From an uncultured Methanosarcinales archaeon (GTDB lineage Archaea > Nanobdellota > Nanobdellia > Woesearchaeales > CAZYIM01), in assembly GCA_964647565.1 (NCBI GenBank), contig CAZYIM010000018.1, positions 1 to 52,518 on the forward strand: a stretch of DNA of 52,518 nt, read 5' to 3'. Within the stretch, counting starts at the first letter, position 1. Each line of letters opens with the position of its first letter. Below the pieces are notes generated by a model. It was not told where the DNA came from. It did not search any database and was given only the letters and a program-made list of their open reading frames with translations. The position numbers were made by a program, and so were the translations under genes. Shown here in pieces: positions 1 to 52,518 of this stretch.

Positions 1-2
1 TC

Positions 3-188
3 TACACATCAGAGTTCTATGGAAGGAAACTGTTCATCTTCCAGGGCAAGGAACCTATGAAGATAAAGGATTATGCCCTTGTAAAAGTGCTAAAGGAAGG
101 GGATACTGGCCATAATAACATGATGAGGGAAGTCAAGTACAAGGAACTGACTACTGATGATAATTATTATGTCGGTAGAAGGTTGTGA
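3..188 (+). CDS. 3' end of a hypothetical protein (runs off the window start)
   Basis: Frame 3 is open from the edge (YTSEFYGRKLFIF...YYVGRRL) to TGA at 186-188. Confidence 0.6.
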   Translation, partial: YTSEFYGRKLFIFQGKEPMKIKDYALVKVLKEGDTGHNNMMREVKYKELTTDDNYYVGRRL

Positions 189-202
189 TCATCGCAAAGT
201 AT

Positions 203-1252
203 TTAATCCGAATCAGAAATATTAACAGGAATCAGTTTGTTATTGATTAATTCTTGATATATTATCTCTGCTACAACCTCATGTCCTTTTTCACTCAAAT
301 GATCATCACCAAGCGCCAACCCCAGATTTTCGCAGTCATGGTTTTCTAAATAATTCCCAAGCTCAACTAGAAAAGTATATTTCCTGTTTTCTTCATCCAT
401 GTGCTGCTCAATGAAGTCATTAGACTTACAGCTGACTAGCGAAGGGTGCTTGACGATGAGAAAAGGAATCTGCTCTTGTCTTAGATACTCTGCCACGTCA
501 TTTAAGGCTCTGCTTGTTTTTTCAATAGAAAGATAGTAAAAGGAGACATCCGGCTCTATGTTGATCTTCATCAGAAGATTTATCAGATGGATATTAAACA
601 GGCGGTAGGTCTTGTAGTTTCTCAAAAGAAAATTGTTGAAGGGAAGCTTGATGAGATAGAGTATTTGTTTATTCCAGGCAGCATATGAATAAAGCGAATC
701 ATTGATATCAATAATCTCGGTTGTTAGATGATCTTGGATGTAGTTACTATAGATTACCAGATCAGGATCAGATACTTTGACATGCTCTTGAAAAACCTCG
801 TATATCTCAAGAAGGTTATAGCCAGGTACAGCAAAATTAAGGACCTCAGACTTAATTGTACCCTTATTTAATTTATTCTCGAGCAGGCTGGAGAATATAA
901 GATCATTTGGAACATTTATACCCCTGGCTATCGAATCACCAATAAATATTATTCTGAATGTATTATTGGATTTTTGTTTGACTGTTCTCTTGAAATCAGG
1001 ATGGTAAAGGACAAGATCGTTTGTCAGAGTGATCTTCGGATCCTCTACGTATTTTTTGTTTCCAGCACTCAACATTATTTCCCGAGGAAAGGGAGTCTTA
1101 TTACGGGTGGAATCATTAAAAATAGCACCTCCAAGATCAATTACATATCCCTGATGACTGCTTTGATGCAGAAGGAGTTCGAGGATCAACAGGAATAAGC
1201 CAATAGAAGTCAGTAAACAGATAAGTTTGAATACTGTTTTCTTTGTTATCAT
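203..1252 (-). CDS. SGNH/GDSL hydrolase family protein, membrane-anchored
   Basis: IFIGDSIARG block I, NFAVPGYN block II, DDHLSEKGH block V, N-terminal TM helix. Confidence 0.85.
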   Translation of the reverse strand: MITKKTVFKLICLLTSIGLFLLILELLLHQSSHQGYVIDLGGAIFNDSTRNKTPFPREIMLSAGNKKYVEDPKITLTNDLVLYHPDFKRTVKQKSNNTFRIIFIGDSIARGINVPNDLIFSSLLENKLNKGTIKSEVLNFAVPGYNLLEIYEVFQEHVKVSDPDLVIYSNYIQDHLTTEIIDINDSLYSYAAWNKQILYLIKLPFNNFLLRNYKTYRLFNIHLINLLMKINIEPDVSFYYLSIEKTSRALNDVAEYLRQEQIPFLIVKHPSLVSCKSNDFIEQHMDEENRKYTFLVELGNYLENHDCENLGLALGDDHLSEKGHEVVAEIIYQELINNKLIPVNISDSD

Positions 1253-1310
1253 AACCCTACTTTTATTGGGTACTATTTATTTAAATGTTCCTGTCAGTTT
1301 TAGAAGAGAT

Positions 1311-1925
1311 CTATTTCAAGATAATGCCTGTCTTGATGCTCCAGATCAGCATGTCGAGTTCGTCCATGTCTATTTTTAATTGATTGGCAAAGATTTCTAT
1401 TTGTTTTTCTAGGTTTTCATATTCCTTTTCATTCTTTGGACGATTTTCTGTCTTGAAGACTCCTAAAGAATGCAAGGTCCTGATTATGTGAATGTCTATG
1501 ATGGCTAGATGTTTATAACCGATGTTCCTTAGGAAGTGGCTGGATTCTTTTAAACTAATTCCACAGATGTTTTTTACTAGCCATTGCCTGGCCTCTTTGC
1601 CGTCTTTTGGCAATTTTTTAAGGTCAGGGATATAGTTTCTTGCACAGACTATATTCCTTGCTTTGTTGTTGTGGAATCGGGCATATCCTTTGAGAAGATT
1701 GGACACTTGTTTAATTGAACCGTTGAGAAGGATGTCCTTGTTCTTTTCATTGACAACCTTCATAACCCTGCTGGCTTTGCTCATCGGAGTGCAAAGGCAA
1801 AAGCAGAGTTCAATGAATAATTCTTCAGCAGGTTTGTCTTGGAATTCTTTGAACTCAGCTAGTCGCTTATTTATCTTCTGTTTTCTCTTAGAATACTCCA
1901 ATTTAAGAACTGGGATTGTAAACAT
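1311..1925 (-). CDS. ogg: 8-oxoguanine DNA glycosylase / N-glycosylase-DNA lyase (archaeal Ogg type)
   Basis: ELCFCLCT, RFHNNKA, HhH region GISLKESSHFLRNIG with catalytic K, AIIDIHI with catalytic D, C-terminal LDMLIW...TG.ILK. Confidence 0.9.
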   Translation of the reverse strand: MFTIPVLKLEYSKRKQKINKRLAEFKEFQDKPAEELFIELCFCLCTPMSKASRVMKVVNEKNKDILLNGSIKQVSNLLKGYARFHNNKARNIVCARNYIPDLKKLPKDGKEARQWLVKNICGISLKESSHFLRNIGYKHLAIIDIHIIRTLHSLGVFKTENRPKNEKEYENLEKQIEIFANQLKIDMDELDMLIWSIKTGIILK

Positions 1926-1955
1926 GGTTAAGAAGATTAAATGCAGATTTAAAAA

Positions 1956-2989
1956 TTAATCTATTATCTTCAGAAAATTATCATAGCTTACCATCTGGAG
2001 AGCAGGTTGGTTTTTTTCTGCTGCTACGCTGTCTGGCAACATAGTATCTCTGTTATTCGGGCTGTTGAGACACATCTCGCGGATTGCCTTGATGTTCTTG
2101 TAGTCTGTTACTTTCAAAAGAGCCCTGTTTGAATGCTTAAGGCATTGCTTGTTGTATGCACCTGCCACAAAAATCTTCTTGTCTTTCAATTCTGATATAT
2201 CTGTATTTGAAGGTAATCTTCCTGAGTGATGTTTTGTAAAATAAACCTTGTCAACAAGACCATTTTCAAGCAATAGGCTTGTTGCAGCCGCATAATGTGC
2301 AGGGCTTTCAAATACCACGATATCAAACGATCCCTGGGAATATTTTTCAACAGGTTAAAGAATCGGGTAAGGTATGTGTCGAGCTCTTTTTTTACGTTAT
2401 TACTTTTTACCCTATCAAAGTCTGATAGTTGGAGATAGAATGGATGTGTGAAGGCGATAACAGTATCTGCCTTAGTGTTACCATTGAAATTATCCGCATG
2501 TTTATTGAAAAATCTTGTTATTTTTGAATCAACAAAATCATTGTCTTTGAGATCATCATTTATTTCGCTTCGAAAATTAAAGAACCTGTCGTTGAGTACG
2601 GGTCCGAGTTTATAATCTTCATTTGCACCGGGTATGATTTCTCGAAGTGCAGGATCATAAGTAGAATTTAATGCTTTGAAGCTCCTTATATAATTCAACT
2701 TGGTTAGATCAAGGGGAAACTCGATATTTATTTTCTTATTTATTGTACTTATGTCTGCTATTGAGATAAAATCATAAAGATCAATATTGAGTGTATAATG
2801 ATCAGTGCTTGTTTCAACAACAGATGTTTTATCAGAGGGGATAATAGTAGAGGTTAGTTCTATCTTTTTTGATTTCAGATCAGATTCCAATGTTTTTGTT
2901 TCTTTTTTGTCAATATTTCCTGAATATGCTATCCCTGTACCTAGAAGCAATGTTGATAAACAACCCAATAGCAGGTTTTTTAGCTTCAT
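1956..2989 (-). pseudogene. Third copy of a tandem secreted-protein family, split by a frameshift (ORFs 2186-2989 and 1956-2318)
   Basis: Matches the paralogues up to IPRDR, then continues in another frame (VFESPAHYAAAT...). One T is missing in CGT-TTT-GAT at about 2325-2327. Could be a sequencing error. Confidence 0.8.
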
Positions 2990-2990
2990 T

Positions 2991-3962
2991 TTAATTTATC
3001 ACCTTCAGAAAATCTTTGTATTTTATCATTTGCAGGGGTCCATCTCCTCCGCAATAAACTCTGTCAGACAAAAGATTTTTATCATCTCCATAAGGATCAT
3101 CCAGACATAATCCCTGTATTGCAAAAATATTTGAGTAATTAGTGATTTTAAGCAGCTCGCTATTTGAACTTTCCAAACATAGATCATTATACCCACCCGC
3201 AACAAAGAACACCTTACCTTCAAGTTCAGAAATATCTGTGCTCTTTGGAAGCCTTCCAGAGTGATCATCTGTAAAATAAACCTTGTCTATCAATCCATTC
3301 TCTAGCAGCAGGTTGGTTGCAGCAGCATAGTGGGCCATACCCTCAAAGACTGCCACATCAAATCTGTCTCTAGGAATTGTATGGAGCAGATGCACAAACC
3401 GCTCCAAGTATTGGTCTGTTTGCATTTTAAGGCTGTCTGTTGTTATATAATCCCAGCTTGAAAGATGAAGATAAAGAGGATGTGTAAACATGATAACTGT
3501 ATCTGCTTCTGTTTTTTTATTGAATATTGCTGCATGTGCCTTGCACTTAATTTTTATTGTTTTATCAATATAATGACTTGAAGCAAGATCTCTGTTGATA
3601 GGTTCAAGAAATTGAGCAAACCTGTCACTCAAAACAGGACCAAGATCAAAATTCTCGTTTGCATTGGGAATCATGACTCTTAGGGCAGGATCATAGTTCT
3701 TGAAATCAAGGGAATCGTTCGATGAATAGTTCCTTGCCTCATTTATAGCCTTAATTCTTATCTGATCATACATCATAGCCTTAGCGTCTTTAACAAGTTT
3801 AGCAGGATTAGAAATCACAAGCGGTAGTCTGCGGGTTTTTTCAAGACCGGGATAGAAGACCTCTAACTCATTCGGAGTCGTCACCTCTTTTTGGCTGTAG
3901 CCTATTCCAGTACCTAGAAGCAATGTTGATAAACAACCTAAAAGCAGATTTTTAAACTTCAT
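2991..3962 (-). CDS. Secreted hypothetical protein, tandem paralogue 2 (possible cysteine-hydrolase-like fold)
   Basis: Signal peptide MKFKNLLLGCLSTLLLGTGIGYSQ; motifs YDPALR, THPLYLHLS, HYAAAT, AGGYNxxCL shared with neighbours. Confidence 0.85.
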   Translation of the reverse strand: MKFKNLLLGCLSTLLLGTGIGYSQKEVTTPNELEVFYPGLEKTRRLPLVISNPAKLVKDAKAMMYDQIRIKAINEARNYSSNDSLDFKNYDPALRVMIPNANENFDLGPVLSDRFAQFLEPINRDLASSHYIDKTIKIKCKAHAAIFNKKTEADTVIMFTHPLYLHLSSWDYITTDSLKMQTDQYLERFVHLLHTIPRDRFDVAVFEGMAHYAAATNLLLENGLIDKVYFTDDHSGRLPKSTDISELEGKVFFVAGGYNDLCLESSNSELLKITNYSNIFAIQGLCLDDPYGDDKNLLSDRVYCGGDGPLQMIKYKDFLKVIN

Positions 3963-3963
3963 T

Positions 3964-4995
3964 TTAATTTATCACCTTCAGAAAATCTTTGTAGGATATC
4001 GCTTGTAAAGCAGGATTACTGTATCCAGAAGAAATATTATCAGGTAAAAGAGTTTCGTACGAATTTGGATGGTTTATGCACATCTCTTTTATTGCTATCA
4101 ATTTTTCATAATCAGTTATTTTGAGCAGAGCCTTATTGGTACCTCTTAGACATCTTCTATTATAACCGCCAGCAACAAAGAACACCTTGCCTTTAAGTTC
4201 AGAAATATCTGTGCTTTCTGGCAGGCTTCCAGAGTGTTCTTCTGTAAAATATACTTTATCAATCAATCCAGTTTCCAGTAATAGGTTTGTTGCAGCCGCA
4301 TAATGCGACTTGCCCTCAAAGAGCATGACATCAAATCTGTCCCGAGGTATTGTTCTCAAGAGATTTACAAATCTTTCCAGGTATTGGTCAGCCTCCTTTC
4401 TGATATTTTCCCTCCAAACATCAGCCCAGTCTGAAAGATGAAGATACAGAGGATGAGTGAACATAATTACAGTATCTGCATCTGCTTCTTGGTTGAATGT
4501 TTTTACATGTTTTTTGCATTCTTCTTTAAGATGTTTACTGGGATATTCTGAATGAGCAATGCAGTCATTAATATTTTTAAGATAGGGAGCAAATCTGTCG
4601 TTAAGAACTGGCCCTAGGTTAAAATCCTTGTTCGAATACGGGATCATGACTCTTAGAGCAGGATCATAGTTATCAAATCTTAAGGAATCATTTGAAGTGT
4701 AGTTTCTTGCCTCTTTGATAAATTCAAGTCTCGCAAGAGTATCCATTTCTGTCTCTTTAAAACCAGAGATTTTATCTCGAACAAAAAAGGGTAAATCCAA
4801 TATATAAGTTAGTTTTTGGTTAGGAGTGACGGTCTTATCTGTCTTTGTATGCACATGAAAATGATATAATTTTTTATCTTTGAGAACAGGACTTTTGATC
4901 TCTGAATCTAACTTAGGATTATTTTGGCCATAGCCTATCCCTGTACCTAGAAGCAATGTCGATAAACATCCTAAAAGGAAACTCTTTAACCTCAT
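3964..4995 (-). CDS. Secreted hypothetical protein, tandem paralogue 1
   Basis: Same signal peptide and motifs as 2991-3962; TATA-like element upstream at about 5027-5034. Confidence 0.85.
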   Translation of the reverse strand: MRLKSFLLGCLSTLLLGTGIGYGQNNPKLDSEIKSPVLKDKKLYHFHVHTKTDKTVTPNQKLTYILDLPFFVRDKISGFKETEMDTLARLEFIKEARNYTSNDSLRFDNYDPALRVMIPYSNKDFNLGPVLNDRFAPYLKNINDCIAHSEYPSKHLKEECKKHVKTFNQEADADTVIMFTHPLYLHLSDWADVWRENIRKEADQYLERFVNLLRTIPRDRFDVMLFEGKSHYAAATNLLLETGLIDKVYFTEEHSGSLPESTDISELKGKVFFVAGGYNRRCLRGTNKALLKITDYEKLIAIKEMCINHPNSYETLLPDNISSGYSNPALQAISYKDFLKVIN

Positions 4996-5105
4996 TTTTA
5001 TTACTTAGAAGTAGTTATATTTGTTGTTTATAAAGTTTTCGCTTTTTTACTACTAAAAAGGTAAAATTAAACCATAAAATAATTAGCCAAGAAAATCTTA
5101 AGTAA

Positions 5106-5501
5106 TCAAGGATATCTCTTCTTAAGAGCCTTCTCATCACCATACTCAACGAAATCCTTCTGGTGTTCCTGCTCCTTAAAGCCCTTCATCTTGGCATGCT
5201 GGATGCCGCACCAGTATTTTTCGGTAATGCCTGCCATGTCCTTTACGTAGTGTGCAAATCCATTTGCATAGCCGCAATAGGCACAGCCTATCTTCTGCGT
5301 CCATCGAAGGTACTTCAGCTTGTGCCTGTCCACTTTTATGTATTCCCAACGTTTCATGAGCGGCAGACCGCACAACGGAAAGCAGATATGATGGTAAATC
5401 TCGATAAAAACGTCCAGGATTACAAGAGGCACCAGAAGGATGTATATGAACGGCATCACAAGAAGGTGTCTCCACTTTCTATTATTCAGCTTGTAGTCCA
5501 T
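5106..5501 (-). CDS. Conserved hypothetical membrane protein with Cys/His motifs
   Basis: Hydrophobic N-terminus; ICFP, DRHKL, CAYCGYANG, YWCGIQH. Confidence 0.75.
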   Translation of the reverse strand: MDYKLNNRKWRHLLVMPFIYILLVPLVILDVFIEIYHHICFPLCGLPLMKRWEYIKVDRHKLKYLRWTQKIGCAYCGYANGFAHYVKDMAGITEKYWCGIQHAKMKGFKEQEHQKDFVEYGDEKALKKRYP

Positions 5502-5548
5502 GAAAGACCAATAGAAAAACTAGTATAAAAATTTTACTAAAAATAGCA

Positions 5549-6436
5549 TCAACCAAAATAGTCAGTGACCAGGGATTGGCCTGGCAGTATTGGCCGGGAA
5601 TCATAGCCCGCTTTTCTAAGTGTTTGTGCAAATGGAACTGAGAAACCGCAAAAAGTAAATATCTTTCTTGGCTTGCATTTCTTTACGAAGTGTAAGAGAG
5701 AAGGAAAGTCAGAGTGGTTGCTAAATGGAAAGGCAGCATCAAGGCCCATCTTAAACCTGTAAGCAGGATCTATGGCCCAACCCGAAACACCGACCTGGTT
5801 CAGCCTTGGATGGGGATCTCGACCTAAGAAGATATCTGCCTTCTTGTCCTCGTATTTGTATTTTAAGCCTAGAGCATCGTTGATCTTTTTCACATTTTCA
5901 GAGACCCTGAAAGGGATTTTCATATCATCCAGTAAATGAGCCACTTCCTGTGCCTTGCCAAATGTATAGGCATGTATTTGTGATTGGGGGTTATCCTCAA
6001 GATACTCCTTTAACTCTTTTACAACATTCTCAAACTTAGGAAATATATATCTCTCATGGCCAAATGTGGCATCGATGATCAAAGTGTCACATCTTTTTGG
6101 TTCTGCTTTTCCGCAATATGAATCGATCTGCCTAAAGTCGCTGGTGAAAAGTATCTTGCCTTCCTTGAAATAGAACATCTTGCTGCCCAAGGTATGGCCT
6201 GCATCAAGCATCTGCACTCCTTCGTGAGTATTGGCGAAATTAATGTTCTTCCTCATCTGCCTTACTGCAATGACTTTTTGGGTTTGGGCATCACAGACTA
6301 TTTTCTTCCCCTTGAAACGTGTTGGTAAATGATCATAATGAGCATGGCTGACTAGCACTGTCTCAGGGGTTTTCTTGTCATGGGATAATCTCATGTTAAG
6401 GAAGTCCAGGGCAAAGATATTGTCAACAAGAATCAT
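5549..6436 (-). CDS. Metallo-beta-lactamase / beta-CASP family nuclease
   Basis: SHAHYDH, AGHTLGS, FTSDF, IIDATFG, GKAQE, SNHSDF motifs. Confidence 0.85.
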   Translation of the reverse strand: MILVDNIFALDFLNMRLSHDKKTPETVLVSHAHYDHLPTRFKGKKIVCDAQTQKVIAVRQMRKNINFANTHEGVQMLDAGHTLGSKMFYFKEGKILFTSDFRQIDSYCGKAEPKRCDTLIIDATFGHERYIFPKFENVVKELKEYLEDNPQSQIHAYTFGKAQEVAHLLDDMKIPFRVSENVKKINDALGLKYKYEDKKADIFLGRDPHPRLNQVGVSGWAIDPAYRFKMGLDAAFPFSNHSDFPSLLHFVKKCKPRKIFTFCGFSVPFAQTLRKAGYDSRPILPGQSLVTDYFG

Positions 6437-6448
6437 AGAAAAAGAAAT

Positions 6449-6952
6449 TCAATCAACTGTATATAAAGATTTATGTGTTTGAAGATAGCTATTATTGATC
6501 CTTTTTTGCCACATAATACCGCCCGCCATTATTGCACAATAGCCAACCATCTGCATAGGATCCTTAAGACTGTCGACAAGCAGATGAAGTCCAACACCAA
6601 TACCTGTCAGCTTGGCATAGTTGGAGTTGACAGCTTTTTTCAAACCATTCAAAAGACCCTGCTTAGATGAAACACCATCCACAATACCCATGCCTGCTGT
6701 GATGCCACCTGCCCACTCAAGAGTGTGGGTTACTGACCTATGCGGCAGGGCGCCAAGTGTAAGATAATCCATATCAGGTGCAAATGCAGCAAACATGCTT
6801 AGCATGCCTTTTTTAATCATTGAAGCCTTGGGAAAATACCTTTCTGCTACGAATATGCCTGATAGAAGATGGTTGCCGATATCCAGAAAGAATGTTCCAG
6901 GATTATTGGCAATTGTTTCCCCGATATTCAAAATAGTATCCTCTAGTGACAT
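6449..6952 (-). CDS. Membrane-bound metal-dependent hydrolase (YdjM-like)
   Basis: H...PDMD...HRSVTHT...HLLVD motif set; start placed at MSLED. Confidence 0.7.
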   Translation of the reverse strand: MSLEDTILNIGETIANNPGTFFLDIGNHLLSGIFVAERYFPKASMIKKGMLSMFAAFAPDMDYLTLGALPHRSVTHTLEWAGGITAGMGIVDGVSSKQGLLNGLKKAVNSNYAKLTGIGVGLHLLVDSLKDPMQMVGYCAIMAGGIMWQKRINNSYLQTHKSLYTVD

Positions 6953-7048
6953 GTTGGTTGGAAGAAACATATAGCATATAAAGATTTCTCTACTCTAGAG
7001 GAGTTCAGTCTACAAAGGTTTAAATAGAATTAATTATTTTAAAATCAT

Positions 7049-7618
7049 ATGAACTTCACAACTGATGTCGTATTGCTAATAGACTATATGCCAAGATCTG
7101 AGGAGATAAATCCTCACTTTGCGACAAGGATCTTTGCAAGGCCAGGCCTTAAGAACGGTGCTGTCGGCTCATTGACAGGCTTGCTTAGAAAGACCTCGCA
7201 CAAGAACGAGGTTGCAGCTGCAAAAGAAAGAAGGGATGATGATTTTGTTATGGAAAACTATCTTGCAGAAGAAAATTTCATCGAGAAACTCAGGCCTAAA
7301 GTTTATCTTTACGATGGTTTTGCAGACACCTCCCACCTGATCTCTTGGCAGGATGTACCATTTGTAAAGGCAATCTATAAAGGCTGCTTCTCTATCGGCA
7401 TCAAATATGCAATGGCTGATGAAGTTTTCCAGGTCAATGTTGATGGCCTACATAGACATACAGAAGTAGGCGCTCTTGTTAACATTCCAAAAAGGCCCTC
7501 AACTGTGTTTGTAGAACCTGAAGGTTATGCTAAGCTGCCAAGTTATGCTGAATTCAATAGGATCTGTAAAAAAGAAAGAAAAGATATATTTAAAATAAAA
7601 AATAAATCTATTTTGTGA
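7049..7618 (+). CDS. Hypothetical protein
   Basis: 189-aa ORF after a BRE/TATA element (AAAGGTTTAAATA, about 7014-7026). Confidence 0.65.
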   Translation: MNFTTDVVLLIDYMPRSEEINPHFATRIFARPGLKNGAVGSLTGLLRKTSHKNEVAAAKERRDDDFVMENYLAEENFIEKLRPKVYLYDGFADTSHLISWQDVPFVKAIYKGCFSIGIKYAMADEVFQVNVDGLHRHTEVGALVNIPKRPSTVFVEPEGYAKLPSYAEFNRICKKERKDIFKIKNKSIL

Positions 7619-8378
7619 AGGTTTCTATATTTTTTTTCTCTTCAAGCACTATCCTTTCTGTGTTATCCCCTGGCATCGATGGCCAGTTCAGGCAGATATG
7701 CCCGTAGTTATTGGTTTTAGGATCTGTATCAATAGTTTCTATCTTATGGGAATCAGCTGTTGATGGCTGCACCATGATGAAGTTGCCCTGGGCAACCTTG
7801 TACTGCTCATCACCTATCTTAAGGTTTGAAGCTCCTTCAAGGGTTATCCACATCTCTTCGATTGTGGTATGATGATGAAGCACTTCACCCTCTCTTAGCT
7901 CACTCATGAACCTGTCTGCAACTGCCAGAAGAGTTCCTTTCTTGGCATGCGTGTACCAACCAGACTCTACAGATGGTTTGAAAGGCAGGATTCTTGAATA
8001 TCTTGGAAATATGCTTATCTTTTGGTCTTCAGAAGTATATACGAGGTTGTTGATCTCAGACCTATCAACATTACCCATAATTTTCTCAAGTTCTGCATGT
8101 TCAGGTAGTACAGGCAAGTTTAACATCTCGAATGCATAGACTGTCTGATTTTCTACAGAAGGCACAAACTCATATTTTGTTTCTGGCCTTACCTTAAAAA
8201 CGCTTCTCGGAGGAACAATCATTTCTTGACCCCTTCTTTTAATCACTGCAGCCTCTAATGTATAGACTTGCATCAACATATTGTTGCCTTGGCCCAACTT
8301 CGAAGCTTCAACACCTTTGGTTATCCTTAAGTTGTTGTGTTCGAATTCCGGTTCTCTTAAAAAATCATGTTTTTTCAT
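7608..8378 (-). CDS. Cupin-domain protein (probable bicupin)
   Basis: HHHTTIEEMWITLEG and ...QGNFIMVQP...H cupin motifs; start placed at MKKHDF. Confidence 0.7.
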   Translation of the reverse strand: MKKHDFLREPEFEHNNLRITKGVEASKLGQGNNMLMQVYTLEAAVIKRRGQEMIVPPRSVFKVRPETKYEFVPSVENQTVYAFEMLNLPVLPEHAELEKIMGNVDRSEINNLVYTSEDQKISIFPRYSRILPFKPSVESGWYTHAKKGTLLAVADRFMSELREGEVLHHHTTIEEMWITLEGASNLKIGDEQYKVAQGNFIMVQPSTADSHKIETIDTDPKTNNYGHICLNWPSMPGDNTERIVLEEKKNIETFTK

Positions 8379-8441
8379 TTTGCCACCCTGGAACCAGAGA
8401 TTTAATATCACTTAAAAATGTTTCTACTACAGAATGAATAT

Positions 8442-8966
8442 TTATCTCTTCCACTCTTCTTTCAAGAGCCCATAGTGCATCTCATCAGACCATTTCTTGT
8501 TCTTATAGAACTGTTTTCTCAACCTGCCTTCAAGCTTGAAGCCTATCTTTTCTAGAACCTTGTTGGAGGCAATATTCAGATTGTCTGTGTCTGCCTTTAT
8601 CTTATGCAGTTTTTTTTCGTTGAAACCGAATTCCAGAATTCTTTTTGCAGCTTCGACCATATACCCCTTTCTCCTGAACTTCTTTCTCATCCAGTATCCG
8701 ATCTCACCAACCTTGAAATCTGTTCTCGGATCTATATGCAGCAGCCAGATCTCGCCTATAAACTCCCCGGTCTCTTTAAGTGTTATTGCAAAACCATAAC
8801 CGTCTTTTCGTTTCCAGAGATGATATATCCAGTACCTTGCTTTTTTTAATGAGTCGAACCTGCCAACTCTATGATTAGTTTTATCTTCACTGCATAATAT
8901 TGGCGCATAAGCTAGTCTATAGTTGCCTAATCTTAATCTTGGAGTCTCTAATGTAGGGCTTTTCAT
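8442..8966 (-). CDS. GNAT N-acetyltransferase, RimJ/RimL type
   Basis: LETPRLRL, GEIGYW, RRKGYMVEA, NIASNKVLEKIGF.LEG. Confidence 0.9.
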   Translation of the reverse strand: MKSPTLETPRLRLGNYRLAYAPILCSEDKTNHRVGRFDSLKKARYWIYHLWKRKDGYGFAITLKETGEFIGEIWLLHIDPRTDFKVGEIGYWMRKKFRRKGYMVEAAKRILEFGFNEKKLHKIKADTDNLNIASNKVLEKIGFKLEGRLRKQFYKNKKWSDEMHYGLLKEEWKR

Positions 8967-9056
8967 TCATTTTGATGTTTTTTTCAATATTTATCAAGCT
9001 TTCGGCCATTAATATAACTAAATTTATAAAGGATAACCACAGATTTAGGAGATACA

Positions 9057-9590
9057 GTGCGCATCATAGCGATTTGTGGTAGCCCAAGGAGCGGTAATTC
9101 TGATTGGATGGTTGAGAAGGTTGCAGAAGGTGCTGTTAATAAGGGTGAGTCTGTAGAAATGTACTACTTAAGGAATCTGGATATCAATAATTGTCTTGGT
9201 TGTGATGTCTGCTACAACAAGAAAGTTCCATGTGTGCAAAAGGATGACATGAAGGAGCTTTCTGAGAAGCTTGCCAAATCTGAGGGGGTCATACTCGGTT
9301 CTCCCAACTATTTCAAGAATGTCTCTGCTCTCATGAAGAAGTTCATGGACAGGACCAATGCATTAGTTGCTGTTGAGGCTTTGAAAGGCAAAAAGGCCGC
9401 AGTTGTCTGTGTCGGCGGACAACCGCTTACCAATACAGAACATTGTCTTAATGTAATGGAAGAGTTTGTCAGGGATCATGATATGGAATTAGTAGGTTCT
9501 GTGATTGCAAAGGCTGATGCTCCAAAAGAGATTATAGGTTCTAAAGCTATCGAGGATGAGTGTGTTAAGTTAGGGGAGAAGTTAGTCTAG
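9057..9590 (+). CDS. Iron-sulfur flavoprotein / NADPH-dependent FMN reductase family
   Basis: GSPRSGNS, CxxCxxC-x5-C, DDM, GSPNYF, MKKFMDR. Confidence 0.9.
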   Translation: MRIIAICGSPRSGNSDWMVEKVAEGAVNKGESVEMYYLRNLDINNCLGCDVCYNKKVPCVQKDDMKELSEKLAKSEGVILGSPNYFKNVSALMKKFMDRTNALVAVEALKGKKAAVVCVGGQPLTNTEHCLNVMEEFVRDHDMELVGSVIAKADAPKEIIGSKAIEDECVKLGEKLV

Positions 9591-9716
9591 GATTTCGGAA
9601 GGTTTCTGGTTGAGATAAAGTAATAGTTTTCTATTGTTGTTAGTTACTCAGAAGTAGTAAACTAACGAAAGATTTAAAAATAGTGACCCGTATCCCAGTC
9701 TAAATAAGGCGATATC

Positions 9717-10590
9717 ATGAATAATCCCCATACTACAGATGATTTCGACGATTTCCTAAACGAACTGGGCAATGTTGAACAGAAGAAGGCAGATCAATTT
9801 GATGATGGCCTATCAATACTCTATGATTTCTGGGCAAACCACTATAACAAGCTTGTTGAAAAGTTCACAACAGTAAACAATCTTTTTGATAAGATAGCAA
9901 GCAAAGTTTCCGGCTGGCACCATGTCCCTATGAAACATAAGAAACCAGACCACAACTGGTCAATACTTGATGATCGATACTGGCAACCAACACACACAAG
10001 AAGGTATAGGTTATACGATGCGCAGGACTCCAGAAGGCATATGCTTCTATGAACAAATTGCATATAACGGTGAAGATAAGGCGCCACATCCCTGTAAATA
10101 TAAGAATAAAGCTCTGACCATTGCTATCGGTCAAAGGTTCTGCAGCTTCGGAGAACATAAGAATGATAGCTATCCTCCAACTGCAGAAAGCGTTATTGGA
10201 GGTATCGGCCATGAAGAAGATCTTGGAAACCAGCCGTATGATGAAGATGCCTATAAGGACGGCAAGCTTTTAGGACTTGATGCATATTCAGAAAACACTC
10301 GTCTGAGACTCGCCGAAGGCGTACTTGACATGAATCAAAAGCTTCTTGATTGTAATCTGCTTTTCGAACTCTACAATGATAAAGTTGCTGAAGTACCATC
10401 AAGACTCCAAGTTCCCATCGGATCGATTATGAAAATTGATCTGGAAGGAATGGCCAAGCAGCTGTTCATGTGCTTGAATAAGAATGAACCCATTGATCTT
10501 GGTTCAACTGTCATAGCGCCAGAAGCTGCAATCGCTACAAACATCACAGGCTATCTTGATAAAAGCCCTGCTCAGCTCATCGGGAAGTAA
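9717..10590 (+). CDS. Hypothetical protein, probably one gene split into overlapping ORFs 9717-10052 and 9967-10590
   Basis: One promoter at about 9667-9680. The second ORF starts with TTG inside the first, and removing 1 nt near 9972 joins them. Confidence 0.45.
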
Positions 10591-10664
10591 AAAGAGTTTT
10601 AACAATAAGACTTCTACTCACGTCTATCTAAACTTTTATATATTTCCACCATTTTCTATTTCTT

Positions 10665-11186
10665 GTGAGGTTGAAAAGACTATATCAAAAGGTTTTGCCA
10701 ATAACCTTGTGTTCTTTTTTATTGGCAGCTCCTGTTCTGGTCAATATGGCCTGTTCCAGGGATAAGACTATCAATTCGCCTCAATATGATCCACAACAAT
10801 ACAATACAGTGGTCTATACTGGCCAATTGGTGCAGATCAATCCAAACAAAAGTTTCTATGCTATCACTCTTAAGAGTGATAGTGGTTCTATGACCCTTGA
10901 AAGGACTGTAAAAAGCAGCGCTGTAACTCTTGAGGAAAAGCTGATAGGCACGTGGATGGGCGGCATGGGCACAGACGACTATCCATCAAGCCATATAGAG
11001 ACCTGGAAACTGGAACTGTTGGAAAACAGAAATGCAGTATATTCAGAAGAGATTGGCCACGAAGAGTTTGAAGGCGGGGTGCAAGGCAACCCTACCATCT
11101 ATGTGATTGATGAGAACAAAGGTCCTTATCGGGGCACATGGAATCCCATTGAGCCGGACAGTGTTAAAGTAAAGTTGCATTTCTGA
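10665..11186 (+). CDS. Putative lipoprotein / exported protein
   Basis: Basic N-terminus, hydrophobic stretch, lipobox-like VNMAC. Confidence 0.55.
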   Translation: MRLKRLYQKVLPITLCSFLLAAPVLVNMACSRDKTINSPQYDPQQYNTVVYTGQLVQINPNKSFYAITLKSDSGSMTLERTVKSSAVTLEEKLIGTWMGGMGTDDYPSSHIETWKLELLENRNAVYSEEIGHEEFEGGVQGNPTIYVIDENKGPYRGTWNPIEPDSVKVKLHF

Positions 11187-11211
11187 GATAGTGTTGTGAA
11201 GCTTTAAATAA

Positions 11212-12423
11212 TCAATATTCCATACCCACACTCTCAGATGATTTTTCCAAAGAAGGTTGTGGGCTCTTTTCTTCATACCAATAAGGATCGTTTTCCTTCA
11301 CATTGTAGATGATCAGGTCGCCTGTAGAAGAAGCTGCCTTTGAAGAGTGCAGTCTGAGCATGACTTCGTACTTGTTGGCAGGATTTACGCCCAGGATTTC
11401 CATCTTGCCTAGCTGTGTCGACATGGCATATCTTGGCTTATGAAGACCTGTCATCATCTGTGTCAATTGATTGAAGATATCAATCCCTTGCTTCAGTGTG
11501 AGTTGCATATCCTTTGATCCAATCACCGGCCTGCACTGGAATAAATAATAGGGCCGAACACCGTACTTGGCCATTTTCTCAAACAGTTGGTATAACACCA
11601 GCGGATCGTCATTTATGCCCTTGAGCAGGACAGTCTGGTTGTAGAGTTCGATTGAGTATTTTCGCATAAGCTTAAGAGAGGCTATGCATTCAGCAGTCAT
11701 TTCCCTGGGATGCTCAAAATGCACACAGACATGTACACTCTTGCCAGTCTTTTTCTGGAAATCAAAAAGTATCTTACACAATGCCCTATCAATCCTGTGA
11801 GGATAGAACGCATGTATTTTCGATCCAAACCTCACAGTCCTTATATGTTTCAATTCAGGGTGGTCAAGCTCATCCAGGATAAGTTGAATCGACTTATTGT
11901 CAAGCATAAATGAATCTCCACCAGAAAGCAGGATCGTATTTATCTCCTTGTGGACTTTTAAGTAGGTGAGGGCTTTATCGTTCGGAAAAGTCTTATCATT
12001 TTCACTTGAACATCCATTGATGAATAATCTTTTCCTGAAACACTCCCTGCATAAGCTTGCACAGATATTACTGACAAGAGCAAGAGCTGTTGGACCGTAT
12101 TTATGCTGCAGGCCAGGCGCCTTCCAGTTGGTGTGCTCGCCGCTTGTATCCAAAGAGCCTGCATCTTCAGAATCCATCTCATCGTAGGTCTCGAGCTCTT
12201 TTTTTGTTGGTATAATCAGGGCTCTTATAGGATCGTTTAAATCTTCTGGATCTATCAAATCAGCATAATAGGAATTAGTAAGAATAGGGAAAGGTATGCC
12301 TCTGGCATTTTTATAGGCTGCAAGCTCATTAGTGCCCACAATTCTTCTTGATTCCAGTTGCTCAAGTGATGTAATCGAGCCTTTAAGTTTTACATATCTC
12401 GGCATATATTGCGTATTATTCAT
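11212..12423 (-). CDS. KamA-family radical SAM aminomutase (lysine 2,3-aminomutase-like)
   Basis: GLQHKY, CASLCRECFRK (CxxxCxxC), LLSGGD, HFEHPRE, NQTVLLKGIND, PYYLFQ, and GK at the PLP-lysine position. Confidence 0.9.
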   Translation of the reverse strand: MNNTQYMPRYVKLKGSITSLEQLESRRIVGTNELAAYKNARGIPFPILTNSYYADLIDPEDLNDPIRALIIPTKKELETYDEMDSEDAGSLDTSGEHTNWKAPGLQHKYGPTALALVSNICASLCRECFRKRLFINGCSSENDKTFPNDKALTYLKVHKEINTILLSGGDSFMLDNKSIQLILDELDHPELKHIRTVRFGSKIHAFYPHRIDRALCKILFDFQKKTGKSVHVCVHFEHPREMTAECIASLKLMRKYSIELYNQTVLLKGINDDPLVLYQLFEKMAKYGVRPYYLFQCRPVIGSKDMQLTLKQGIDIFNQLTQMMTGLHKPRYAMSTQLGKMEILGVNPANKYEVMLRLHSSKAASSTGDLIIYNVKENDPYWYEEKSPQPSLEKSSESVGMEY

Positions 12424-12426
12424 ATA

Positions 12427-12447
12427 ATTCCCCTTTTAAAGGAGAAT
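12427..12447. promoter_or_regulatory. Inverted repeat over the KamA ribosome-binding region
   Basis: ATTCCCCTTT-T-AAAGGAGAAT, arms match 9/10; contains AGGGGA on the minus strand a few nt before the ATG. Confidence 0.45.
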
Positions 12448-12530
12448 CAACTGACTTTTAAAAGAGTTTAGGTCATTATTTTTTAAAAAAGTCGGAAAAT
12501 ATTTAAATATAGTTCATATTTACATAATAA

Positions 12531-13523
12531 ATGGAGAAAAAATTTAAAAAAATCAATTTTGTAAACCTGGATAAACTTGATAAAAAAATCATAACCATAT
12601 TGGATCGTAATTCTAGATTGTCTGACACCAAGATAGGAAAGATCATCAGAAAAAGCCCTCAATTTGTCAGATATAGAATAAACCAACTGCTGAAAAATCA
12701 GGTTATCATAGGCAACAATGCAGTTATTGATTATTCCAAACTGGGCCTGAAAAAGTACAGGATCTATATCAAGCTCCAGAATGTATATCCTGCCATGGTC
12801 AAAGAGATAGCCAATTATTTTGCAGAGCAGGCAGCATCCAACTGGGTAACTGAGTTTTCAGGGTACTGGGACATAGGAGTTACTCTGCTGCTGCCAATAA
12901 CCAACGAATTCGCAGCCATCTGGCAGGATTTCAGACAAAAGTATAAGATCTTCATCCACAACTACAAAATGTCAATAGTCTATGAATATAACTTGTTCCC
13001 AAAACAGTTTCTTGATGTGGAAAAGCATGAAAAGATACCTATGACAATAAGCCAGTCAGAAGAAATCTTCAGGTTATCTGCCAAAGACAAACTGATACTC
13101 TATATTCTCAGCAAGAACGCAAGGATACATCTTATCGACATTGCAAGAGCAGTCAATATGACCTCAACAGGAGTAGCAGCGAGGATAAAGAACCTTGAAG
13201 AAAAGGGCATAATAATAGGATACAGGACCAATATAAGCTACAGACGCATCGGTTATGTGCTCTATCGGGTTGACATCATACTTGCTAACATGGACATAAA
13301 AGCCGAGCTGATTGCTTTCCTGGTTCAGATGAAATGTGTTTTTGAGACCCAAAGAACCTTTAATGGTGCAGATTTCGAGTTTGAGATCATCGTCAGCGGC
13401 GAGGCTTCGCTCAGGCGAATGATGAATAGGACACTCAGCCGATTCAAGGGGCAGATAAAGACTTTCCAGGCATACAGGGTAGTCAAGTTCTATAAATCAC
13501 AGTTCATGGTGGATTTGGTGTGA
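12531..13523 (+). CDS. Lrp/AsnC family regulator with two tandem HTH+RAM units
   Basis: LDKLDKKIITILDRNSR...YRINQL and second unit KDKLILYILSKNAR...ARIKNLEEKGII; divergent from KamA. Confidence 0.85.
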   Translation: MEKKFKKINFVNLDKLDKKIITILDRNSRLSDTKIGKIIRKSPQFVRYRINQLLKNQVIIGNNAVIDYSKLGLKKYRIYIKLQNVYPAMVKEIANYFAEQAASNWVTEFSGYWDIGVTLLLPITNEFAAIWQDFRQKYKIFIHNYKMSIVYEYNLFPKQFLDVEKHEKIPMTISQSEEIFRLSAKDKLILYILSKNARIHLIDIARAVNMTSTGVAARIKNLEEKGIIIGYRTNISYRRIGYVLYRVDIILANMDIKAELIAFLVQMKCVFETQRTFNGADFEFEIIVSGEASLRRMMNRTLSRFKGQIKTFQAYRVVKFYKSQFMVDLV

Positions 13524-13565
13524 TACTGATTAGTTGAAGTTTTATCGGAGAAATTGCGAGAAGAA

Positions 13566-14624
13566 TCAAATATCAGGAATAAATATATTCTTCACATAAT
13601 AACCTATGCCTTTTTCAGGCATCAGCATAGGGATGATGTATTGTTGCCATTCTTTTTCAGGTATCCAATCCCCTAATGTGCCATCCTCATGCCTGATATT
13701 GAAGTCATAGACCAAGCCCTGGTCATAAGCAATCCAATGAGTATGTGAATAGGCCTGGCTCCAGCCTGTCCAGCCATCGTGTTTGCCACGTGGACCCTTG
13801 AACTGTATGAAACCCAATCCCGCAGGTATATCACAAAAGGCCTTGCTGGGCAGCAGAGGTTCATCCTTGATCTTGATATTCTCGTGAGGCGCTCCAAAGG
13901 CTTCAAAGAGCTCTTGCATCGGAGTCAGTGAGATATAGTTTTTTTCCCGCCAGGTATGTGCCTTTTTAATCACCTCTGTGCAAGATAGATCCATGTAGGC
14001 AGCAAATGAACTAGGTCCACAGTTAGCCAAGGTCTGAAGAACATCATCTGGAAGGCCTCTTCCTTCAGGTATTCCTTTTAGTCTTTCTTCAATCTCCAAT
14101 TCATCTCTGTTCGGCACAAAATCAGGGCCCGCATAATACAGCTCATTATTGATAGGGCTAAAACCAAAACAGATGAAATAACCTCTATTTATATCATTAA
14201 GATTTGCCTGAAGCCGGATCGTGTTCCATGGCAGCCTTATATAATATAGGGAGAACTCATCTCTCATGGTTGGGTTACCTGGTAATTCAAAGGCATCTCC
14301 GTCATTGAACAATCCATATGGATCAGATTGTTTCTTATATTGAAGGCTGTTCACTTCCTTTTTGATATCTTGTTCCAATGACTTGTTTTTGGGTTCTTCT
14401 TCTAGTTTTTTCATCCTTACATTCAACCGCCGAAGAGTATCAGAAGCCACTAAAAGATCTGGATTTCGAATCCACTCAGATTTTTCAATCCGATGACAGA
14501 AATAAAGAATTCTTGGCTCAGAACCAGAAAGAAACTGATCCAGGTATGAAAAATCAGGGAAGCTCTGCCTCATATAGCCCAATTCAGAACCATCTAATGA
14601 TATCTCGAAGTTTGCCACCTGCAT
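13566..14624 (-). CDS. Hypothetical protein with C-terminal papain-like (C39-like) peptidase domain
   Basis: ANCGPSSFA ... THWIAY ... VYDFN gives a Cys-His-Asp order. Confidence 0.55.
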   Translation of the reverse strand: MQVANFEISLDGSELGYMRQSFPDFSYLDQFLSGSEPRILYFCHRIEKSEWIRNPDLLVASDTLRRLNVRMKKLEEEPKNKSLEQDIKKEVNSLQYKKQSDPYGLFNDGDAFELPGNPTMRDEFSLYYIRLPWNTIRLQANLNDINRGYFICFGFSPINNELYYAGPDFVPNRDELEIEERLKGIPEGRGLPDDVLQTLANCGPSSFAAYMDLSCTEVIKKAHTWREKNYISLTPMQELFEAFGAPHENIKIKDEPLLPSKAFCDIPAGLGFIQFKGPRGKHDGWTGWSQAYSHTHWIAYDQGLVYDFNIRHEDGTLGDWIPEKEWQQYIIPMLMPEKGIGYYVKNIFIPDI

Positions 14625-14688
14625 ACTAGCAGGAAAATATAACAGATATAAAAAGGTTTATCCGATTTTCTTTTAGAAAGCTTTAAAT

Positions 14689-14718
14689 AATACCATGTAT
14701 TACAATAGAATACTATGG
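14689..14718 (+). promoter_or_regulatory. Probable RHH operator: three TACNAT cores at 10-bp spacing
   Basis: TACCATG 14691, TACAATA 14701, TACTATG 14711, from just after the TATA box into the start codon. Confidence 0.5.
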
Positions 14719-14981
14719 ATGTTGTGACTGTCAAGTTCAAGGAAGATGTATTGAAAAAAGTCGATAAGAGCATCAGCGAGCATAACTTCAACTCAAGGAC
14801 TGAATTTATTCGGGAAGCTGTCAGGGACAAATTGGCTTCTTTGTCCCGGAACGACTTGATCAAAGAATTTCTTAAGTTTCAGGGTAAAGCCAAGAAGAAA
14901 ACCACCTATGCAGAAAACAGGAAGGTGCGTGAAGCAGTCAGTAAGGAACTGATGGCAAAATTGGATGAAAAGTTCAGTTGA
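14715..14981 (+). CDS. Ribbon-helix-helix (CopG-like) protein, probable antitoxin
   Basis: VVTVKF...LKKVD...NFNSRTEFIREAVRDKL. Confidence 0.85.
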   Translation: MDVVTVKFKEDVLKKVDKSISEHNFNSRTEFIREAVRDKLASLSRNDLIKEFLKFQGKAKKKTTYAENRKVREAVSKELMAKLDEKFS

Positions 14982-15393
14982 TACGTTCAGGCCTCACAGT
15001 TTTAGTAATGTCAGCGAGATCTTTGATTAAATGTTTATCTTGCGAGATTAGAATGGCTTTGTTGTTTCTGGCCTGGATTGCGTTCATGCAATCGACATAA
15101 GGAAGTTTTCTTTTTTTCGTTAGGTGTTTCGCTTCCAGATGTTCTTCCTTTGATATCTCTACTCTTATCAAAGAGCCAGTAATATATAATAGGTTCAACA
15201 TATCGTATATTTCATCTTTTTGATAATCTTTTTCTAGTTCCAAGATTAGTGATTGTGAAAATAATATCTTATCCTTGTTTTTAATGATCTTCAAAAACAG
15301 TTTGGCAGCTGCTTTGCCCAAATGTTTTCCTTTCTTACTGAACCGGTTCTCATAGAAATCCCTCCAGATGCAGGTGTCAAGATAATACTTCAT
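14974..15393 (-). CDS. PIN-domain (VapC-like) toxin
   Basis: YYLDTCIW, ILELE, PYVDCMNA, LISQDKHL. Confidence 0.85.
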   Translation of the reverse strand: MKYYLDTCIWRDFYENRFSKKGKHLGKAAAKLFLKIIKNKDKILFSQSLILELEKDYQKDEIYDMLNLLYITGSLIRVEISKEEHLEAKHLTKKRKLPYVDCMNAIQARNNKAILISQDKHLIKDLADITKTVRPERIN

Positions 15394-15489
15394 TTATAGT
15401 TAGTTGATGGATTGTTTAATATAGCTTATTGAGAAATTATTGAAGGATTTTCGAAGGGTTTAAATAATGCTATTGATTCTCTTTTTTTC

Positions 15490-15756
15490 ATGAAACTCGG
15501 GGCTGAGGATTCAATAAAATTAAAGGAGCTTGGTGAGCAGGCGTCAGATCTGTTGGTGGACATCATAGATGAAGAGCTGCCTGATTCTAAGGAACCTACT
15601 AAACTGGATGCAAAGTTTAACCAGGTCTTGACGCAGATATACCAAATCTGCCCATTGCTTTCTGATTCTTACAAGCTGATGTACAACCATGTCCAGATGG
15701 AAAAGAAAGAGGCTGGGCATACTTATGTAAAACAGCTGAAGCTAGGGGAGAAGTAG
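15490..15756 (+). CDS. Hypothetical protein
   Basis: 88-aa ORF after a BRE/TATA element (GAAGGGTTTAAATA). Confidence 0.6.
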   Translation: MKLGAEDSIKLKELGEQASDLLVDIIDEELPDSKEPTKLDAKFNQVLTQIYQICPLLSDSYKLMYNHVQMEKKEAGHTYVKQLKLGEK

Positions 15757-15836
15757 TAAGTTTTTCCGGTTTTTTCTTGTGAAGTCATTTAAAGCAGTTA
15801 TTTCTTTGTTAAGTTTTAGAAAAATTTAAATAAGAT

Positions 15837-15859
15837 GACGTATGTTCTTGACATACGTC
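15837..15859. promoter_or_regulatory. Perfect 9-bp inverted repeat, probable operator
   Basis: GACGTATGT-N5-ACATACGTC directly after the TATA box, upstream of the 15874 gene pair. Confidence 0.65.
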
Positions 15860-15873
15860 TCTGGAGTATGTAA

Positions 15874-16167
15874 ATGTTCGATGTGAGATTCAGAGGCAAA
15901 TTGCTGACGCTTTCAAAAGAAGTATCTGAAGAATTGATGAATTTTGGAGCAGATATTGAAAATTGCAAAGAAATACTAGAAACTGGATACGAGCCCAGAA
16001 AGCGGCGCAGAGGAAAGATTGAGAGATGGATGGACAAAGGCAACAAGACATTTAATGTTGTCATAGTTGAAGGATATGATGAAATCCTTAAAGAAGAGTG
16101 TTGGGTTATCATCCATTTCGGAAGACTCACAAAATTTTGGAAAAGGGACCAAAATGGAATGCTATAA
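15874..16167 (+). CDS. Putative toxin (DUF4258/BrnT-like RNase fold)
   Basis: Small ORF overlapping a Zn-finger/AbrB gene; EILETG...VVIVE...WVIIHFG pattern. Confidence 0.5.
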   Translation: MFDVRFRGKLLTLSKEVSEELMNFGADIENCKEILETGYEPRKRRRGKIERWMDKGNKTFNVVIVEGYDEILKEECWVIIHFGRLTKFWKRDQNGML

Positions 16168-16459
16168 ATGCAAAGTACAGACAAAATATCAAAAGAATCT
16201 TAAGTTCAATGGCTTTAAGGTGGAGGGCTGGAAATGTCCCAAATGCAGGGAAGAGTACTATCCGCCTGAGCAAGTTGAACCGATACTGCTATTGAACAAG
16301 CTTTTGATGAAGAAGTACAACCTGAAGCTGAGCCAGGTAAAGAGCAATCTGATCATAAGGATACCTAAGAAAATAAGTGACGTGATGAAATTGCAGAAAG
16401 GCGATGAGGTTGAGCTTCGGTTGAAGAATGAGAAAGAGATAGTTGTTGGGAAGATTTAG
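16154..16459 (+). CDS. Zinc-finger (YgiT/MqsA-like) fused to AbrB/MazE DNA-binding domain, probable antitoxin
   Basis: CYKC...KCPKCREEYY followed by SNLIIRIPKKISDVMKLQKGDEVEL; start moved to ATG 16154. Confidence 0.75.
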   Translation: MECYKCKVQTKYQKNLKFNGFKVEGWKCPKCREEYYPPEQVEPILLLNKLLMKKYNLKLSQVKSNLIIRIPKKISDVMKLQKGDEVELRLKNEKEIVVGKI

Positions 16460-16533
16460 TTTTCTTCACTATTTAATAGCAATGTTTTTATATTCTAGTA
16501 TATTCCTGAAATGAACTTACGGAGGCAAACCAA

Positions 16534-17187
16534 ATGACATTCGAAAACCTATTAGAAAAGCTAGGAATCGCTAAAACATATAGAAAGTCTGCTCAGGAAG
16601 AAGAAAGAGTACTGAATGAACAGCATCTAAAAGCTTGTAAAGCATATGAAGAGCTGAACTCGTTTTTCAATATAGAACTTGGAGAGGAGACACCTTCAGA
16701 AGACTCTCCAGAGAAACTAGGAAAGATCCTGGAGGGTATGAAGGATATAACTAAATACGTTGAATACAAAAAAAATGATCTTGAAGGTTTGGCTAAAAAA
16801 GCAGAAGAAAAGGTGACAAAGCATTATACTGTCTTGGGTGAAAAAGGTGGACTCTCGCTAAAGAAAGGTTTTAAGCTGCTCCAAAAATATTTTGGCGAAC
16901 CAAGAGTGCAGGAAGCCCAATATCCAGCTTCACCAGCAGTTTTTTCTGAACTTGAGATATTGCAAGCTTCGCTTGAGCATGATAAATGGAACATGGGTTC
17001 AGAAGGCTTGGTCATTATGGCCGGGCAATCAGCATTCTTGAAAAGAGAGGATGATATGGTAAGGGTGGCTATATACAAACCATTTGATTGTGAAAAAGGC
17101 GTATCATCAGTCTGGATGTATGAATATAATGAGAAGAATCTCATGAATGCTGAAAAAAAGCCTGAACTACACAAAGAAACTAAATAA
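16534..17187 (+). CDS. Hypothetical protein
   Basis: 217-aa ORF with GGAGG ribosome-binding site. Confidence 0.65.
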   Translation: MTFENLLEKLGIAKTYRKSAQEEERVLNEQHLKACKAYEELNSFFNIELGEETPSEDSPEKLGKILEGMKDITKYVEYKKNDLEGLAKKAEEKVTKHYTVLGEKGGLSLKKGFKLLQKYFGEPRVQEAQYPASPAVFSELEILQASLEHDKWNMGSEGLVIMAGQSAFLKREDDMVRVAIYKPFDCEKGVSSVWMYEYNEKNLMNAEKKPELHKETK

Positions 17188-17209
17188 AAAACTAAATTCC
17201 TGTTTCCTT

Positions 17210-17581
17210 ATGAAAAACATCTATGTATCACACTCAAGAGGGTATGATTTTGTGAATGAGCTCTATAGGCCGTTACGGGAGAGTGCTTTGAACGACTCGC
17301 ATAAGATTATATTGCCTCACGAAACAAGTGAAGAATTATTTAGTTCTAAAGAATTCTTCAAGAACAAATGTGATGCGCTTGTGGTTGAGGCAAGCTATCC
17401 TAAACTTGGTGTTGGAATAGAAGTGGGCTGGGCAGATGCATTTGATGTTCCGATTATTACCATGTACAAGCAAGGCTTTAAGCTTTCAAAGTCTATTGCG
17501 CCAATGGGCAAGGTCACCTTCGACTATAGTTCTAAAGAAGATATGATCTCCCAATTGGGAAAAGCCTTAGAGAAGATTTAA
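17210..17581 (+). CDS. Nucleoside 2-deoxyribosyltransferase-like protein
   Basis: IYVSHS, CDALVVEASYP, GVGIEVGWA; start placed at ATG 17210. Confidence 0.75.
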   Translation: MKNIYVSHSRGYDFVNELYRPLRESALNDSHKIILPHETSEELFSSKEFFKNKCDALVVEASYPKLGVGIEVGWADAFDVPIITMYKQGFKLSKSIAPMGKVTFDYSSKEDMISQLGKALEKI

Positions 17582-17606
17582 ATAATTCAGATTATTAATC
17601 CTTTCT

Positions 17607-17981
17607 ATGATTGTCAAGACTTCTAAGATAGATGGCAAGGGTGTTTTTGCTGACAAGGATTACAAGAAGGGCGAGGTTGTTATTCGATGGGATCTGGCTC
17701 ATGTTCTGAGTGAGAAAGAGGCTCAAAAGGTTCCGGATGGAAAGAAAAAATATGTCATCTCTTTTAAGGGCAAGTTTCTGTTCCTACAGCCACCTGAAAG
17801 ATATCTCAACCACTGCTGCGAAGCCAATACAACTATTGTTGATTTCTGCGATGTTGCTAAAAAGGACATAAAGAAAGGGGAAGAGATCACAGCAGACTAT
17901 TCAGAGAATATCCTGGAAGGAATAAAGATAAAATGCAAGTGTGAAAATAAGAATTGCAGGGGATGGATAGAACGGCGTTAG
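17607..17981 (+). CDS. SET-domain protein
   Basis: SKIDGKGVFA, RYLNHCCEAN, DIKKGEEITADY, post-SET CxC-x4-CRG. Confidence 0.9.
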   Translation: MIVKTSKIDGKGVFADKDYKKGEVVIRWDLAHVLSEKEAQKVPDGKKKYVISFKGKFLFLQPPERYLNHCCEANTTIVDFCDVAKKDIKKGEEITADYSENILEGIKIKCKCENKNCRGWIERR

Positions 17982-18481
17982 AATTCCCCGAACACTCTCT
18001 TGTTGTCTATTTTTTTCATGTTCAGAAGGACTTTCTTGTCTGGATTGATATGTGCAACTACAACTTCACCCACGAATATATAGTGGTCTCCGGTTTCTAT
18101 TTCCTGCGTTAATTCGCACTCCATGTTAATAGTCGCGTCTTTGAGCAGAGGTGTTTTGGTCTTTGAAGCTTTCATAGTTTCTATATTAGTTTCTTTGAAC
18201 TTGTCCACTTCATTGCCGTGATGAGAACCAAAGAAAAGTAATGGTTGTTCTAATGATTTATTTGGTACTGCAACCACAAACTCTTTTGATTGCTTTATTA
18301 GTTTCTGGGTGTTGCCTTTTTTTGACAGGGCAACTGCAAACAAAGGCGGATTAGAAGAGCACTTCATGTTCCAGCCCGCTATCATTCCAGAAGGCTTGTT
18401 GTTTTCATCTATTGAGAGCACAAATACACAAGATTCTGGCTTGAACTTGTTGAAGGCTTCTGAAGCAGAGATTTGAATCAT
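17978..18481 (-). CDS. Flavin reductase family protein (flavoredoxin-like)
   Basis: PPLFAVA, SKEFVVAVP, GSHHG.EVDKF, MECEL, GDHYIFVGEV; start placed at MIQIS. Confidence 0.9.
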   Translation of the reverse strand: MIQISASEAFNKFKPESCVFVLSIDENNKPSGMIAGWNMKCSSNPPLFAVALSKKGNTQKLIKQSKEFVVAVPNKSLEQPLLFFGSHHGNEVDKFKETNIETMKASKTKTPLLKDATINMECELTQEIETGDHYIFVGEVVVAHINPDKKVLLNMKKIDNKRVFGEF

Positions 18482-18515
18482 GATTATAGAGAGAAGACAG
18501 GGTTTAAAAATTTTA

Positions 18516-19115
18516 TTAGAAATCAACTTCAATCAATACTTTCCTGCAGGTGCAGTAATTTCCAAATTGGCAAAGAGCTATCTTTTTGGCTGTGAAATCA
18601 GTTGTTGACTGGAATTTATCTGTTTCTCCAAAGCCAATTGTCATGTGCGGGTGAAAAGAACTTGGATTGTCGTATTTCTTTTGGTAGTTCTTTATCCAGT
18701 AAAGAGTCACTTCTTCAACTTCTTCTGGATTGAAGAGCATATCTATTTCTGGATTGAAGCTCAGATATGGCTTTAGCCTTTTCATTATGGTCTCATGCAG
18801 GCTTTGCAAATCATCGTTGTTGGTTATTGGCAGGTAAGAGACTATCTTGCCAGTAGGTATGGTTTCCCTGGAAAGTTTACCTGCAGTCAGGTTGATTGGT
18901 TTTAAGTCTTTTGCAATGTCTTTAAGGATTTGTTCTATTTCACCCAGCTTGTTCTCATCAATGACACCCATTGCCAAAGAGATGTGCGGAAGACAGATTT
19001 CCTTGTTCAGTATGATCTTGTTTTCAGATGATTTCAGTAGAAATTGGTTTATTTCAATGGCCTTTTCTGTTAAAGATTCTGGAGGCAGAAGTACTACATC
19101 AATTGCTATTGGCAT
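18516..19115 (-). CDS. 2H phosphoesterase (2'-5' RNA ligase superfamily)
   Basis: Two HxT/S motifs: PHISL and PHMTI. Confidence 0.85.
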   Translation of the reverse strand: MPIAIDVVLLPPESLTEKAIEINQFLLKSSENKIILNKEICLPHISLAMGVIDENKLGEIEQILKDIAKDLKPINLTAGKLSRETIPTGKIVSYLPITNNDDLQSLHETIMKRLKPYLSFNPEIDMLFNPEEVEEVTLYWIKNYQKKYDNPSSFHPHMTIGFGETDKFQSTTDFTAKKIALCQFGNYCTCRKVLIEVDF

Positions 19116-19190
19116 AGATGATGGTTATTATGGATGTTTAAAAAGATTGTGGGAAAAAGATTTATATTGTTATAAAGACTCCCTTCTTCC

Positions 19191-19565
19191 ATGTATCAAA
19201 GAACTAGAAGTACCAGTTTTTCAGTTGCCCTGCCGACCTTGGCCAGATTGAAGGATGTTTCAGATCTGGCTATGAAGGATGGTAAGCTGGATCTTCGAAG
19301 GATTCTTGGCGAGAGTACACAAGAGATCAGGGGCCTGGAAAACATGTGCTGCAATTCTATCCTGCATCCTGAGAAGCTGTTCAGGAAGGTGAATGGAGAA
19401 GGGTTGATGCTCTGTTCGTTTGGACTGATAAAGGATGTCTATGTTGAAGATAGCATGGTCTGTCTTATGTTAAAGGATAAGGGTTATGATCCCAGGCACT
19501 GCTATGTCTGTAATGTGCCTGAAGAGTATAGAGATGGGAAGGTTTATGAGTTTGTTAAAGAGTGA
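19191..19565 (+). CDS. Hypothetical protein
   Basis: 124-aa ORF after a BRE/TATA element (GAAAAAGATTTATA). Confidence 0.55.
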   Translation: MYQRTRSTSFSVALPTLARLKDVSDLAMKDGKLDLRRILGESTQEIRGLENMCCNSILHPEKLFRKVNGEGLMLCSFGLIKDVYVEDSMVCLMLKDKGYDPRHCYVCNVPEEYRDGKVYEFVKE

Positions 19566-19972
19566 TTCTTTAGATAATGCAACTGTTCTCCGATACCCAA
19601 TCCTTGCATCGGGATCTCGTAATGGTTGATGCTTGGTGTTAGGAATCTTCTGTATTGCTTTCCTGCTAAGAAGATGAACTGATCTGTTTCCAGGTTGGAC
19701 TCTTTTTTTAGTTGGTCTATGACTGTATCTGCCCAGGTTCTTACTTCTGATATTGACAGGCTGTTTAAAGAAAGGTTATAGGGTTCTATTATTGTTTTTG
19801 GTTTTAGAAGATGATGCTTTGCAGAGAGGATAAATGTCTTTTTTGGCTTTAATGTCTTTGCGTATTTTAGACTGAGTTTGAAAAGATGACTGTTGTAGAG
19901 GTCTTCTGCTCTGGATGATATTGGTTGTTTGGTCTTTGAGCAGGCGATTAGTACTATTTTATCCAGCATCAT
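19544..19972 (-). CDS. DUF6884-like protein
   Basis: LIACSKTK, AEDLY.S.LF, FILSAKH, IEPYN, FLAG..Y, PMQGLGIGEQL. Confidence 0.7.
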   Translation of the reverse strand: MMLDKIVLIACSKTKQPISSRAEDLYNSHLFKLSLKYAKTLKPKKTFILSAKHHLLKPKTIIEPYNLSLNSLSISEVRTWADTVIDQLKKESNLETDQFIFLAGKQYRRFLTPSINHYEIPMQGLGIGEQLHYLKNHSLTNS

Positions 19973-20075
19973 TACAGAAGGGAAGTGGAAAGAGTATAAT
20001 AATTTATCCTATAACAGTTACGAATATTTTTAGAAAGATATTTATACCCCTTTGTAAAATATAAATCAATATAAA

Positions 20076-20432
20076 ATGGATAATTTTTATAAGCTAGTAA
20101 CCATAGCTAAAAATAAAATTAGTAATCCAGACGTTATAGTAAATGGATATGATTTAACCTTGGAATGGATTAGCCCGAAGCTTTCTAAAATAATCGGATA
20201 TGATGAAGCTGAAATAAGAGAGAAACAAACCATAGCTTTACATTCAGATTCTCCTGAACAAGCAAGGCAAACTGAAATGGCTATATTAACAACAGATAAT
20301 AAAATAATCAAGGAGATTTCTGTAAAAACTAAAAATAACGAGTTGGTCAATATTAAATTCAATATCTGCCATTTTTCTTTTGAAGAAGATCCATTTATGG
20401 TGGGTAGAATTCTTGATTGGTCTCAAGCTTGA
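20076..20432 (+). CDS. Stand-alone PAS-domain protein
   Basis: WISPKLSKIIGYDEAEIR...LH, KTKNNE.V.I PAS/PAC pattern. Confidence 0.7.
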   Translation: MDNFYKLVTIAKNKISNPDVIVNGYDLTLEWISPKLSKIIGYDEAEIREKQTIALHSDSPEQARQTEMAILTTDNKIIKEISVKTKNNELVNIKFNICHFSFEEDPFMVGRILDWSQA

Positions 20433-20512
20433 GTTAAATCTTATTCATATTATCTGAAAAGTAGTGACAAAACCGATATGATTATAAATAAGTGACTATT
20501 AGCGATGTAAAA

Positions 20513-21187
20513 ATGAGTAAGGAATTAATGCAAAAACATGCTGAATTCAAGATTTACCCAGGAGCATATCTTAGTCAGATGGCCCAGATAGAGGTTGACG
20601 GATTAAAAGGTTTGTCAATAAGTCAATTAATGATGCACAGGTTAGTGATCAAACACCCTGATGTGCCTTCAGAAGTATGGCGGCTATATGAAACTAAAAA
20701 CTTTGATTCAAGCGATGGTATAGCCATACATCCTGACAATAAGGCCAAATTAGTCAATTTCTATGAACTTCCTGCTGATGTCTTAGAAGGCAGCAGACAG
20801 TCCATCCCATTATTAGATGGCGCATATGAAGCCATTGAAAAAGACGAGTTCAATCCTCATGACTTGCTTACAAAAAGAATATTACCTCTCGCAGATTTGG
20901 ATAAAAATCATGTATGGGATAAATTAGCTACAAGCCCTGTATTAAAGACATTTCTTGAAGAGTATGCATCGAAAAGATATGATTCTCACGCTATGGGCAT
21001 ATATGAAACCTGTCTTGAAACTGGTGTCCCAATCTGGGTCCCATGGACATTAGCTGAAGAGGTAAGATATTCCTGCATTGGTGCTTTTGAGTCAATGGAC
21101 AAAAAAGACGGCATTATTCTTGCAGCCAATCAGCCCACCATTGATAAACTGGAACAAACCTTTAATTCTATGTACAAGAAAGAATAG
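20513..21187 (+). CDS. Hypothetical protein
   Basis: Long ORF; start uncertain (GTG 20492 or ATG 20513). Confidence 0.65.
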   Translation: MSKELMQKHAEFKIYPGAYLSQMAQIEVDGLKGLSISQLMMHRLVIKHPDVPSEVWRLYETKNFDSSDGIAIHPDNKAKLVNFYELPADVLEGSRQSIPLLDGAYEAIEKDEFNPHDLLTKRILPLADLDKNHVWDKLATSPVLKTFLEEYASKRYDSHAMGIYETCLETGVPIWVPWTLAEEVRYSCIGAFESMDKKDGIILAANQPTIDKLEQTFNSMYKKE

Positions 21188-21214
21188 TTCTGATTAGAAG
21201 TTCTTGAAAAGGCT

Positions 21215-21952
21215 TTAATTTGAAGCATTCCATAACAAATCAAACCATTTTCTGTATGAATCTGCTATATCTTGGTTTATGATCATAAAACAGATGGGAT
21301 TATCTCTTTTCCATAAAACATTTACAACCCTGTCCGCATAGACATTTATTACAGCAGGGCTTGAATATTCTTTTGAAAGAAATCTTGCTTCCATAAGTTC
21401 AAGTTTTGTTATTGGTTTTCCTTTTACATCCGCATCATAGAGGATTTTCCATTTTATTCTATTTTTCACCCTTAACTTATTAAAATTAGGGAAAAAATAT
21501 TTTAGAAACTTATCCTCCCTACCAACAGCCCCAATCAGATACAAAGTTTGCTTTTGTTTTAAAATGTCTTTTCTTATTGTCTTAAATCCCTCCTTGCCAG
21601 CAAAAACATGGGCTTCTGCATGCGGCGCCAAAGGTGAAATTTGTTTTTTAAGTTCAGGAATAATCTTTTTTATTCTGGATTTTCTCTCATTCAGTTTTTC
21701 TTTTTGCTCTTCAATAAAAGAAAGCAATCTCTCAGGATCAGTAGCTTCAAAATACTTGATGTTATTTTTAATAACATAAGAAACAAGGCCTTTCTCAGTT
21801 AATCTGCTTATTGCTTCATAAATTCTGCTTCTATGAAGATCAACTAGTTTCATCAGATCTCCCACTTTAATAGAACCTGATTTAAGCAAAGTTGTATAAA
21901 CATTTATCTCGCTGTTGGTCAATCCGATTTCCTGGAGTAATTTTTCATCCAT
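21215..21952 (-). CDS. TrmB-family transcriptional regulator
   Basis: LQEIGLTNSEINVYTTLL, HRSRIYEAISRLTEKGLVS, YFEATDPERL, SYRKWFDLLW. Confidence 0.9.
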   Translation of the reverse strand: MDEKLLQEIGLTNSEINVYTTLLKSGSIKVGDLMKLVDLHRSRIYEAISRLTEKGLVSYVIKNNIKYFEATDPERLLSFIEEQKEKLNERKSRIKKIIPELKKQISPLAPHAEAHVFAGKEGFKTIRKDILKQKQTLYLIGAVGREDKFLKYFFPNFNKLRVKNRIKWKILYDADVKGKPITKLELMEARFLSKEYSSPAVINVYADRVVNVLWKRDNPICFMIINQDIADSYRKWFDLLWNASN

Positions 21953-21998
21953 ATTCTGTAAAGGTTCTTTATTTCTTTATTAATCTTTTTAAATTGAT

Positions 21999-22030
21999 AA
22001 TTGTAGTCTCTTAACAGGATGACAAATATT
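21999..22030 (+). promoter_or_regulatory. 32-bp upstream element, copy 1 (candidate TrmB operator)
   Basis: AATTGTAGTCTCTTAACAGGATGACAAATATT, 28/32 identical to 22536-22567. Confidence 0.65.
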
Positions 22031-22078
22031 GATATAGTCCAACGAGTACCAATAATTTAATTATAACGACATGGGATA

Positions 22079-22507
22079 ATGAGGGGAATAACACCACGAA
22101 CAAGTTTTATGGTATTCGATGATAGATTTTTAGTTTTAACTATATTCAAAGAAAGATTGAATTCTACACGACATAATAAATTATATGATATGCTTAATGA
22201 GGATGACTTCCTCTTTTATGAAGGCACCACCTCTTATCTATTATACGAGCATAAACTGGTCTATTTAGGCAATGGCAAACCCTTTGAAGATCTAACCAAT
22301 TATAAAAATTTTTTATTATCAAGATTGGGTTTCATAACTGTAAATGACATCAAATCAAAGCATATTAGCAATACTCAACAGATAAGTCGTTTAATTCCTG
22401 AACATCCCATATTTCTAGTGCATGATCCTTATCATCAGAACCAGATAAACAAAAAAGATCAATTAGTGCAACATCTCAGAGAGAACTATGGCTACAAATC
22501 TATATAA
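22079..22507 (+). CDS. Hypothetical protein
   Basis: 142-aa ORF divergent from TrmB. Confidence 0.6.
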   Translation: MRGITPRTSFMVFDDRFLVLTIFKERLNSTRHNKLYDMLNEDDFLFYEGTTSYLLYEHKLVYLGNGKPFEDLTNYKNFLLSRLGFITVNDIKSKHISNTQQISRLIPEHPIFLVHDPYHQNQINKKDQLVQHLRENYGYKSI

Positions 22508-22535
22508 AATGAAAACAATGCCAACTTAAAACCTA

Positions 22536-22567
22536 AATTGTAGTCTTTTCATAGGAGGACAAATATT
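22536..22567 (+). promoter_or_regulatory. 32-bp upstream element, copy 2, before the ABC operon
   Basis: AATTGTAGTCTTTTCATAGGAGGACAAATATT adjacent to a TATA-like TTTATTAA. Confidence 0.65.
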
Positions 22568-22604
22568 TATTAACTGATGCACAGTTCACTTATTGGTGAT
22601 TATT

Positions 22605-23609
22605 ATGAATAAAAAACAGAAAATAGTATATGGCACAGTACTAGGCTTGATCATTGTAGTGTCTCTAAGCCTACTTTTAATAAACCAAGATAGTCCAACC
22701 GGAACAGTTGTCTATTCAGAAAAAATAGATTTAGCAATAAATCCGATAGCTAATTCTGCCCTGGTTTTCATAGCAGAAGAAAAAGGATATTTTACAGAAC
22801 AAGGATTAAAAATAAATTATCATAATTTCCCAACAGGCAAATTAGCTCTAGATGCTTTAATTGGCGGCGGGGCAGATATTGCAACAACAGCAGATGTGCC
22901 AATTGCCTTAGCTGGTCTGGCTGATCAGAAAATATCCGCTATAGCTACAATAGAATATTCTACTGATAATATCCAGGTTGTGGCAAGAAAAGATGCAGGA
23001 ATTAGATTGCCTAAAGATCTGAAAGGAAAAAAGATTGCAACAACTAAGGGCGGAGGACCATTATTCTTTACATATAAATTTCTCGAAAGACATGATCTGG
23101 ATACTTCAGATGTAAAGTTAGTGCATCTAAAACCAAGCGATATGGTGATTAGCTTAATCAAGGGCGATATAGACGCATTTATTGTTTTTGAGCCAAGCCC
23201 ATCAGTTGCAATAAATGAATTAGGTGTTGACAAAGTCACTATCTTTGCACCAGATGATCTTTATGGGGAAACATGGAATATTGTAGTGATGCAGGACTTT
23301 GATAAAGATATAACAAACAAGTTCCTAAAAGCCTTATTAAAAGCAGAATTATTCTTAAAGAAGAATCCCAAGACTTCATTGGATATTGTGTCTGAGTACT
23401 CTGAAACAGAGAAAAGTATCTTGATAGATATAATGAAGAAGCAGAACTATGGTGTGGTCTTGAATAATGTGCTTACTGATTACTTAGATGAAGAGGCCCA
23501 GTGGGCAATTGATCAGGGTTTAAGCTCTAATAAGGACATCCCTGACTATTGAAGCTTCATCAACACTGATTATTTGACTGAATTAAAACCTATAGCAGTT
23601 ACAATATAG
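22605..23609 (+). CDS. NrtA/SsuA-family ABC substrate-binding protein with an in-frame TGA at 23550-23552
   Basis: FIAEEKGYF.EQGL, DLKGKKIA, GDIDA...EP; frame continues for 18 codons (SFINTDYLTELKPIAVTI) to TAG 23607-23609. Confidence 0.85.
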
Positions 23610-23617
23610 AATATCAG

Positions 23618-24376
23618 ATGAAAAAACAATTTTATTTTATTGTTTCTTTTTTTATCTTTTTAGTAGCTTGGCATCTATCCATCTCAATATTTAATATCAA
23701 TCAAACATTATTCCCAACGCCTATAGGTGTTTTTTATTCTTTTAAAGATTCAACTGAAATCTTTTCGGATGTAACTATCAGTCTGATTAGACTATTGATA
23801 GGAAGCATAATAGGAATAATGACAGCCATCCTTTTCGGGATGATCACAGGGCATATCTCAAACATCGATAATACATTCGGACAAATATCAAACTTTCTTA
23901 GATTCATACCCCCTTTAGCACTCATTCCCTTATTCCTGGTTTGGTTTGGTATTGGAGAAGTTTCAAAAATTTCATTATTGGCATGGACTTGTTTTTTCCC
24001 AACATGGATTGCAGTACATAGCGGGGTAAAAAATATTGAGACAAAATATTTATTAGTGGCTAAAAGCCTGAATATTAAAAAACTCTTCTTTATGAAAGAT
24101 ATTGTCTTGAAAGGATCAATGAATTACATCTTAAGCGGCGCGAGAGTGGGTGTGGGTTTTGCATTTTCAGTACTTGTGGCTGCAGAAATGCTAGGCGCTT
24201 ATTCAGGAGTTGGATATAGAATTTTCTTTCTCCAATCAGTTTACAGAATAGACAGGATGGTAGGATATATCATCATATTAGGTGCAATCGGATTAATTTT
24301 AGACAGATTGTTCCTGATAATCTCGAGAAAATTAACACCTTGGAAAAATGAAAATCAGATTAGAAAATGTGAATAA
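23618..24376 (+). CDS. Nitrate/sulfonate-type ABC permease
   Basis: LFPTP, RFIPPLALIPLFLVWFGIGE, LVAAEMLG. Confidence 0.9.
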   Translation: MKKQFYFIVSFFIFLVAWHLSISIFNINQTLFPTPIGVFYSFKDSTEIFSDVTISLIRLLIGSIIGIMTAILFGMITGHISNIDNTFGQISNFLRFIPPLALIPLFLVWFGIGEVSKISLLAWTCFFPTWIAVHSGVKNIETKYLLVAKSLNIKKLFFMKDIVLKGSMNYILSGARVGVGFAFSVLVAAEMLGAYSGVGYRIFFLQSVYRIDRMVGYIIILGAIGLILDRLFLIISRKLTPWKNENQIRKCE

Positions 24377-25052
24377 GAGATTTGGAACTCTGTGTGTTTT
24401 GAAGAACATATCATTTAATGTATTAGAAGGGGAGTTCATATCAATAATTGGTCCTTCAGGCTGCGGCAAAACAACCTTGTTACATTTAATCCAGGGTTTT
24501 TCAGAACAATCCAGCGGCTCTATTGAAACCTACGGTGAAAAAGGCTTTGTTTTTCAGGATCATAGTTTATTTCCGTGGAAAACAGTAAAAGAAAACATCG
24601 AGGTAGGTCCCATCAACAAGGGGAAAAACAAAGACGTAATTAGAAAAATAACAAAAAGCCTGATTAAGGAAATTAATTTGAAAGGATTCGAGAATCATTA
24701 TCCAAACCAGATCTCAGAAGGAATGAAACAGCGTGTTGGAATTGCGAGAGCCCTAGCAAATAATCCTGAAATATTACTTATGGATGAACCATTTGGTTCT
24801 TTGGATTATTTTACTAGACTCAAAATGCAGGATTTCATACTAAAAGTGAAAAAAGAAAGAAAGTTGACCATCTTATTTGTAACGCATGATATCGATGAAG
24901 CCATAAAGTTATCGGAAAGAATAATTGTGTTGAGTAGATTACCTTCAAGAGTCATAGAGATTATCAAAGTTAATCAAGATCATAGTAATTTAAAGAAAAG
25001 AATACTGGATTTAACAAAGTTTTTTAAAGAAAAAAACATTCCCAATCTATAA
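24348..25052 (+). CDS. Nitrate/sulfonate-type ABC ATP-binding protein
   Basis: GPSGCGKT, VFQD..LFPW, signature ISEGMKQR, LLMDEPFGSLD, FVTHD. Confidence 0.9.
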   Translation: MKIRLENVNKRFGTLCVLKNISFNVLEGEFISIIGPSGCGKTTLLHLIQGFSEQSSGSIETYGEKGFVFQDHSLFPWKTVKENIEVGPINKGKNKDVIRKITKSLIKEINLKGFENHYPNQISEGMKQRVGIARALANNPEILLMDEPFGSLDYFTRLKMQDFILKVKKERKLTILFVTHDIDEAIKLSERIIVLSRLPSRVIEIIKVNQDHSNLKKRILDLTKFFKEKNIPNL

Positions 25053-25053
25053 G

Positions 25054-25623
25054 ATGATAATAGGAAAATCACAAACAACGGAATTGGTCATTGTTGAAGG
25101 TAATGTTACAGAATCAGGCATGGATGCTATTGTAAATGCTGCCAATAAAGAGCTGGCTGGCGGCGGAGGGGTAGATGGTGCAATACATGACGCCGCAGGA
25201 GAAACGGATTTATATAACGCAGCACAAGCAGCTAAAGCCAAAAAAGGCTGGGATATTGTTCCAACAGGCGAATCTGTCATAACATCCGGATTTAATCTTT
25301 CCAAGTTTAATACTCAATACGTGATTCATACAGTAGGACCTATACAGGATGTTAATGGAGATCAATCATTAAACCTACTCGAGGATTGCTTTAATACTAG
25401 TTTGACCTTGGCTGAACAGCAAGGAGACATCAACACAATAGCATATCCTCTTATCAGCACAGGAGTCTATGGTGTTCCAATTGCAACCTTTGCACAAGCA
25501 GCCAAGAATGTGCTACCTGGATATGACTTTCAGAATGTGGAAAAGGTTGCTATCTATGTCTTTCCAGGACCACGCACTCAAGCAGAAGCAATGCCAACTC
25601 TCAAAAGAATTTTAGATATGTGA
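25054..25623 (+). CDS. Macro-domain protein (MacroD / ADP-ribose-processing type)
   Basis: DAIVNAAN..LAGGGGVDGAIH, VIHTVGP, IAYPLISTGVYG. Confidence 0.92.
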   Translation: MIIGKSQTTELVIVEGNVTESGMDAIVNAANKELAGGGGVDGAIHDAAGETDLYNAAQAAKAKKGWDIVPTGESVITSGFNLSKFNTQYVIHTVGPIQDVNGDQSLNLLEDCFNTSLTLAEQQGDINTIAYPLISTGVYGVPIATFAQAAKNVLPGYDFQNVEKVAIYVFPGPRTQAEAMPTLKRILDM

Positions 25624-25700
25624 TGAGGGATTCTTTCCATGTTGAAAGAAATCTTGGATTTTTCGATAGAGTTATAAGTTGATGAATTATTATTCTGTAA

Positions 25701-26861
25701 ATGAAACTCAAGTCAAATATTTGGAAATTTTTTCTGATTATATTGACCAATAGGAGGAATTACATCCCTATTCTCTCTATTTATTTCCTAACCCTCCCCA
25801 ATGCCACGGCCCAGCAAATAGGATTGTATACTGGACTTGGCTGGATTGTGGGCTTCTTGCTTGAAATTCCTTCTGGCTATATCGCAGATAAGTTCGGCCA
25901 TAAGAAAACCTTGATTCTGGCTAAGTTTTTCATGTTAATCTCAACCCTATGCTTTATTTTTGGCAACTCATTGCCTTATTTTATTTTAGGCTCTTCTTTT
26001 ATTGCACTGGGTTTTGCATTTACATCCGGAACAAAAGGGGCTTTTTTACACAATACACTCGTCGGATTGAAGAGAGAAGAAGAGTATGGAGAAATAAATG
26101 GAAAAATTGGAGCCAAGGCTTCATTGGTTTCAGCTGCCATGATTCTGTTATTGCCTCTATTAACCAAGATTTCATTGATTATGCCTATTCAAATATATCT
26201 AATCTTTGATGTTATTGGCATCATAACAGCTTTCTCTTTGTGCATTCCCAAGATAAAATATGGTGTTGAAGATGAAAAAGGAGAGAAGATACTATCGCAA
26301 CTAAAGAGATTCAGGGGAACCGGATTTTATATCGCCTCGTTGTTTGTGGGTGTTATTGGCGGTTTTATAATTGGAATTTCTCCATTTAAAGAACCCTTTG
26401 TTGTATCCTTAGGATTTCCAATTGTTTTTATCGGTTCTATAATAGCAGTTTCAAGAGTGGTCTGGTATGTTGTTGGACATAATCTAAAAATTCTGAAAAG
26501 ATTGAAAATTAAAAGGTTGCTTTTTTATGAGATATTCTTCTTTTCAGGATTATTTTTAATTAGTTCTCAGTTAAAGAATCCTTATCTGATTGGTTTGTTA
26601 ATCGCATTATTGATTGGATACTATCATGCTCGCGGACCTATAATCGAAGAATATTTCTTAAAACATTTTTTAATAAACAAAAGATACAAGGCGACCATGC
26701 TCTCAATCAAGATGCAGATCTGCAAATTAGTTCAGGCAGGCTTTGCTTTGGCTATAGGCTTTGTTATGACTGTTTCCTTTGGTCTAGGCTTCTTGGTTTC
26801 GGGTCTTTGCTTGTTGGTTCTATTATTAGGTATCTATCCCTTTGTCAGAAGATATATTTAA
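25701..26861 (+). CDS. MFS transporter
   Basis: LEIPSGYIADKFGHK (motif A), SGT..A, RYKATMLS, about 12 TM segments. Confidence 0.88.
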   Translation: MKLKSNIWKFFLIILTNRRNYIPILSIYFLTLPNATAQQIGLYTGLGWIVGFLLEIPSGYIADKFGHKKTLILAKFFMLISTLCFIFGNSLPYFILGSSFIALGFAFTSGTKGAFLHNTLVGLKREEEYGEINGKIGAKASLVSAAMILLLPLLTKISLIMPIQIYLIFDVIGIITAFSLCIPKIKYGVEDEKGEKILSQLKRFRGTGFYIASLFVGVIGGFIIGISPFKEPFVVSLGFPIVFIGSIIAVSRVVWYVVGHNLKILKRLKIKRLLFYEIFFFSGLFLISSQLKNPYLIGLLIALLIGYYHARGPIIEEYFLKHFLINKRYKATMLSIKMQICKLVQAGFALAIGFVMTVSFGLGFLVSGLCLLVLLLGIYPFVRRYI

Positions 26862-26885
26862 ATAAATATTCGCATTCCTGCTTCT

Positions 26886-27926
26886 ATGATGTTAAACATT
26901 CACCAAACCATCCAGGATAGGGCAGGCGAAAAGATCCATAAGATTATGCCCATAGAAAAGGATGTGCGCACTTTAGATGAACTTGCAAGACTGGTAATGG
27001 ACAATCCGCCAGACATGAACAATCTGGGCAGATATGAATATGCTAGAGAGCTAGGTTATTGCCTGCCATTCACAGGACTAGACAATGTTGCCAAGGAGTT
27101 TGGCAAGGAGACTTTAATCTTTATTTACCAGGAACTTGGATGTGAGGACTCTTTTGAAAACCTGCAGGTCAATATCGGTCGGATATATGAAAAAAATGGT
27201 TGGATAGATAAGAATCTGTTAAGGTTAGCCAGGAGCGCCTGGTCATACAAACCAGGTCTGCATCTTTGCAAGAGTGGTGAAGTCAGACAGCATGTGAGGC
27301 AGAACTATCTGGTATTGGATCAGGTAAAGGATTTGGTCATTCCTAAGGACTATTTAGATGAATCTCTTCTTAAGCATAAGCGAGGGGAGAAGATCAAAGT
27401 TGAAGATTATAGTACAGAAATCGCCTTCCCAAGAGTGGCCTATGGCAGGCATCCAGAATACGGCTTTGTACAAAAAGAGGCTGAGATATCCTATGAACTG
27501 TTTGTAGATGGATTGTTCGGAGTTATCCTTAAGTTCAGAGAAGAACCGAATGCAATTGTTTCATTTTTAGTAGATGATCAATACTTGAAAATAAGCCATC
27601 TGCAGGGTGTAAATCCCTATTTGATCAAAGGTATTGATATTGATAAAACCCTGAAAGAAGATACTCCTCGGAGCAGCCCCAAAGGCCTTTTCAATATCAA
27701 GACAAAAGACGTACTTTTCGAGATAGGTAAGTATGTACAAGGTCAGTTGAATATGAAAATAGCAATCCAGAGCGGACATAACAATCCAAGGACAAAACCA
27801 GATAAGGATGATCGCAAGATCCATCTGCCATTAGAAGAAGCCTTGAAAATTTATGATACCTTTGCAGCGGATCATGAATTTGATCAGGATGCTAAGAGCA
27901 AGGATTGGTTCTTGAGAAATAATTGA
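26886..27926 (+). CDS. Hypothetical protein
   Basis: 346-aa ORF; ISHLQG weakly recalls VirK/YbjX-type proteins. Confidence 0.65.
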   Translation: MMLNIHQTIQDRAGEKIHKIMPIEKDVRTLDELARLVMDNPPDMNNLGRYEYARELGYCLPFTGLDNVAKEFGKETLIFIYQELGCEDSFENLQVNIGRIYEKNGWIDKNLLRLARSAWSYKPGLHLCKSGEVRQHVRQNYLVLDQVKDLVIPKDYLDESLLKHKRGEKIKVEDYSTEIAFPRVAYGRHPEYGFVQKEAEISYELFVDGLFGVILKFREEPNAIVSFLVDDQYLKISHLQGVNPYLIKGIDIDKTLKEDTPRSSPKGLFNIKTKDVLFEIGKYVQGQLNMKIAIQSGHNNPRTKPDKDDRKIHLPLEEALKIYDTFAADHEFDQDAKSKDWFLRNN

Positions 27927-27927
27927 T

Positions 27928-28167
27928 TTAAACATCAATGTGTGGCTGGTTATCTTCATTAATCTTTTTATATCCGTCCCTGGTATGCTTGTAAATCTGG
28001 GTGGCCCAGAGTTTATATCCACTTCTGGCATAATTCAATTGTTTTTGTTTAAGAAAATCATTGACTTCTTTAGGAGTGTCGAAGAATTCAGGTCGTGCAT
28101 GGTCTCTGCTATCTACGCTATCATCTATACTGACACATCCATAATCAACTCTATAAAGTTTTTCCAT
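27928..28167 (-). CDS. Small hypothetical protein
   Basis: 79-aa ORF with TATA-like element upstream; abuts the convergent gene. Confidence 0.55.
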   Translation of the reverse strand: MEKLYRVDYGCVSIDDSVDSRDHARPEFFDTPKEVNDFLKQKQLNYARSGYKLWATQIYKHTRDGYKKINEDNQPHIDV

Positions 28168-28198
28168 AGTAAAGGGCGATATAAATTATTATATAAAT

Positions 28199-29923
28199 CT
28201 ATTCTATATTGATCTTTTCTCCAGCGAGCTTGTAGAAGTGTATCTTGTTTTTTTCCTGGCTGGTATAGGCCAGGATGCCGTCAGGGCTTATTGCCATTGA
28301 CCTGAATGATGCCCCGCCGCCTGGAAAATCTTCTGGATAGACATGTGTCACGAACTCGCCCTCTTCTTTGCCTTTGATATATCCATGGATGCTTTGTGCA
28401 GCCTCTTCCTTGAACTTGGTCACTGCATATACAATCCCGTTTTTAGTTATGCAGTGGTTGGATGGTATTGGCGAACCAATGCCCTCCTTGCCTCTGATCA
28501 TAGGAAATGCATTTTCCCATGCTTCCTTGGTCAAGCTTAGGTCTGCTGTAAAAATCTGTTTAGAGATTTTGAAATATAGTTCGTTTCCATGGACTTGGAT
28601 TCTGGGGGTATCGTCTTCCATACCACTACTGCTGCCTCCGCTTGGGCTGTATCCTAATGGTACGCCTATTATCTTTTCGCCATCTGAAGCAACTATCACG
28701 TTGTTGTAGCATTTCGGAGACCACCGCGGTTGAAGGGCGAAGTAGAAGATGCCATCGTTCTCAACAACCTGGAAAATCTCATGGTCCGAGCTTATTACAT
28801 CCTTTATCTGTACTTTTGCATCCTCGAACTTCGACTCATTTTCGCGTAGTTCCTCCAATACCATGGAAAATCTTCTAGAGTCTCCGTTGACATAGATGAT
28901 ATCATCGCTTCCTACTGTCAATGATCCCTGGAAGTTGAAGCACATTCCAGCCGCGCCGTCAAATCTTGAGTGAAGGTCTGCATTCGCCGTCATTTGCAGC
29001 ATACCTTCTTTGTCGTAGACTTGTAAGATCATCCTGGTATCATAATCTTTGTTGTCAAGGTCAGTATTTCCTCCCAGGACAACCAATCTTTCATCTGATG
29101 CAAAATCAATGGCATACGGTACGATGTTGAGTTCCAATGTTTTGTCTGGCAGTAGTTGTGGCTGCGATATCTTATGTTTCTCTGTCAATGCTTTATCTGT
29201 TTTCAGGTGTTGCTCCAGATCTTTTTTGTATTCAGAATATCTGTTGTGAAAAGCATTATTCAAACCATGGATTCCCTCGTTCCACATAGAATCATCCCTG
29301 GTGTCATACGCGAATTTGCCCTTGAACATGGTGTTGAAGTAGCCCAGACCAAAGTCATCAATTTCCATGAGAGTTTTTCTTATTTCCGGCCTTCCAAACT
29401 TAAGGCCTTTGGCCTGGAGCAAGCCTGGCAAGATGGTTGAATCGGTTGTAAAATCAAAATGATACTCTTTGTCTACCTCGATACCTTTTCCTTTTGTTAA
29501 GGCTTTGTATGTATCATTGTCCATCTTGAACATGGTCATTGCATCTTCTTCATTGAGCTCATCTATAGACTTGCCCAGCAGTTTTGTTATGCGTTCTAAA
29601 GATTCGTTTTCACGGGTTATACGCATGTCCATAAAAAAGGCAGGATGGTCTTTTATCATGGAAGCATTTTCAATATCTTTTTCTTTATTAATCTCATAGT
29701 AGAATACGAGACTTAAATCACTGGGTATTACAATATCCTTGATGGTCTCTGACAAGAAATTAGTCAGGTCACTAAACGTCTTTTCTTTCAACTGTTTTTC
29801 GTTGAATTTCCCAGCATATTCAGTGATCCCTTCTCTTAATTTTTGGATCCTTTCGTAATTAAGCCCTCTTATTGATCGTTCAAAATATTCATCTCGCTCT
29901 TTCTTTTTTTTCATGACAACCAC
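28199..29923 (-). CDS. Hypothetical protein with probable C-terminal beta-propeller
   Basis: Blade-like repeats: AIDFASDERLVV, LTVGSDDIIYV, HCITKNGIVY, MAISPDGILAY. Confidence 0.65.
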   Translation of the reverse strand: MVVMKKKKERDEYFERSIRGLNYERIQKLREGITEYAGKFNEKQLKEKTFSDLTNFLSETIKDIVIPSDLSLVFYYEINKEKDIENASMIKDHPAFFMDMRITRENESLERITKLLGKSIDELNEEDAMTMFKMDNDTYKALTKGKGIEVDKEYHFDFTTDSTILPGLLQAKGLKFGRPEIRKTLMEIDDFGLGYFNTMFKGKFAYDTRDDSMWNEGIHGLNNAFHNRYSEYKKDLEQHLKTDKALTEKHKISQPQLLPDKTLELNIVPYAIDFASDERLVVLGGNTDLDNKDYDTRMILQVYDKEGMLQMTANADLHSRFDGAAGMCFNFQGSLTVGSDDIIYVNGDSRRFSMVLEELRENESKFEDAKVQIKDVISSDHEIFQVVENDGIFYFALQPRWSPKCYNNVIVASDGEKIIGVPLGYSPSGGSSSGMEDDTPRIQVHGNELYFKISKQIFTADLSLTKEAWENAFPMIRGKEGIGSPIPSNHCITKNGIVYAVTKFKEEAAQSIHGYIKGKEEGEFVTHVYPEDFPGGGASFRSMAISPDGILAYTSQEKNKIHFYKLAGEKINIE

Positions 29924-30048
29924 CCGTTCTAATAGATTATAAATTATGATGCCTAAATAATATATAAATCTTTTGTTAGTTACTATGGGGAAATGAAGAT
30001 TGTGGAATTTATATGTTCTTGAGAAAGTTTTAAAAAGGATAGAATCGA

Positions 30049-30345
30049 TTGATGATTATGGACAAGGTTTTGAAGACTGTGATTATTGTTGTTGTCATTA
30101 TTGTTCTTTTAATTGTTTCTGGCATGATCTGGTTGTTGAAAGGTTTCAATACGCATATTGGCGGGGTTGCGTCTGATATTTACGCCAGGGAAGCTGAGGC
30201 AATGCGTGAATTTGAAGAGATGGCCTTGAAAACTAATTGTGAAGATCTGAACGGCCAAGACTGGTCTGCAATGGAAGATTGTCCTGAAGGAAAACAAGGT
30301 GTGAGAGCCAAGGACTCATGCAAGTCGTGCCAGTGCTGCATATAG
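30049..30345 (+). CDS. Small membrane-anchored protein with Cys-rich tail
   Basis: N-terminal TM helix, six C-terminal Cys ending CQCCI. Confidence 0.65.
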   Translation: MMIMDKVLKTVIIVVVIIVLLIVSGMIWLLKGFNTHIGGVASDIYAREAEAMREFEEMALKTNCEDLNGQDWSAMEDCPEGKQGVRAKDSCKSCQCCI

Positions 30346-30407
30346 TGTTTATTTTTTTCTACAAAAGCTTAAATAGCTCTTTTTCCAGGTTAGTATTGGT
30401 GATAACC

Positions 30408-30662
30408 ATGTCAGTTGATTCTGAAATCCGAGAAGATGTTAAGCTTGAGATGGATTTGAATGAGGACCTGTCTGAAGCTATTGCTTTGGTTTTGAAACAG
30501 TATGATATAACTGGTACGTATATCTTTAATGTTAGACGGGATGCAGACTATGGTCATGATCCTATAACGCATATCAAAGGTAAGCAGTTGAAGATACCTG
30601 TTTATTGTATGGGCAGCGGTTATGCGACAGTGGAAGAGCCTCGGAAAGTTGGGCCGATTTGA
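30408..30662 (+). CDS. Hypothetical protein
   Basis: ATG 30408 with GGTGA ribosome-binding site. Confidence 0.55.
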   Translation: MSVDSEIREDVKLEMDLNEDLSEAIALVLKQYDITGTYIFNVRRDADYGHDPITHIKGKQLKIPVYCMGSGYATVEEPRKVGPI

Positions 30663-30805
30663 ATCGGAGATGTTTTGTTTTTTCTTGGTAAATGTTTTTT
30701 AAGGGATAGTTTTTACTGGATGATTATGTTTTTGACTGAAACAAAAAGAAATGCACGAAGCGGTTCTGGGCTTGGGAATGCAGGGTCTTCCGAAAAGTTT
30801 ATATA

Positions 30806-30827
30806 TAATTATACTTTAATTATACTT
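30806..30827 (+). promoter_or_regulatory. Perfect 11-bp tandem repeat, probable vapBC operator
   Basis: TAATTATACTT x2 between the TATA box and the ribosome-binding site. Confidence 0.55.
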
Positions 30828-30836
30828 GGTGATGAT

Positions 30837-31055
30837 ATGGAACTGATAGTCAAGCCCAGGCAGTGGGGCAATTCACTCGGCATTACATTGCCCAAGAAGG
30901 TCATCGAACAGGAGAAGATATCGATAGGTGACGAACTGGTCATAGAAGTGAAGAAGAGAAAGAATGTTGATGAGTTGAGAAAGCTTTTTGGGACTTTAAA
31001 GGTTGCTAAGAGTACGCAGCAGATAAAGGACGAGATGAGAAAAGGGTGGGACTAG
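30837..31055 (+). CDS. vapB: AbrB/MazE-type antitoxin (VapB)
   Basis: RQWGNSLGITLPK...ISIGDEL; start placed at ATG 30837. Confidence 0.88.
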   Translation: MELIVKPRQWGNSLGITLPKKVIEQEKISIGDELVIEVKKRKNVDELRKLFGTLKVAKSTQQIKDEMRKGWD

Positions 31056-31417
31056 TGAAATACTTCTATGACAGCTATGCAGTCATCGATTATTTGAAGG
31101 GTAATTCTAAGCTAAAAAAATATATAGAAGAAGCTAAAGGAGTGTTGACGCATATGAACCTTGTTGAGATCCATTATGCGGTGTTGACTGCTTTTTCTGA
31201 AAAAAAGGCTGATGATGTTGTTGAGGCTTTTGATAAGATGGTTGTTGTGCCGACTGCTGCTGATGTGATGAAGGCTTCTAGATTCAGGAAGAAGAATTCC
31301 AAGAAAAGGTTTTCTTATGCAGATTGCATCGGGTATGTTATTGCTAAAAGATTGAAATACAAGTTCCTTACAGGCGATAAGGAGTTCAAGGGACTGGATA
31401 ATGTTGAGTTTATTTAG
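31046..31417 (+). CDS. vapC: PIN-domain toxin (VapC)
   Basis: FYDSYA, NLVE, FSYADC, LTGDKEF; overlaps the antitoxin stop. Confidence 0.9.
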   Translation: MGLVKYFYDSYAVIDYLKGNSKLKKYIEEAKGVLTHMNLVEIHYAVLTAFSEKKADDVVEAFDKMVVVPTAADVMKASRFRKKNSKKRFSYADCIGYVIAKRLKYKFLTGDKEFKGLDNVEFI

Positions 31418-31916
31418 GCAGGTCTTGATTCTTCTGGTTCCTTTCCTGATATATGTCGATGTTGCTTCTTCTGTCTGCGTCTTCTATCTTGAGGTTAATA
31501 TTGTTTAGAAAGGTTTTTACCTGGTCCAGATTGTCTTTTGAGAATTTAACCTCTAGAAAGGTTCCAAGTTCCTTGACATTGTCCAAGTCGAGCCTGATGA
31601 TATCGTTCTTGAAGGTCTTTCTTGTCTTATGGAATGTTACGATGGGTTTATAGCCCAGATTGATGTAGATTTTCTTTAATGCTTCTGCATCTTTTATATC
31701 GGTTTCCAGATGGGTGTAAGTTCCTGAATCATCTGTCTTTATCTTCATGTCTGTGGAGACATCGTCTTTAGACACCTTTATCCTTAAGGTTGAGTTGGAA
31801 TTGGTCTTGAAGTAAGTGTATTCATGAGTGGAAGGTTCGGAAAAAGAGATTCCCTTGGAAGAGAGGAAGGCTTCGATAGAAGGTTGTACCAGGAATTTCA
31901 GTTGGGTTGTTGACAT
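31410..31916 (-). CDS. CYTH-domain protein (class IV adenylate cyclase-like), degenerate
   Basis: YTYF..LRI, KTRKTF, LDLDNVKELGTFLEV; N-terminal ExExK appears as TTQLK. Confidence 0.8.
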   Translation of the reverse strand: MSTTQLKFLVQPSIEAFLSSKGISFSEPSTHEYTYFKTNSNSTLRIKVSKDDVSTDMKIKTDDSGTYTHLETDIKDAEALKKIYINLGYKPIVTFHKTRKTFKNDIIRLDLDNVKELGTFLEVKFSKDNLDQVKTFLNNINLKIEDADRRSNIDIYQERNQKNQDLPK

Positions 31917-32015
31917 ATGAAGATAAAAGGAAAAGAAGTTTATAATTGTTTTGTTTAGGCTGCATGTGCTTTTTGTTAGAAAGGTTTAATAACCTGTTTA
32001 GATTCCCTTTTTTCC

Positions 32016-32747
32016 ATGGATTTTATTAAAGAGCATTTGACTGGGGTGTATCTTTTTTTTATTCCTGTTGGCAAGAAGAAAAGAGAAGAGATTTTGCAAA
32101 AGGTTAGGGATGATGTAGCTGAGTATGTGCCTAAGATTGAAGAGAGGATTGGAAAAGATCTTGGAGATTTGGTTGTAGATGATTCTAGAAACTCTTCTAA
32201 GGTTTTTGCTCCCACGCTCTATGATAAAGTAAGTTCTGAAGATATGGGTGCTATAAAGAAATTCGGCAGGAAGGTATTGATCTATGGGGTTGTAACACCT
32301 TTTGCAAGTGCGATGAGGAAGTTGAAAGATGCAAGTTTGCATTACTATGAAAATACTATCTGGGTGAATTTCGGACCCTATATGAAGATGGCGATGCTGG
32401 AAGCAGAAAGAGAAGGAAAAGATTTTGATCTTAAGCAGGGCACTGTTCATGAGATAGGGCACCATATGTGGCATTCTTTAGGTGGCGAGGGTGTCTGTGG
32501 AAGGAATGACTGTTCACCTGTTGGCAGGGCATGGTCTGAAGGCTATTCTGAATACTGTTCTACAATCTGGTTTAAGGATCTTTATCCAGAAGGGTTTCAC
32601 ATAAGAGATCCTAGCGAAGGTACAGATATGACATATAAGATCGGAAGGGATAGGGTTATAGAAGCTGTTGATAGATATGGTGAAGATATACTTCTGAAGA
32701 TTCCTAAGGAATGGGAGAGATTGGAGAAGGAGAGGATTCAGCACTAA
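32016..32747 (+). CDS. Putative zinc metallopeptidase (gluzincin-type)
   Basis: HEIGH followed by WSEGYSEY. Confidence 0.7.
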   Translation: MDFIKEHLTGVYLFFIPVGKKKREEILQKVRDDVAEYVPKIEERIGKDLGDLVVDDSRNSSKVFAPTLYDKVSSEDMGAIKKFGRKVLIYGVVTPFASAMRKLKDASLHYYENTIWVNFGPYMKMAMLEAEREGKDFDLKQGTVHEIGHHMWHSLGGEGVCGRNDCSPVGRAWSEGYSEYCSTIWFKDLYPEGFHIRDPSEGTDMTYKIGRDRVIEAVDRYGEDILLKIPKEWERLEKERIQH

Positions 32748-32754
32748 AACAGGC

Positions 32755-33774
32755 TTAATCTTGAGGTATTAATTTTGCCAAGTTAGTTATATAAGTATGA
32801 AGGCCGCGATTATAGTATTTTTCTTCGATTTCTTCGATCTTGGCAGAAGTCAGATGTTTTTTAAGATAAGATTCGAGTTGATTCATATTATTAGTTAAGA
32901 AATATTTTCTGAATCGGGATTCTAATCCTGGCAGTCCTTTGAAAACAGCGTTTAAGTTGTTTTTCCAGTCATTATAAGTTGCTGAGTTTGGAAAGTATGA
33001 ATATTTTTTAGGCGGAACTCTTTTATTCATTTTCTCCAGGTACAGCTCTATTATGCTTTCTTCAACCATGCTTTCATTAAAACCTTTGAAGCATAGATGA
33101 AGGCCTTCATGAAGGACAAAATTGAAAAATTGGTTTGGGCTATGATAGAATTCCCTATAATCTATGAACGTATTCCCGCTTATCCTGTCAGCATGTTCAG
33201 TATACGCTTCAGTAGGTTTTGTAATATCTGTCAATGATAAGGGTGAAGTTTTCTTGAATACTGACTGAAATCCTTGTTGAAAGAAGTCATCTGCTTCTTG
33301 GATTAGTTGGGTGATTTCTTTAGGCGGGTTGGATATTGCTCTTGCTAGACTGCCTCTGCTATGGGCTATCATTGTGATTGCTATTTCTTCAATGACTCTT
33401 TTTCTCTCGGTTTGGTAACTATGGTGGTTTTCTAGTCCAAACCTAAAATCTTTTGATGACCAGTTCTCATTTTCAGATCTGTATTTGTTGAAGAAATATA
33501 TTCCTAATTCTTCTTCAGAAGGATTTTTGGGTTTGTCGTTGAAGGTTCTCTTGGTCTCTGCTATTAATAGTAAGAATTCCAAGAGATCCTCGTCTTTGTA
33601 TATTCCTTCCTCGACTAGTTTTTCTTTGACAATCTTTCTTGTTTTGGAACCTTGATCTTCATTTGACATGTATGTTTTCAGAATAGGTTTAAGATGGGGT
33701 TTTGAATCGAAATGTTTTTTTAAGTTTGAGAATAGAGGTAATTTTGATTCTAGATACTGATCTGCATTATTCAT
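32755..33774 (-). CDS. Putative zinc metallopeptidase-like protein
   Basis: LHEGLH followed by VEESIIE. Confidence 0.55.
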   Translation of the reverse strand: MNNADQYLESKLPLFSNLKKHFDSKPHLKPILKTYMSNEDQGSKTRKIVKEKLVEEGIYKDEDLLEFLLLIAETKRTFNDKPKNPSEEELGIYFFNKYRSENENWSSKDFRFGLENHHSYQTERKRVIEEIAITMIAHSRGSLARAISNPPKEITQLIQEADDFFQQGFQSVFKKTSPLSLTDITKPTEAYTEHADRISGNTFIDYREFYHSPNQFFNFVLHEGLHLCFKGFNESMVEESIIELYLEKMNKRVPPKKYSYFPNSATYNDWKNNLNAVFKGLPGLESRFRKYFLTNNMNQLESYLKKHLTSAKIEEIEEKYYNRGLHTYITNLAKLIPQD

Positions 33775-33871
33775 GTGATGATGAATTAGGTAATTTATAA
33801 AAAGTTTTTGATTACTTTGCAGTGGTTAACGAACGGAAGATTTAAATACTAATTGGATATCACTTCTGATT

Positions 33872-34240
33872 ATGACACGTTCACCAGGTACAAAACCAAT
33901 AGATGTCCCTAAAGCAAAAGAAAAGATCGGGTCGTCGATTGTTGCCTATGATGGGACCTTTGCCGAGATTATTTCAGTAAGTTATGATAGTAAGAACCGT
34001 GTTAAAACTAATTTTAAGATCCTGCCAGAAGGTTCAAAAAGAGCCAATGTCTGGGGTTCATTCCAGGGTTCAATTCCCGCTTCATATATAGGGCAGAAAA
34101 TAAAGTTCGAGCATAGGGTTGAGCCATATCTTTGGGGTTTAAGGGAGAGAGTGTCTCAGAAGTTTGATCTGGTTGACAATCAGAATCCTGCAGTCCCTGA
34201 CAACATCTATGCAGATTTTACACAAAAACGTACTAGATAA
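33872..34240 (+). CDS. Hypothetical protein; its 3' end is duplicated downstream
   Basis: 122-aa ORF after a BRE/TATA element (GGAAGATTTAAATA). Confidence 0.7.
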   Translation: MTRSPGTKPIDVPKAKEKIGSSIVAYDGTFAEIISVSYDSKNRVKTNFKILPEGSKRANVWGSFQGSIPASYIGQKIKFEHRVEPYLWGLRERVSQKFDLVDNQNPAVPDNIYADFTQKRTR

Positions 34241-34264
34241 TTTCTTGAGATTTTCGTAGATCTT
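34185..34264 (+). repeat. 80-bp direct repeat A, left copy (gene 3' end plus boundary motif)
   Basis: 73/80 identical to 36304-36383. Confidence 0.9.
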
Positions 34265-34308
34265 GTGGGAAAATGTATTTAACTAACTGTTAATTCTTAT
34301 TGTAGAAT

Positions 34309-35502
34309 TCAACGGCTTGTGGCAGCATTGTATATAGCATTAGCCTGCTTCACAGTCATCATGTCATTGATGCCGTTCTTTTCGAATCTTGCTGGTTCTT
34401 TTGACTCATCGAAAAGGTCTATTCCTGCTTTTTGTGCTAGAAGATCTATTGGTCCGCCTTTTCTGTATATGTTTCCTTGGCTTTCTGTTCCTTCTGATGT
34501 CAGATCATATATTCCTGTCAATCCTTGCTTATTTGCACTTGTTAAGAATTCTTGCTGAGTGAATTTGATCTCTGGTTCAGTTATTACTTCTTCTGCTTGT
34601 TGTGTTGTAGCCACAGGTACTGTTTGGTCAATTCCTTTTTTACCAGTATGGTATTTATAAAACATTATTGCTGATGTTATGAGTATTGCTGAAGCTGCAA
34701 CAATTCCTAGTGCTGCGCCTGCACGAATAAAGTAGTTTCGCTTGCTAGATTTCTGCTCTTTTTGCGGTTCAGTTTCGATTGGTGGAGTGGTAGTTATTTG
34801 AGGGATTGCAGCTGGCTTTTCTCGAAGGTTTTCAAATTTATAAGCAACAAATACTGATTGAGGCTGCTCTGGATAAATATCATCAAGACGTTCGTATACT
34901 GCGTTAGAACCATTTTTGAAAGTAAATAAGCCATCACGCATATATCCGACTTCTTTTTCTATATTTCCAGGAAATGTTACAGTCTTCGGAACCCTCAATC
35001 CCTCCCATTCAAACACAAACGTATCCATGCCCTTTAGAGTATACTCTTTGATTAATTTTTCAACTTTTGCATTATTTGCTTCAGCTCCAATAGGGATCTT
35101 AGTTTGGGATTCTGGGATCAATTCCCTTTTTATGCTTATTCCTGGTATGCGAAGAACTTCTTCTAGTGTTTTTAGAGGTTCCATTTGGTTTAAATGTACA
35201 GAAACTTGTTCCACGACCTGGTTGTCTGCAAGTTTGTACATTGCTGGTGTGCGTAGGTCAGGATCGAAATGCTCAAACATCATGGTTTCTGGATTGATAT
35301 TGCCCAGGTGCATGACTCCGTGTTGTGGAAGTAGTGCCATCATAGCATATTGGACTTGTTTGAACTTGTCTTGGACTGGTTTAGAAATGTGTGCGTAGAC
35401 TGACGCTGGACTTTTCGGGTATGGTCTGATTGCACCTGTTAGTTCCAATACTTTTTCTATCTGGACTGGTATTCTCATTGTTGGTTGTGGCCCTTTTGTC
35501 AT
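34309..35502 (-). CDS. Hypothetical single-pass membrane protein
   Basis: 397 aa; TM AGAALGIVAASAILITSAIMFY after a Pro/Thr linker. Confidence 0.75.
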   Translation of the reverse strand: MTKGPQPTMRIPVQIEKVLELTGAIRPYPKSPASVYAHISKPVQDKFKQVQYAMMALLPQHGVMHLGNINPETMMFEHFDPDLRTPAMYKLADNQVVEQVSVHLNQMEPLKTLEEVLRIPGISIKRELIPESQTKIPIGAEANNAKVEKLIKEYTLKGMDTFVFEWEGLRVPKTVTFPGNIEKEVGYMRDGLFTFKNGSNAVYERLDDIYPEQPQSVFVAYKFENLREKPAAIPQITTTPPIETEPQKEQKSSKRNYFIRAGAALGIVAASAILITSAIMFYKYHTGKKGIDQTVPVATTQQAEEVITEPEIKFTQQEFLTSANKQGLTGIYDLTSEGTESQGNIYRKGGPIDLLAQKAGIDLFDESKEPARFEKNGINDMMTVKQANAIYNAATSR

Positions 35503-35608
35503 AGGTGTGGGAATTAATTTATTCTTTATAAATCTTTTGCTATTTACTCTTGTTCAGTGGTAACGGGGGCGAAAGACTTATAAAGATGTACTAAATAATA
35601 TCATTCCT

Positions 35609-36241
35609 ATGCAGAACATCAATTTATTGGATTATCTTAAAAACTCTTGTAATGAGATACTTGATAGAAACCCGACTGCAAATATTGTAGTTGTAGGCCC
35701 TTCTACCCTTGATAAAGATCCGAGTCTTCTTTGTCTAAGTGAGATGTTGTCAAATACAAAGGCGAATTTAACAGCCATCGAATTTCCAAAAAGCAAATGT
35801 TATAGTGATATTGATCTTCTTAAAAGACAAATAGAAGAAGAATGTAGGAAAGATAAATCTCTAAATAGACCTAAATTTATTGAAACCTCGATATATTCAC
35901 TTGAGAATACATTGGACCAAGATTCAGTTGAAATGATTTATGATCATGCTTCCTTCTATTGGAGTGTTATAAGTTATAGAAATTCTAATGAATTCTCTGT
36001 GGAAGGATGTAATCGGTTGGCTAGAATATACAAGAAACTATGTTCTCCTGCCGGAAGAATCATCATAACAGAAACGTTTAATTCTTTTGAAGAGGGCGCA
36101 TGGAAGGATGGAATCATTGACAGTCTAAAAAAGTGCAGACTAGATATAGAATATTTCAGAATAAAAGATGTTTCGCCTAAATTCACGGAAGTTAATCATT
36201 ATCATTGTAAGACCATGGCAGTTGCATCAAAACCTCTCTAG
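35609..36241 (+). CDS. Divergent class I SAM-dependent methyltransferase-like protein
   Basis: IVVVGP, LTAIE, SVEMIY, L.PAGRIII Rossmann pattern. Confidence 0.5.
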   Translation: MQNINLLDYLKNSCNEILDRNPTANIVVVGPSTLDKDPSLLCLSEMLSNTKANLTAIEFPKSKCYSDIDLLKRQIEEECRKDKSLNRPKFIETSIYSLENTLDQDSVEMIYDHASFYWSVISYRNSNEFSVEGCNRLARIYKKLCSPAGRIIITETFNSFEEGAWKDGIIDSLKKCRLDIEYFRIKDVSPKFTEVNHYHCKTMAVASKPL

Positions 36242-36303
36242 TTATAAGCTTCTTCCAATCAGGACCAGCAACTATTCAACCAAGTGCCATCAAGGAAAAT
36301 AAG

Positions 36304-36383
36304 ATCTTGCAATCCCTGACAGCATCTATGCTGATTTTACACAAAAACGCACTAGATAAGTTCTTGAGATTATCGTAGATCTT
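36304..36383 (+). repeat. 80-bp direct repeat A, right copy (orphan gene-end remnant LAIPDSIYADFTQKRTR*)
   Basis: 73/80 identical to 34185-34264; no upstream start in frame nearby. Confidence 0.9.
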
Positions 36384-36469
36384 CCGGGGATTATTGGTTA
36401 TTTGGCTGGTTTAATTAAATAACAAGCTTTATAAAAAAAGGTGCTTAAGTGAATGACAAGAGGTGCGTA

Positions 36470-37060
36470 ATGAAGAAGACTGTTGTTCTGTTGGTTGTTG
36501 CTGTTTTGCTTTCAAGCATGGTTCTTGCGGTGAATTCTTTTGTGATTAGGTCTGATGAAGAGATAGATGTTTCCAGTCCTTCGTTCCTGGTTTCTTTTGG
36601 TGTTAAGTTGTTTAAGGCAGGCTATAAGACTGAAGCTCTGGACATGTTCAAGATGGCTTTGGGTTCAGAAAAAGTTAAGGCACTGAATAATATAGGAGTT
36701 TATTATATAGACCAGGGAGATAGTGAAACAGCGTTACAGATCTTTGAGAAGGTGCTTTCGATTGATGCTCAATCTGAGGTTGCTTTGGCTAATTCTGCAC
36801 TTATTCATAATGCCAATAAGGATTATTCTTTGGCTATAGTTCCTTTGAGGAAATTGGTTGAGATGTTTCCTGATAATATAATGTATAACTATGATCTTGG
36901 TGTGAATATTGGTTTGAATTTTAGGGAGAATGAAGAAGGGGATCTTTCTGAAGCTGTTGAATATTTTAGAAAGGCTGAGTCGTTGGAACCTGGCTATGAA
37001 CATGCTAAAGAGAATATAGAAGTTCTTACAGAGATAATTGGGCTGATGGAATTATCGTAA
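36470..37060 (+). CDS. Exported tetratricopeptide-repeat protein
   Basis: Signal peptide; ALNNIGVYY...ALQIFEKVL, YNYDLG...AVEYFRKAESLEP. Confidence 0.85.
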   Translation: MKKTVVLLVVAVLLSSMVLAVNSFVIRSDEEIDVSSPSFLVSFGVKLFKAGYKTEALDMFKMALGSEKVKALNNIGVYYIDQGDSETALQIFEKVLSIDAQSEVALANSALIHNANKDYSLAIVPLRKLVEMFPDNIMYNYDLGVNIGLNFRENEEGDLSEAVEYFRKAESLEPGYEHAKENIEVLTEIIGLMELS

Positions 37061-37080
37061 ATCTTCTGGAAATTCTTGGA
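37052..37080 (+). repeat. Boundary motif copy overlapping the TPR stop codon
   Basis: TTATCGTAAATCTTCTGG identical to the copies at 42193 and 42935. Confidence 0.8.
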
Positions 37081-37115
37081 TTAGTTATTTGAAGGGCTGA
37101 TTTATTGAAGTTTCT

Positions 37116-37439
37116 ATGAGTCTGGACATCTTGAAGAAAAGATTGAGAACTTATAGTAAGAAAGATATAAGGTTCAATGAGCCTCACTTCTCGAAGATGC
37201 TTATGTTAAGGGACGGTAGTGAGGAAGAAGTTATTGATTGTTTATTGAATCCTGTAAACCTTGTTTATTATTATACTGAAAAAGGTAAGTTTGGAGATAC
37301 TGTTTATTGCCTTCATTTCAAGATCAGTAATACCAGGACATTAAGATTGCCTGTGATCTTTTCCAAGAAAACTTTATATATCCTAACTATACTAACTTAC
37401 ATACCGAGGTATAGAAAATGGCAAAGCATGGTAAGATAG
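37116..37439 (+). CDS. Putative toxin (DUF4258/RelE-like fold)
   Basis: FNEPHF..ML..R...EEV...L.NP; directly upstream of and overlapping a DUF2283-like gene. Confidence 0.55.
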   Translation: MSLDILKKRLRTYSKKDIRFNEPHFSKMLMLRDGSEEEVIDCLLNPVNLVYYYTEKGKFGDTVYCLHFKISNTRTLRLPVIFSKKTLYILTILTYIPRYRKWQSMVR

Positions 37440-37756
37440 TCAGCTATGATGGTTTGAATGATATTTTTGTAATACATAAAGGATTTTCAGCAGATGAAAA
37501 GTTCAAGGGAAATATAGATGCAGGTGAACTGGTTCTGGATATCTCTACAAAAGGCAGGGTGAGAGGTGTTGAAATCATGCATGCCACTAGTTTCTTTAAA
37601 GATTTTTCAATACCTCAGAAAGTTTTAGAAAAAATAAAAGATGCACAATTCGATGTCAGTTCTAAGCCCAATTCGATTATTCTTAGTTTGATTATCAAAG
37701 GCGTTGAGAAGGAGTTTCCGGTGAAGGTTGCAGTCCCCTTGGAAGTCAGTTCTTGA
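37418..37756 (+). CDS. DUF2283-like protein, putative antitoxin
   Basis: YD..NDIF.I...LVLDI...G.V.GVEIMHATSF. Confidence 0.75.
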   Translation: MAKHGKIVSYDGLNDIFVIHKGFSADEKFKGNIDAGELVLDISTKGRVRGVEIMHATSFFKDFSIPQKVLEKIKDAQFDVSSKPNSIILSLIIKGVEKEFPVKVAVPLEVSS

Positions 37757-37792
37757 GAAAGGTTTAAATATTTCTTTGAATTTCTCGTTTAT

Positions 37793-38335
37793 ATGGATTT
37801 GGTTGAGAAATTAAGGACTTGTTCTATAGATAAAAGGAGAAGTGTTGCTGTAGAATTAGGTAAGACTAGAACTGATCAGGCTGTGTTGGAGTTACAGAAC
37901 ATGGTTGGAGGAGGGGTCAGAGATTATACAGACAGGACTTGCAGGACTCTTTGGTTTAAGAGAGCTATAAGATATACTGTTGAAGAGCAATACATAGCTG
38001 TTTCCGCACTTGGAGAGACAGGGAGAAAAGATGTTCTTGAGTATTTGAAGAAAATGTATACGCCTTCGGTACAGGTTGAAGACAGGGAGAGCCATACTGT
38101 GCAGGGAGTGGATGGTATTGATGATTATTGGAAGGCTGAGGTCTATAGATATCCTCACGCTCAGATAGTATTTGCACAGAACTTAAGGTACGAGGTTAAT
38201 CTGACCAGTTCTAGCTGGGGTGCTGAGACAGAAAGGACTCAGGATCTGATAGAGAAAGATCGGGAAAGAATTCTAAAAAGCAGGAAATCACATCAAGTGT
38301 TTAGGGCAGCGATAGAGAAGTTGGAGCAAGTTTAA
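37793..38335 (+). CDS. HEAT-repeat-like hypothetical protein
   Basis: RRSVAVELGK...AVLEL and AVSALGETG...LEYL. Confidence 0.6.
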   Translation: MDLVEKLRTCSIDKRRSVAVELGKTRTDQAVLELQNMVGGGVRDYTDRTCRTLWFKRAIRYTVEEQYIAVSALGETGRKDVLEYLKKMYTPSVQVEDRESHTVQGVDGIDDYWKAEVYRYPHAQIVFAQNLRYEVNLTSSSWGAETERTQDLIEKDRERILKSRKSHQVFRAAIEKLEQV

Positions 38336-38411
38336 TTCTTATTGGGTGTTTTTGAAAAAAGTTCACATTCAAAATAGAAATATTTATTAAAAAGCTCATT
38401 ATGATAGCTAT

Positions 38412-39413
38412 ATGCCAAAAAGGATATTAATTACAGGTGGATGTGGATTTTTAGGGCAATACTTAGTCAATGATTTGTTAAATAGGTTTAAAGATAGTTA
38501 CATCAGGATATTGGATCTTAGACCAAACACCCACCACATCTTCAATTTTAACGATAATTCTAGTGTTGAAATCTTATTAGATAAAGATATCTGTAATTAT
38601 GAATCTATTAAAGATGATTTTAAGGGTATTGATGTTGTTATACATCTTGCAGGCATAGTTTCGTTTTCTTTGAAGGATAAGGATCTATTGGAGAGAGTGA
38701 ATATTAACGGAACAAAAAATGTTATCAGGGCTGTTATGGCAAACAAAATCCAAAATTTCATCCATATTAGTTCTGTAGCCGCATTAGGATATAATGACGA
38801 TAAAGATGATCCTATCGAAGAAAATTTTAAGTTTGATTGGAGAATTGCACAGAGTAAGAAGAAATATTATATGCTAACAAAACACTTAGCTGATGTTGAA
38901 ATTGAGAAGTCCAAGAAATTGAATGCTGTAATTCTATATCCTGGCTTAATGTTCGGTCCTGGCGATATGAATAATTCTGCTAAGCTAATAAATGCGATGA
39001 AGGAAAAAAGAATCCCTTTCAATATGCCCGGAGGAACAAATATTATTGATGTGAGAGATGTTTCGGCAGGAATAACTGCGGTAGTTGAGCACAATTTAAA
39101 AAAAGGCCATTATCTATTATCTGGACATAACTTAAAATTTTCAGAAGTCAATCAGATTATTGCAGATGAAGTTGGCGTAAAACCTCCGAAAAAGACTCTG
39201 CCCAAATTTCTAAGTCCCATACTTTATAGAATGCTCCTGTTTGCTGAAACGTTATCGAGGAAGAAGATTCAACTTACAGCAGATAATATTGATTCAGCAT
39301 TCAAATTTAGATATTTTAATAATTCTAAGGCTAAGAAAACCTTAAGTTGGAGACCCAAGATCAATTTTAGAAAAACAGTAAAAGATACGGTTAGATGGTT
39401 AGATTCGAAATGA
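38412..39413 (+). CDS. NAD-dependent epimerase/dehydratase (extended SDR)
   Basis: ITGGCGFLG, VIHLAG, NINGT, HISSVAA, YMLTK, IDVRDV. Confidence 0.92.
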   Translation: MPKRILITGGCGFLGQYLVNDLLNRFKDSYIRILDLRPNTHHIFNFNDNSSVEILLDKDICNYESIKDDFKGIDVVIHLAGIVSFSLKDKDLLERVNINGTKNVIRAVMANKIQNFIHISSVAALGYNDDKDDPIEENFKFDWRIAQSKKKYYMLTKHLADVEIEKSKKLNAVILYPGLMFGPGDMNNSAKLINAMKEKRIPFNMPGGTNIIDVRDVSAGITAVVEHNLKKGHYLLSGHNLKFSEVNQIIADEVGVKPPKKTLPKFLSPILYRMLLFAETLSRKKIQLTADNIDSAFKFRYFNNSKAKKTLSWRPKINFRKTVKDTVRWLDSK

Positions 39414-40546
39414 GTGATGTTATTGTTCTGAAAACTAAGGAAGATCAAATAGAAGAGAACATAAATAAAATTTTCGAACTAGCCGGAGGGATTGATAAAT
39501 ATATCCAAAAGCAAGACAAGGTTTTGATTAAACCAAATTTTATTGTTCCAAAAACTTCTTCAACAGGCGTTACAACAGATAGCAGAATTATTGAAGCTGT
39601 TATAAAAATTATCTTAAAACAAGACGCCATTCCGATTATCGGTGAAGGCGTTCCATATTCTCATAACGCAGATGAAACATTTAGAAGATTGGGCATAGAT
39701 ACAATAGGAAAAAAATACAACATACAAATAACCAATATGGATAAATATATGCCTAAATCTGTGAAAATTAAAAATCCCATTGTTATAGCGGAGATTCCTA
39801 TTTCCAATCTGGTTTTTGAAGTTGATAAGATAATTAACTTGCCTGTCATGAAGACACATACTCAAACAACTGTAACATTGGGCATGAAAAACCTTAAAGG
39901 ATGTATTATTGGAAAAGAGAAATTAAGGCTACACCATCTAGGCTTGAGTGCGGGCATCGTTGATATAAATACTGTGATTAAACCAACATTCACTATTATT
40001 GACGGTATTATAGGTTTGGAAGGCAATGGTCCCACAAATGGAATTCCAAAAAGAATGGATTTATTATTGGGTTCTGATGATATTTTGGCATTGGAAATCA
40101 TAACTTCAAAGATCATGGGCTTTGATCCATATTCAATTAAGCACATTTATTTATCAAAGAATAAAAATATTGGAGAATATGATATTAAGAATATTGAAGT
40201 CATTGGAGCTAAAATTGAAGAAGTTCAGGATAAATTTTTATTGCCTGTATTAAAAATAAGCAAATGGTTCGGTCCTTTAATTTTGGGTCATATTTTGCCA
40301 TTTTTATCTAAATGCGGAATTGACATCAATAAGATCTCACAAAACTTTTTTAACTATCTTATGCCCTATCCTACGTTTAGAGGGAATTGCACAGGATGTG
40401 CAAAATGCATTAAGAATTGCCCTACCGGAGCCCTTAGTTTTAAAGGAAAGTCGCGTCTGGTTGTTGATAAGAATAAATGTATAAAATGTTATGTTTGTGA
40501 TGAAGTGTGCGTCCATAATAATATTCATATAAAGGGAAGAGATTGA
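39410..40546 (+). CDS. DUF362 protein with C-terminal 2x[4Fe-4S] domain
   Basis: VLIKPN, INLPVMKTH, LGMKNLKG, IIDGIIGLEGNGP; CxxCxxCxxxCP and CxxCxxCxxxC. Confidence 0.9.
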   Translation: MSDVIVLKTKEDQIEENINKIFELAGGIDKYIQKQDKVLIKPNFIVPKTSSTGVTTDSRIIEAVIKIILKQDAIPIIGEGVPYSHNADETFRRLGIDTIGKKYNIQITNMDKYMPKSVKIKNPIVIAEIPISNLVFEVDKIINLPVMKTHTQTTVTLGMKNLKGCIIGKEKLRLHHLGLSAGIVDINTVIKPTFTIIDGIIGLEGNGPTNGIPKRMDLLLGSDDILALEIITSKIMGFDPYSIKHIYLSKNKNIGEYDIKNIEVIGAKIEEVQDKFLLPVLKISKWFGPLILGHILPFLSKCGIDINKISQNFFNYLMPYPTFRGNCTGCAKCIKNCPTGALSFKGKSRLVVDKNKCIKCYVCDEVCVHNNIHIKGRD

Positions 40547-40618
40547 ATGTGTTCTAGGCAGACAGCCGAAGTCAGAATACCATAACATATTTAAAATCAA
40601 AAAATAATATGTCCTGTT

Positions 40619-42181
40619 ATGTTAAAAAAGCTGGTGTTTGTTTTATTAGTTGTGCTATTATCTTCTGTGGTTTTTGCTGAGCATCTGGAATGGTATGCTC
40701 AAACCGATTGTTATGAAAAATCACGGCCAAATATTGAGCATTGCCAGCAGCAGTATGAAAAGTTACGTAAAGCGCATTATGATGATTGTGTTAATCCCTC
40801 TAGTGATGATTGTTACCAATACTGCCAACAGTTCATTGATGCGCACAGATTGGAGTGTGAACAGAAATGCATGGATGAATTATCATTTGCGCATTTTAGA
40901 TATATGGACTGTTTGGAAGGGAAGGCAAGCTCATACAAAGGTGTTTATGATTATGATGAAGATTACGATCTGATTCCAATTGATGATAAACCAGTGTTCG
41001 ATGTCCAGACGCTGACTGACGATGGCTGGAAATGTTATGATGGGAATACAGGAAAAGAAAAACCTTGGAATGATTGCAATCCAGCTCCTTTAAATGGTTC
41101 CAGGGTAGCTGATTATGTAGTCGGAACTGTTAAATCCACTCAAGGGAAAGCAGAGATCCTGAGGCAAGGGTCTGTTGCACTTGTTACAACAGATCTAGAA
41201 TTGCATAAAGGAGATGTTATCCATACAGGAGGGGATGGAGGTATTGAGATTGCCACTGAAGACGGTATGGTCAAGCTTGGTACAAATACAACTGTTGAAT
41301 TTGTAGGTCTTGAGTTTGATCCTGTTCCAAGCCGTAGGATAAAACCTCCGCCAGAGGCTCCCTGGGCTCCAGATCCCGGGTCATTCAAATATGAAATAAA
41401 TAATACTGCCTTTTGGAAAGGGATTGCAGATGATTTGAAAAAACATGTTCCATCTATCTTAGATGCTTGTATTGCCAGTATTGTTGGTGTTCCAGACCCA
41501 CTGAATCCAGATATCCCGGTTCCCATCCCTGCTATCGATTGTTTCAGGAAGCCGATCTTGATTCTTGTTGATGGAAGCCTATGGACCAAGACCAAACCTC
41601 CGGCCAAATATCCTGCTAACTTTTCCAAGGAATCGATCATGACTCAAAGTGTTTTAATCAATCATATGGCTACAGAGTTCACTGTTGAAGTGGCTGATGA
41701 TGGCACAACCACTGTGACTACGCTGGATGGCAGCGTCTTAGTAACAGACCTGGCCAGCAGGAAGAATGTTGTGGTCGATGTAAATGAGCGGCTCACTGTG
41801 ACTTCAGAGCAAGTGCTGACTAAGATAGATCCTGAATCAATAGATAAATGGTGGATTCAATCTACTGACTTTCCAAAAAAAGAAATATTGTTGTTCTTTT
41901 CCACATTATTCCTGGTAACTATTGTTTTTGTCGGTTTGATTGCTTTGATTATCCGAAAAAAGACAACTGCTTGGGGTGTAACCAGCTTAATCTTTGGCAT
42001 TATCGGTATCTTGGTTTTTATTGCGCCATATTTTGGATTGCCTTTAAGTGTTGGCGCGATATGGTTTTCTAGGATACAGAAGAAAAAGAAACATACTAAT
42101 ATAATGACAGCAGGCTTTGTCTTAGGCATTATCGGCACTATTCTTAATGTACTTCTTGCAATAGTGTATTTTATGATGTAG
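40619..42181 (+). CDS. Surface/membrane protein with Cys-rich N-terminus, FecR-like beta domain and C-terminal TM helices
   Basis: Signal peptide; L.KGDVIHTG.DG...DG.VKLG.NT.V; TEFTVEV.DDG.T.VTTLDGSV; 3 C-terminal TMs. Confidence 0.75.
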   Translation: MLKKLVFVLLVVLLSSVVFAEHLEWYAQTDCYEKSRPNIEHCQQQYEKLRKAHYDDCVNPSSDDCYQYCQQFIDAHRLECEQKCMDELSFAHFRYMDCLEGKASSYKGVYDYDEDYDLIPIDDKPVFDVQTLTDDGWKCYDGNTGKEKPWNDCNPAPLNGSRVADYVVGTVKSTQGKAEILRQGSVALVTTDLELHKGDVIHTGGDGGIEIATEDGMVKLGTNTTVEFVGLEFDPVPSRRIKPPPEAPWAPDPGSFKYEINNTAFWKGIADDLKKHVPSILDACIASIVGVPDPLNPDIPVPIPAIDCFRKPILILVDGSLWTKTKPPAKYPANFSKESIMTQSVLINHMATEFTVEVADDGTTTVTTLDGSVLVTDLASRKNVVVDVNERLTVTSEQVLTKIDPESIDKWWIQSTDFPKKEILLFFSTLFLVTIVFVGLIALIIRKKTTAWGVTSLIFGIIGILVFIAPYFGLPLSVGAIWFSRIQKKKKHTNIMTAGFVLGIIGTILNVLLAIVYFMM

Positions 42182-42191
42182 CTGAAGGTTT

Positions 42192-42265
42192 GTTATCGTA
42201 AATCTTCTGGGAAATGTTGGGGTAGCTATTTTAATGTGCGGTTATAGATGTTAATATGACCGAAA
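42192..42265 (+). repeat. 74-bp direct repeat B, left copy
   Basis: 67/74 identical to 42934-43007; first 29 and last 24 nt identical. Confidence 0.9.
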
Positions 42266-42345
42266 CTAAAAAAATCAAAGATTTTTAGGCTTCGAAAATT
42301 TATATTTTCGAAAAGTTTAAATATCAGATGGTATCTATTGGTATC

Positions 42346-42591
42346 ATGAACACACAAATTAATTTAAGAATGTCGCCAAAATTACTTAGTTCAGTCAAAT
42401 CTTATAGTGAAGAGCACGGATATGGTTCGGTACAGGATTTTATTAAGGAAACTGTTAGGGAAAAATTGTTCGATGCGCCTGAAATAAGCAAAGAGGAATT
42501 GGCACTTGTAAAGAAATTAGTTGAAGTTAGTGAAAAGAAAAAACTATATGGAACTGAGAAAGAATTGTTTGATAAACTTCGGAGAAGATAA
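42346..42591 (+). CDS. Ribbon-helix-helix antitoxin
   Basis: QINLRM...GYGSVQDFIKETVREKL; start placed at ATG 42346. Confidence 0.85.
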   Translation: MNTQINLRMSPKLLSSVKSYSEEHGYGSVQDFIKETVREKLFDAPEISKEELALVKKLVEVSEKKKLYGTEKELFDKLRRR

Positions 42592-42593
42592 TT

Positions 42594-42890
42594 GTGGAAT
42601 ATGAAATTATTCCAACTAAGCTGTTTCTAGAACAAATTGATGATCTAAGTGATGAAGCTGCAAGATTAATTGAAGGTAAATTACGTTTAGTAAAAATAAA
42701 TCCATATAGATTTAAGCGTATTGAAGGATACAAATTATTTCTTTTTAGGATAAGGTTTGAAGATGAGAGAAAAGAAAAAAGAATAGTTTATCTTGTTGAT
42801 AAACCAAAAGTAAAAGTTCTTTGTATTTTAGATCGGAGTGGTGAGTATAAACAACTTAGGAAGTTCTTAAAAAGATATGGTTATCTTTGA
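42594..42890 (+). CDS. RelE/ParE-family toxin
   Basis: YEIIPT..FLEQI..L...NPYRFK...FRIRF...RIVY.V. Confidence 0.8.
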   Translation: MEYEIIPTKLFLEQIDDLSDEAARLIEGKLRLVKINPYRFKRIEGYKLFLFRIRFEDERKEKRIVYLVDKPKVKVLCILDRSGEYKQLRKFLKRYGYL

Positions 42891-42933
42891 TTTATGGCTC
42901 TTTCCTCTTTTAATTATTGCATATAACATCGGG

Positions 42934-43007
42934 GTTATCGTAAATCTTCTGGGAAATGTTGGATTAAATATTTTAATGTAGGATTATAGATGTTAATATG
43001 ACCGAAA
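42934..43007 (+). repeat. 74-bp direct repeat B, right copy
   Basis: 67/74 identical to 42192-42265. Confidence 0.9.
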
Positions 43008-43021
43008 AACTTAAATATCTA

Positions 43022-43052
43022 AACGATATTTCGTGTATTAACGATATCTCGT
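43022..43052 (+). promoter_or_regulatory. Tandem near-palindromic operator pair
   Basis: AACGATATTTCGT (43022) and AACGATATCTCGT (43040) between the TATA box and ATG 43058. Confidence 0.6.
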
Positions 43053-43057
43053 TTAAA

Positions 43058-43213
43058 ATGGCGACCTTCACTGTATCTATACCCAAAGAACTCAAAGAAG
43101 AGATGGATCAATACCCCGAAATTAATCTGGCTGAATATCTTAAAAAAAAGTTCAGTTTACGATTAAAGGAATTGAGCAAGTTTGAAGAGCTTAGGAACAA
43201 GGGGGCGATATGA
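43058..43213 (+). CDS. Small RHH-like protein
   Basis: MATFTVSIPKELKEEM..YPEIN. Confidence 0.7.
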   Translation: MATFTVSIPKELKEEMDQYPEINLAEYLKKKFSLRLKELSKFEELRNKGAI

Positions 43214-43500
43214 TGACATCTGTGACGCTTTCTGTGACTGATGAGTTCAAAGAGCAGTTGAAGCAGTTTTCCTGGGTAAATTGGAGTGAGATCGCTAAAG
43301 AAGAGACCAGGAAGAAATTAATATTTGAAAAATTCTTAAAGACTCGAAAAGTTTCTTCAGAAGATTGGAAGTTCTGCGAGAAGATTGACTGGCACCCTGT
43401 TGATGAGCTTCCGTTGAAGGAAGAATATGTTGAAAAATTGAATAAGATAAGGAAGGGAAAATTCGTCAAAGTTGATTCTGTAGCAGATTATTTCAAATGA
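43210..43500 (+). CDS. RHH-like antitoxin
   Basis: VTLSV.DEFKEQL..F.WVNWSEIA; C-terminal LKEEYVEKLNKIRKG; ATGA overlaps on both sides. Confidence 0.75.
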   Translation: MMTSVTLSVTDEFKEQLKQFSWVNWSEIAKEETRKKLIFEKFLKTRKVSSEDWKFCEKIDWHPVDELPLKEEYVEKLNKIRKGKFVKVDSVADYFK

Positions 43501-43757
43501 GATATCATATTGAGATTTCAAGTTCTTGCGATGTAAGCATAAAGAGAGCAATAGCTAAAAATCCGGTGCTGAAAAAAGCAATTCGTAAGAAAATGGAGCA
43601 GATAGTTGAGAATCCAGAACGATTTAAACATTTGAGGTATGGACTGAAAGGTGAGAGACGGGTTCATATTCTTAAGAGCTTTGTGTTGAGGTATGAAGTT
43701 AAAAAAAATGTGATTAGATTTCTTTATTTCGATCATCATGATGAGATTTACAGGTGA
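43497..43757 (+). CDS. RelE/YafQ-family toxin
   Basis: KKMEQI.ENP..FK.LRY.LKG.RRVHI.KSFVL.Y...FDHHDEIY. Confidence 0.85.
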   Translation: MRYHIEISSSCDVSIKRAIAKNPVLKKAIRKKMEQIVENPERFKHLRYGLKGERRVHILKSFVLRYEVKKNVIRFLYFDHHDEIYR

Positions 43758-43762
43758 GGTTC

Positions 43763-44362
43763 TTAATTCTCAACCGGTATTGTTTGTGGTTTAGGAACCT
43801 TGTGCGGAACTAGTGATGAATAAATATGTTTAATTCCGGAAAACACGCTTTTTTTAGGGGGCTTTGGTAAGTTAGCTTTTGATAAATATTTAGCATAGAC
43901 ATTTGGTATCCATGCTAAACTTTGAATCATTATTGCGTTTCCTATATTTTGCAAAGCATAAGAAGAAGTTTCAGCCCCTACTTTATTAATCAAATATCCT
44001 GTACCGAAAAGAACAGGGATCGTTATCAAATTCAATAATCTATTAACCTTTCCAGAATCTCTTAATTTGCCTTGGGTTTCATATCGTATTTCTTCTTCTA
44101 TGGGCGATTCTTTTTTTGGAGGGACCAGGAACCCACTAAAAGAGACAAAATTACCATATATACCGAGGAATAGATTATACTTGAGTGTTAAAACACTTCC
44201 AACTCCGGATAATAAGTAACTGTGCTTTACTTGTTCTGATCCTGATCTTCCGGTGACGTGTTGGTATGCCTCTCCTATTTTACCAGCACTTTTAATTAGA
44301 AAATTATCTATTTTTGTTACTAATGTTCCATCTTCCGGGAAAAACTTATCTTCGAGTGACAT
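43763..44362 (-). CDS. Hypothetical membrane protein
   Basis: 199 aa with several hydrophobic segments. Confidence 0.65.
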   Translation of the reverse strand: MSLEDKFFPEDGTLVTKIDNFLIKSAGKIGEAYQHVTGRSGSEQVKHSYLLSGVGSVLTLKYNLFLGIYGNFVSFSGFLVPPKKESPIEEEIRYETQGKLRDSGKVNRLLNLITIPVLFGTGYLINKVGAETSSYALQNIGNAIMIQSLAWIPNVYAKYLSKANLPKPPKKSVFSGIKHIYSSLVPHKVPKPQTIPVEN

Positions 44363-44459
44363 GATCAGTGAAAACTATGTTGGAGTATATAAAATTTACG
44401 ATTTGTTGTGACTGCATAGTGGCGAAAAATTTATAATGTCTGCTTAAATTTCTATTTAT

Positions 44460-45086
44460 ATGAACGAATTAGTGACTTTTGAACAGGCAAGAGCAGATGT
44501 AATGCTTAGGCAGCAATATCTGGATTCTCTTCTTAAACAAGCTTCAGATAGTGTTCAGGCTTTTGTATATGATGATGGGACCAAGATGGAGGCACAGGTT
44601 CACAAACTTGTCGATGAAGGATACATAAAAGCAGAGGAGTTGCAACCCAGACTAGAAGCAGGACGGAAAGCAGATTTTCAATTTGTTACACCGATTTCAA
44701 GTGAATTGATAGGATCAGGTAAGCAAAGCCCAATTTTTGTTTATGATGGGGCTTTTAATATGTATGGTGTTGAAGAATTATTTCTTAATTGTATCTTAGA
44801 TCATGAAGGTAAACATGTAGATGATATAAAGGATGGGATGCAGTTACGTGATGGGAATGTGATAGATCAGGATAATATTGGTTTATTGCAAGAAGTTACA
44901 CAAATAAACTTGCTTGAAGCCACAGCATACAGGAGGCAACTTGATAAGGCAGCTGGAAGGGGTGTGCAAAAAGAGGATTATCTATCGCATATCAATTTCA
45001 TATATCAAGGGATTGTAGGCACACTTGAAAGAATCTCTGTAAAGAATGATTTTGAAAGAAAAGCTATTAATTCTGAGATATATTGA
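44460..45086 (+). CDS. Hypothetical protein with HExxH motif
   Basis: DHEGKH ... LEATAY. Confidence 0.6.
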   Translation: MNELVTFEQARADVMLRQQYLDSLLKQASDSVQAFVYDDGTKMEAQVHKLVDEGYIKAEELQPRLEAGRKADFQFVTPISSELIGSGKQSPIFVYDGAFNMYGVEELFLNCILDHEGKHVDDIKDGMQLRDGNVIDQDNIGLLQEVTQINLLEATAYRRQLDKAAGRGVQKEDYLSHINFIYQGIVGTLERISVKNDFERKAINSEIY

Positions 45087-45153
45087 TGAGCAGGTTTTGA
45101 GTTTCTTCTTTAATACAAATGTTTATATAAAATTTCAGCTTTCTGATTTCAAT

Positions 45154-45450
45154 ATGGCACTTACTGAGATGCAGGAAGGGGATTTGATCGTTAAGAAAGA
45201 AAGCAACTATACAATAGAGAAGCTTACAGATGATTTTAGGCATTGGGTTTCAAAACGATTAAATGGTTCTGTAGGTTCATTTGTAAAGGAGATCGGTCTG
45301 GGATATGAACTGATATTTGGAGTTGGTTATAGGGATTATACAACTGTGGGCAAAGTAAAGATAGAAGCCAATGGTGTTGCAAGGATCAATGTTAATCCTC
45401 GATTTTCTGATAGGTTGCCTCTTAATGAATATAAGCCGTTTCTAAGGTGA
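45154..45450 (+). CDS. Hypothetical protein
   Basis: ATG 45154 about 25 nt after TTTATATA. Confidence 0.6.
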   Translation: MALTEMQEGDLIVKKESNYTIEKLTDDFRHWVSKRLNGSVGSFVKEIGLGYELIFGVGYRDYTTVGKVKIEANGVARINVNPRFSDRLPLNEYKPFLR

Positions 45451-45502
45451 AGGCAGACCATGTCAGAAAGGTTTATATAGTTTATATTTATTCTATCTGG
45501 AT

Positions 45503-45868
45503 ATGGCAGAATATGTTGTTGATGGTAAAACAATAGAACTTGATAATAGTAAGACATATTTAGATTTCTTTCGGCAAGATAGAAAAGGACAACTTGTTGA
45601 AATAGATTTAGAATTGATGCTTACAGCAATTCAGTCTGGTGAACTTGCAGTTGATGACAGCTTAAAAGAACATATGAAATACTTAAAAAGATGGGAGATA
45701 GATGCTCCTAGGAAAAGAAATCTTCGTGAAATGAGGAGAAGTGGAGTTACAGTTGCGACAACTGATGCTTTGTTTGAACAAGACGGCGGAGAAGAAATAA
45801 TAGATAATCTTGAGAATACTGGAGTTTTTGCAGCTTATTTCTTAAAAGAAGTTTATGGGATAAAATAG
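45503..45868 (+). CDS. Hypothetical protein
   Basis: 121-aa ORF after a BRE/TATA element (GAAAGGTTTATATA). Confidence 0.65.
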   Translation: MAEYVVDGKTIELDNSKTYLDFFRQDRKGQLVEIDLELMLTAIQSGELAVDDSLKEHMKYLKRWEIDAPRKRNLREMRRSGVTVATTDALFEQDGGEEIIDNLENTGVFAAYFLKEVYGIK

Positions 45869-45957
45869 ATTGCTTCTGTCTCTTAAACTAGTGTTAAATT
45901 ATTTTGGATGTGATTGTGCAGAAAGTTTAAAAAGATTAGAGTTGATGATTATTCTTT

Positions 45958-46500
45958 ATGGATCAGCCTGACATGGTTTCAATGGACAGTATATATAACA
46001 ATAAGCCTTCTAAAGCTCCCAATAAAAAAAAGATTATAATCTCTATTGTGGTTGCGATTGTAATAATATTGATAGTTATAGTAAGTATTAGTTTTATCTC
46101 AGATTGGATATGGGCTTCTAAACTACAAAAAGCAGTTGAAAATGAAGATCTAAGCTATTGTGAGGATCTTAAAAAAGGAAAAGATATCTGTATTACTTTA
46201 ATTGCAGTTCAAAAAAAGAATCATATGCTATGTTTAAATCTCACTGATGAAGGTGAACAAAATGTATGTATGATGACTAATGCAATTCTTACTGAAAGGC
46301 TTAATGTTTGTGACAAATTTAGGGAAAACCAGACTCTTATATCTACATGTTACATAAAATATGCAGAAAGACATGATGATCCTCATGCATGTATGACACT
46401 AAAACGTAAGACAAGCAACGATAGTCTATTTGATGAGTGCATGGTAATGTTCGAAGACAGGTTCTATTTTGAAAGCGGAATATTGAAGCGGAAAGAGTGA
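45958..46500 (+). CDS. Membrane-anchored protein with Cys-pair helical repeats
   Basis: TM helix, then about 25-aa repeats D...C..l......C...A. Confidence 0.75.
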   Translation: MDQPDMVSMDSIYNNKPSKAPNKKKIIISIVVAIVIILIVIVSISFISDWIWASKLQKAVENEDLSYCEDLKKGKDICITLIAVQKKNHMLCLNLTDEGEQNVCMMTNAILTERLNVCDKFRENQTLISTCYIKYAERHDDPHACMTLKRKTSNDSLFDECMVMFEDRFYFESGILKRKE

Positions 46501-46505
46501 AGGCA

Positions 46506-46585
46506 GAGCTTAAAAAGAGAATAGCTTAAAGCCTGGGTGTTCCCAGCCAGGTGGTTGGGTGTAGATGAAATAGTCTGCTTCTTTT
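46506..46585 (+). repeat. 80-bp direct repeat C, left copy (orphan minus-strand gene end)
   Basis: 79/80 identical to 49992-50071. Confidence 0.95.
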
Positions 46586-46608
46586 TTCCAAGAAATTAAG
46601 ATTTTAAT

Positions 46609-47004
46609 TTATGATTTTTCTGAATGATATTTTTGAGATAATAGATCTAGAACATAGTTAGAATTATCGCTATTTTCTTGATGCAATTTCCCTTCTATTG
46701 TTTCTAAAAAAGTTGATGTAAACGCTGGTAAAGCATAATGGAATCCTGATGCACGATTTAACAAATAGTACAAACTAGTGTGGGTGTTTTGGGAGGTTCC
46801 GGTAAAATCGACATTTGTCCTTACATATTCATACATCTTGGTTCCTGGTACGTGCTCTGTTTTTACCAATGTTTCACTGACTGTCGATAGTCTTATATCT
46901 GAATAAAGAATCCAAGCGTCCCATCTACTCCCAACAATGTCTAAAATATTCCATATTTTTCCCAGATATTTTCTTGTATCTTCTTTATCCATCTTAATCA
47001 TCAT
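46609..47004 (-). CDS. Hypothetical protein
   Basis: 131-aa ORF overlapping the upstream gene. Confidence 0.6.
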   Translation of the reverse strand: MMIKMDKEDTRKYLGKIWNILDIVGSRWDAWILYSDIRLSTVSETLVKTEHVPGTKMYEYVRTNVDFTGTSQNTHTSLYYLLNRASGFHYALPAFTSTFLETIEGKLHQENSDNSNYVLDLLSQKYHSEKS

Positions 47005-47434
47005 TAGGGGTTGTATATTCTATGTAGGAGCCGTTAAATTTACAATTTTTGAGCCCGCACCACTTATCGATGTAAGTGTCCATATGTTCTTTTTTATAGA
47101 AGACATGATAGCTTGTGTCTGCGTATTTAAATTTAAACCAGTTTGGACTGGCAACAGCAGAATCTACGTGAAAGTTAGTAACAACCCTATCAATTGTATG
47201 TTCTTCTGGAGGATGAATTAATATATAATCAAACCTATCATTGGATAGATATGCATATATAGAGAGATCCTCGATTTTAAAGTCATACTTCTTTTTTGTA
47301 TGATCATATGTTGGGAAAATAAGTAGATTACTTACCGCTTCAATTCCATCCAATAGTTTTTTATTCGCTTCCCTGCCAGTCAATATGTTTAAGCTAATAT
47401 CTTTTAATTCGTGATTCATAGTTATGGGGAACAT
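46994..47434 (-). CDS. Hypothetical protein
   Basis: 146-aa ORF divergent from TrmB. Confidence 0.6.
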   Translation of the reverse strand: MFPITMNHELKDISLNILTGREANKKLLDGIEAVSNLLIFPTYDHTKKKYDFKIEDLSIYAYLSNDRFDYILIHPPEEHTIDRVVTNFHVDSAVASPNWFKFKYADTSYHVFYKKEHMDTYIDKWCGLKNCKFNGSYIEYTTPNDD

Positions 47435-47516
47435 AGACCAATATATTAAATTATGTTACATCATTTGTTGTTACAAAACAGAAAACTTATAAAGACAAAT
47501 AAGTTAACTATATCAA

Positions 47517-48245
47517 ATGGAGGAGAGTATATTAAAAGAAATAGGGCTTACAACTTCAGAAATAAAGGTATATATTTCCCTGTTAAAGACCGGTCCGGCA
47601 AGGGCATCTGAAGTAATAGATAAATCAGGCTTACAAAATCCAGTAGTTCATAGAGCATTTCATTCGTTAATCAACAAAGGTATTGTTTCTTATTCAATTT
47701 CAGGAAAGATTAAATTCTATCATCCAATAGATCCGACACAATTATTAAAAATTTTGGAAGAGAAAAAAAATCGTTTATCTAAAATCATTCCTGAATTAAA
47801 AAATCTATTTGAATATAAAAGTGATAATACTAAGGCTACAATTCATCAAGGGAAAAGAGGTGTAAGAGAGTTACTTAATTATTTACTTGAAAATACTGAG
47901 GGTGAGATTCTATCCTATGGTGCACCTGAAAAATCTATAGATGTTTTAGGGGATTATTTTTGGGATTCTTTTCATAAAAAAAGAATAAAGAAAAAAATAT
48001 TTGCACGAATGATATTTCATGATTCTGCATCAAAAAGAGCAAATGAATTAAATAAAATCAATATAACAAATATTAGGACCACTGATAAAGATTTTGAAGA
48101 ATTAGTTGAAACAATAATTACAAAAGATAAAGTAGGGATAATAATCTATTTAGATGATCCGCTTGGCATATTAATTGATGATGAATTAGCTGCAAAATCT
48201 TATCAGAATTTCTTTGAAATCTTGTGGAAAGGTTGTGAAAGATAG
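47517..48245 (+). CDS. TrmB-family transcriptional regulator
   Basis: LKEIGLTTSEIKVYISLL...LINKGIVSY...SYQNFFEILW. Confidence 0.9.
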   Translation: MEESILKEIGLTTSEIKVYISLLKTGPARASEVIDKSGLQNPVVHRAFHSLINKGIVSYSISGKIKFYHPIDPTQLLKILEEKKNRLSKIIPELKNLFEYKSDNTKATIHQGKRGVRELLNYLLENTEGEILSYGAPEKSIDVLGDYFWDSFHKKRIKKKIFARMIFHDSASKRANELNKINITNIRTTDKDFEELVETIITKDKVGIIIYLDDPLGILIDDELAAKSYQNFFEILWKGCER

Positions 48246-48307
48246 AAAAATACCTTATAAGACTATAAAAGAGGGAGAAGTAATAGTTATAGAACGAGTG
48301 TGGGGTG

Positions 48308-49024
48308 TTACATAGACTTCTTTGCTGTTTTCCAAAGAAGCTCAAAATGTTTCTTAAAGTTATCTGAAAGTTGCTTAGACTTTACTCTAATAGCAACCAT
48401 TTCAGGATCAAAGATTAAATTTAACATTATGTTATCATAACACAAATTAACAGTAGTGCTCCCGAACTCTCTAGATAAATATTTTATTTTGTAAAATTTT
48501 GATGGCGGATTAACAACGCCCTCTGTATAGATAAATCTGTGATTTATTTTGTATTTAGTTTGTTCTCTAAAATAATATTTGGCAAATTCAGGAAGATATT
48601 TTCTTAATTGTCCTGCTATACTATATCCAACAACTTCTTCTTTTTTGAGAAGAATATCTTTGAGAGCAGACTTTAATCCCTGCTTTCCTTTAAAAACTTC
48701 AACAATAACTTTTTCATCAATTTGCGATTGGACCTTCTTAAGTTCTGGAATTAGTTTAGAAATTGAGCTTTCTTTTTCTTTTAGGTAAGTCAGAATATTT
48801 TCTGGATCAGCAGCACGAAAGAACTGCTTGTTTTCTTTGATTAAGTAAGAAACAAGCCCTTTCTCTTTTAGTTTTTCTAAGCTGTCATAGATATTCGTCC
48901 TATGTAATCCAGAACTTTGACTTATTTCGGCCACTGTTGCTTCTCCGAGCTTGAGCAGAGTTAAATAAGTTTTAGCTTCGCTATCTGAAAGTCCAATCTC
49001 TTTAAGTTGTTTAGGGTTAATCAT
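48308..49024 (-). CDS. TrmB-family transcriptional regulator
   Basis: LKEIGLSDSEAKTYLTLL...HRTNIYDSLEKLKEKGLVSY...FKKHFELLW. Confidence 0.9.
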   Translation of the reverse strand: MINPKQLKEIGLSDSEAKTYLTLLKLGEATVAEISQSSGLHRTNIYDSLEKLKEKGLVSYLIKENKQFFRAADPENILTYLKEKESSISKLIPELKKVQSQIDEKVIVEVFKGKQGLKSALKDILLKKEEVVGYSIAGQLRKYLPEFAKYYFREQTKYKINHRFIYTEGVVNPPSKFYKIKYLSREFGSTTVNLCYDNIMLNLIFDPEMVAIRVKSKQLSDNFKKHFELLWKTAKKSM

Positions 49025-49103
49025 TTGTTTTAGTTTGATTTGTTCATATTTAAATGTTTCGTCTTTTTTTAGACAAATCGTATTTATATACTTTCTTAAT
49101 TAA

Positions 49104-49117
49104 CCACTTTAAAGTGG
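49104..49117. promoter_or_regulatory. Perfect palindrome between the TATA box and start codon
   Basis: CCACTTTAAAGTGG overlapping the GGAGG ribosome-binding site. Confidence 0.5.
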
Positions 49118-49130
49118 AGGTAAAATTAAA

Positions 49131-49982
49131 ATGGAACCGCTAAAGCAAATGATTCAAGGAATGGCAGGACAATCAAATCCTCAATTAAAAATAGATAGGA
49201 CAGGACTACTCGTTATAGATGTGGTTAATGATGGTAATGATGATAATGGGTTTTTCAAAACTAAACTAGGATTTGATATTTCTTTATTGCAGGAAATTGA
49301 ATCGAATGTTATTTCATTAGTTGAAACAAGTAAAAAGATGGGACTATCTGTAATTGGTGTCCAAGCAATTTATGATTTTGGTTATATTCCCGAACCAATG
49401 CGTGAGCGTTTTGAAGCTATGGGAATTCAGGGTGGACTCGCCCCTAAAGGTGCTTGGGGTTCTGATATAATTCCTCAAGTAAGAGACGCAGGATTAGATC
49501 TTGTTTTAGTAAAATCGCATTATTCTGCTTTTGCACCAGGAAGAACTTTCGCTTTTCGTTCTGGAAATCCAGTTTTAGAAGAATATATGCGATTAGCTTC
49601 TTCAGAAGATTCAAGACTTCGAGAAGAGGGAAAAAAAACAATGTTGGAGTATTTTGCAGAAGCACAAGTTAGTAGAGAAGATATTGACTCTCATTTAAAT
49701 CAAGGGGGTGTTGTCAGTCTAGATAATTATCTAAGAGGTAAAGACATTGATACTTTAATTGTTACAGGAGCATCTACGCATGTTTGTGTTAATAGCACGA
49801 TAGCAGGAGCATCAGAAAGGGGATATAAAATATTTGAACCAATTGATGCAGTTGCTGCTGAGGGAGTTCCTAATGAAGGACATTTGAGACATTTTGTTTA
49901 TGCTAGTAATGATGGAATGTTTAAAGCAGAATTGACGACAACAGAGAAGCTGTTGGAGGCCTTAAAACCTCATACTTCTTAG
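49131..49982 (+). CDS. Isochorismatase / cysteine hydrolase family protein
   Basis: LLVIDVVND, KSHYSAF, LIVTGASTHVCVNST, ASERGY; roughly 60-aa insertion. Confidence 0.9.
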   Translation: MEPLKQMIQGMAGQSNPQLKIDRTGLLVIDVVNDGNDDNGFFKTKLGFDISLLQEIESNVISLVETSKKMGLSVIGVQAIYDFGYIPEPMRERFEAMGIQGGLAPKGAWGSDIIPQVRDAGLDLVLVKSHYSAFAPGRTFAFRSGNPVLEEYMRLASSEDSRLREEGKKTMLEYFAEAQVSREDIDSHLNQGGVVSLDNYLRGKDIDTLIVTGASTHVCVNSTIAGASERGYKIFEPIDAVAAEGVPNEGHLRHFVYASNDGMFKAELTTTEKLLEALKPHTS

Positions 49983-49991
49983 TTTTAACAG

Positions 49992-50071
49992 GAGCTTAAA
50001 AAGAGAATAGCTTAAAGCCTGGGTGTTCCCAGCCAGGTGGTTGGGTGTAGATGAAATAATCTGCTTCTTTT
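49992..50071 (+). repeat. 80-bp direct repeat C, right copy
   Basis: 79/80 identical to 46506-46585; the one change is synonymous (GAT/GAC) in the minus-strand frame. Confidence 0.95.
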
Positions 50072-50300
50072 GCTTTGTCTTTGCAATGGTTGGCGAAGGT
50101 TATGTCTTCTGAAGGGCCGTAGGATAAGGCTATTGTCTTGTAGCCTAACTGTTTTAAAGTATTTATTCTTTTAATATCTGTTGCTTCGTCTCTTCTGGAG
50201 TAGGTTAAGGGTATTTTCTTATTATCTCCTGAATGGGTGCCTATGAAGCTTTCTATTAGTAAGATGTCTGCGTTGGCAGTAGAAATGCAGAGAATAATAA
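49996..50300 (-). pseudogene. 5'-truncated gene fragment (possibly the C-terminus of a TIM-barrel glycoside hydrolase-like protein)
   Basis: Coding-like ADILLIESFIG...KTIALSYGP...YFIYTQ with no credible start; the listed GTG lies inside the opposite-strand MazG gene. Confidence 0.5.
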
Positions 50301-50428
50301 TTTTAATTCGATTTAAGCTTGAGAACAAAAAAGAACTGGCAGAGCTTGTTCGATTGTATCTTCGAGAGAAAGGGTTTAACTCAGAAGACAAGCCTTTGAA
50401 GACAGATATAAGGGAAAAAATTAAATAG
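50301..50428 (+). pseudogene. Probable 3' remnant of a gene formerly upstream of the MazG-like gene
   Basis: Coding-like FKLENKKELAELVRLYLREKGF...KIK* whose N-terminal part is antisense to another fragment. Confidence 0.4.
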
Positions 50429-50448
50429 GTGTGGTTGTTCGGGCTTTT

Positions 50449-50778
50449 ATGGCCTTTGAACATCTTCGTGAGAAAATCGTTGATTTCCGTAAAGTTCGTG
50501 AGTGGGAACCCTTCCACAATGCAAAGGATCTGGCTGTCTCTATCAGTCTTGAATCTTCTGAACTACTAGAATTATTTCAATGGAAAAGGACACCTGATGA
50601 GATCAATGAGGTCATCAAGACCCAAAAGGAAGACATTTCAGATGAAATGGCAGATGTATTGATATACCTAATCAATCTGGCAGATGTCGCTGATGTTGAT
50701 CTGGAGAAAGCAGTATTAAAGAAGATCGAGAAGAACGCTAAGAAGTATCCTGCGGACAAAGCTCAAGGCGGTCTTTAG
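50449..50778 (+). CDS. MazG-like nucleotide pyrophosphohydrolase
   Basis: FR..REW..FH.AKDLA.SI.LE..ELLE.FQW, DEMADVLIY, K...N.KKYP. Confidence 0.92.
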   Translation: MAFEHLREKIVDFRKVREWEPFHNAKDLAVSISLESSELLELFQWKRTPDEINEVIKTQKEDISDEMADVLIYLINLADVADVDLEKAVLKKIEKNAKKYPADKAQGGL

Positions 50779-50784
50779 AAAATA

Positions 50785-51261
50785 ATGAAAAAAGATAAAG
50801 AAAAACTGTGTAAAAAAGAATTAACTAAACCTCGAACTTATGCGTGGATAATTGGTCTTACTGTGGTAATTACTTTTTTATTGATTCTAAATGGTGTTTT
50901 TACGAATAAAAATACTTCTTGTTATTATGATACTGTGAAGTTATTTGAATATCGGACTCATCTAGAATACTTAGCTATTCAAGATTTAAGTGATCGTAAT
51001 GTCAATATTTTAGATAGAAATGCTTGGTTAATTAAAGGAGATAAAGTCTTTGCAGAACATGAATATGATCAAGCGATAGAGGAATTAAATAATGTTCAAT
51101 CTTTTGAAAATAAAATGAGTGATATTACAGATAAAATTGAATCTAAACATATGACCTGTAAAAAGTTTCAAAATTCCATTTCTATTCTAAATTTTATTGA
51201 GATAATTTTAGCAATAGTGTTATTATTTTTATCTGCAAACTTTATTGAAAGAACAAAATAA
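50785..51261 (+). CDS. Two-TM membrane protein
   Basis: N- and C-terminal hydrophobic helices around a helical loop. Confidence 0.7.
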   Translation: MKKDKEKLCKKELTKPRTYAWIIGLTVVITFLLILNGVFTNKNTSCYYDTVKLFEYRTHLEYLAIQDLSDRNVNILDRNAWLIKGDKVFAEHEYDQAIEELNNVQSFENKMSDITDKIESKHMTCKKFQNSISILNFIEIILAIVLLFLSANFIERTK

Positions 51262-51408
51262 AATTATTTTATCATCCTGAGCACGAAACCTTCTCCAAAT
51301 AACAAACTGATTTTACGTTAGTAATTCTTTTGGATGTCATCATCCTGCGAACTTTAACAGACCTATATTAGAAACAAAGAATTTGCATGTTGACAAGGAA
51401 AACTTTAT

Positions 51409-51439
51409 AAGCATGAAAAACTAATATTTTTTCATGCTT
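51409..51439. promoter_or_regulatory. Perfect 12-bp inverted repeat over the PIN gene start
   Basis: AAGCATGAAAAA-N7-TTTTTCATGCTT right after TTTATAA and covering ATG 51434. Confidence 0.6.
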
Positions 51440-51940
51440 CGAGTTATTTTTGATACAAATATTTACGGTTTATTATTGATAGAAAAAGATTTCGAGGAAA
51501 TTGAAACGAGAATTTCCCAAGAGAAAGACTTTATTGTTTATGGTTATAAACCAATTCGTAAGGAACTAAGAGATATACCTAAAAAAACAAAACTAAGTAG
51601 ACAAACTAGAACTGTGATATTGGATTTATATGATAGAATAACTGGTAAACATTTCTTTGAACATTCAATAAAGATTACAAATATTGCGAAGAAATATTAT
51701 GATTCTTATCGAAATTCTGGTGGAGTGCATGGTTGGGATACTAATATTAGAATTGATTTTATGATAGTTGCTTGTGCTAGTTTTAAAGGACTAGATGTTG
51801 TCTATTCAGGAGATACTAAAACATTGTTATGCAAAAACGCTCTTAAAGCGTACAAACATGTAAATCTCAAAGAAAATTTAAGAACACCAAATATGTTAAA
51901 ATATTCTGACTTGATGAAGAAATTCAGAAATTCAATATAA
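51434..51940 (+). CDS. PIN-domain protein
   Basis: VIFDTNIY, IRKELR, IDFMIVACA, VVYSGD. Confidence 0.8.
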   Translation: MLRVIFDTNIYGLLLIEKDFEEIETRISQEKDFIVYGYKPIRKELRDIPKKTKLSRQTRTVILDLYDRITGKHFFEHSIKITNIAKKYYDSYRNSGGVHGWDTNIRIDFMIVACASFKGLDVVYSGDTKTLLCKNALKAYKHVNLKENLRTPNMLKYSDLMKKFRNSI

Positions 51941-52117
51941 TTTATAGATTTTCTTAGTTGTTTCTATAAATCTATTAATTTCATCAATAAAAACAGGATC
52001 TTTCTGAACTTCTTTTATACTTATCTCTTTTCGTTTAGCTTTAGAACGCTTCTTCACATCTCTTTGCATGTTAGACTTTATCGAAGTTCTACTATTTAAA
52101 TTTTTCTTAAATTGCAT
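51932..52117 (-). CDS. Small basic protein, possible partner of the convergent PIN gene
   Basis: GGGGGA ribosome-binding site before MQFKK; 9-nt tail-to-tail overlap with the PIN gene. Confidence 0.5.
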   Translation of the reverse strand: MQFKKNLNSRTSIKSNMQRDVKKRSKAKRKEISIKEVQKDPVFIDEINRFIETTKKIYKLY

Positions 52118-52240
52118 TAAATATCCCCCAACCAATAAAGATATTTATTTAATTATTTAATTTTTTCGGATTTAAAAGAATTTAGTATCGAGAGGAGGAA
52201 AATTCTTAATTAAGCTTTTTTCCGCAATTCACCCCCCATT

Positions 52241-52518
52241 TTAGTGCCTAATCCCGCAAATCCTCTCCCCCTTCTTATATAGTCCGGAAATCTTCCGGCT
52301 TCTTCCCTCATTCTTTCCGGTTTTTTCTGCGGAGAATATATACTGGCTGGGTTGGGGCTGGCGCTTTGTGGAATCAGGGTTTATAAGATGATGTTCACAA
52401 TCACGGCAGGGTTGATTAGCTCTTAGTTTGTAGTGTTCTGGTTCAATGCTAGATTTACCTACATCTTCAGCTATCATATCAAATTGGGTCATTACACAGT
52501 ACATTCCACCAGGGATTT
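52241..52518 (-). CDS. Partial hypothetical protein (frame open to the window end)
   Basis: Frame open upstream of the listed ATG; CRDC motif; the C-terminal third may be read-through into non-coding DNA. Confidence 0.45.
   Translation of the reverse strand, partial: IPGGMYCVMTQFDMIAEDVGKSSIEPEHYKLRANQPCRDCEHHLINPDSTKRQPQPSQYIFSAEKTGKNEGRSRKISGLYKKGERICGIRH

Follow-up and report, generated by a model that had tools for sequence, protein, structure and literature searches.

Archaeal activators that bind upstream activating sequences recruit TBP or TFB (PMC11705074), and the sequences known from Ptr2 of Methanocaldococcus jannaschii and from TFB-RF1 and HhpR of Pyrococcus are among the closest described counterparts of a short motif in the window, that is, the whole stretch of 52,518 nucleotides that was analysed. 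As in those systems, a short and partly symmetric box stands at a fixed distance upstream of BRE/TATA and the promoters have modest TATA boxes, TBP/TFB recruitment being the mechanism described there (PMC11705074). Unlike those activators, the factor of the box in the window is putative, and the consensus of the box, TCGKAAATCYTCYGGAAA, had no match in the literature searched. Inverted GGAA/TTCC half-sites are shared with the NrpR operator of methanogens, GGAA-N6-TTCC, which overlaps the promoter and represses; unlike there, the spacing is 3 instead of 6 and the box lies upstream of BRE/TATA. The GGAA-N3-TTCC core may also resemble the 5-3-5 palindromes of Lrp/AsnC-type sites.

The attC sites of integrons are defined by an imperfect inverted repeat (R''-L'' ... 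L'-R') that as single-stranded DNA folds into a hairpin, by an R' box of the form GTTRRRY at the cassette junction with RYYYAAC at the opposite end, and by the integrase IntI. With archaeal integrons the locus shares a variable region in which small genes end in co-oriented repeats, several of these repeats being neighbours of toxin-antitoxin pairs (Ghaly et al., 2022, PMC9668308). In contrast to attC, the box has neither an imperfect hairpin nor R''/R' boxes nor an integron integrase, it conserves sequence and not structure, and its distance to the TATA box is fixed. Promoters reused before unrelated genes in prokaryotes form a further point of comparison (Nijveen, Matus-Garcia and van Passel, 2012, PMC3575422): as in that study, highly similar upstream regions precede non-homologous genes, namely in modules C, D and E described below and at 42261-42327 of the window and C2:33193-33259, and upstream regions are common to several taxa. 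Those reused promoters are near-identical, whereas the copies here have diverged and only core and spacing are kept across genomes.

The sequence-only reading of the window had reported a co-oriented 15-nt imperfect palindrome at seven places, taken to mark gene and cassette ends, and all seven strings are present on the plus strand where it placed them. In the strict form, TCGTARATCTTNNGG, five copies were found in the window, all on the plus strand and spanning 34254-42952 (expected number 0.00 from 100 shuffles), and these copies, named A to E, are also the only matches in the 2.68-Mb assembly, with none on the reverse strand and none for the control. They comprise two local repeat pairs and one single copy, and only about 28 nt are common to all. 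A weight matrix of 21 nt derived from copies A to E and scanned over the genome gives them 31-34 bits, the next-best genome match scoring 19.9 and 148 matches above 10 bits forming a continuum; the looser pattern of the earlier reading has 22 genome matches, 15 of which lie outside the window. Five of the seven reported sites hold up, while the two degenerate ones belong to the background: the site at 9595..9609 (plus strand) falls outside the family with a matrix score of -1.0, that at 13545..13559 (plus strand; 13.7 bits, rank 26) is indistinguishable from chance, and neither is matched by nhmmer profiles. An ATG at +61 of the latter opens just 34 codons, antisense to the gene at 13566-14624.

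The window copies show the reported symmetry only weakly (TCGTAA / CCAGAA); it is clearer in the form found in relatives, TCGGAAATCTTCCGG, which includes GGAA-N3-TTCC. A perfect-palindrome model, TCGGAA-N3-TTCCGA with up to two mismatches, proved too loose, with 130 genome matches and a small TATA peak at +31/32 (4 matches). Assignment to the dispersed repeats (REP or MITE), which have many copies across a genome and terminal inverted repeats or a palindrome, was rejected, since strict copies number just five, all within 8.7 kb, no hairpin is present and a search of the window at Rfam gathering thresholds gave no match. Also rejected were a coding origin (hydrophobic peptide IVNLL...), as the motif has no constant frame with respect to the genes before it and, in the common frame, a stop stands just upstream, and small flanking inverted repeats, GATAA-N10-TTATC, which are out of register among the copies. 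A 28-mer scan of metagenome contigs returned 0 matches, and an 18-mer scan of genome contigs yielded at least 118 single matches in unrelated bacteria, roughly the chance number for 596 Gb.

The features that follow are all on the plus strand. Copy A (core box 34254..34268), the most diverged copy, starts 14 nt past the stop of the ORF at 33872-34240, lies between convergent genes, is followed by no plus-strand gene and is probably a relic. It lies in the left copy of a type I repeat (34175..34269), made up of the 3' end of gene 33872-34240 and the core; the right copy (36295..36388) contains a gene relic at 36304-36359, the last 57 nt of a homologue of that gene, and the core of copy B (36373..36387). 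Copy B lacks a TATA-like box at +31, and the gene after it, with its ATG at 36470, comes with a TATA of its own (36428) and a Shine-Dalgarno-like GAGGTG, so that copy B is probably a decayed module. Copy C, TCGTAAATCTTCTGG (37055..37069), overlaps the stop of the TPR gene at 36449-37060, whose TAA lies inside the motif, and belongs to promoter module C (37052..37119), in which the TATA-like TTATTTGA occupies 37085-37092 (core +30) and is followed by an ATG at 37116 (core +61); this ATG begins a 107-aa gene succeeded by a DUF2283 gene, a putative toxin-antitoxin pair. Copy D (42196..42210) lies 15 nt past the stop of the gene at 40619-42181, and its module (42192..42265) carries TATTTTAA at 42227-42234 (core +31) and an ATG at 42256 (core +60) that opens 10 codons only, after which come another promoter, which contains a palindrome (42261-42327), and a RelE-like toxin-antitoxin pair (42328-42890). 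Copy E (42938..42952), 48 nt past the stop of the toxin gene at 42594-42890, belongs to module E (42934..43007), where the same TATTTTAA occupies 42969-42976 (core +31) and the ATG lies at 42998 (core +60); this ATG starts a VapB-like antitoxin frame of 71 aa, and DUF2683 and YafQ/RelE-type toxin genes come next, up to 43757.

Several claims of the earlier reading are borne out by this layout. Four copies do sit inside long direct repeats (34175-34264 against 36295-36383, 89%; 42192-42265 against 42934-43007, 91%), and three copies (37055, 42196 and 42938) precede toxin-antitoxin modules, the family match for 37055 (DUF2283) being in the second gene only. The asserted closeness to stop codons applies to four of the five copies, which start -5 to +48 nt from a co-oriented stop, and fails for the copy at 36373, which lies 132 nt past the nearest intact ORF, yet 14 nt past the stop of the truncated relic. 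Over 68-74 nt, modules C, D and E show 77-91% likeness, and they precede different genes; their first 18 nt are identical and for the remainder the likeness is about 70%. From the core, which is all that the two repeat types share, type I extends leftwards and type II rightwards. A strongly diverged sixth module, F, may lie at 30661..30755 before a MazE-PIN pair (ATG 30838), with 61% identity to module C over 51 nt and a likeness to module D that goes on beyond the ATG. Its membership of the family is weak, because the score of its core, TCGGAGATGTTTTGT, is lower than background.

The placement of these copies can be compared with the promoter geometry of the genome. Upstream of 1993 long ORFs, TATA-like 8-mers peak at -30/-31 of the first ATG (119 and 73 matches, against a background of about 5 per position), a sharp genome-wide peak which indicates that leaderless promoters are common in this genome. 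In copies C, D and E the motif stands 30-31 nt ahead of a TATA-like box and 60-61 nt ahead of an ATG; this geometry matches the genome-wide peak and hence indicates leaderless promoters. In a genome scan with a core-only matrix derived from copies A to E, three of the nine best other matches had a TATA-like word at +29..33, compared with 0.6% of 200,000 random places, and four of the nine had an ATG at +61..63. Among genome sites with up to two mismatches from the consensus, 7 of 38 have a TATA word at +29..33, and every one of those seven has an ATG at +60..63. A profile built from copies C, D and E alone picks up C7:18324-18270 (E=0.0017); this member and that at C11:20245 lie between divergent genes, with no co-oriented gene upstream. 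The class is small: matrix matches above 8 bits at -65..-59 occur in just 5 of 727 strictly defined leaderless promoters (7 such matches overall), and in an unbiased 6-mer enrichment over these 727 promoters the motif is not among the enriched words. For the site at C21:27834 and for copies A and B, no gene stands at a suitable place downstream, and these three would have to be relics or the starts of transcripts that lack annotation.

Across 150 genomes of the same order the core has 14 matches in 13 genomes, against 3 for a reversed-pattern control, and an ATG follows at +60..62 in six of the 14 and in none of the control matches; three further matches are intergenic with a TATA-like box near +30. 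Additional cases of the box geometry were found in G233 and G287 and in G425, G167 and G204. The matches come from many families of the order, with a single match to a genome, and in the relatives the box stands before ordinary non-cassette genes, always 31 nt ahead of a TATA-like box. A TATA-like box at +29..33 together with an ATG at +60..63 is seen in this genome and in relatives, with 0 cases among reversed-pattern controls, and the box is conserved before non-homologous genes in different lineages. The downstream genes are mutually unrelated and include toxin-antitoxin pairs (MazE-PIN, RelE-like, VapB/YafQ), PLD, HNH and LAGLIDADG nucleases, lamin-tail-domain proteins, secreted proteins, small membrane proteins and an ORF6N protein. 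In an alignment of 24 instances the information resides in the core, in a second patch at +22..28 and in the TATA position, and the spacers differ. MNT antitoxin genes contain two core-like sites that code for L-x-x-L-x-E-K-I, which implies that some matches are coding coincidences, and part of the cross-genome likeness could stem from horizontal transfer of accessory genes together with their promoters. A small sample of 47 genomes from other orders of the class gave no strict match.

The reading we favour, with somewhat better than even confidence, is that the 15-nt motif forms the core of an undescribed promoter-upstream box, which would define a small class of leaderless promoters. Counted from the start codons of leaderless genes, the box spans about -61 to -47, and 31 nt separate its first base from the TATA box; its orientation is constant, its window copies lie within repeated intergenic modules of 70-90 nt, and unrelated genes are preceded by it both here and in further families of the order. 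It is probably the binding site of a conserved transcription factor, we infer, and the putative factor, most likely an activator, would help TBP/TFB onto rather weak TATA boxes, in the manner of archaeal upstream activating sequences. In the small marine archaeon of the window and its relatives we find it rather probable that the motif is a promoter box multiplied before several toxin-antitoxin pairs and not a cassette recombination site: the window copies may have multiplied when toxin-antitoxin cassettes were duplicated or exchanged together with their promoter module, as in promoter reuse, and copies A and B would remain as relics of these events. The earlier interpretation is supported in part, as its dimeric protein site is compatible with a box held at a fixed TATA distance and conserved across genomes, while its recombination core finds no support. 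A tentative extension, on balance doubtful, would make the box the operator of an order-wide regulon in DPANN-type archaea, with one factor switching on selfish and defence-type leaderless promoters. If so, joint control would cover surface proteins with a lamin-tail domain, nucleases of the HNH, LAGLIDADG and PLD types and toxin-antitoxin pairs from no fewer than five families, and the toxin-antitoxin modules of one genome would have a common input besides their own autoregulation. DPANN-type archaea cannot be cultured alone, and to our knowledge almost nothing is known about their gene regulation. A conserved box in leaderless promoters would offer a concrete handle on it: the box predicts transcription starts, may serve as bait for its factor and delimits a small, putatively co-regulated gene set of toxin-antitoxin pairs, nucleases and surface proteins. 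Gene-end repeats in compact genomes can be promoter parts and not recombination sites, which matters when 'cassette arrays' are deduced from nothing but sequence.

An alternative is that a good leaderless promoter of 40-70 nt travels among genomes of the order with accessory or selfish genes and without any dedicated factor, in which case its conservation would reflect recent transfer and not selection on a site. Modules C, D and E combine, within one genome, a homologous upstream region with non-homologous genes; the downstream genes are mostly accessory or selfish (toxin-antitoxin; HNH, LAGLIDADG and PLD nucleases; the ORF6N protein), one member sits on a 15-kb contig that also bears an integrase, and G104 and copy D have similar spacers. 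Most relatives, however, keep only core, spacing and TATA position with unlike spacers, a pattern of site constraint and not of recent common descent, and the dispersal of single matches over many families of the order also speaks against such transfer, which we regard as unlikely. A still less probable view is that the five copies are functionless leftovers of segmental duplications, two or three in number, in an interval of 8.7 kb; the confinement of every strict copy to that interval, the 89-91% identity of the A/B and D/E pairs and the want of a matching gene downstream of A and B fit it. Against it stand the identity of the first 18 nt in C, D and E, with about 70% likeness elsewhere in the module, and the recurrence of the same core and geometry on other contigs and in other genomes. 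For the core this view is largely contradicted by the data from relatives and would survive only for copies A and B. The sequence-only reading had named a terminator as an alternative, and the proximity of the core to stops, with an adjoining stop also at C41:11277, at C21:27834 and in G287, would fit a terminator or transcript 3'-end signal of the upstream gene. This we regard as very improbable: neither a G+C-rich hairpin nor a T run is present in or after the core, the members at C7:18319 and C11:20245 have a divergent upstream gene and hence none to terminate, and what is constant is the distance to the downstream TATA and ATG, not that to the upstream stop (-5 to +132). The closeness to upstream stops probably follows from tight gene packing, the previous gene ending just ahead of the box and the box being the outermost promoter element.

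A promoter-upstream box also has to be set against the proposal that the core serves a site-specific recombinase as its crossover point, or acts as a landing pad, for integron-like insertion of toxin-antitoxin and other cassettes. That the two repeat types have just the core in common speaks for it, as do the direct-repeat pairs A/B and D/E, which flank inserts of 2.0 kb and 0.67 kb, the latter a whole toxin-antitoxin pair whose own promoter resembles the one on contig C2. At 34104 and 37008, moreover, co-occurring variant contigs part from the window, and 37008 is only 47 nt ahead of copy C; these breakpoints nevertheless miss the core, and the 30-nt flanks of both loose ends are absent from the assembly. 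For the five copies and both strands, ten folds of 121 nt had z-scores of -1.47 to +0.29, with no hairpin better than shuffled sequence and no structure common to the copies, and a GTTRRRY/RYYYAAC pair was not seen around the five copies, of which D and E alone begin GTTATCG, incompatible with GTTRRRY, and which have no conserved RYYYAAC upstream. In the genome, which is 87% complete, the best integron-integrase match (TIGR02249) reaches 129.7 bits against a cut-off of 265 and is split between profile positions 1-182 and 237-314, the integron-specific insert missing. No recombinase gene lies in the window, NCBIfam and PHROGs give no recombinase or transposase for the neighbouring genes without known function, and Logan contigs of four public runs never join two copies, a weak absence at a depth of 1-5x. 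Recombination would not predict a box before single ordinary genes at a fixed TATA distance, as observed in the relatives, where it is equally common with no link to breakpoints, a pattern that the sequence-only reading had itself set against its cassette-boundary element. We accordingly give this proposal, like that of functionless leftovers, little credence.

Eight DNA runs from two studies, with no RNA run among them, are listed as holding the locus. The arrangement of the window is present in the Logan contigs of the four runs, and other loose ends among these contigs, at 42310-42807, are short pieces.

All seven strings listed in the sequence-only reading were found at their positions in the window, and a pattern search for the strict core, the repeated 15-nt motif TCGTARATCTTNNGG, retained five of them, all on the plus strand: copies A (34254), B (36373), C (37055), D (42196) and E (42938), against an expectation of 0.00 from shuffles. 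None was found in the rest of the assembly (2.68 Mb, 86 contigs, 87% complete), of which the window makes up contig C18 in full. A 21-nt weight matrix made from these copies and run over the genome scored them at 31-34 bits, while the best other genomic site reached 19.9 bits. The sites at 9595 and 13545, which had been put forward as degenerate family members, scored -1.0 and 13.7 bits (rank 26), respectively, and were not recovered by nhmmer profiles, and thus have to be considered background matches to a pattern widened post hoc; the loose pattern of that reading has 22 matches across the genome.

The core copies sit within longer repeats of two kinds, which overlap only in about 28 nt around the core. 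Type I (34175-34264 and 36295-36383, 89% identity) comprises a gene 3' end followed by the core, on the left the last 57 nt of the gene at 33872-34240 and on the right the truncated remnant of a gene of this kind (36304-36359). Copies A and B are probably what is left, in decayed form, after a duplication that took the end of gene 33872-34240 with it. Type II (37052-37119, 42192-42265 and 42934-43007, 77-91% alike) extends from the core to the aligned ATG. A strongly diverged sixth module may be located ahead of a MazE-PIN pair at 30661-30755, its core scoring below background in the matrix. The window also holds an 80-nt direct repeat unrelated to the motif family (46506-46585 and 49992-50071, 99% identical), which follows the stops of the plus-strand genes 45958-46500 and 49131-49982 and includes a short CTGGG...CCCAG inverted repeat, as well as three tandem minus-strand paralogues of 267, 323 and 343 aa (2186-4995, 68-72% DNA identity) for which no family match was found.

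In the source genome, TATA-like 8-mers cluster at -30/-31 of start codons (119 and 73 matches vs about 5 per position elsewhere, 1993 long ORFs), indicating that many genes are leaderless. A separate Shine-Dalgarno-like peak is present genome-wide at about -11 to -9, and together the two peaks suggest a genome in which leaderless first genes coexist with genes that are leadered or internal to operons. Counted from the core start, plus-strand copies D and E are followed by the TATA-like TATTTTAA at +31 and an ATG at +60, and copy C, on the same strand, by TTATTTGA at +30 and an ATG at +61. At copy C the ATG starts a 107-aa gene that forms a pair with a DUF2283 gene. At copy D it opens a relic of 10 codons, behind which stands a RelE-like pair that has its own promoter, and at copy E it opens a VapB-like antitoxin frame, with DUF2683 and YafQ/RelE-type genes after it. 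When the genome was scanned with the core alone, leaving out TATA information, three of the nine best matches besides copies A-E carried a TATA word at +29..33 (background 0.6% of 200,000 random places) and four an ATG at +61..63. Among 38 sites with at most two mismatches from TCGKAAATCYTCYGG, seven have the TATA word at +29..33, and all seven of those an ATG at +60..63. A profile built from copies C, D and E only recovers C7:18324-18270 (E=0.0017) and copy B (E=0.033).

Members of this box, the promoter-upstream element built on the core, precede diverse genes on other contigs of the source genome. On the minus strand they stand before 82-aa and 114-aa genes (C7:18319), MazE plus PIN (C11:20245), a 22-aa frame and small genes without assigned function (C41:11277) and a 55-aa frame and an FG-GAP protein (C24:32670), and on the plus strand before a 44-aa frame (C1:136324). 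Since C7:18319 and C11:20245 are located between divergent genes, no co-oriented stop codon precedes either. At C21:27834 box and TATA word are present with no gene downstream. A weak minus-strand member with three mismatches (TATA word at +29..33, ATG at +61) precedes an HNH-like 163-aa gene (C48:9341-9832), which may be part of an integrated element; this 15-kb contig also encodes a tyrosine recombinase/integrase (C48:11547-12347).

The relatives compared belong to other families of the same order (genomes of 0.6-2.3 Mb). The core has 14 matches in 13 of 150 same-order genomes, vs 3 for the reversed pattern. An ATG at +60..62 follows six of the core matches, vs 0 in the control and a rough chance estimate of ~0.8. 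Three of the remaining eight lie between genes and have a TATA-like box near +30, ahead of an ORF6N-PLD gene (genome G078), MazE-PIN (G104) and a LAGLIDADG gene (G109); four others of the eight lie in or next to coding sequence without a TATA-like box. A longer core pattern added two promoters with an ATG at +61 (G233, G287) and five coding matches. In a 200-genome sample, five matches all fell among the 153 same-order genomes (control 0; one of them, G020, was also recovered in a separate search), and none among the 47 genomes of other orders. In G055, which accounts for the last of the eight, the core lies within an MNT gene ahead of a HEPN gene. There (L171) it codes for L-V-N-L-L-E-K-I, and a core-like site in the source genome (C11:16865; L146 301-315), which is probably a coding coincidence, codes for I-L-E-T-L-P-E-K-I in an MNT (nucleotidyltransferase) antitoxin gene; both stand shortly upstream of a HepT/HEPN toxin gene, and such sites could be either coincidental or an internal promoter of the toxin gene. 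The genes behind the box in relatives are mutually unrelated and include two lamin-tail-domain proteins, a PLD-type lipoprotein, a membrane-anchored OB-fold protein, small membrane proteins and a 95-aa protein. Anchored alignment of 24 instances yields information peaks at the core (TCGKAAATCTTCCGGAAA), a weaker patch at +22..28 and the TATA position, with mostly unlike spacers.

A fixed distance and orientation to TATA and ATG, before unrelated genes and in several families of the order, fits a cis-regulatory box; neither a recombination site nor a terminator, nor neutral duplicates, would be expected to show such geometry. The proposal that the motif is a cassette boundary or recombination core is not supported by this geometry, nor was a hairpin detected at copies A-E (ten folds, both strands, none better than shuffled, z -1.5 to +0.3) or a match in Rfam. 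The window encodes no recombinase, and a search for an integron integrase in the source genome gave as best tyrosine recombinase one of 129.7 bits (cut-off 265), its integron-specific stretch unmatched. What is left of the cassette idea is that homologous exchange may use the repeated promoter modules as passive substrates. The region around the core copies is a mosaic, A/B and D/E stand as direct repeats on both sides of inserts, and contigs from four public marine/seawater runs (two studies) match the window as far as 34104, or only from 37008 onward, the remainder being unrelated and absent from the assembly, which implies that a co-occurring variant differs across the stretch with copies A and B. 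However, these breakpoints are not on the core, and no contig joining two core copies was found in the public runs, where coverage is thin (1-5x).

The box is a predicted binding site of a conserved transcription factor. With its centre near -54, the box is placed upstream of BRE/TATA, and the TATA boxes that follow are often modest, which makes an activator recruiting TBP or TFB the more likely type for this putative factor; PMC11705074 includes descriptions of such archaeal activators. The many window copies are best explained as one promoter module reused before different toxin-antitoxin cassettes, and PMC3575422 describes promoter reuse. A second case adjoins copy D, where 42261-42327 and C2:33193-33259 (67 nt, 85% identical) share a palindrome around the TATA box (CGAAAATTTATATTTTCG) before unrelated small genes. 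The position of the box near upstream stop codons follows from gene packing, as it is the outermost promoter element. A literature search on leaderless/TATA promoters in DPANN, which led to two reviews, gave no description of the box, and one for TTCCGGAA in archaea returned nothing relevant; from the literature searched, it would be a previously undescribed archaeal promoter-upstream element, in a group with essentially unstudied regulation. That toxin-antitoxin, nuclease and surface genes share one regulon throughout the order is a bolder and rather doubtful reading. Among 727 candidate leaderless promoters of the source genome, ACCACT (26 vs 1 in a control stretch), AGTGGT, GTGGTA and AACCAC are strongly enriched upstream of TATA at -70..-42, which points to a putative further, commoner upstream motif.

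Follow-up and report, generated by a model that had tools for sequence, protein, structure and literature searches.

Three pairs of direct repeats, here called D2, D4 and D3, lie in a 52,518-nt stretch of DNA (the window), and we tentatively read them as scars that recombination has left in a hypervariable, accessory part of a contig assembled from a metagenome and probably archaeal. In all three pairs, a gene end accompanies one of the copies and the partner is an orphan; this layout is the geometry of a gene-preserving insertion. From this repeat geometry alone we infer insertion, and not loss, as the direction of the change; a circular intermediate, an enzyme and a promoter function are likewise inferred.

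Three pairs of direct repeats

The initial annotation had reported three repeat pairs with periods of 2119, 742 and 3486 bp, and all of them were found in place, although D2 measures 85 nt and not 80 (Table 1). The D2 copies carry 9 mismatches (89.4% identity; longest exact run, 17 nt) and reach about 90 nt if one gap is allowed in self-BLAST; the D4 copies (74 nt) carry 7 mismatches (91%; 29 nt) and the D3 copies (80 nt) a single one (99%; 67 nt). The spacings of 2119 (D2), 742 (D4) and 3486 (D3) are also the sizes of the islets in bp, that is, of cargo plus one repeat. All three pairs are genuine and greatly exceed chance expectation: self-BLAST of the window scored D2, D4 and D3 at 114, 103 and 141 bits, respectively, and shuffling the window 20 times yielded no match in 17 cases and a single match in each of the other three, the top one at 50 bits. 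Three lengths (74, 80 and 85) are too few to establish the preferred length of 74–80 bp that had been proposed.

The three cargo blocks show no kinship among themselves or with the sequence beyond. The cargoes of D3 (GC 0.319; 4 of 200 random same-size segments as atypical in tetranucleotides) and D4 (GC 0.292; 12 of 200 equally atypical in their distance from the contig mean) are compositionally unusual, which speaks for scars, whereas the ordinary composition of the D2 cargo (GC 0.369; 140 of 200) speaks against them. Old local duplications would be an equally good explanation for the 89–91% identity seen in D2 and D4.

Table 1. Features of the repeat-bearing region (window coordinates).
Feature	Position	Strand	Description
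P0004 ORF	33872–34240	+	122 aa, no known family; last 18 codons and stop inside D2 copy 1
D2 copy 1	34185–34269	+	P0004 tail, then 10-nt spacer, then core
Core site 1 of 5	34251–34278	+	TTTTCGTAGATCTTGTGG...; in D2 copy 1 region
D2 cargo	34270–36303		P0002 and P0006, both of unknown family
P0002	34309–35502	-	397 aa; hydrophobic stretch, by eye one transmembrane helix
P0006	35609–36241	+	210 aa
D2 copy 2	36304–36388	+	Orphan P0004-like tail (18 codons), spacer, core
Core site 2 of 5	36370–36397	+	100 nt 5' of likely ATG (36470) of TPR lipoprotein-like gene
Core site 3 of 5	37052–37119	+	Third D4-family member, 77–78% identity over 68–69 nt
D4 copy 1 (core site 4)	42192–42265	+	Core, TATA-like TATTTTAA, ATG at 42256
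D4 cargo	42266–42933	+	RHH-type antitoxin-like ORF (42328–42591), RelE-like toxin ORF (42594–42890)
D4 copy 2 (core site 5)	42934–43007	+	Same upstream module; ATG at 42998 opens 71-aa VapB-like ORF
DUF2683 ORF	43210–43500		Downstream of D4 copy 2
RelE/YafQ ORF	43497–43757		Downstream of D4 copy 2
D3 copy 1	46506–46585	-	Orphan tail: last 24 codons, stop and 4 nt of gene G
D3 cargo	46586–49991		P0074, P0075, two TrmB-family regulators, isochorismatase-family ORF
P0074	46609–47004	-	D3 cargo
P0075	46994–47434	-	D3 cargo
TrmB-family regulator	47517–48245	+	D3 cargo
TrmB-family regulator	48308–49024	-	D3 cargo
Isochorismatase-family ORF	49131–49982	+	D3 cargo; own cluster of 1 member, 1 contig
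D3 copy 2	49992–50071	-	Tail of G remnant
Gene G remnant	49996–50277	-	C-terminal 93 codons of a ~210–226-aa TIM-barrel family, PelA hydrolase domain-like
MazG-like gene	50431–50778	+	Pfam PF12643, 5.3e-17; abuts and overlies truncated 5' side of G

An assembly artefact, in which strain haplotypes, or a small circle and the chromosome, were threaded together at shared sequence, is improbable. The window is an entire metagenomic contig, a separate contig ends near position 50326, beside D3, and the exact run of D3 could form a repeat node at small k, where two entries and two exits make an integrated islet the same graph as an empty site plus a 3486-bp circle. The exact runs of D2 and D4, however, are so short, with their mismatches scattered, that unique k-mers tie each copy to its own flanks at any usual final k, and assembly joins are ruled out for these two diverged pairs. 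The suspicion of joins between haplotypes, which the annotation had named as its own refutation, is thus lifted from D2 and D4, and D3 is still compatible with it; yet all four D3 junctions must occur in real molecules, and an empty site plus a circle amounts to an excised islet.

The D2 islet

The P0004 ORF, whose tail forms the D2 repeat, matched only itself in a database of 5.8 billion proteins (its cluster has 2 members, found on 3 contigs of up to 52518 nt) and nothing in Pfam, NCBIfam, PHROGs or PADLOC. The two cargo proteins, P0002 and P0006, had no family match in the same four libraries and none among PDB sequences at E <= 0.5; an Atlas search with P0002 gave no match, and the structure model of P0006 (pLDDT 43) was unusable. 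Immediately 5' of the orphan tail stands an in-frame stop (36300–36302), and the tails of the two copies differ by 2 synonymous and 3 non-synonymous changes.

A five-site core family and the D4 islet

The D2 and D4 pairs had been taken as independent, but they belong to one family, since an 18–28-nt core (TTATCGTARATCTTCYGG...) is common to both and is present also at 37052. Five core sites lie within 8.7 kb, all on the plus strand (0.08 expected; none of 100 shuffles gave five), and an nhmmer profile returned the same five at E <= 1.5e-13 and no other below E = 1. In every case, the family similarity begins abruptly at the left border of the 28-nt core. At the core the arms change partners: left arm and core are common to the D2 copies, core and right arm to the D4 copies, and site 37052 carries the core and right arm as in D4.

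The D4 repeat is an upstream region with its ATG and not a gene tail. The core-to-ATG distance is constant (63–64 nt) in three of the five sites, with a TATA-like box centred 25–28 nt before the ATG. The start codon of D4 copy 1 heads an orphan of only 10 codons, and the ATG at 37116 in core site 3 opens a 107-aa ORF. The TPR gene (36449–37060) ends inside core site 3, whose first 9 nt form the final two codons of the gene and its stop. Family matches of the D4 cargo were weak in Pfam (DUF6364/DUF6290), with a RelE-like match in PHROGs (phrog_1213, 1.8e-5). The earlier claim that each pair encloses cargo was borne out, and the cargo is unrelated: the toxin-antitoxin modules behind the two D4 copies are not significantly similar (E 0.079 and 2.0), and neither are the ORFs that follow 37052 and 42935. 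The sharp left edge of the core, the TATA-like box and the fixed ATG together suggest that the junction both marks the left end of the modules and serves as a re-used promoter, which in the D4 family would have been employed ahead of three unrelated toxin-antitoxin-like operons.

The dyad symmetry of the core does not exceed background (5–8 arm matches out of 11; null mode, 6–7), which is unlike a classical tyrosine-recombinase core site. Its occurrence in 185,579 representative genomes was not beyond chance (13 single matches, all in unrelated bacteria), so there is no documented family of such sites.

Ordinary local evolution without mobile modules offers a rather unlikely alternative, in which the D4 promoter and 5' leader was copied ahead of several small operons, while tandem paralogues (a further P0004 and a further G), their bodies deleted or overwritten, left D2 and D3 behind. 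Such a course would fit the constant core-to-ATG distance and TATA-like box, the orientation of all five sites with their downstream genes, the tandem paralogues at 2186–4995 and another short upstream repeat (21999/22536) that resembles a shared operator. Furthermore, the available part of PMC3575422 reports re-used ('mobile') promoters ahead of non-homologous genes, as in the three similar upstream regions of the D4 family. However, moving some 70 nt ahead of unrelated operons itself requires recombination, so that promoter re-use accounts for function and not for origin; it leaves the orphan tails of coding sequence in D2 and D3 unexplained, and D2 copy 1 points towards a convergent gene and meets its 3' end, so that a promoter there would drive nothing.

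The D3 islet and the gene G remnant

The initial annotation held that the repeat is a gene 3' end in two cases, which stands for D2 (P0004), but the D3 gene, G, survives only as the C-terminal remnant of a family of roughly 212 aa. An exhaustive HMMER search with G gave 12 matches (8 with E <= 1e-10), and every alignment fell in the C-terminal half of the full-length proteins; the N-terminal half of G is absent from the window. For this family, the model of P0008 (pLDDT 86.9) had 5tcb, the PelA hydrolase domain, as its top PDB fold match (E 7.6e-8, TM 0.64). Judged by its sequence, G is a 5'-truncated pseudogene; a 173-aa minus-strand ORF at this place is spurious, its upstream part running antisense to the MazG-like gene. 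The orphan tail in D3 copy 1, which starts 5 nt past the stop of a plus-strand ORF (45958–46500), was recognized by tblastn with all six G-family proteins used (46513–46587, E 4.6e-5 to 0.018). As targets both genes are weak, P0004 matching itself only and G being already a pseudogene.

The visible decay of G would suit local evolution, but the 99% identity of D3, which stops abruptly 4 nt beyond the G stop with all further sequence differing, is hard to obtain from the decay of an old paralogue. The G remnant recurs with 100% identity as a 5'-partial ORF on a separate 2064-nt contig, and the isochorismatase gene, whose end lies 13 nt from the G stop, encodes a protein found on one contig only, that of the window. 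Together these give a hint that D3 is polymorphic, although the 2064-nt contig could carry a homologue below 90% identity (for example, of the two-contig P0022 cluster, at 85%), because the database lists only the longest contig of each cluster.

Recombinases and cassette arrays

Pfam detected no domain of an integrase, transposase or reverse transcriptase in the 76 ORFs of at least 70 aa on the 52.5-kb contig, and PHROGs and NCBIfam scans of 52 ORFs (28 + 24), the majority of which had no clear Pfam family, likewise returned none, about 40% of the ORFs belonging to no family; the same absence had been noted in the initial annotation. The repeats were searched for an attC hairpin, terminal inverted repeats, a tRNA and dif-like symmetry, and none was present.

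An integron-type cassette array without integrase (CALIN), as in archaeal MAGs, is very improbable. In the available part of PMC9668308, archaeal integrons are mostly CALINs, and toxin-antitoxin proteins make up 10.5% of the functionally annotated archaeal cassette proteins. The likeness lies in the array-like small modules separated by same-strand junctions at or across stop codons, in the toxin-antitoxin cargo and in the lack of an integrase on the contig. Unlike attC sites, however, the eight junction and repeat sequences fold no better than shuffles (z -1.45 to +0.77; at least 14 of 200 shuffles folded equally well each time), and the four R''/R' motif pairs of the whole window lie away from the junctions, none having at least 15 of 22 complementary positions. 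Rfam gave nothing at E <= 1, the Pfam scan of the ORFs found neither IntI nor PF00589, and the cargoes are modules of 2–6 genes that vary in orientation and have promoters of their own. We rejected the CALIN assignment on these defining structural features.

Possible mechanism and closest known systems

Read as recombination scars, the islets may have arisen when circular DNA with a copy of a gene end recombined once with the chromosome, either as attP x attB or in a single crossover of the Campbell type. Such an event would leave the gene whole, or at least with its end, and would strand a second copy of this end as an orphan beyond the cargo. As the cargo holds no recombinase, the reaction would be supplied from outside, either by a site-specific recombinase whose gene lies elsewhere or has since been lost, making the islets CIME-like, decayed or satellite integrated elements, or by host homologous or short-repeat recombination on 74–85 bp of homology.

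The kind of arrangement had been thought undescribed, but precedents exist in archaea (PMC6563490) and in bacteria (PMC5704250, PMC5426353), as far as the accessible parts of these sources go. Archaeal integrated elements insert in the 3'-distal part of protein-coding genes between flanking direct repeats, as do 14 of 68 thaumarchaeal elements, with tandem re-use of sites, and the stop codon may be supplied by the element (PMC6563490). The islets resemble these tyrosine-recombinase iMGEs in the direct repeats around the insert, in that one repeat is the gene end, so that the target gene stays whole, and in the TPR gene stop taken from the next core. By contrast, archaeal iMGEs have their own integrase, usually accompanied by replication or virus genes, and span several kb to tens of kb, with att sites of 8–69 bp (PMC6563490), whereas the islets have 0.7–3.4 kb of cargo, no recombinase and repeats of 74–85 bp.

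In streptococcal ICE/IME islands, where site-specific accretion takes place, CIMEs (cis-mobilizable elements) retain attL and attR without an integrase, and several att copies may form a directly oriented array, as here; CIMEs are, however, bacterial and defined beside a related integrase-bearing element (PMC5704250), and the contig has neither such an element nor an integrase. The H47 genomic island of E. coli, similarly small and without its own recombinase, moves between extensive imperfect direct repeats and relies on host functions for excision and integration (PMC5426353). It differs in being bacterial, 13 kb long and experimentally shown to excise, the islets being known from sequence alone. 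The proposal of a 'system' that repeatedly adds cassettes is unsupported: the evidence stops short of new machinery, and the scars would be of a previously described type.

Three direct-repeat pairs bound small gene islets

The window, a complete metagenomic contig, contains all three direct-repeat pairs reported in the initial annotation, with bit scores of 114, 103 and 141 for D2, D4 and D3, respectively, when it is compared with itself by BLAST. The reported lengths of 74 bp for D4 and 80 bp for D3 stand, and that of D2 is corrected from 80 bp to 85 nt. Composition-preserving shuffles gave no match at E <= 1e-3 in 17 of 20 cases and one match each in the other three, the best at 50 bits. 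A permissive local alignment extended D2 to approximately 135 nt and D3 into evident noise, and its result was not relied upon. The only other strong self-matches involve three adjacent minus-strand paralogues (2186–4995; 267, 323 and 343 aa; periods of 973 and approximately 1035 nt; 67–88% nucleotide identity), which have no family in Pfam, PHROGs or NCBIfam and are an ordinary tandem gene triplication.

Repeat pairs, core sites and enclosed or opposing genes
Feature	Position	Strand	Description
D2 copies	34185–34269 / 36304–36388		85 nt, 89% identity, spacing 2119
D4 copies	42192–42265 / 42934–43007		74 nt, 91% identity, spacing 742
D3 copies	46506–46585 / 49992–50071		80 nt, 99% identity, spacing 3486
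Core sites	34251, 36370, 37052, 42193, 42935	+	all within 8.7 kb
D2 cargo			397-aa protein (P0002) with one hydrophobic stretch read as a transmembrane helix; 210-aa protein (P0006)
D4 cargo			RHH/RelE-like pair
D3 cargo			two small proteins without known family (P0074, P0075), two TrmB-family regulators, isochorismatase-family protein
ORFs opposite the upstream part of the 173-aa ORF	50237–50778	+	63-aa ORF and MazG-like gene

Gene 3' ends had been proposed as the source of the repeats in two pairs. D2 and D3 do overlap such ends, the gene at D3 being a 93-codon pseudogene, so that direct repeats resembling attL and attR, one of them lying over a gene 3' end, flank an insert in both cases. 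D2 copy 1 consists of the last 18 codons and stop codon of a 122-aa ORF (P0004; 33872–34240), a 10-nt spacer and a core element that recurs in the window. D2 copy 2 carries the same tail as an orphan, with a stop codon immediately upstream. The five differences between the two tails (two synonymous, three non-synonymous) are uninformative on selection. At the TPR lipoprotein-like gene (36449–37060), the last two codons and stop are supplied by the next core; such a borrowed end would be the expected product of insertion into the 3' end of a gene.

The two proteins of the D2 cargo have no family match in Pfam, NCBIfam, PHROGs or PADLOC, and a PDB sequence search returned nothing for either. The Atlas gave no usable match for P0002 or for a further protein, P0005, and a single-sequence fold of P0006 (pLDDT 43) was left unused. 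The composition of the D2 cargo is ordinary for the contig (140 of 200 random segments are equally deviant), and the cargos of D4 (12/200) and D3 (4/200) are compositionally unusual.

A five-site core family links D2 and D4

The pairs are not independent, as had been assumed: a core, TTATCGTARATCTTCYGG, reaching approximately 28 nt, is common to D2 and D4 and occurs again at 37052. Five matches were observed where 0.08 were expected by chance, a number reached in none of 100 shuffles. An nhmmer profile built from the five cores recovered all of them at E <= 1.5e-13 and nothing further in the window below E = 1. When a collection of genome contigs, from which the source genome and its close relatives are absent, was scanned with the core, the 13 matches obtained were single, at chance level and in unrelated bacteria.

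The left edge of the core marks an abrupt onset of similarity among the sites. The D2 copies have in common the core and sequence leftward of it, the D4 copies the core and 45 nt rightward, and the site at 37052 is 77–78% identical to the D4 copies across 68–69 nt. By eye, the core comprises two imperfect direct half-sites approximately 11 nt apart, AAATCTTCTGG and RAAWTNTTGG, which would suit a protein-binding site. Elsewhere, a weak look-alike of this junction family (30661–30711; 61%) lies between the stop of ORF 30318–30662 and a MazE/PIN toxin-antitoxin pair (30675–31417); it was not detected by the nhmmer core profile and may be a decayed sixth member or a chance resemblance.

Translated in the minus frame, the core gives ...FPEDLR and then a stop, which falls at core positions 1–3 in four of the five sites, and several differences between sites are synonymous in this frame. 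Because the plus frame (YRKSSG...*) uses the same third positions, the two strands cannot be told apart as the coding strand of the core, if it has one. Among the intact genes of the window, none has such an ending.

The D4 module is a putative promoter of unrelated toxin-antitoxin operons

D4 is composed of the core, a TATA-like sequence (TATTTTAA) centred 25–26 nt before an ATG, and the ATG with 7 further nt. The ATG at 42998, in copy 2, begins a 71-aa VapB-like ORF, and its counterpart at 42256, in copy 1, begins a stretch of only 10 codons. The site at 37052 has the same layout and ends in the ATG of a 107-aa ORF, and the distance from core to ATG is 64, 63 and 63 nt in the three copies. 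Archaeal TATA boxes lie about 25–27 nt upstream of the transcription start. Judged by this spacing, the D4 module therefore reads as a putative promoter from which transcripts would start at or near the ATG.

Homology is absent between the toxin-antitoxin modules following the two D4 copies (E values of 0.079 and 2.0) and between the ORFs following 37052 and 42935; the former result rules out a simple tandem duplication of toxin-antitoxin operons. The main rival to an origin of the islets by insertion is that a promoter was re-used and that the remaining repeats are decayed paralogues. Similar upstream regions (91% and 77–78% identity) do stand before non-homologous genes, as expected of a mobile promoter, and this reading accounts well for the function of the D4 family. 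However, it leaves unexplained that one promoter copy faces the end of a convergent gene.

D3 duplicates the coding tail of a truncated gene

On the minus strand, D3 corresponds to the last 24 codons, the stop codon and 4 nt of G, a gene remnant (49996–50277). The sole database match to G is a 110-aa, 5'-partial ORF (P0007) that is 100% identical and located on a contig of 2064 nt. An exhaustive HMMER search with P0007 yielded 12 proteins, eight of them at E <= 1e-10, and the full-length relatives (210–226 aa) aligned by their C-terminal halves only. For one relative, P0008, the predicted structure (pLDDT 86.9) is a TIM barrel, its closest match being the PelA hydrolase domain (5tcb, E 7.6e-8, TM 0.64).

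With six family members as tblastn queries, residues 111–207 were placed at 49999–50277 and residues 184–207 at 46513–46578, and the N-terminal half was found nowhere in the window. The 173-aa minus-strand ORF that ends in D3 (49996–50517) is chimeric, with the G remnant as its last 93 codons and an upstream part running antisense to both a 63-aa ORF and a MazG-like gene (50431–50778; Pfam, 5.3e-17). D3 is thus a real coding tail in two copies, one attached to the 93-codon pseudogene and the other on its own. The 99% identity and sharp bounds of this pair are unexplained by a re-used promoter or by decayed paralogues.

Within the D3 cargo, the isochorismatase-family ORF (49131–49982) matches its Pfam model in two stretches, at approximately residues 18–134 and 196–277, as if it carried an insertion, and has many relatives (62–88% identity) on short metagenomic contigs. 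An 18-nt segment (47388–47405) shows 89% complementarity with the first part of the D3 repeat (46513–46530 and 49999–50016), which may be due to chance in this AT-rich sequence.

It had been envisaged that the repeats could be assembly joins between strain haplotypes. The longest exact run common to both copies is 17 nt in D2 and 29 nt in D4, with dispersed mismatches, and 67 nt in D3. Because of the short runs and dispersed mismatches, the D2 and D4 copies are tied to their own flanks, and assembly joins are implausible there; D3, with its 67-nt run, is not separable from such a join. Similarly, an integrated D3 islet and an empty site accompanied by a 3486-bp circle would present the same sequence.

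The 2064-nt contig ends near window position 50326, approximately 50 nt from the point at which G is truncated, and since it carries the G remnant as a 5'-partial ORF, approximately 1.7 kb of it lie beyond the stop of G. In the window, the isochorismatase gene ends 13 nt from that stop, and its protein cluster is seen on one contig only, the window itself. This discrepancy is an indirect hint of polymorphism at D3, to be read with the fact that the cluster table lists only the longest contig per cluster and that the 2064-nt contig could carry a listed homologue of less than 90% identity.

The islets carry no recognizable recombinase and match no known site type

In agreement with the initial annotation, no integrase, transposase or reverse transcriptase, nor Cas1, was matched in Pfam by any of the 76 ORFs (36 + 40) with a length of 70 aa or more. 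PHROGs and NCBIfam revealed no recombinase in 52 ORFs (28 + 24), most of which lacked a clear assignment in Pfam, and a recombinase domain was found in none of the nine cargo ORFs with Pfam, PHROGs, NCBIfam or PADLOC. Four of these nine (P0002, P0006, P0074 and P0075) are without a family or match one below threshold only. Approximately 40% of the ORFs lack any family, and a very divergent recombinase is therefore possible. The 339-aa protein P0001 (32755–33774, minus strand), encoded divergently from the array, contains an HExxH motif and bears no likeness to integrases. Its gene and ORF 32016–32747 (plus strand) lie tail to tail, both without family, and each encodes an HExxH motif (HEGLH and HEIGH, respectively), as in zinc metalloproteases.

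Several known types of mobile element were rejected in turn. In integron attC sites, the motifs RYYYAAC (R'') and GTTRRRY (R') stand 55–145 nt apart as inverse core sites with complementary flanks. Four R''/R' pairs occur in the window across both strands, none with at least 15 of 22 complementary positions and none at a junction (mean of 0.2 in shuffles). None of eight sequences from repeats or junctions is predicted to fold more stably than shuffled counterparts (z from -1.45 to +0.77). An IntI-type tyrosine recombinase beside the array, which a CALIN may lack, is likewise missing, with PF00589 or any recombinase family in 0/76 ORFs. An Rfam search gave no match at E <= 1, and the window contains no tRNA that could serve as a target. 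Insertion sequences, MITEs and transposons were dismissed because in no cargo are the two ends linked by an inverted repeat, the duplicated stretches are as long as 74–85 nt and there is no transposase. Casposons encode the Cas1 casposase, have terminal inverted repeats and duplicate a target of approximately 14–15 bp; neither Cas1 (76 ORFs) nor terminal inverted repeats at the cargo ends were found. Xer/dif sites are 28 bp long, with two inverted arms of approximately 11 bp around a 6–8-bp spacer. As regards such sites (IMEX, pdif), the best arm matches at the five cores (5–8 of 11) reveal no dyad symmetry beyond that of 2000 random windows (mode of 6–7). PADLOC matches were at HTH level only, which does not make the locus a defence island, and no known plasmid or virus was matched by megablast or blastn for 33800–50200, 46400–50300 or 34100–37200 in two collections.

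Other features of the window

Two neighbouring genes on the plus strand, ORF 22079–22507 and, at 22593, the gene for the NMT1-type binding protein of an ABC transporter, are each preceded by a copy of a 35-nt direct repeat (21999–22033 / 22536–22570; 86% identity). These genes adjoin a divergent TrmB-family regulator (21215–21952), one of three in the window, and the repeat is probably a shared operator. Among the ORFs sent to NCBIfam, one was named, the minus-strand ORF 11212–12423, which encodes a KamA-like radical-SAM aminomutase (1e-61, below equivalog cut-offs) missed by Pfam. An archaeal origin of the contig is no more than suggested, by the three TrmB-family regulators, a match to a Sulfolobus-type VapB model, one relative labelled 'archaeon' (54% identity) and the number of sites resembling σ70 promoters, which is no higher in the window (53) than in shuffled sequence (69.1 ± 9.5). 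From approximately 15 kb to the contig end (15000–52518), cumulative GC skew climbs almost steadily, and genes lie mostly on the plus strand.

The islets as possible recombinase-less insertion scars

If a circular DNA bearing a copy of a gene end were to recombine with the chromosome by one reciprocal crossover, the gene end would stay by its gene, followed by unrelated cargo and an orphan gene end beyond. All three pairs have this geometry. It is documented for archaeal integrated elements, of which 14 of 68 (thaumarchaeal) occupy the 3'-distal part of a protein gene; tandem re-use of sites occurs, and stop codons can come from the element (PMC6563490). In bacteria, CIMEs keep such repeats with no integrase (PMC5704250), and the H47 island moves between imperfect repeats independently of RecA and with no recombinase encoded on it (PMC5426353). 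The geometry and these archaeal and bacterial precedents therefore favour reading the islets as recombinase-less insertion scars. The agent would be an enzyme encoded elsewhere or now lost, or host recombination acting on 74–85 bp of homology.

Unlike iMGEs, which contain their integrase, the islets have none among nine cargo ORFs; like CIMEs, they keep candidate att repeats and lack integration and transfer genes. The initial annotation had not recognized this as a system described in these archaea. Its kind is known, comprising repeat-flanked insertions at gene ends, some of them recombinase-less (PMC6563490, PMC5704250, PMC5426353). A family of five non-hairpin junction sites before unrelated toxin-antitoxin operons in an archaeon was not found in a non-exhaustive literature search.

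For the core family, the abrupt left edge, the reshuffled arms and the promoter-like right half fit modules that would begin with the core and carry their own promoter. A bolder proposal, which we regard as improbable, is that the core is recognized by a recombinase whose gene lies elsewhere in this genome, and that this enzyme picks up small modules, each with its promoter, and rearranges them behind gene ends. The result would be an integron-like archaeal platform with double-stranded, non-hairpin sites, on which toxin-antitoxin pairs, the lipoprotein gene and a six-gene block would be shuffled, D3 being another place where this or a similar activity has operated.

Little is understood of how small accessory genes, toxin-antitoxin pairs above all, enter and leave archaeal chromosomes when no mobile-element machinery is visible. 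If the islets are only old scars or re-used promoters, the locus would be an ordinary part of a flexible genomic island. If, instead, host or trans-acting functions insert and excise them via the 74–85-bp gene-end repeats, the locus would offer a simple example, open to testing, of how genes move without a recombinase in an uncultured archaeon, and the five-site core would be a candidate recombination or regulatory site.
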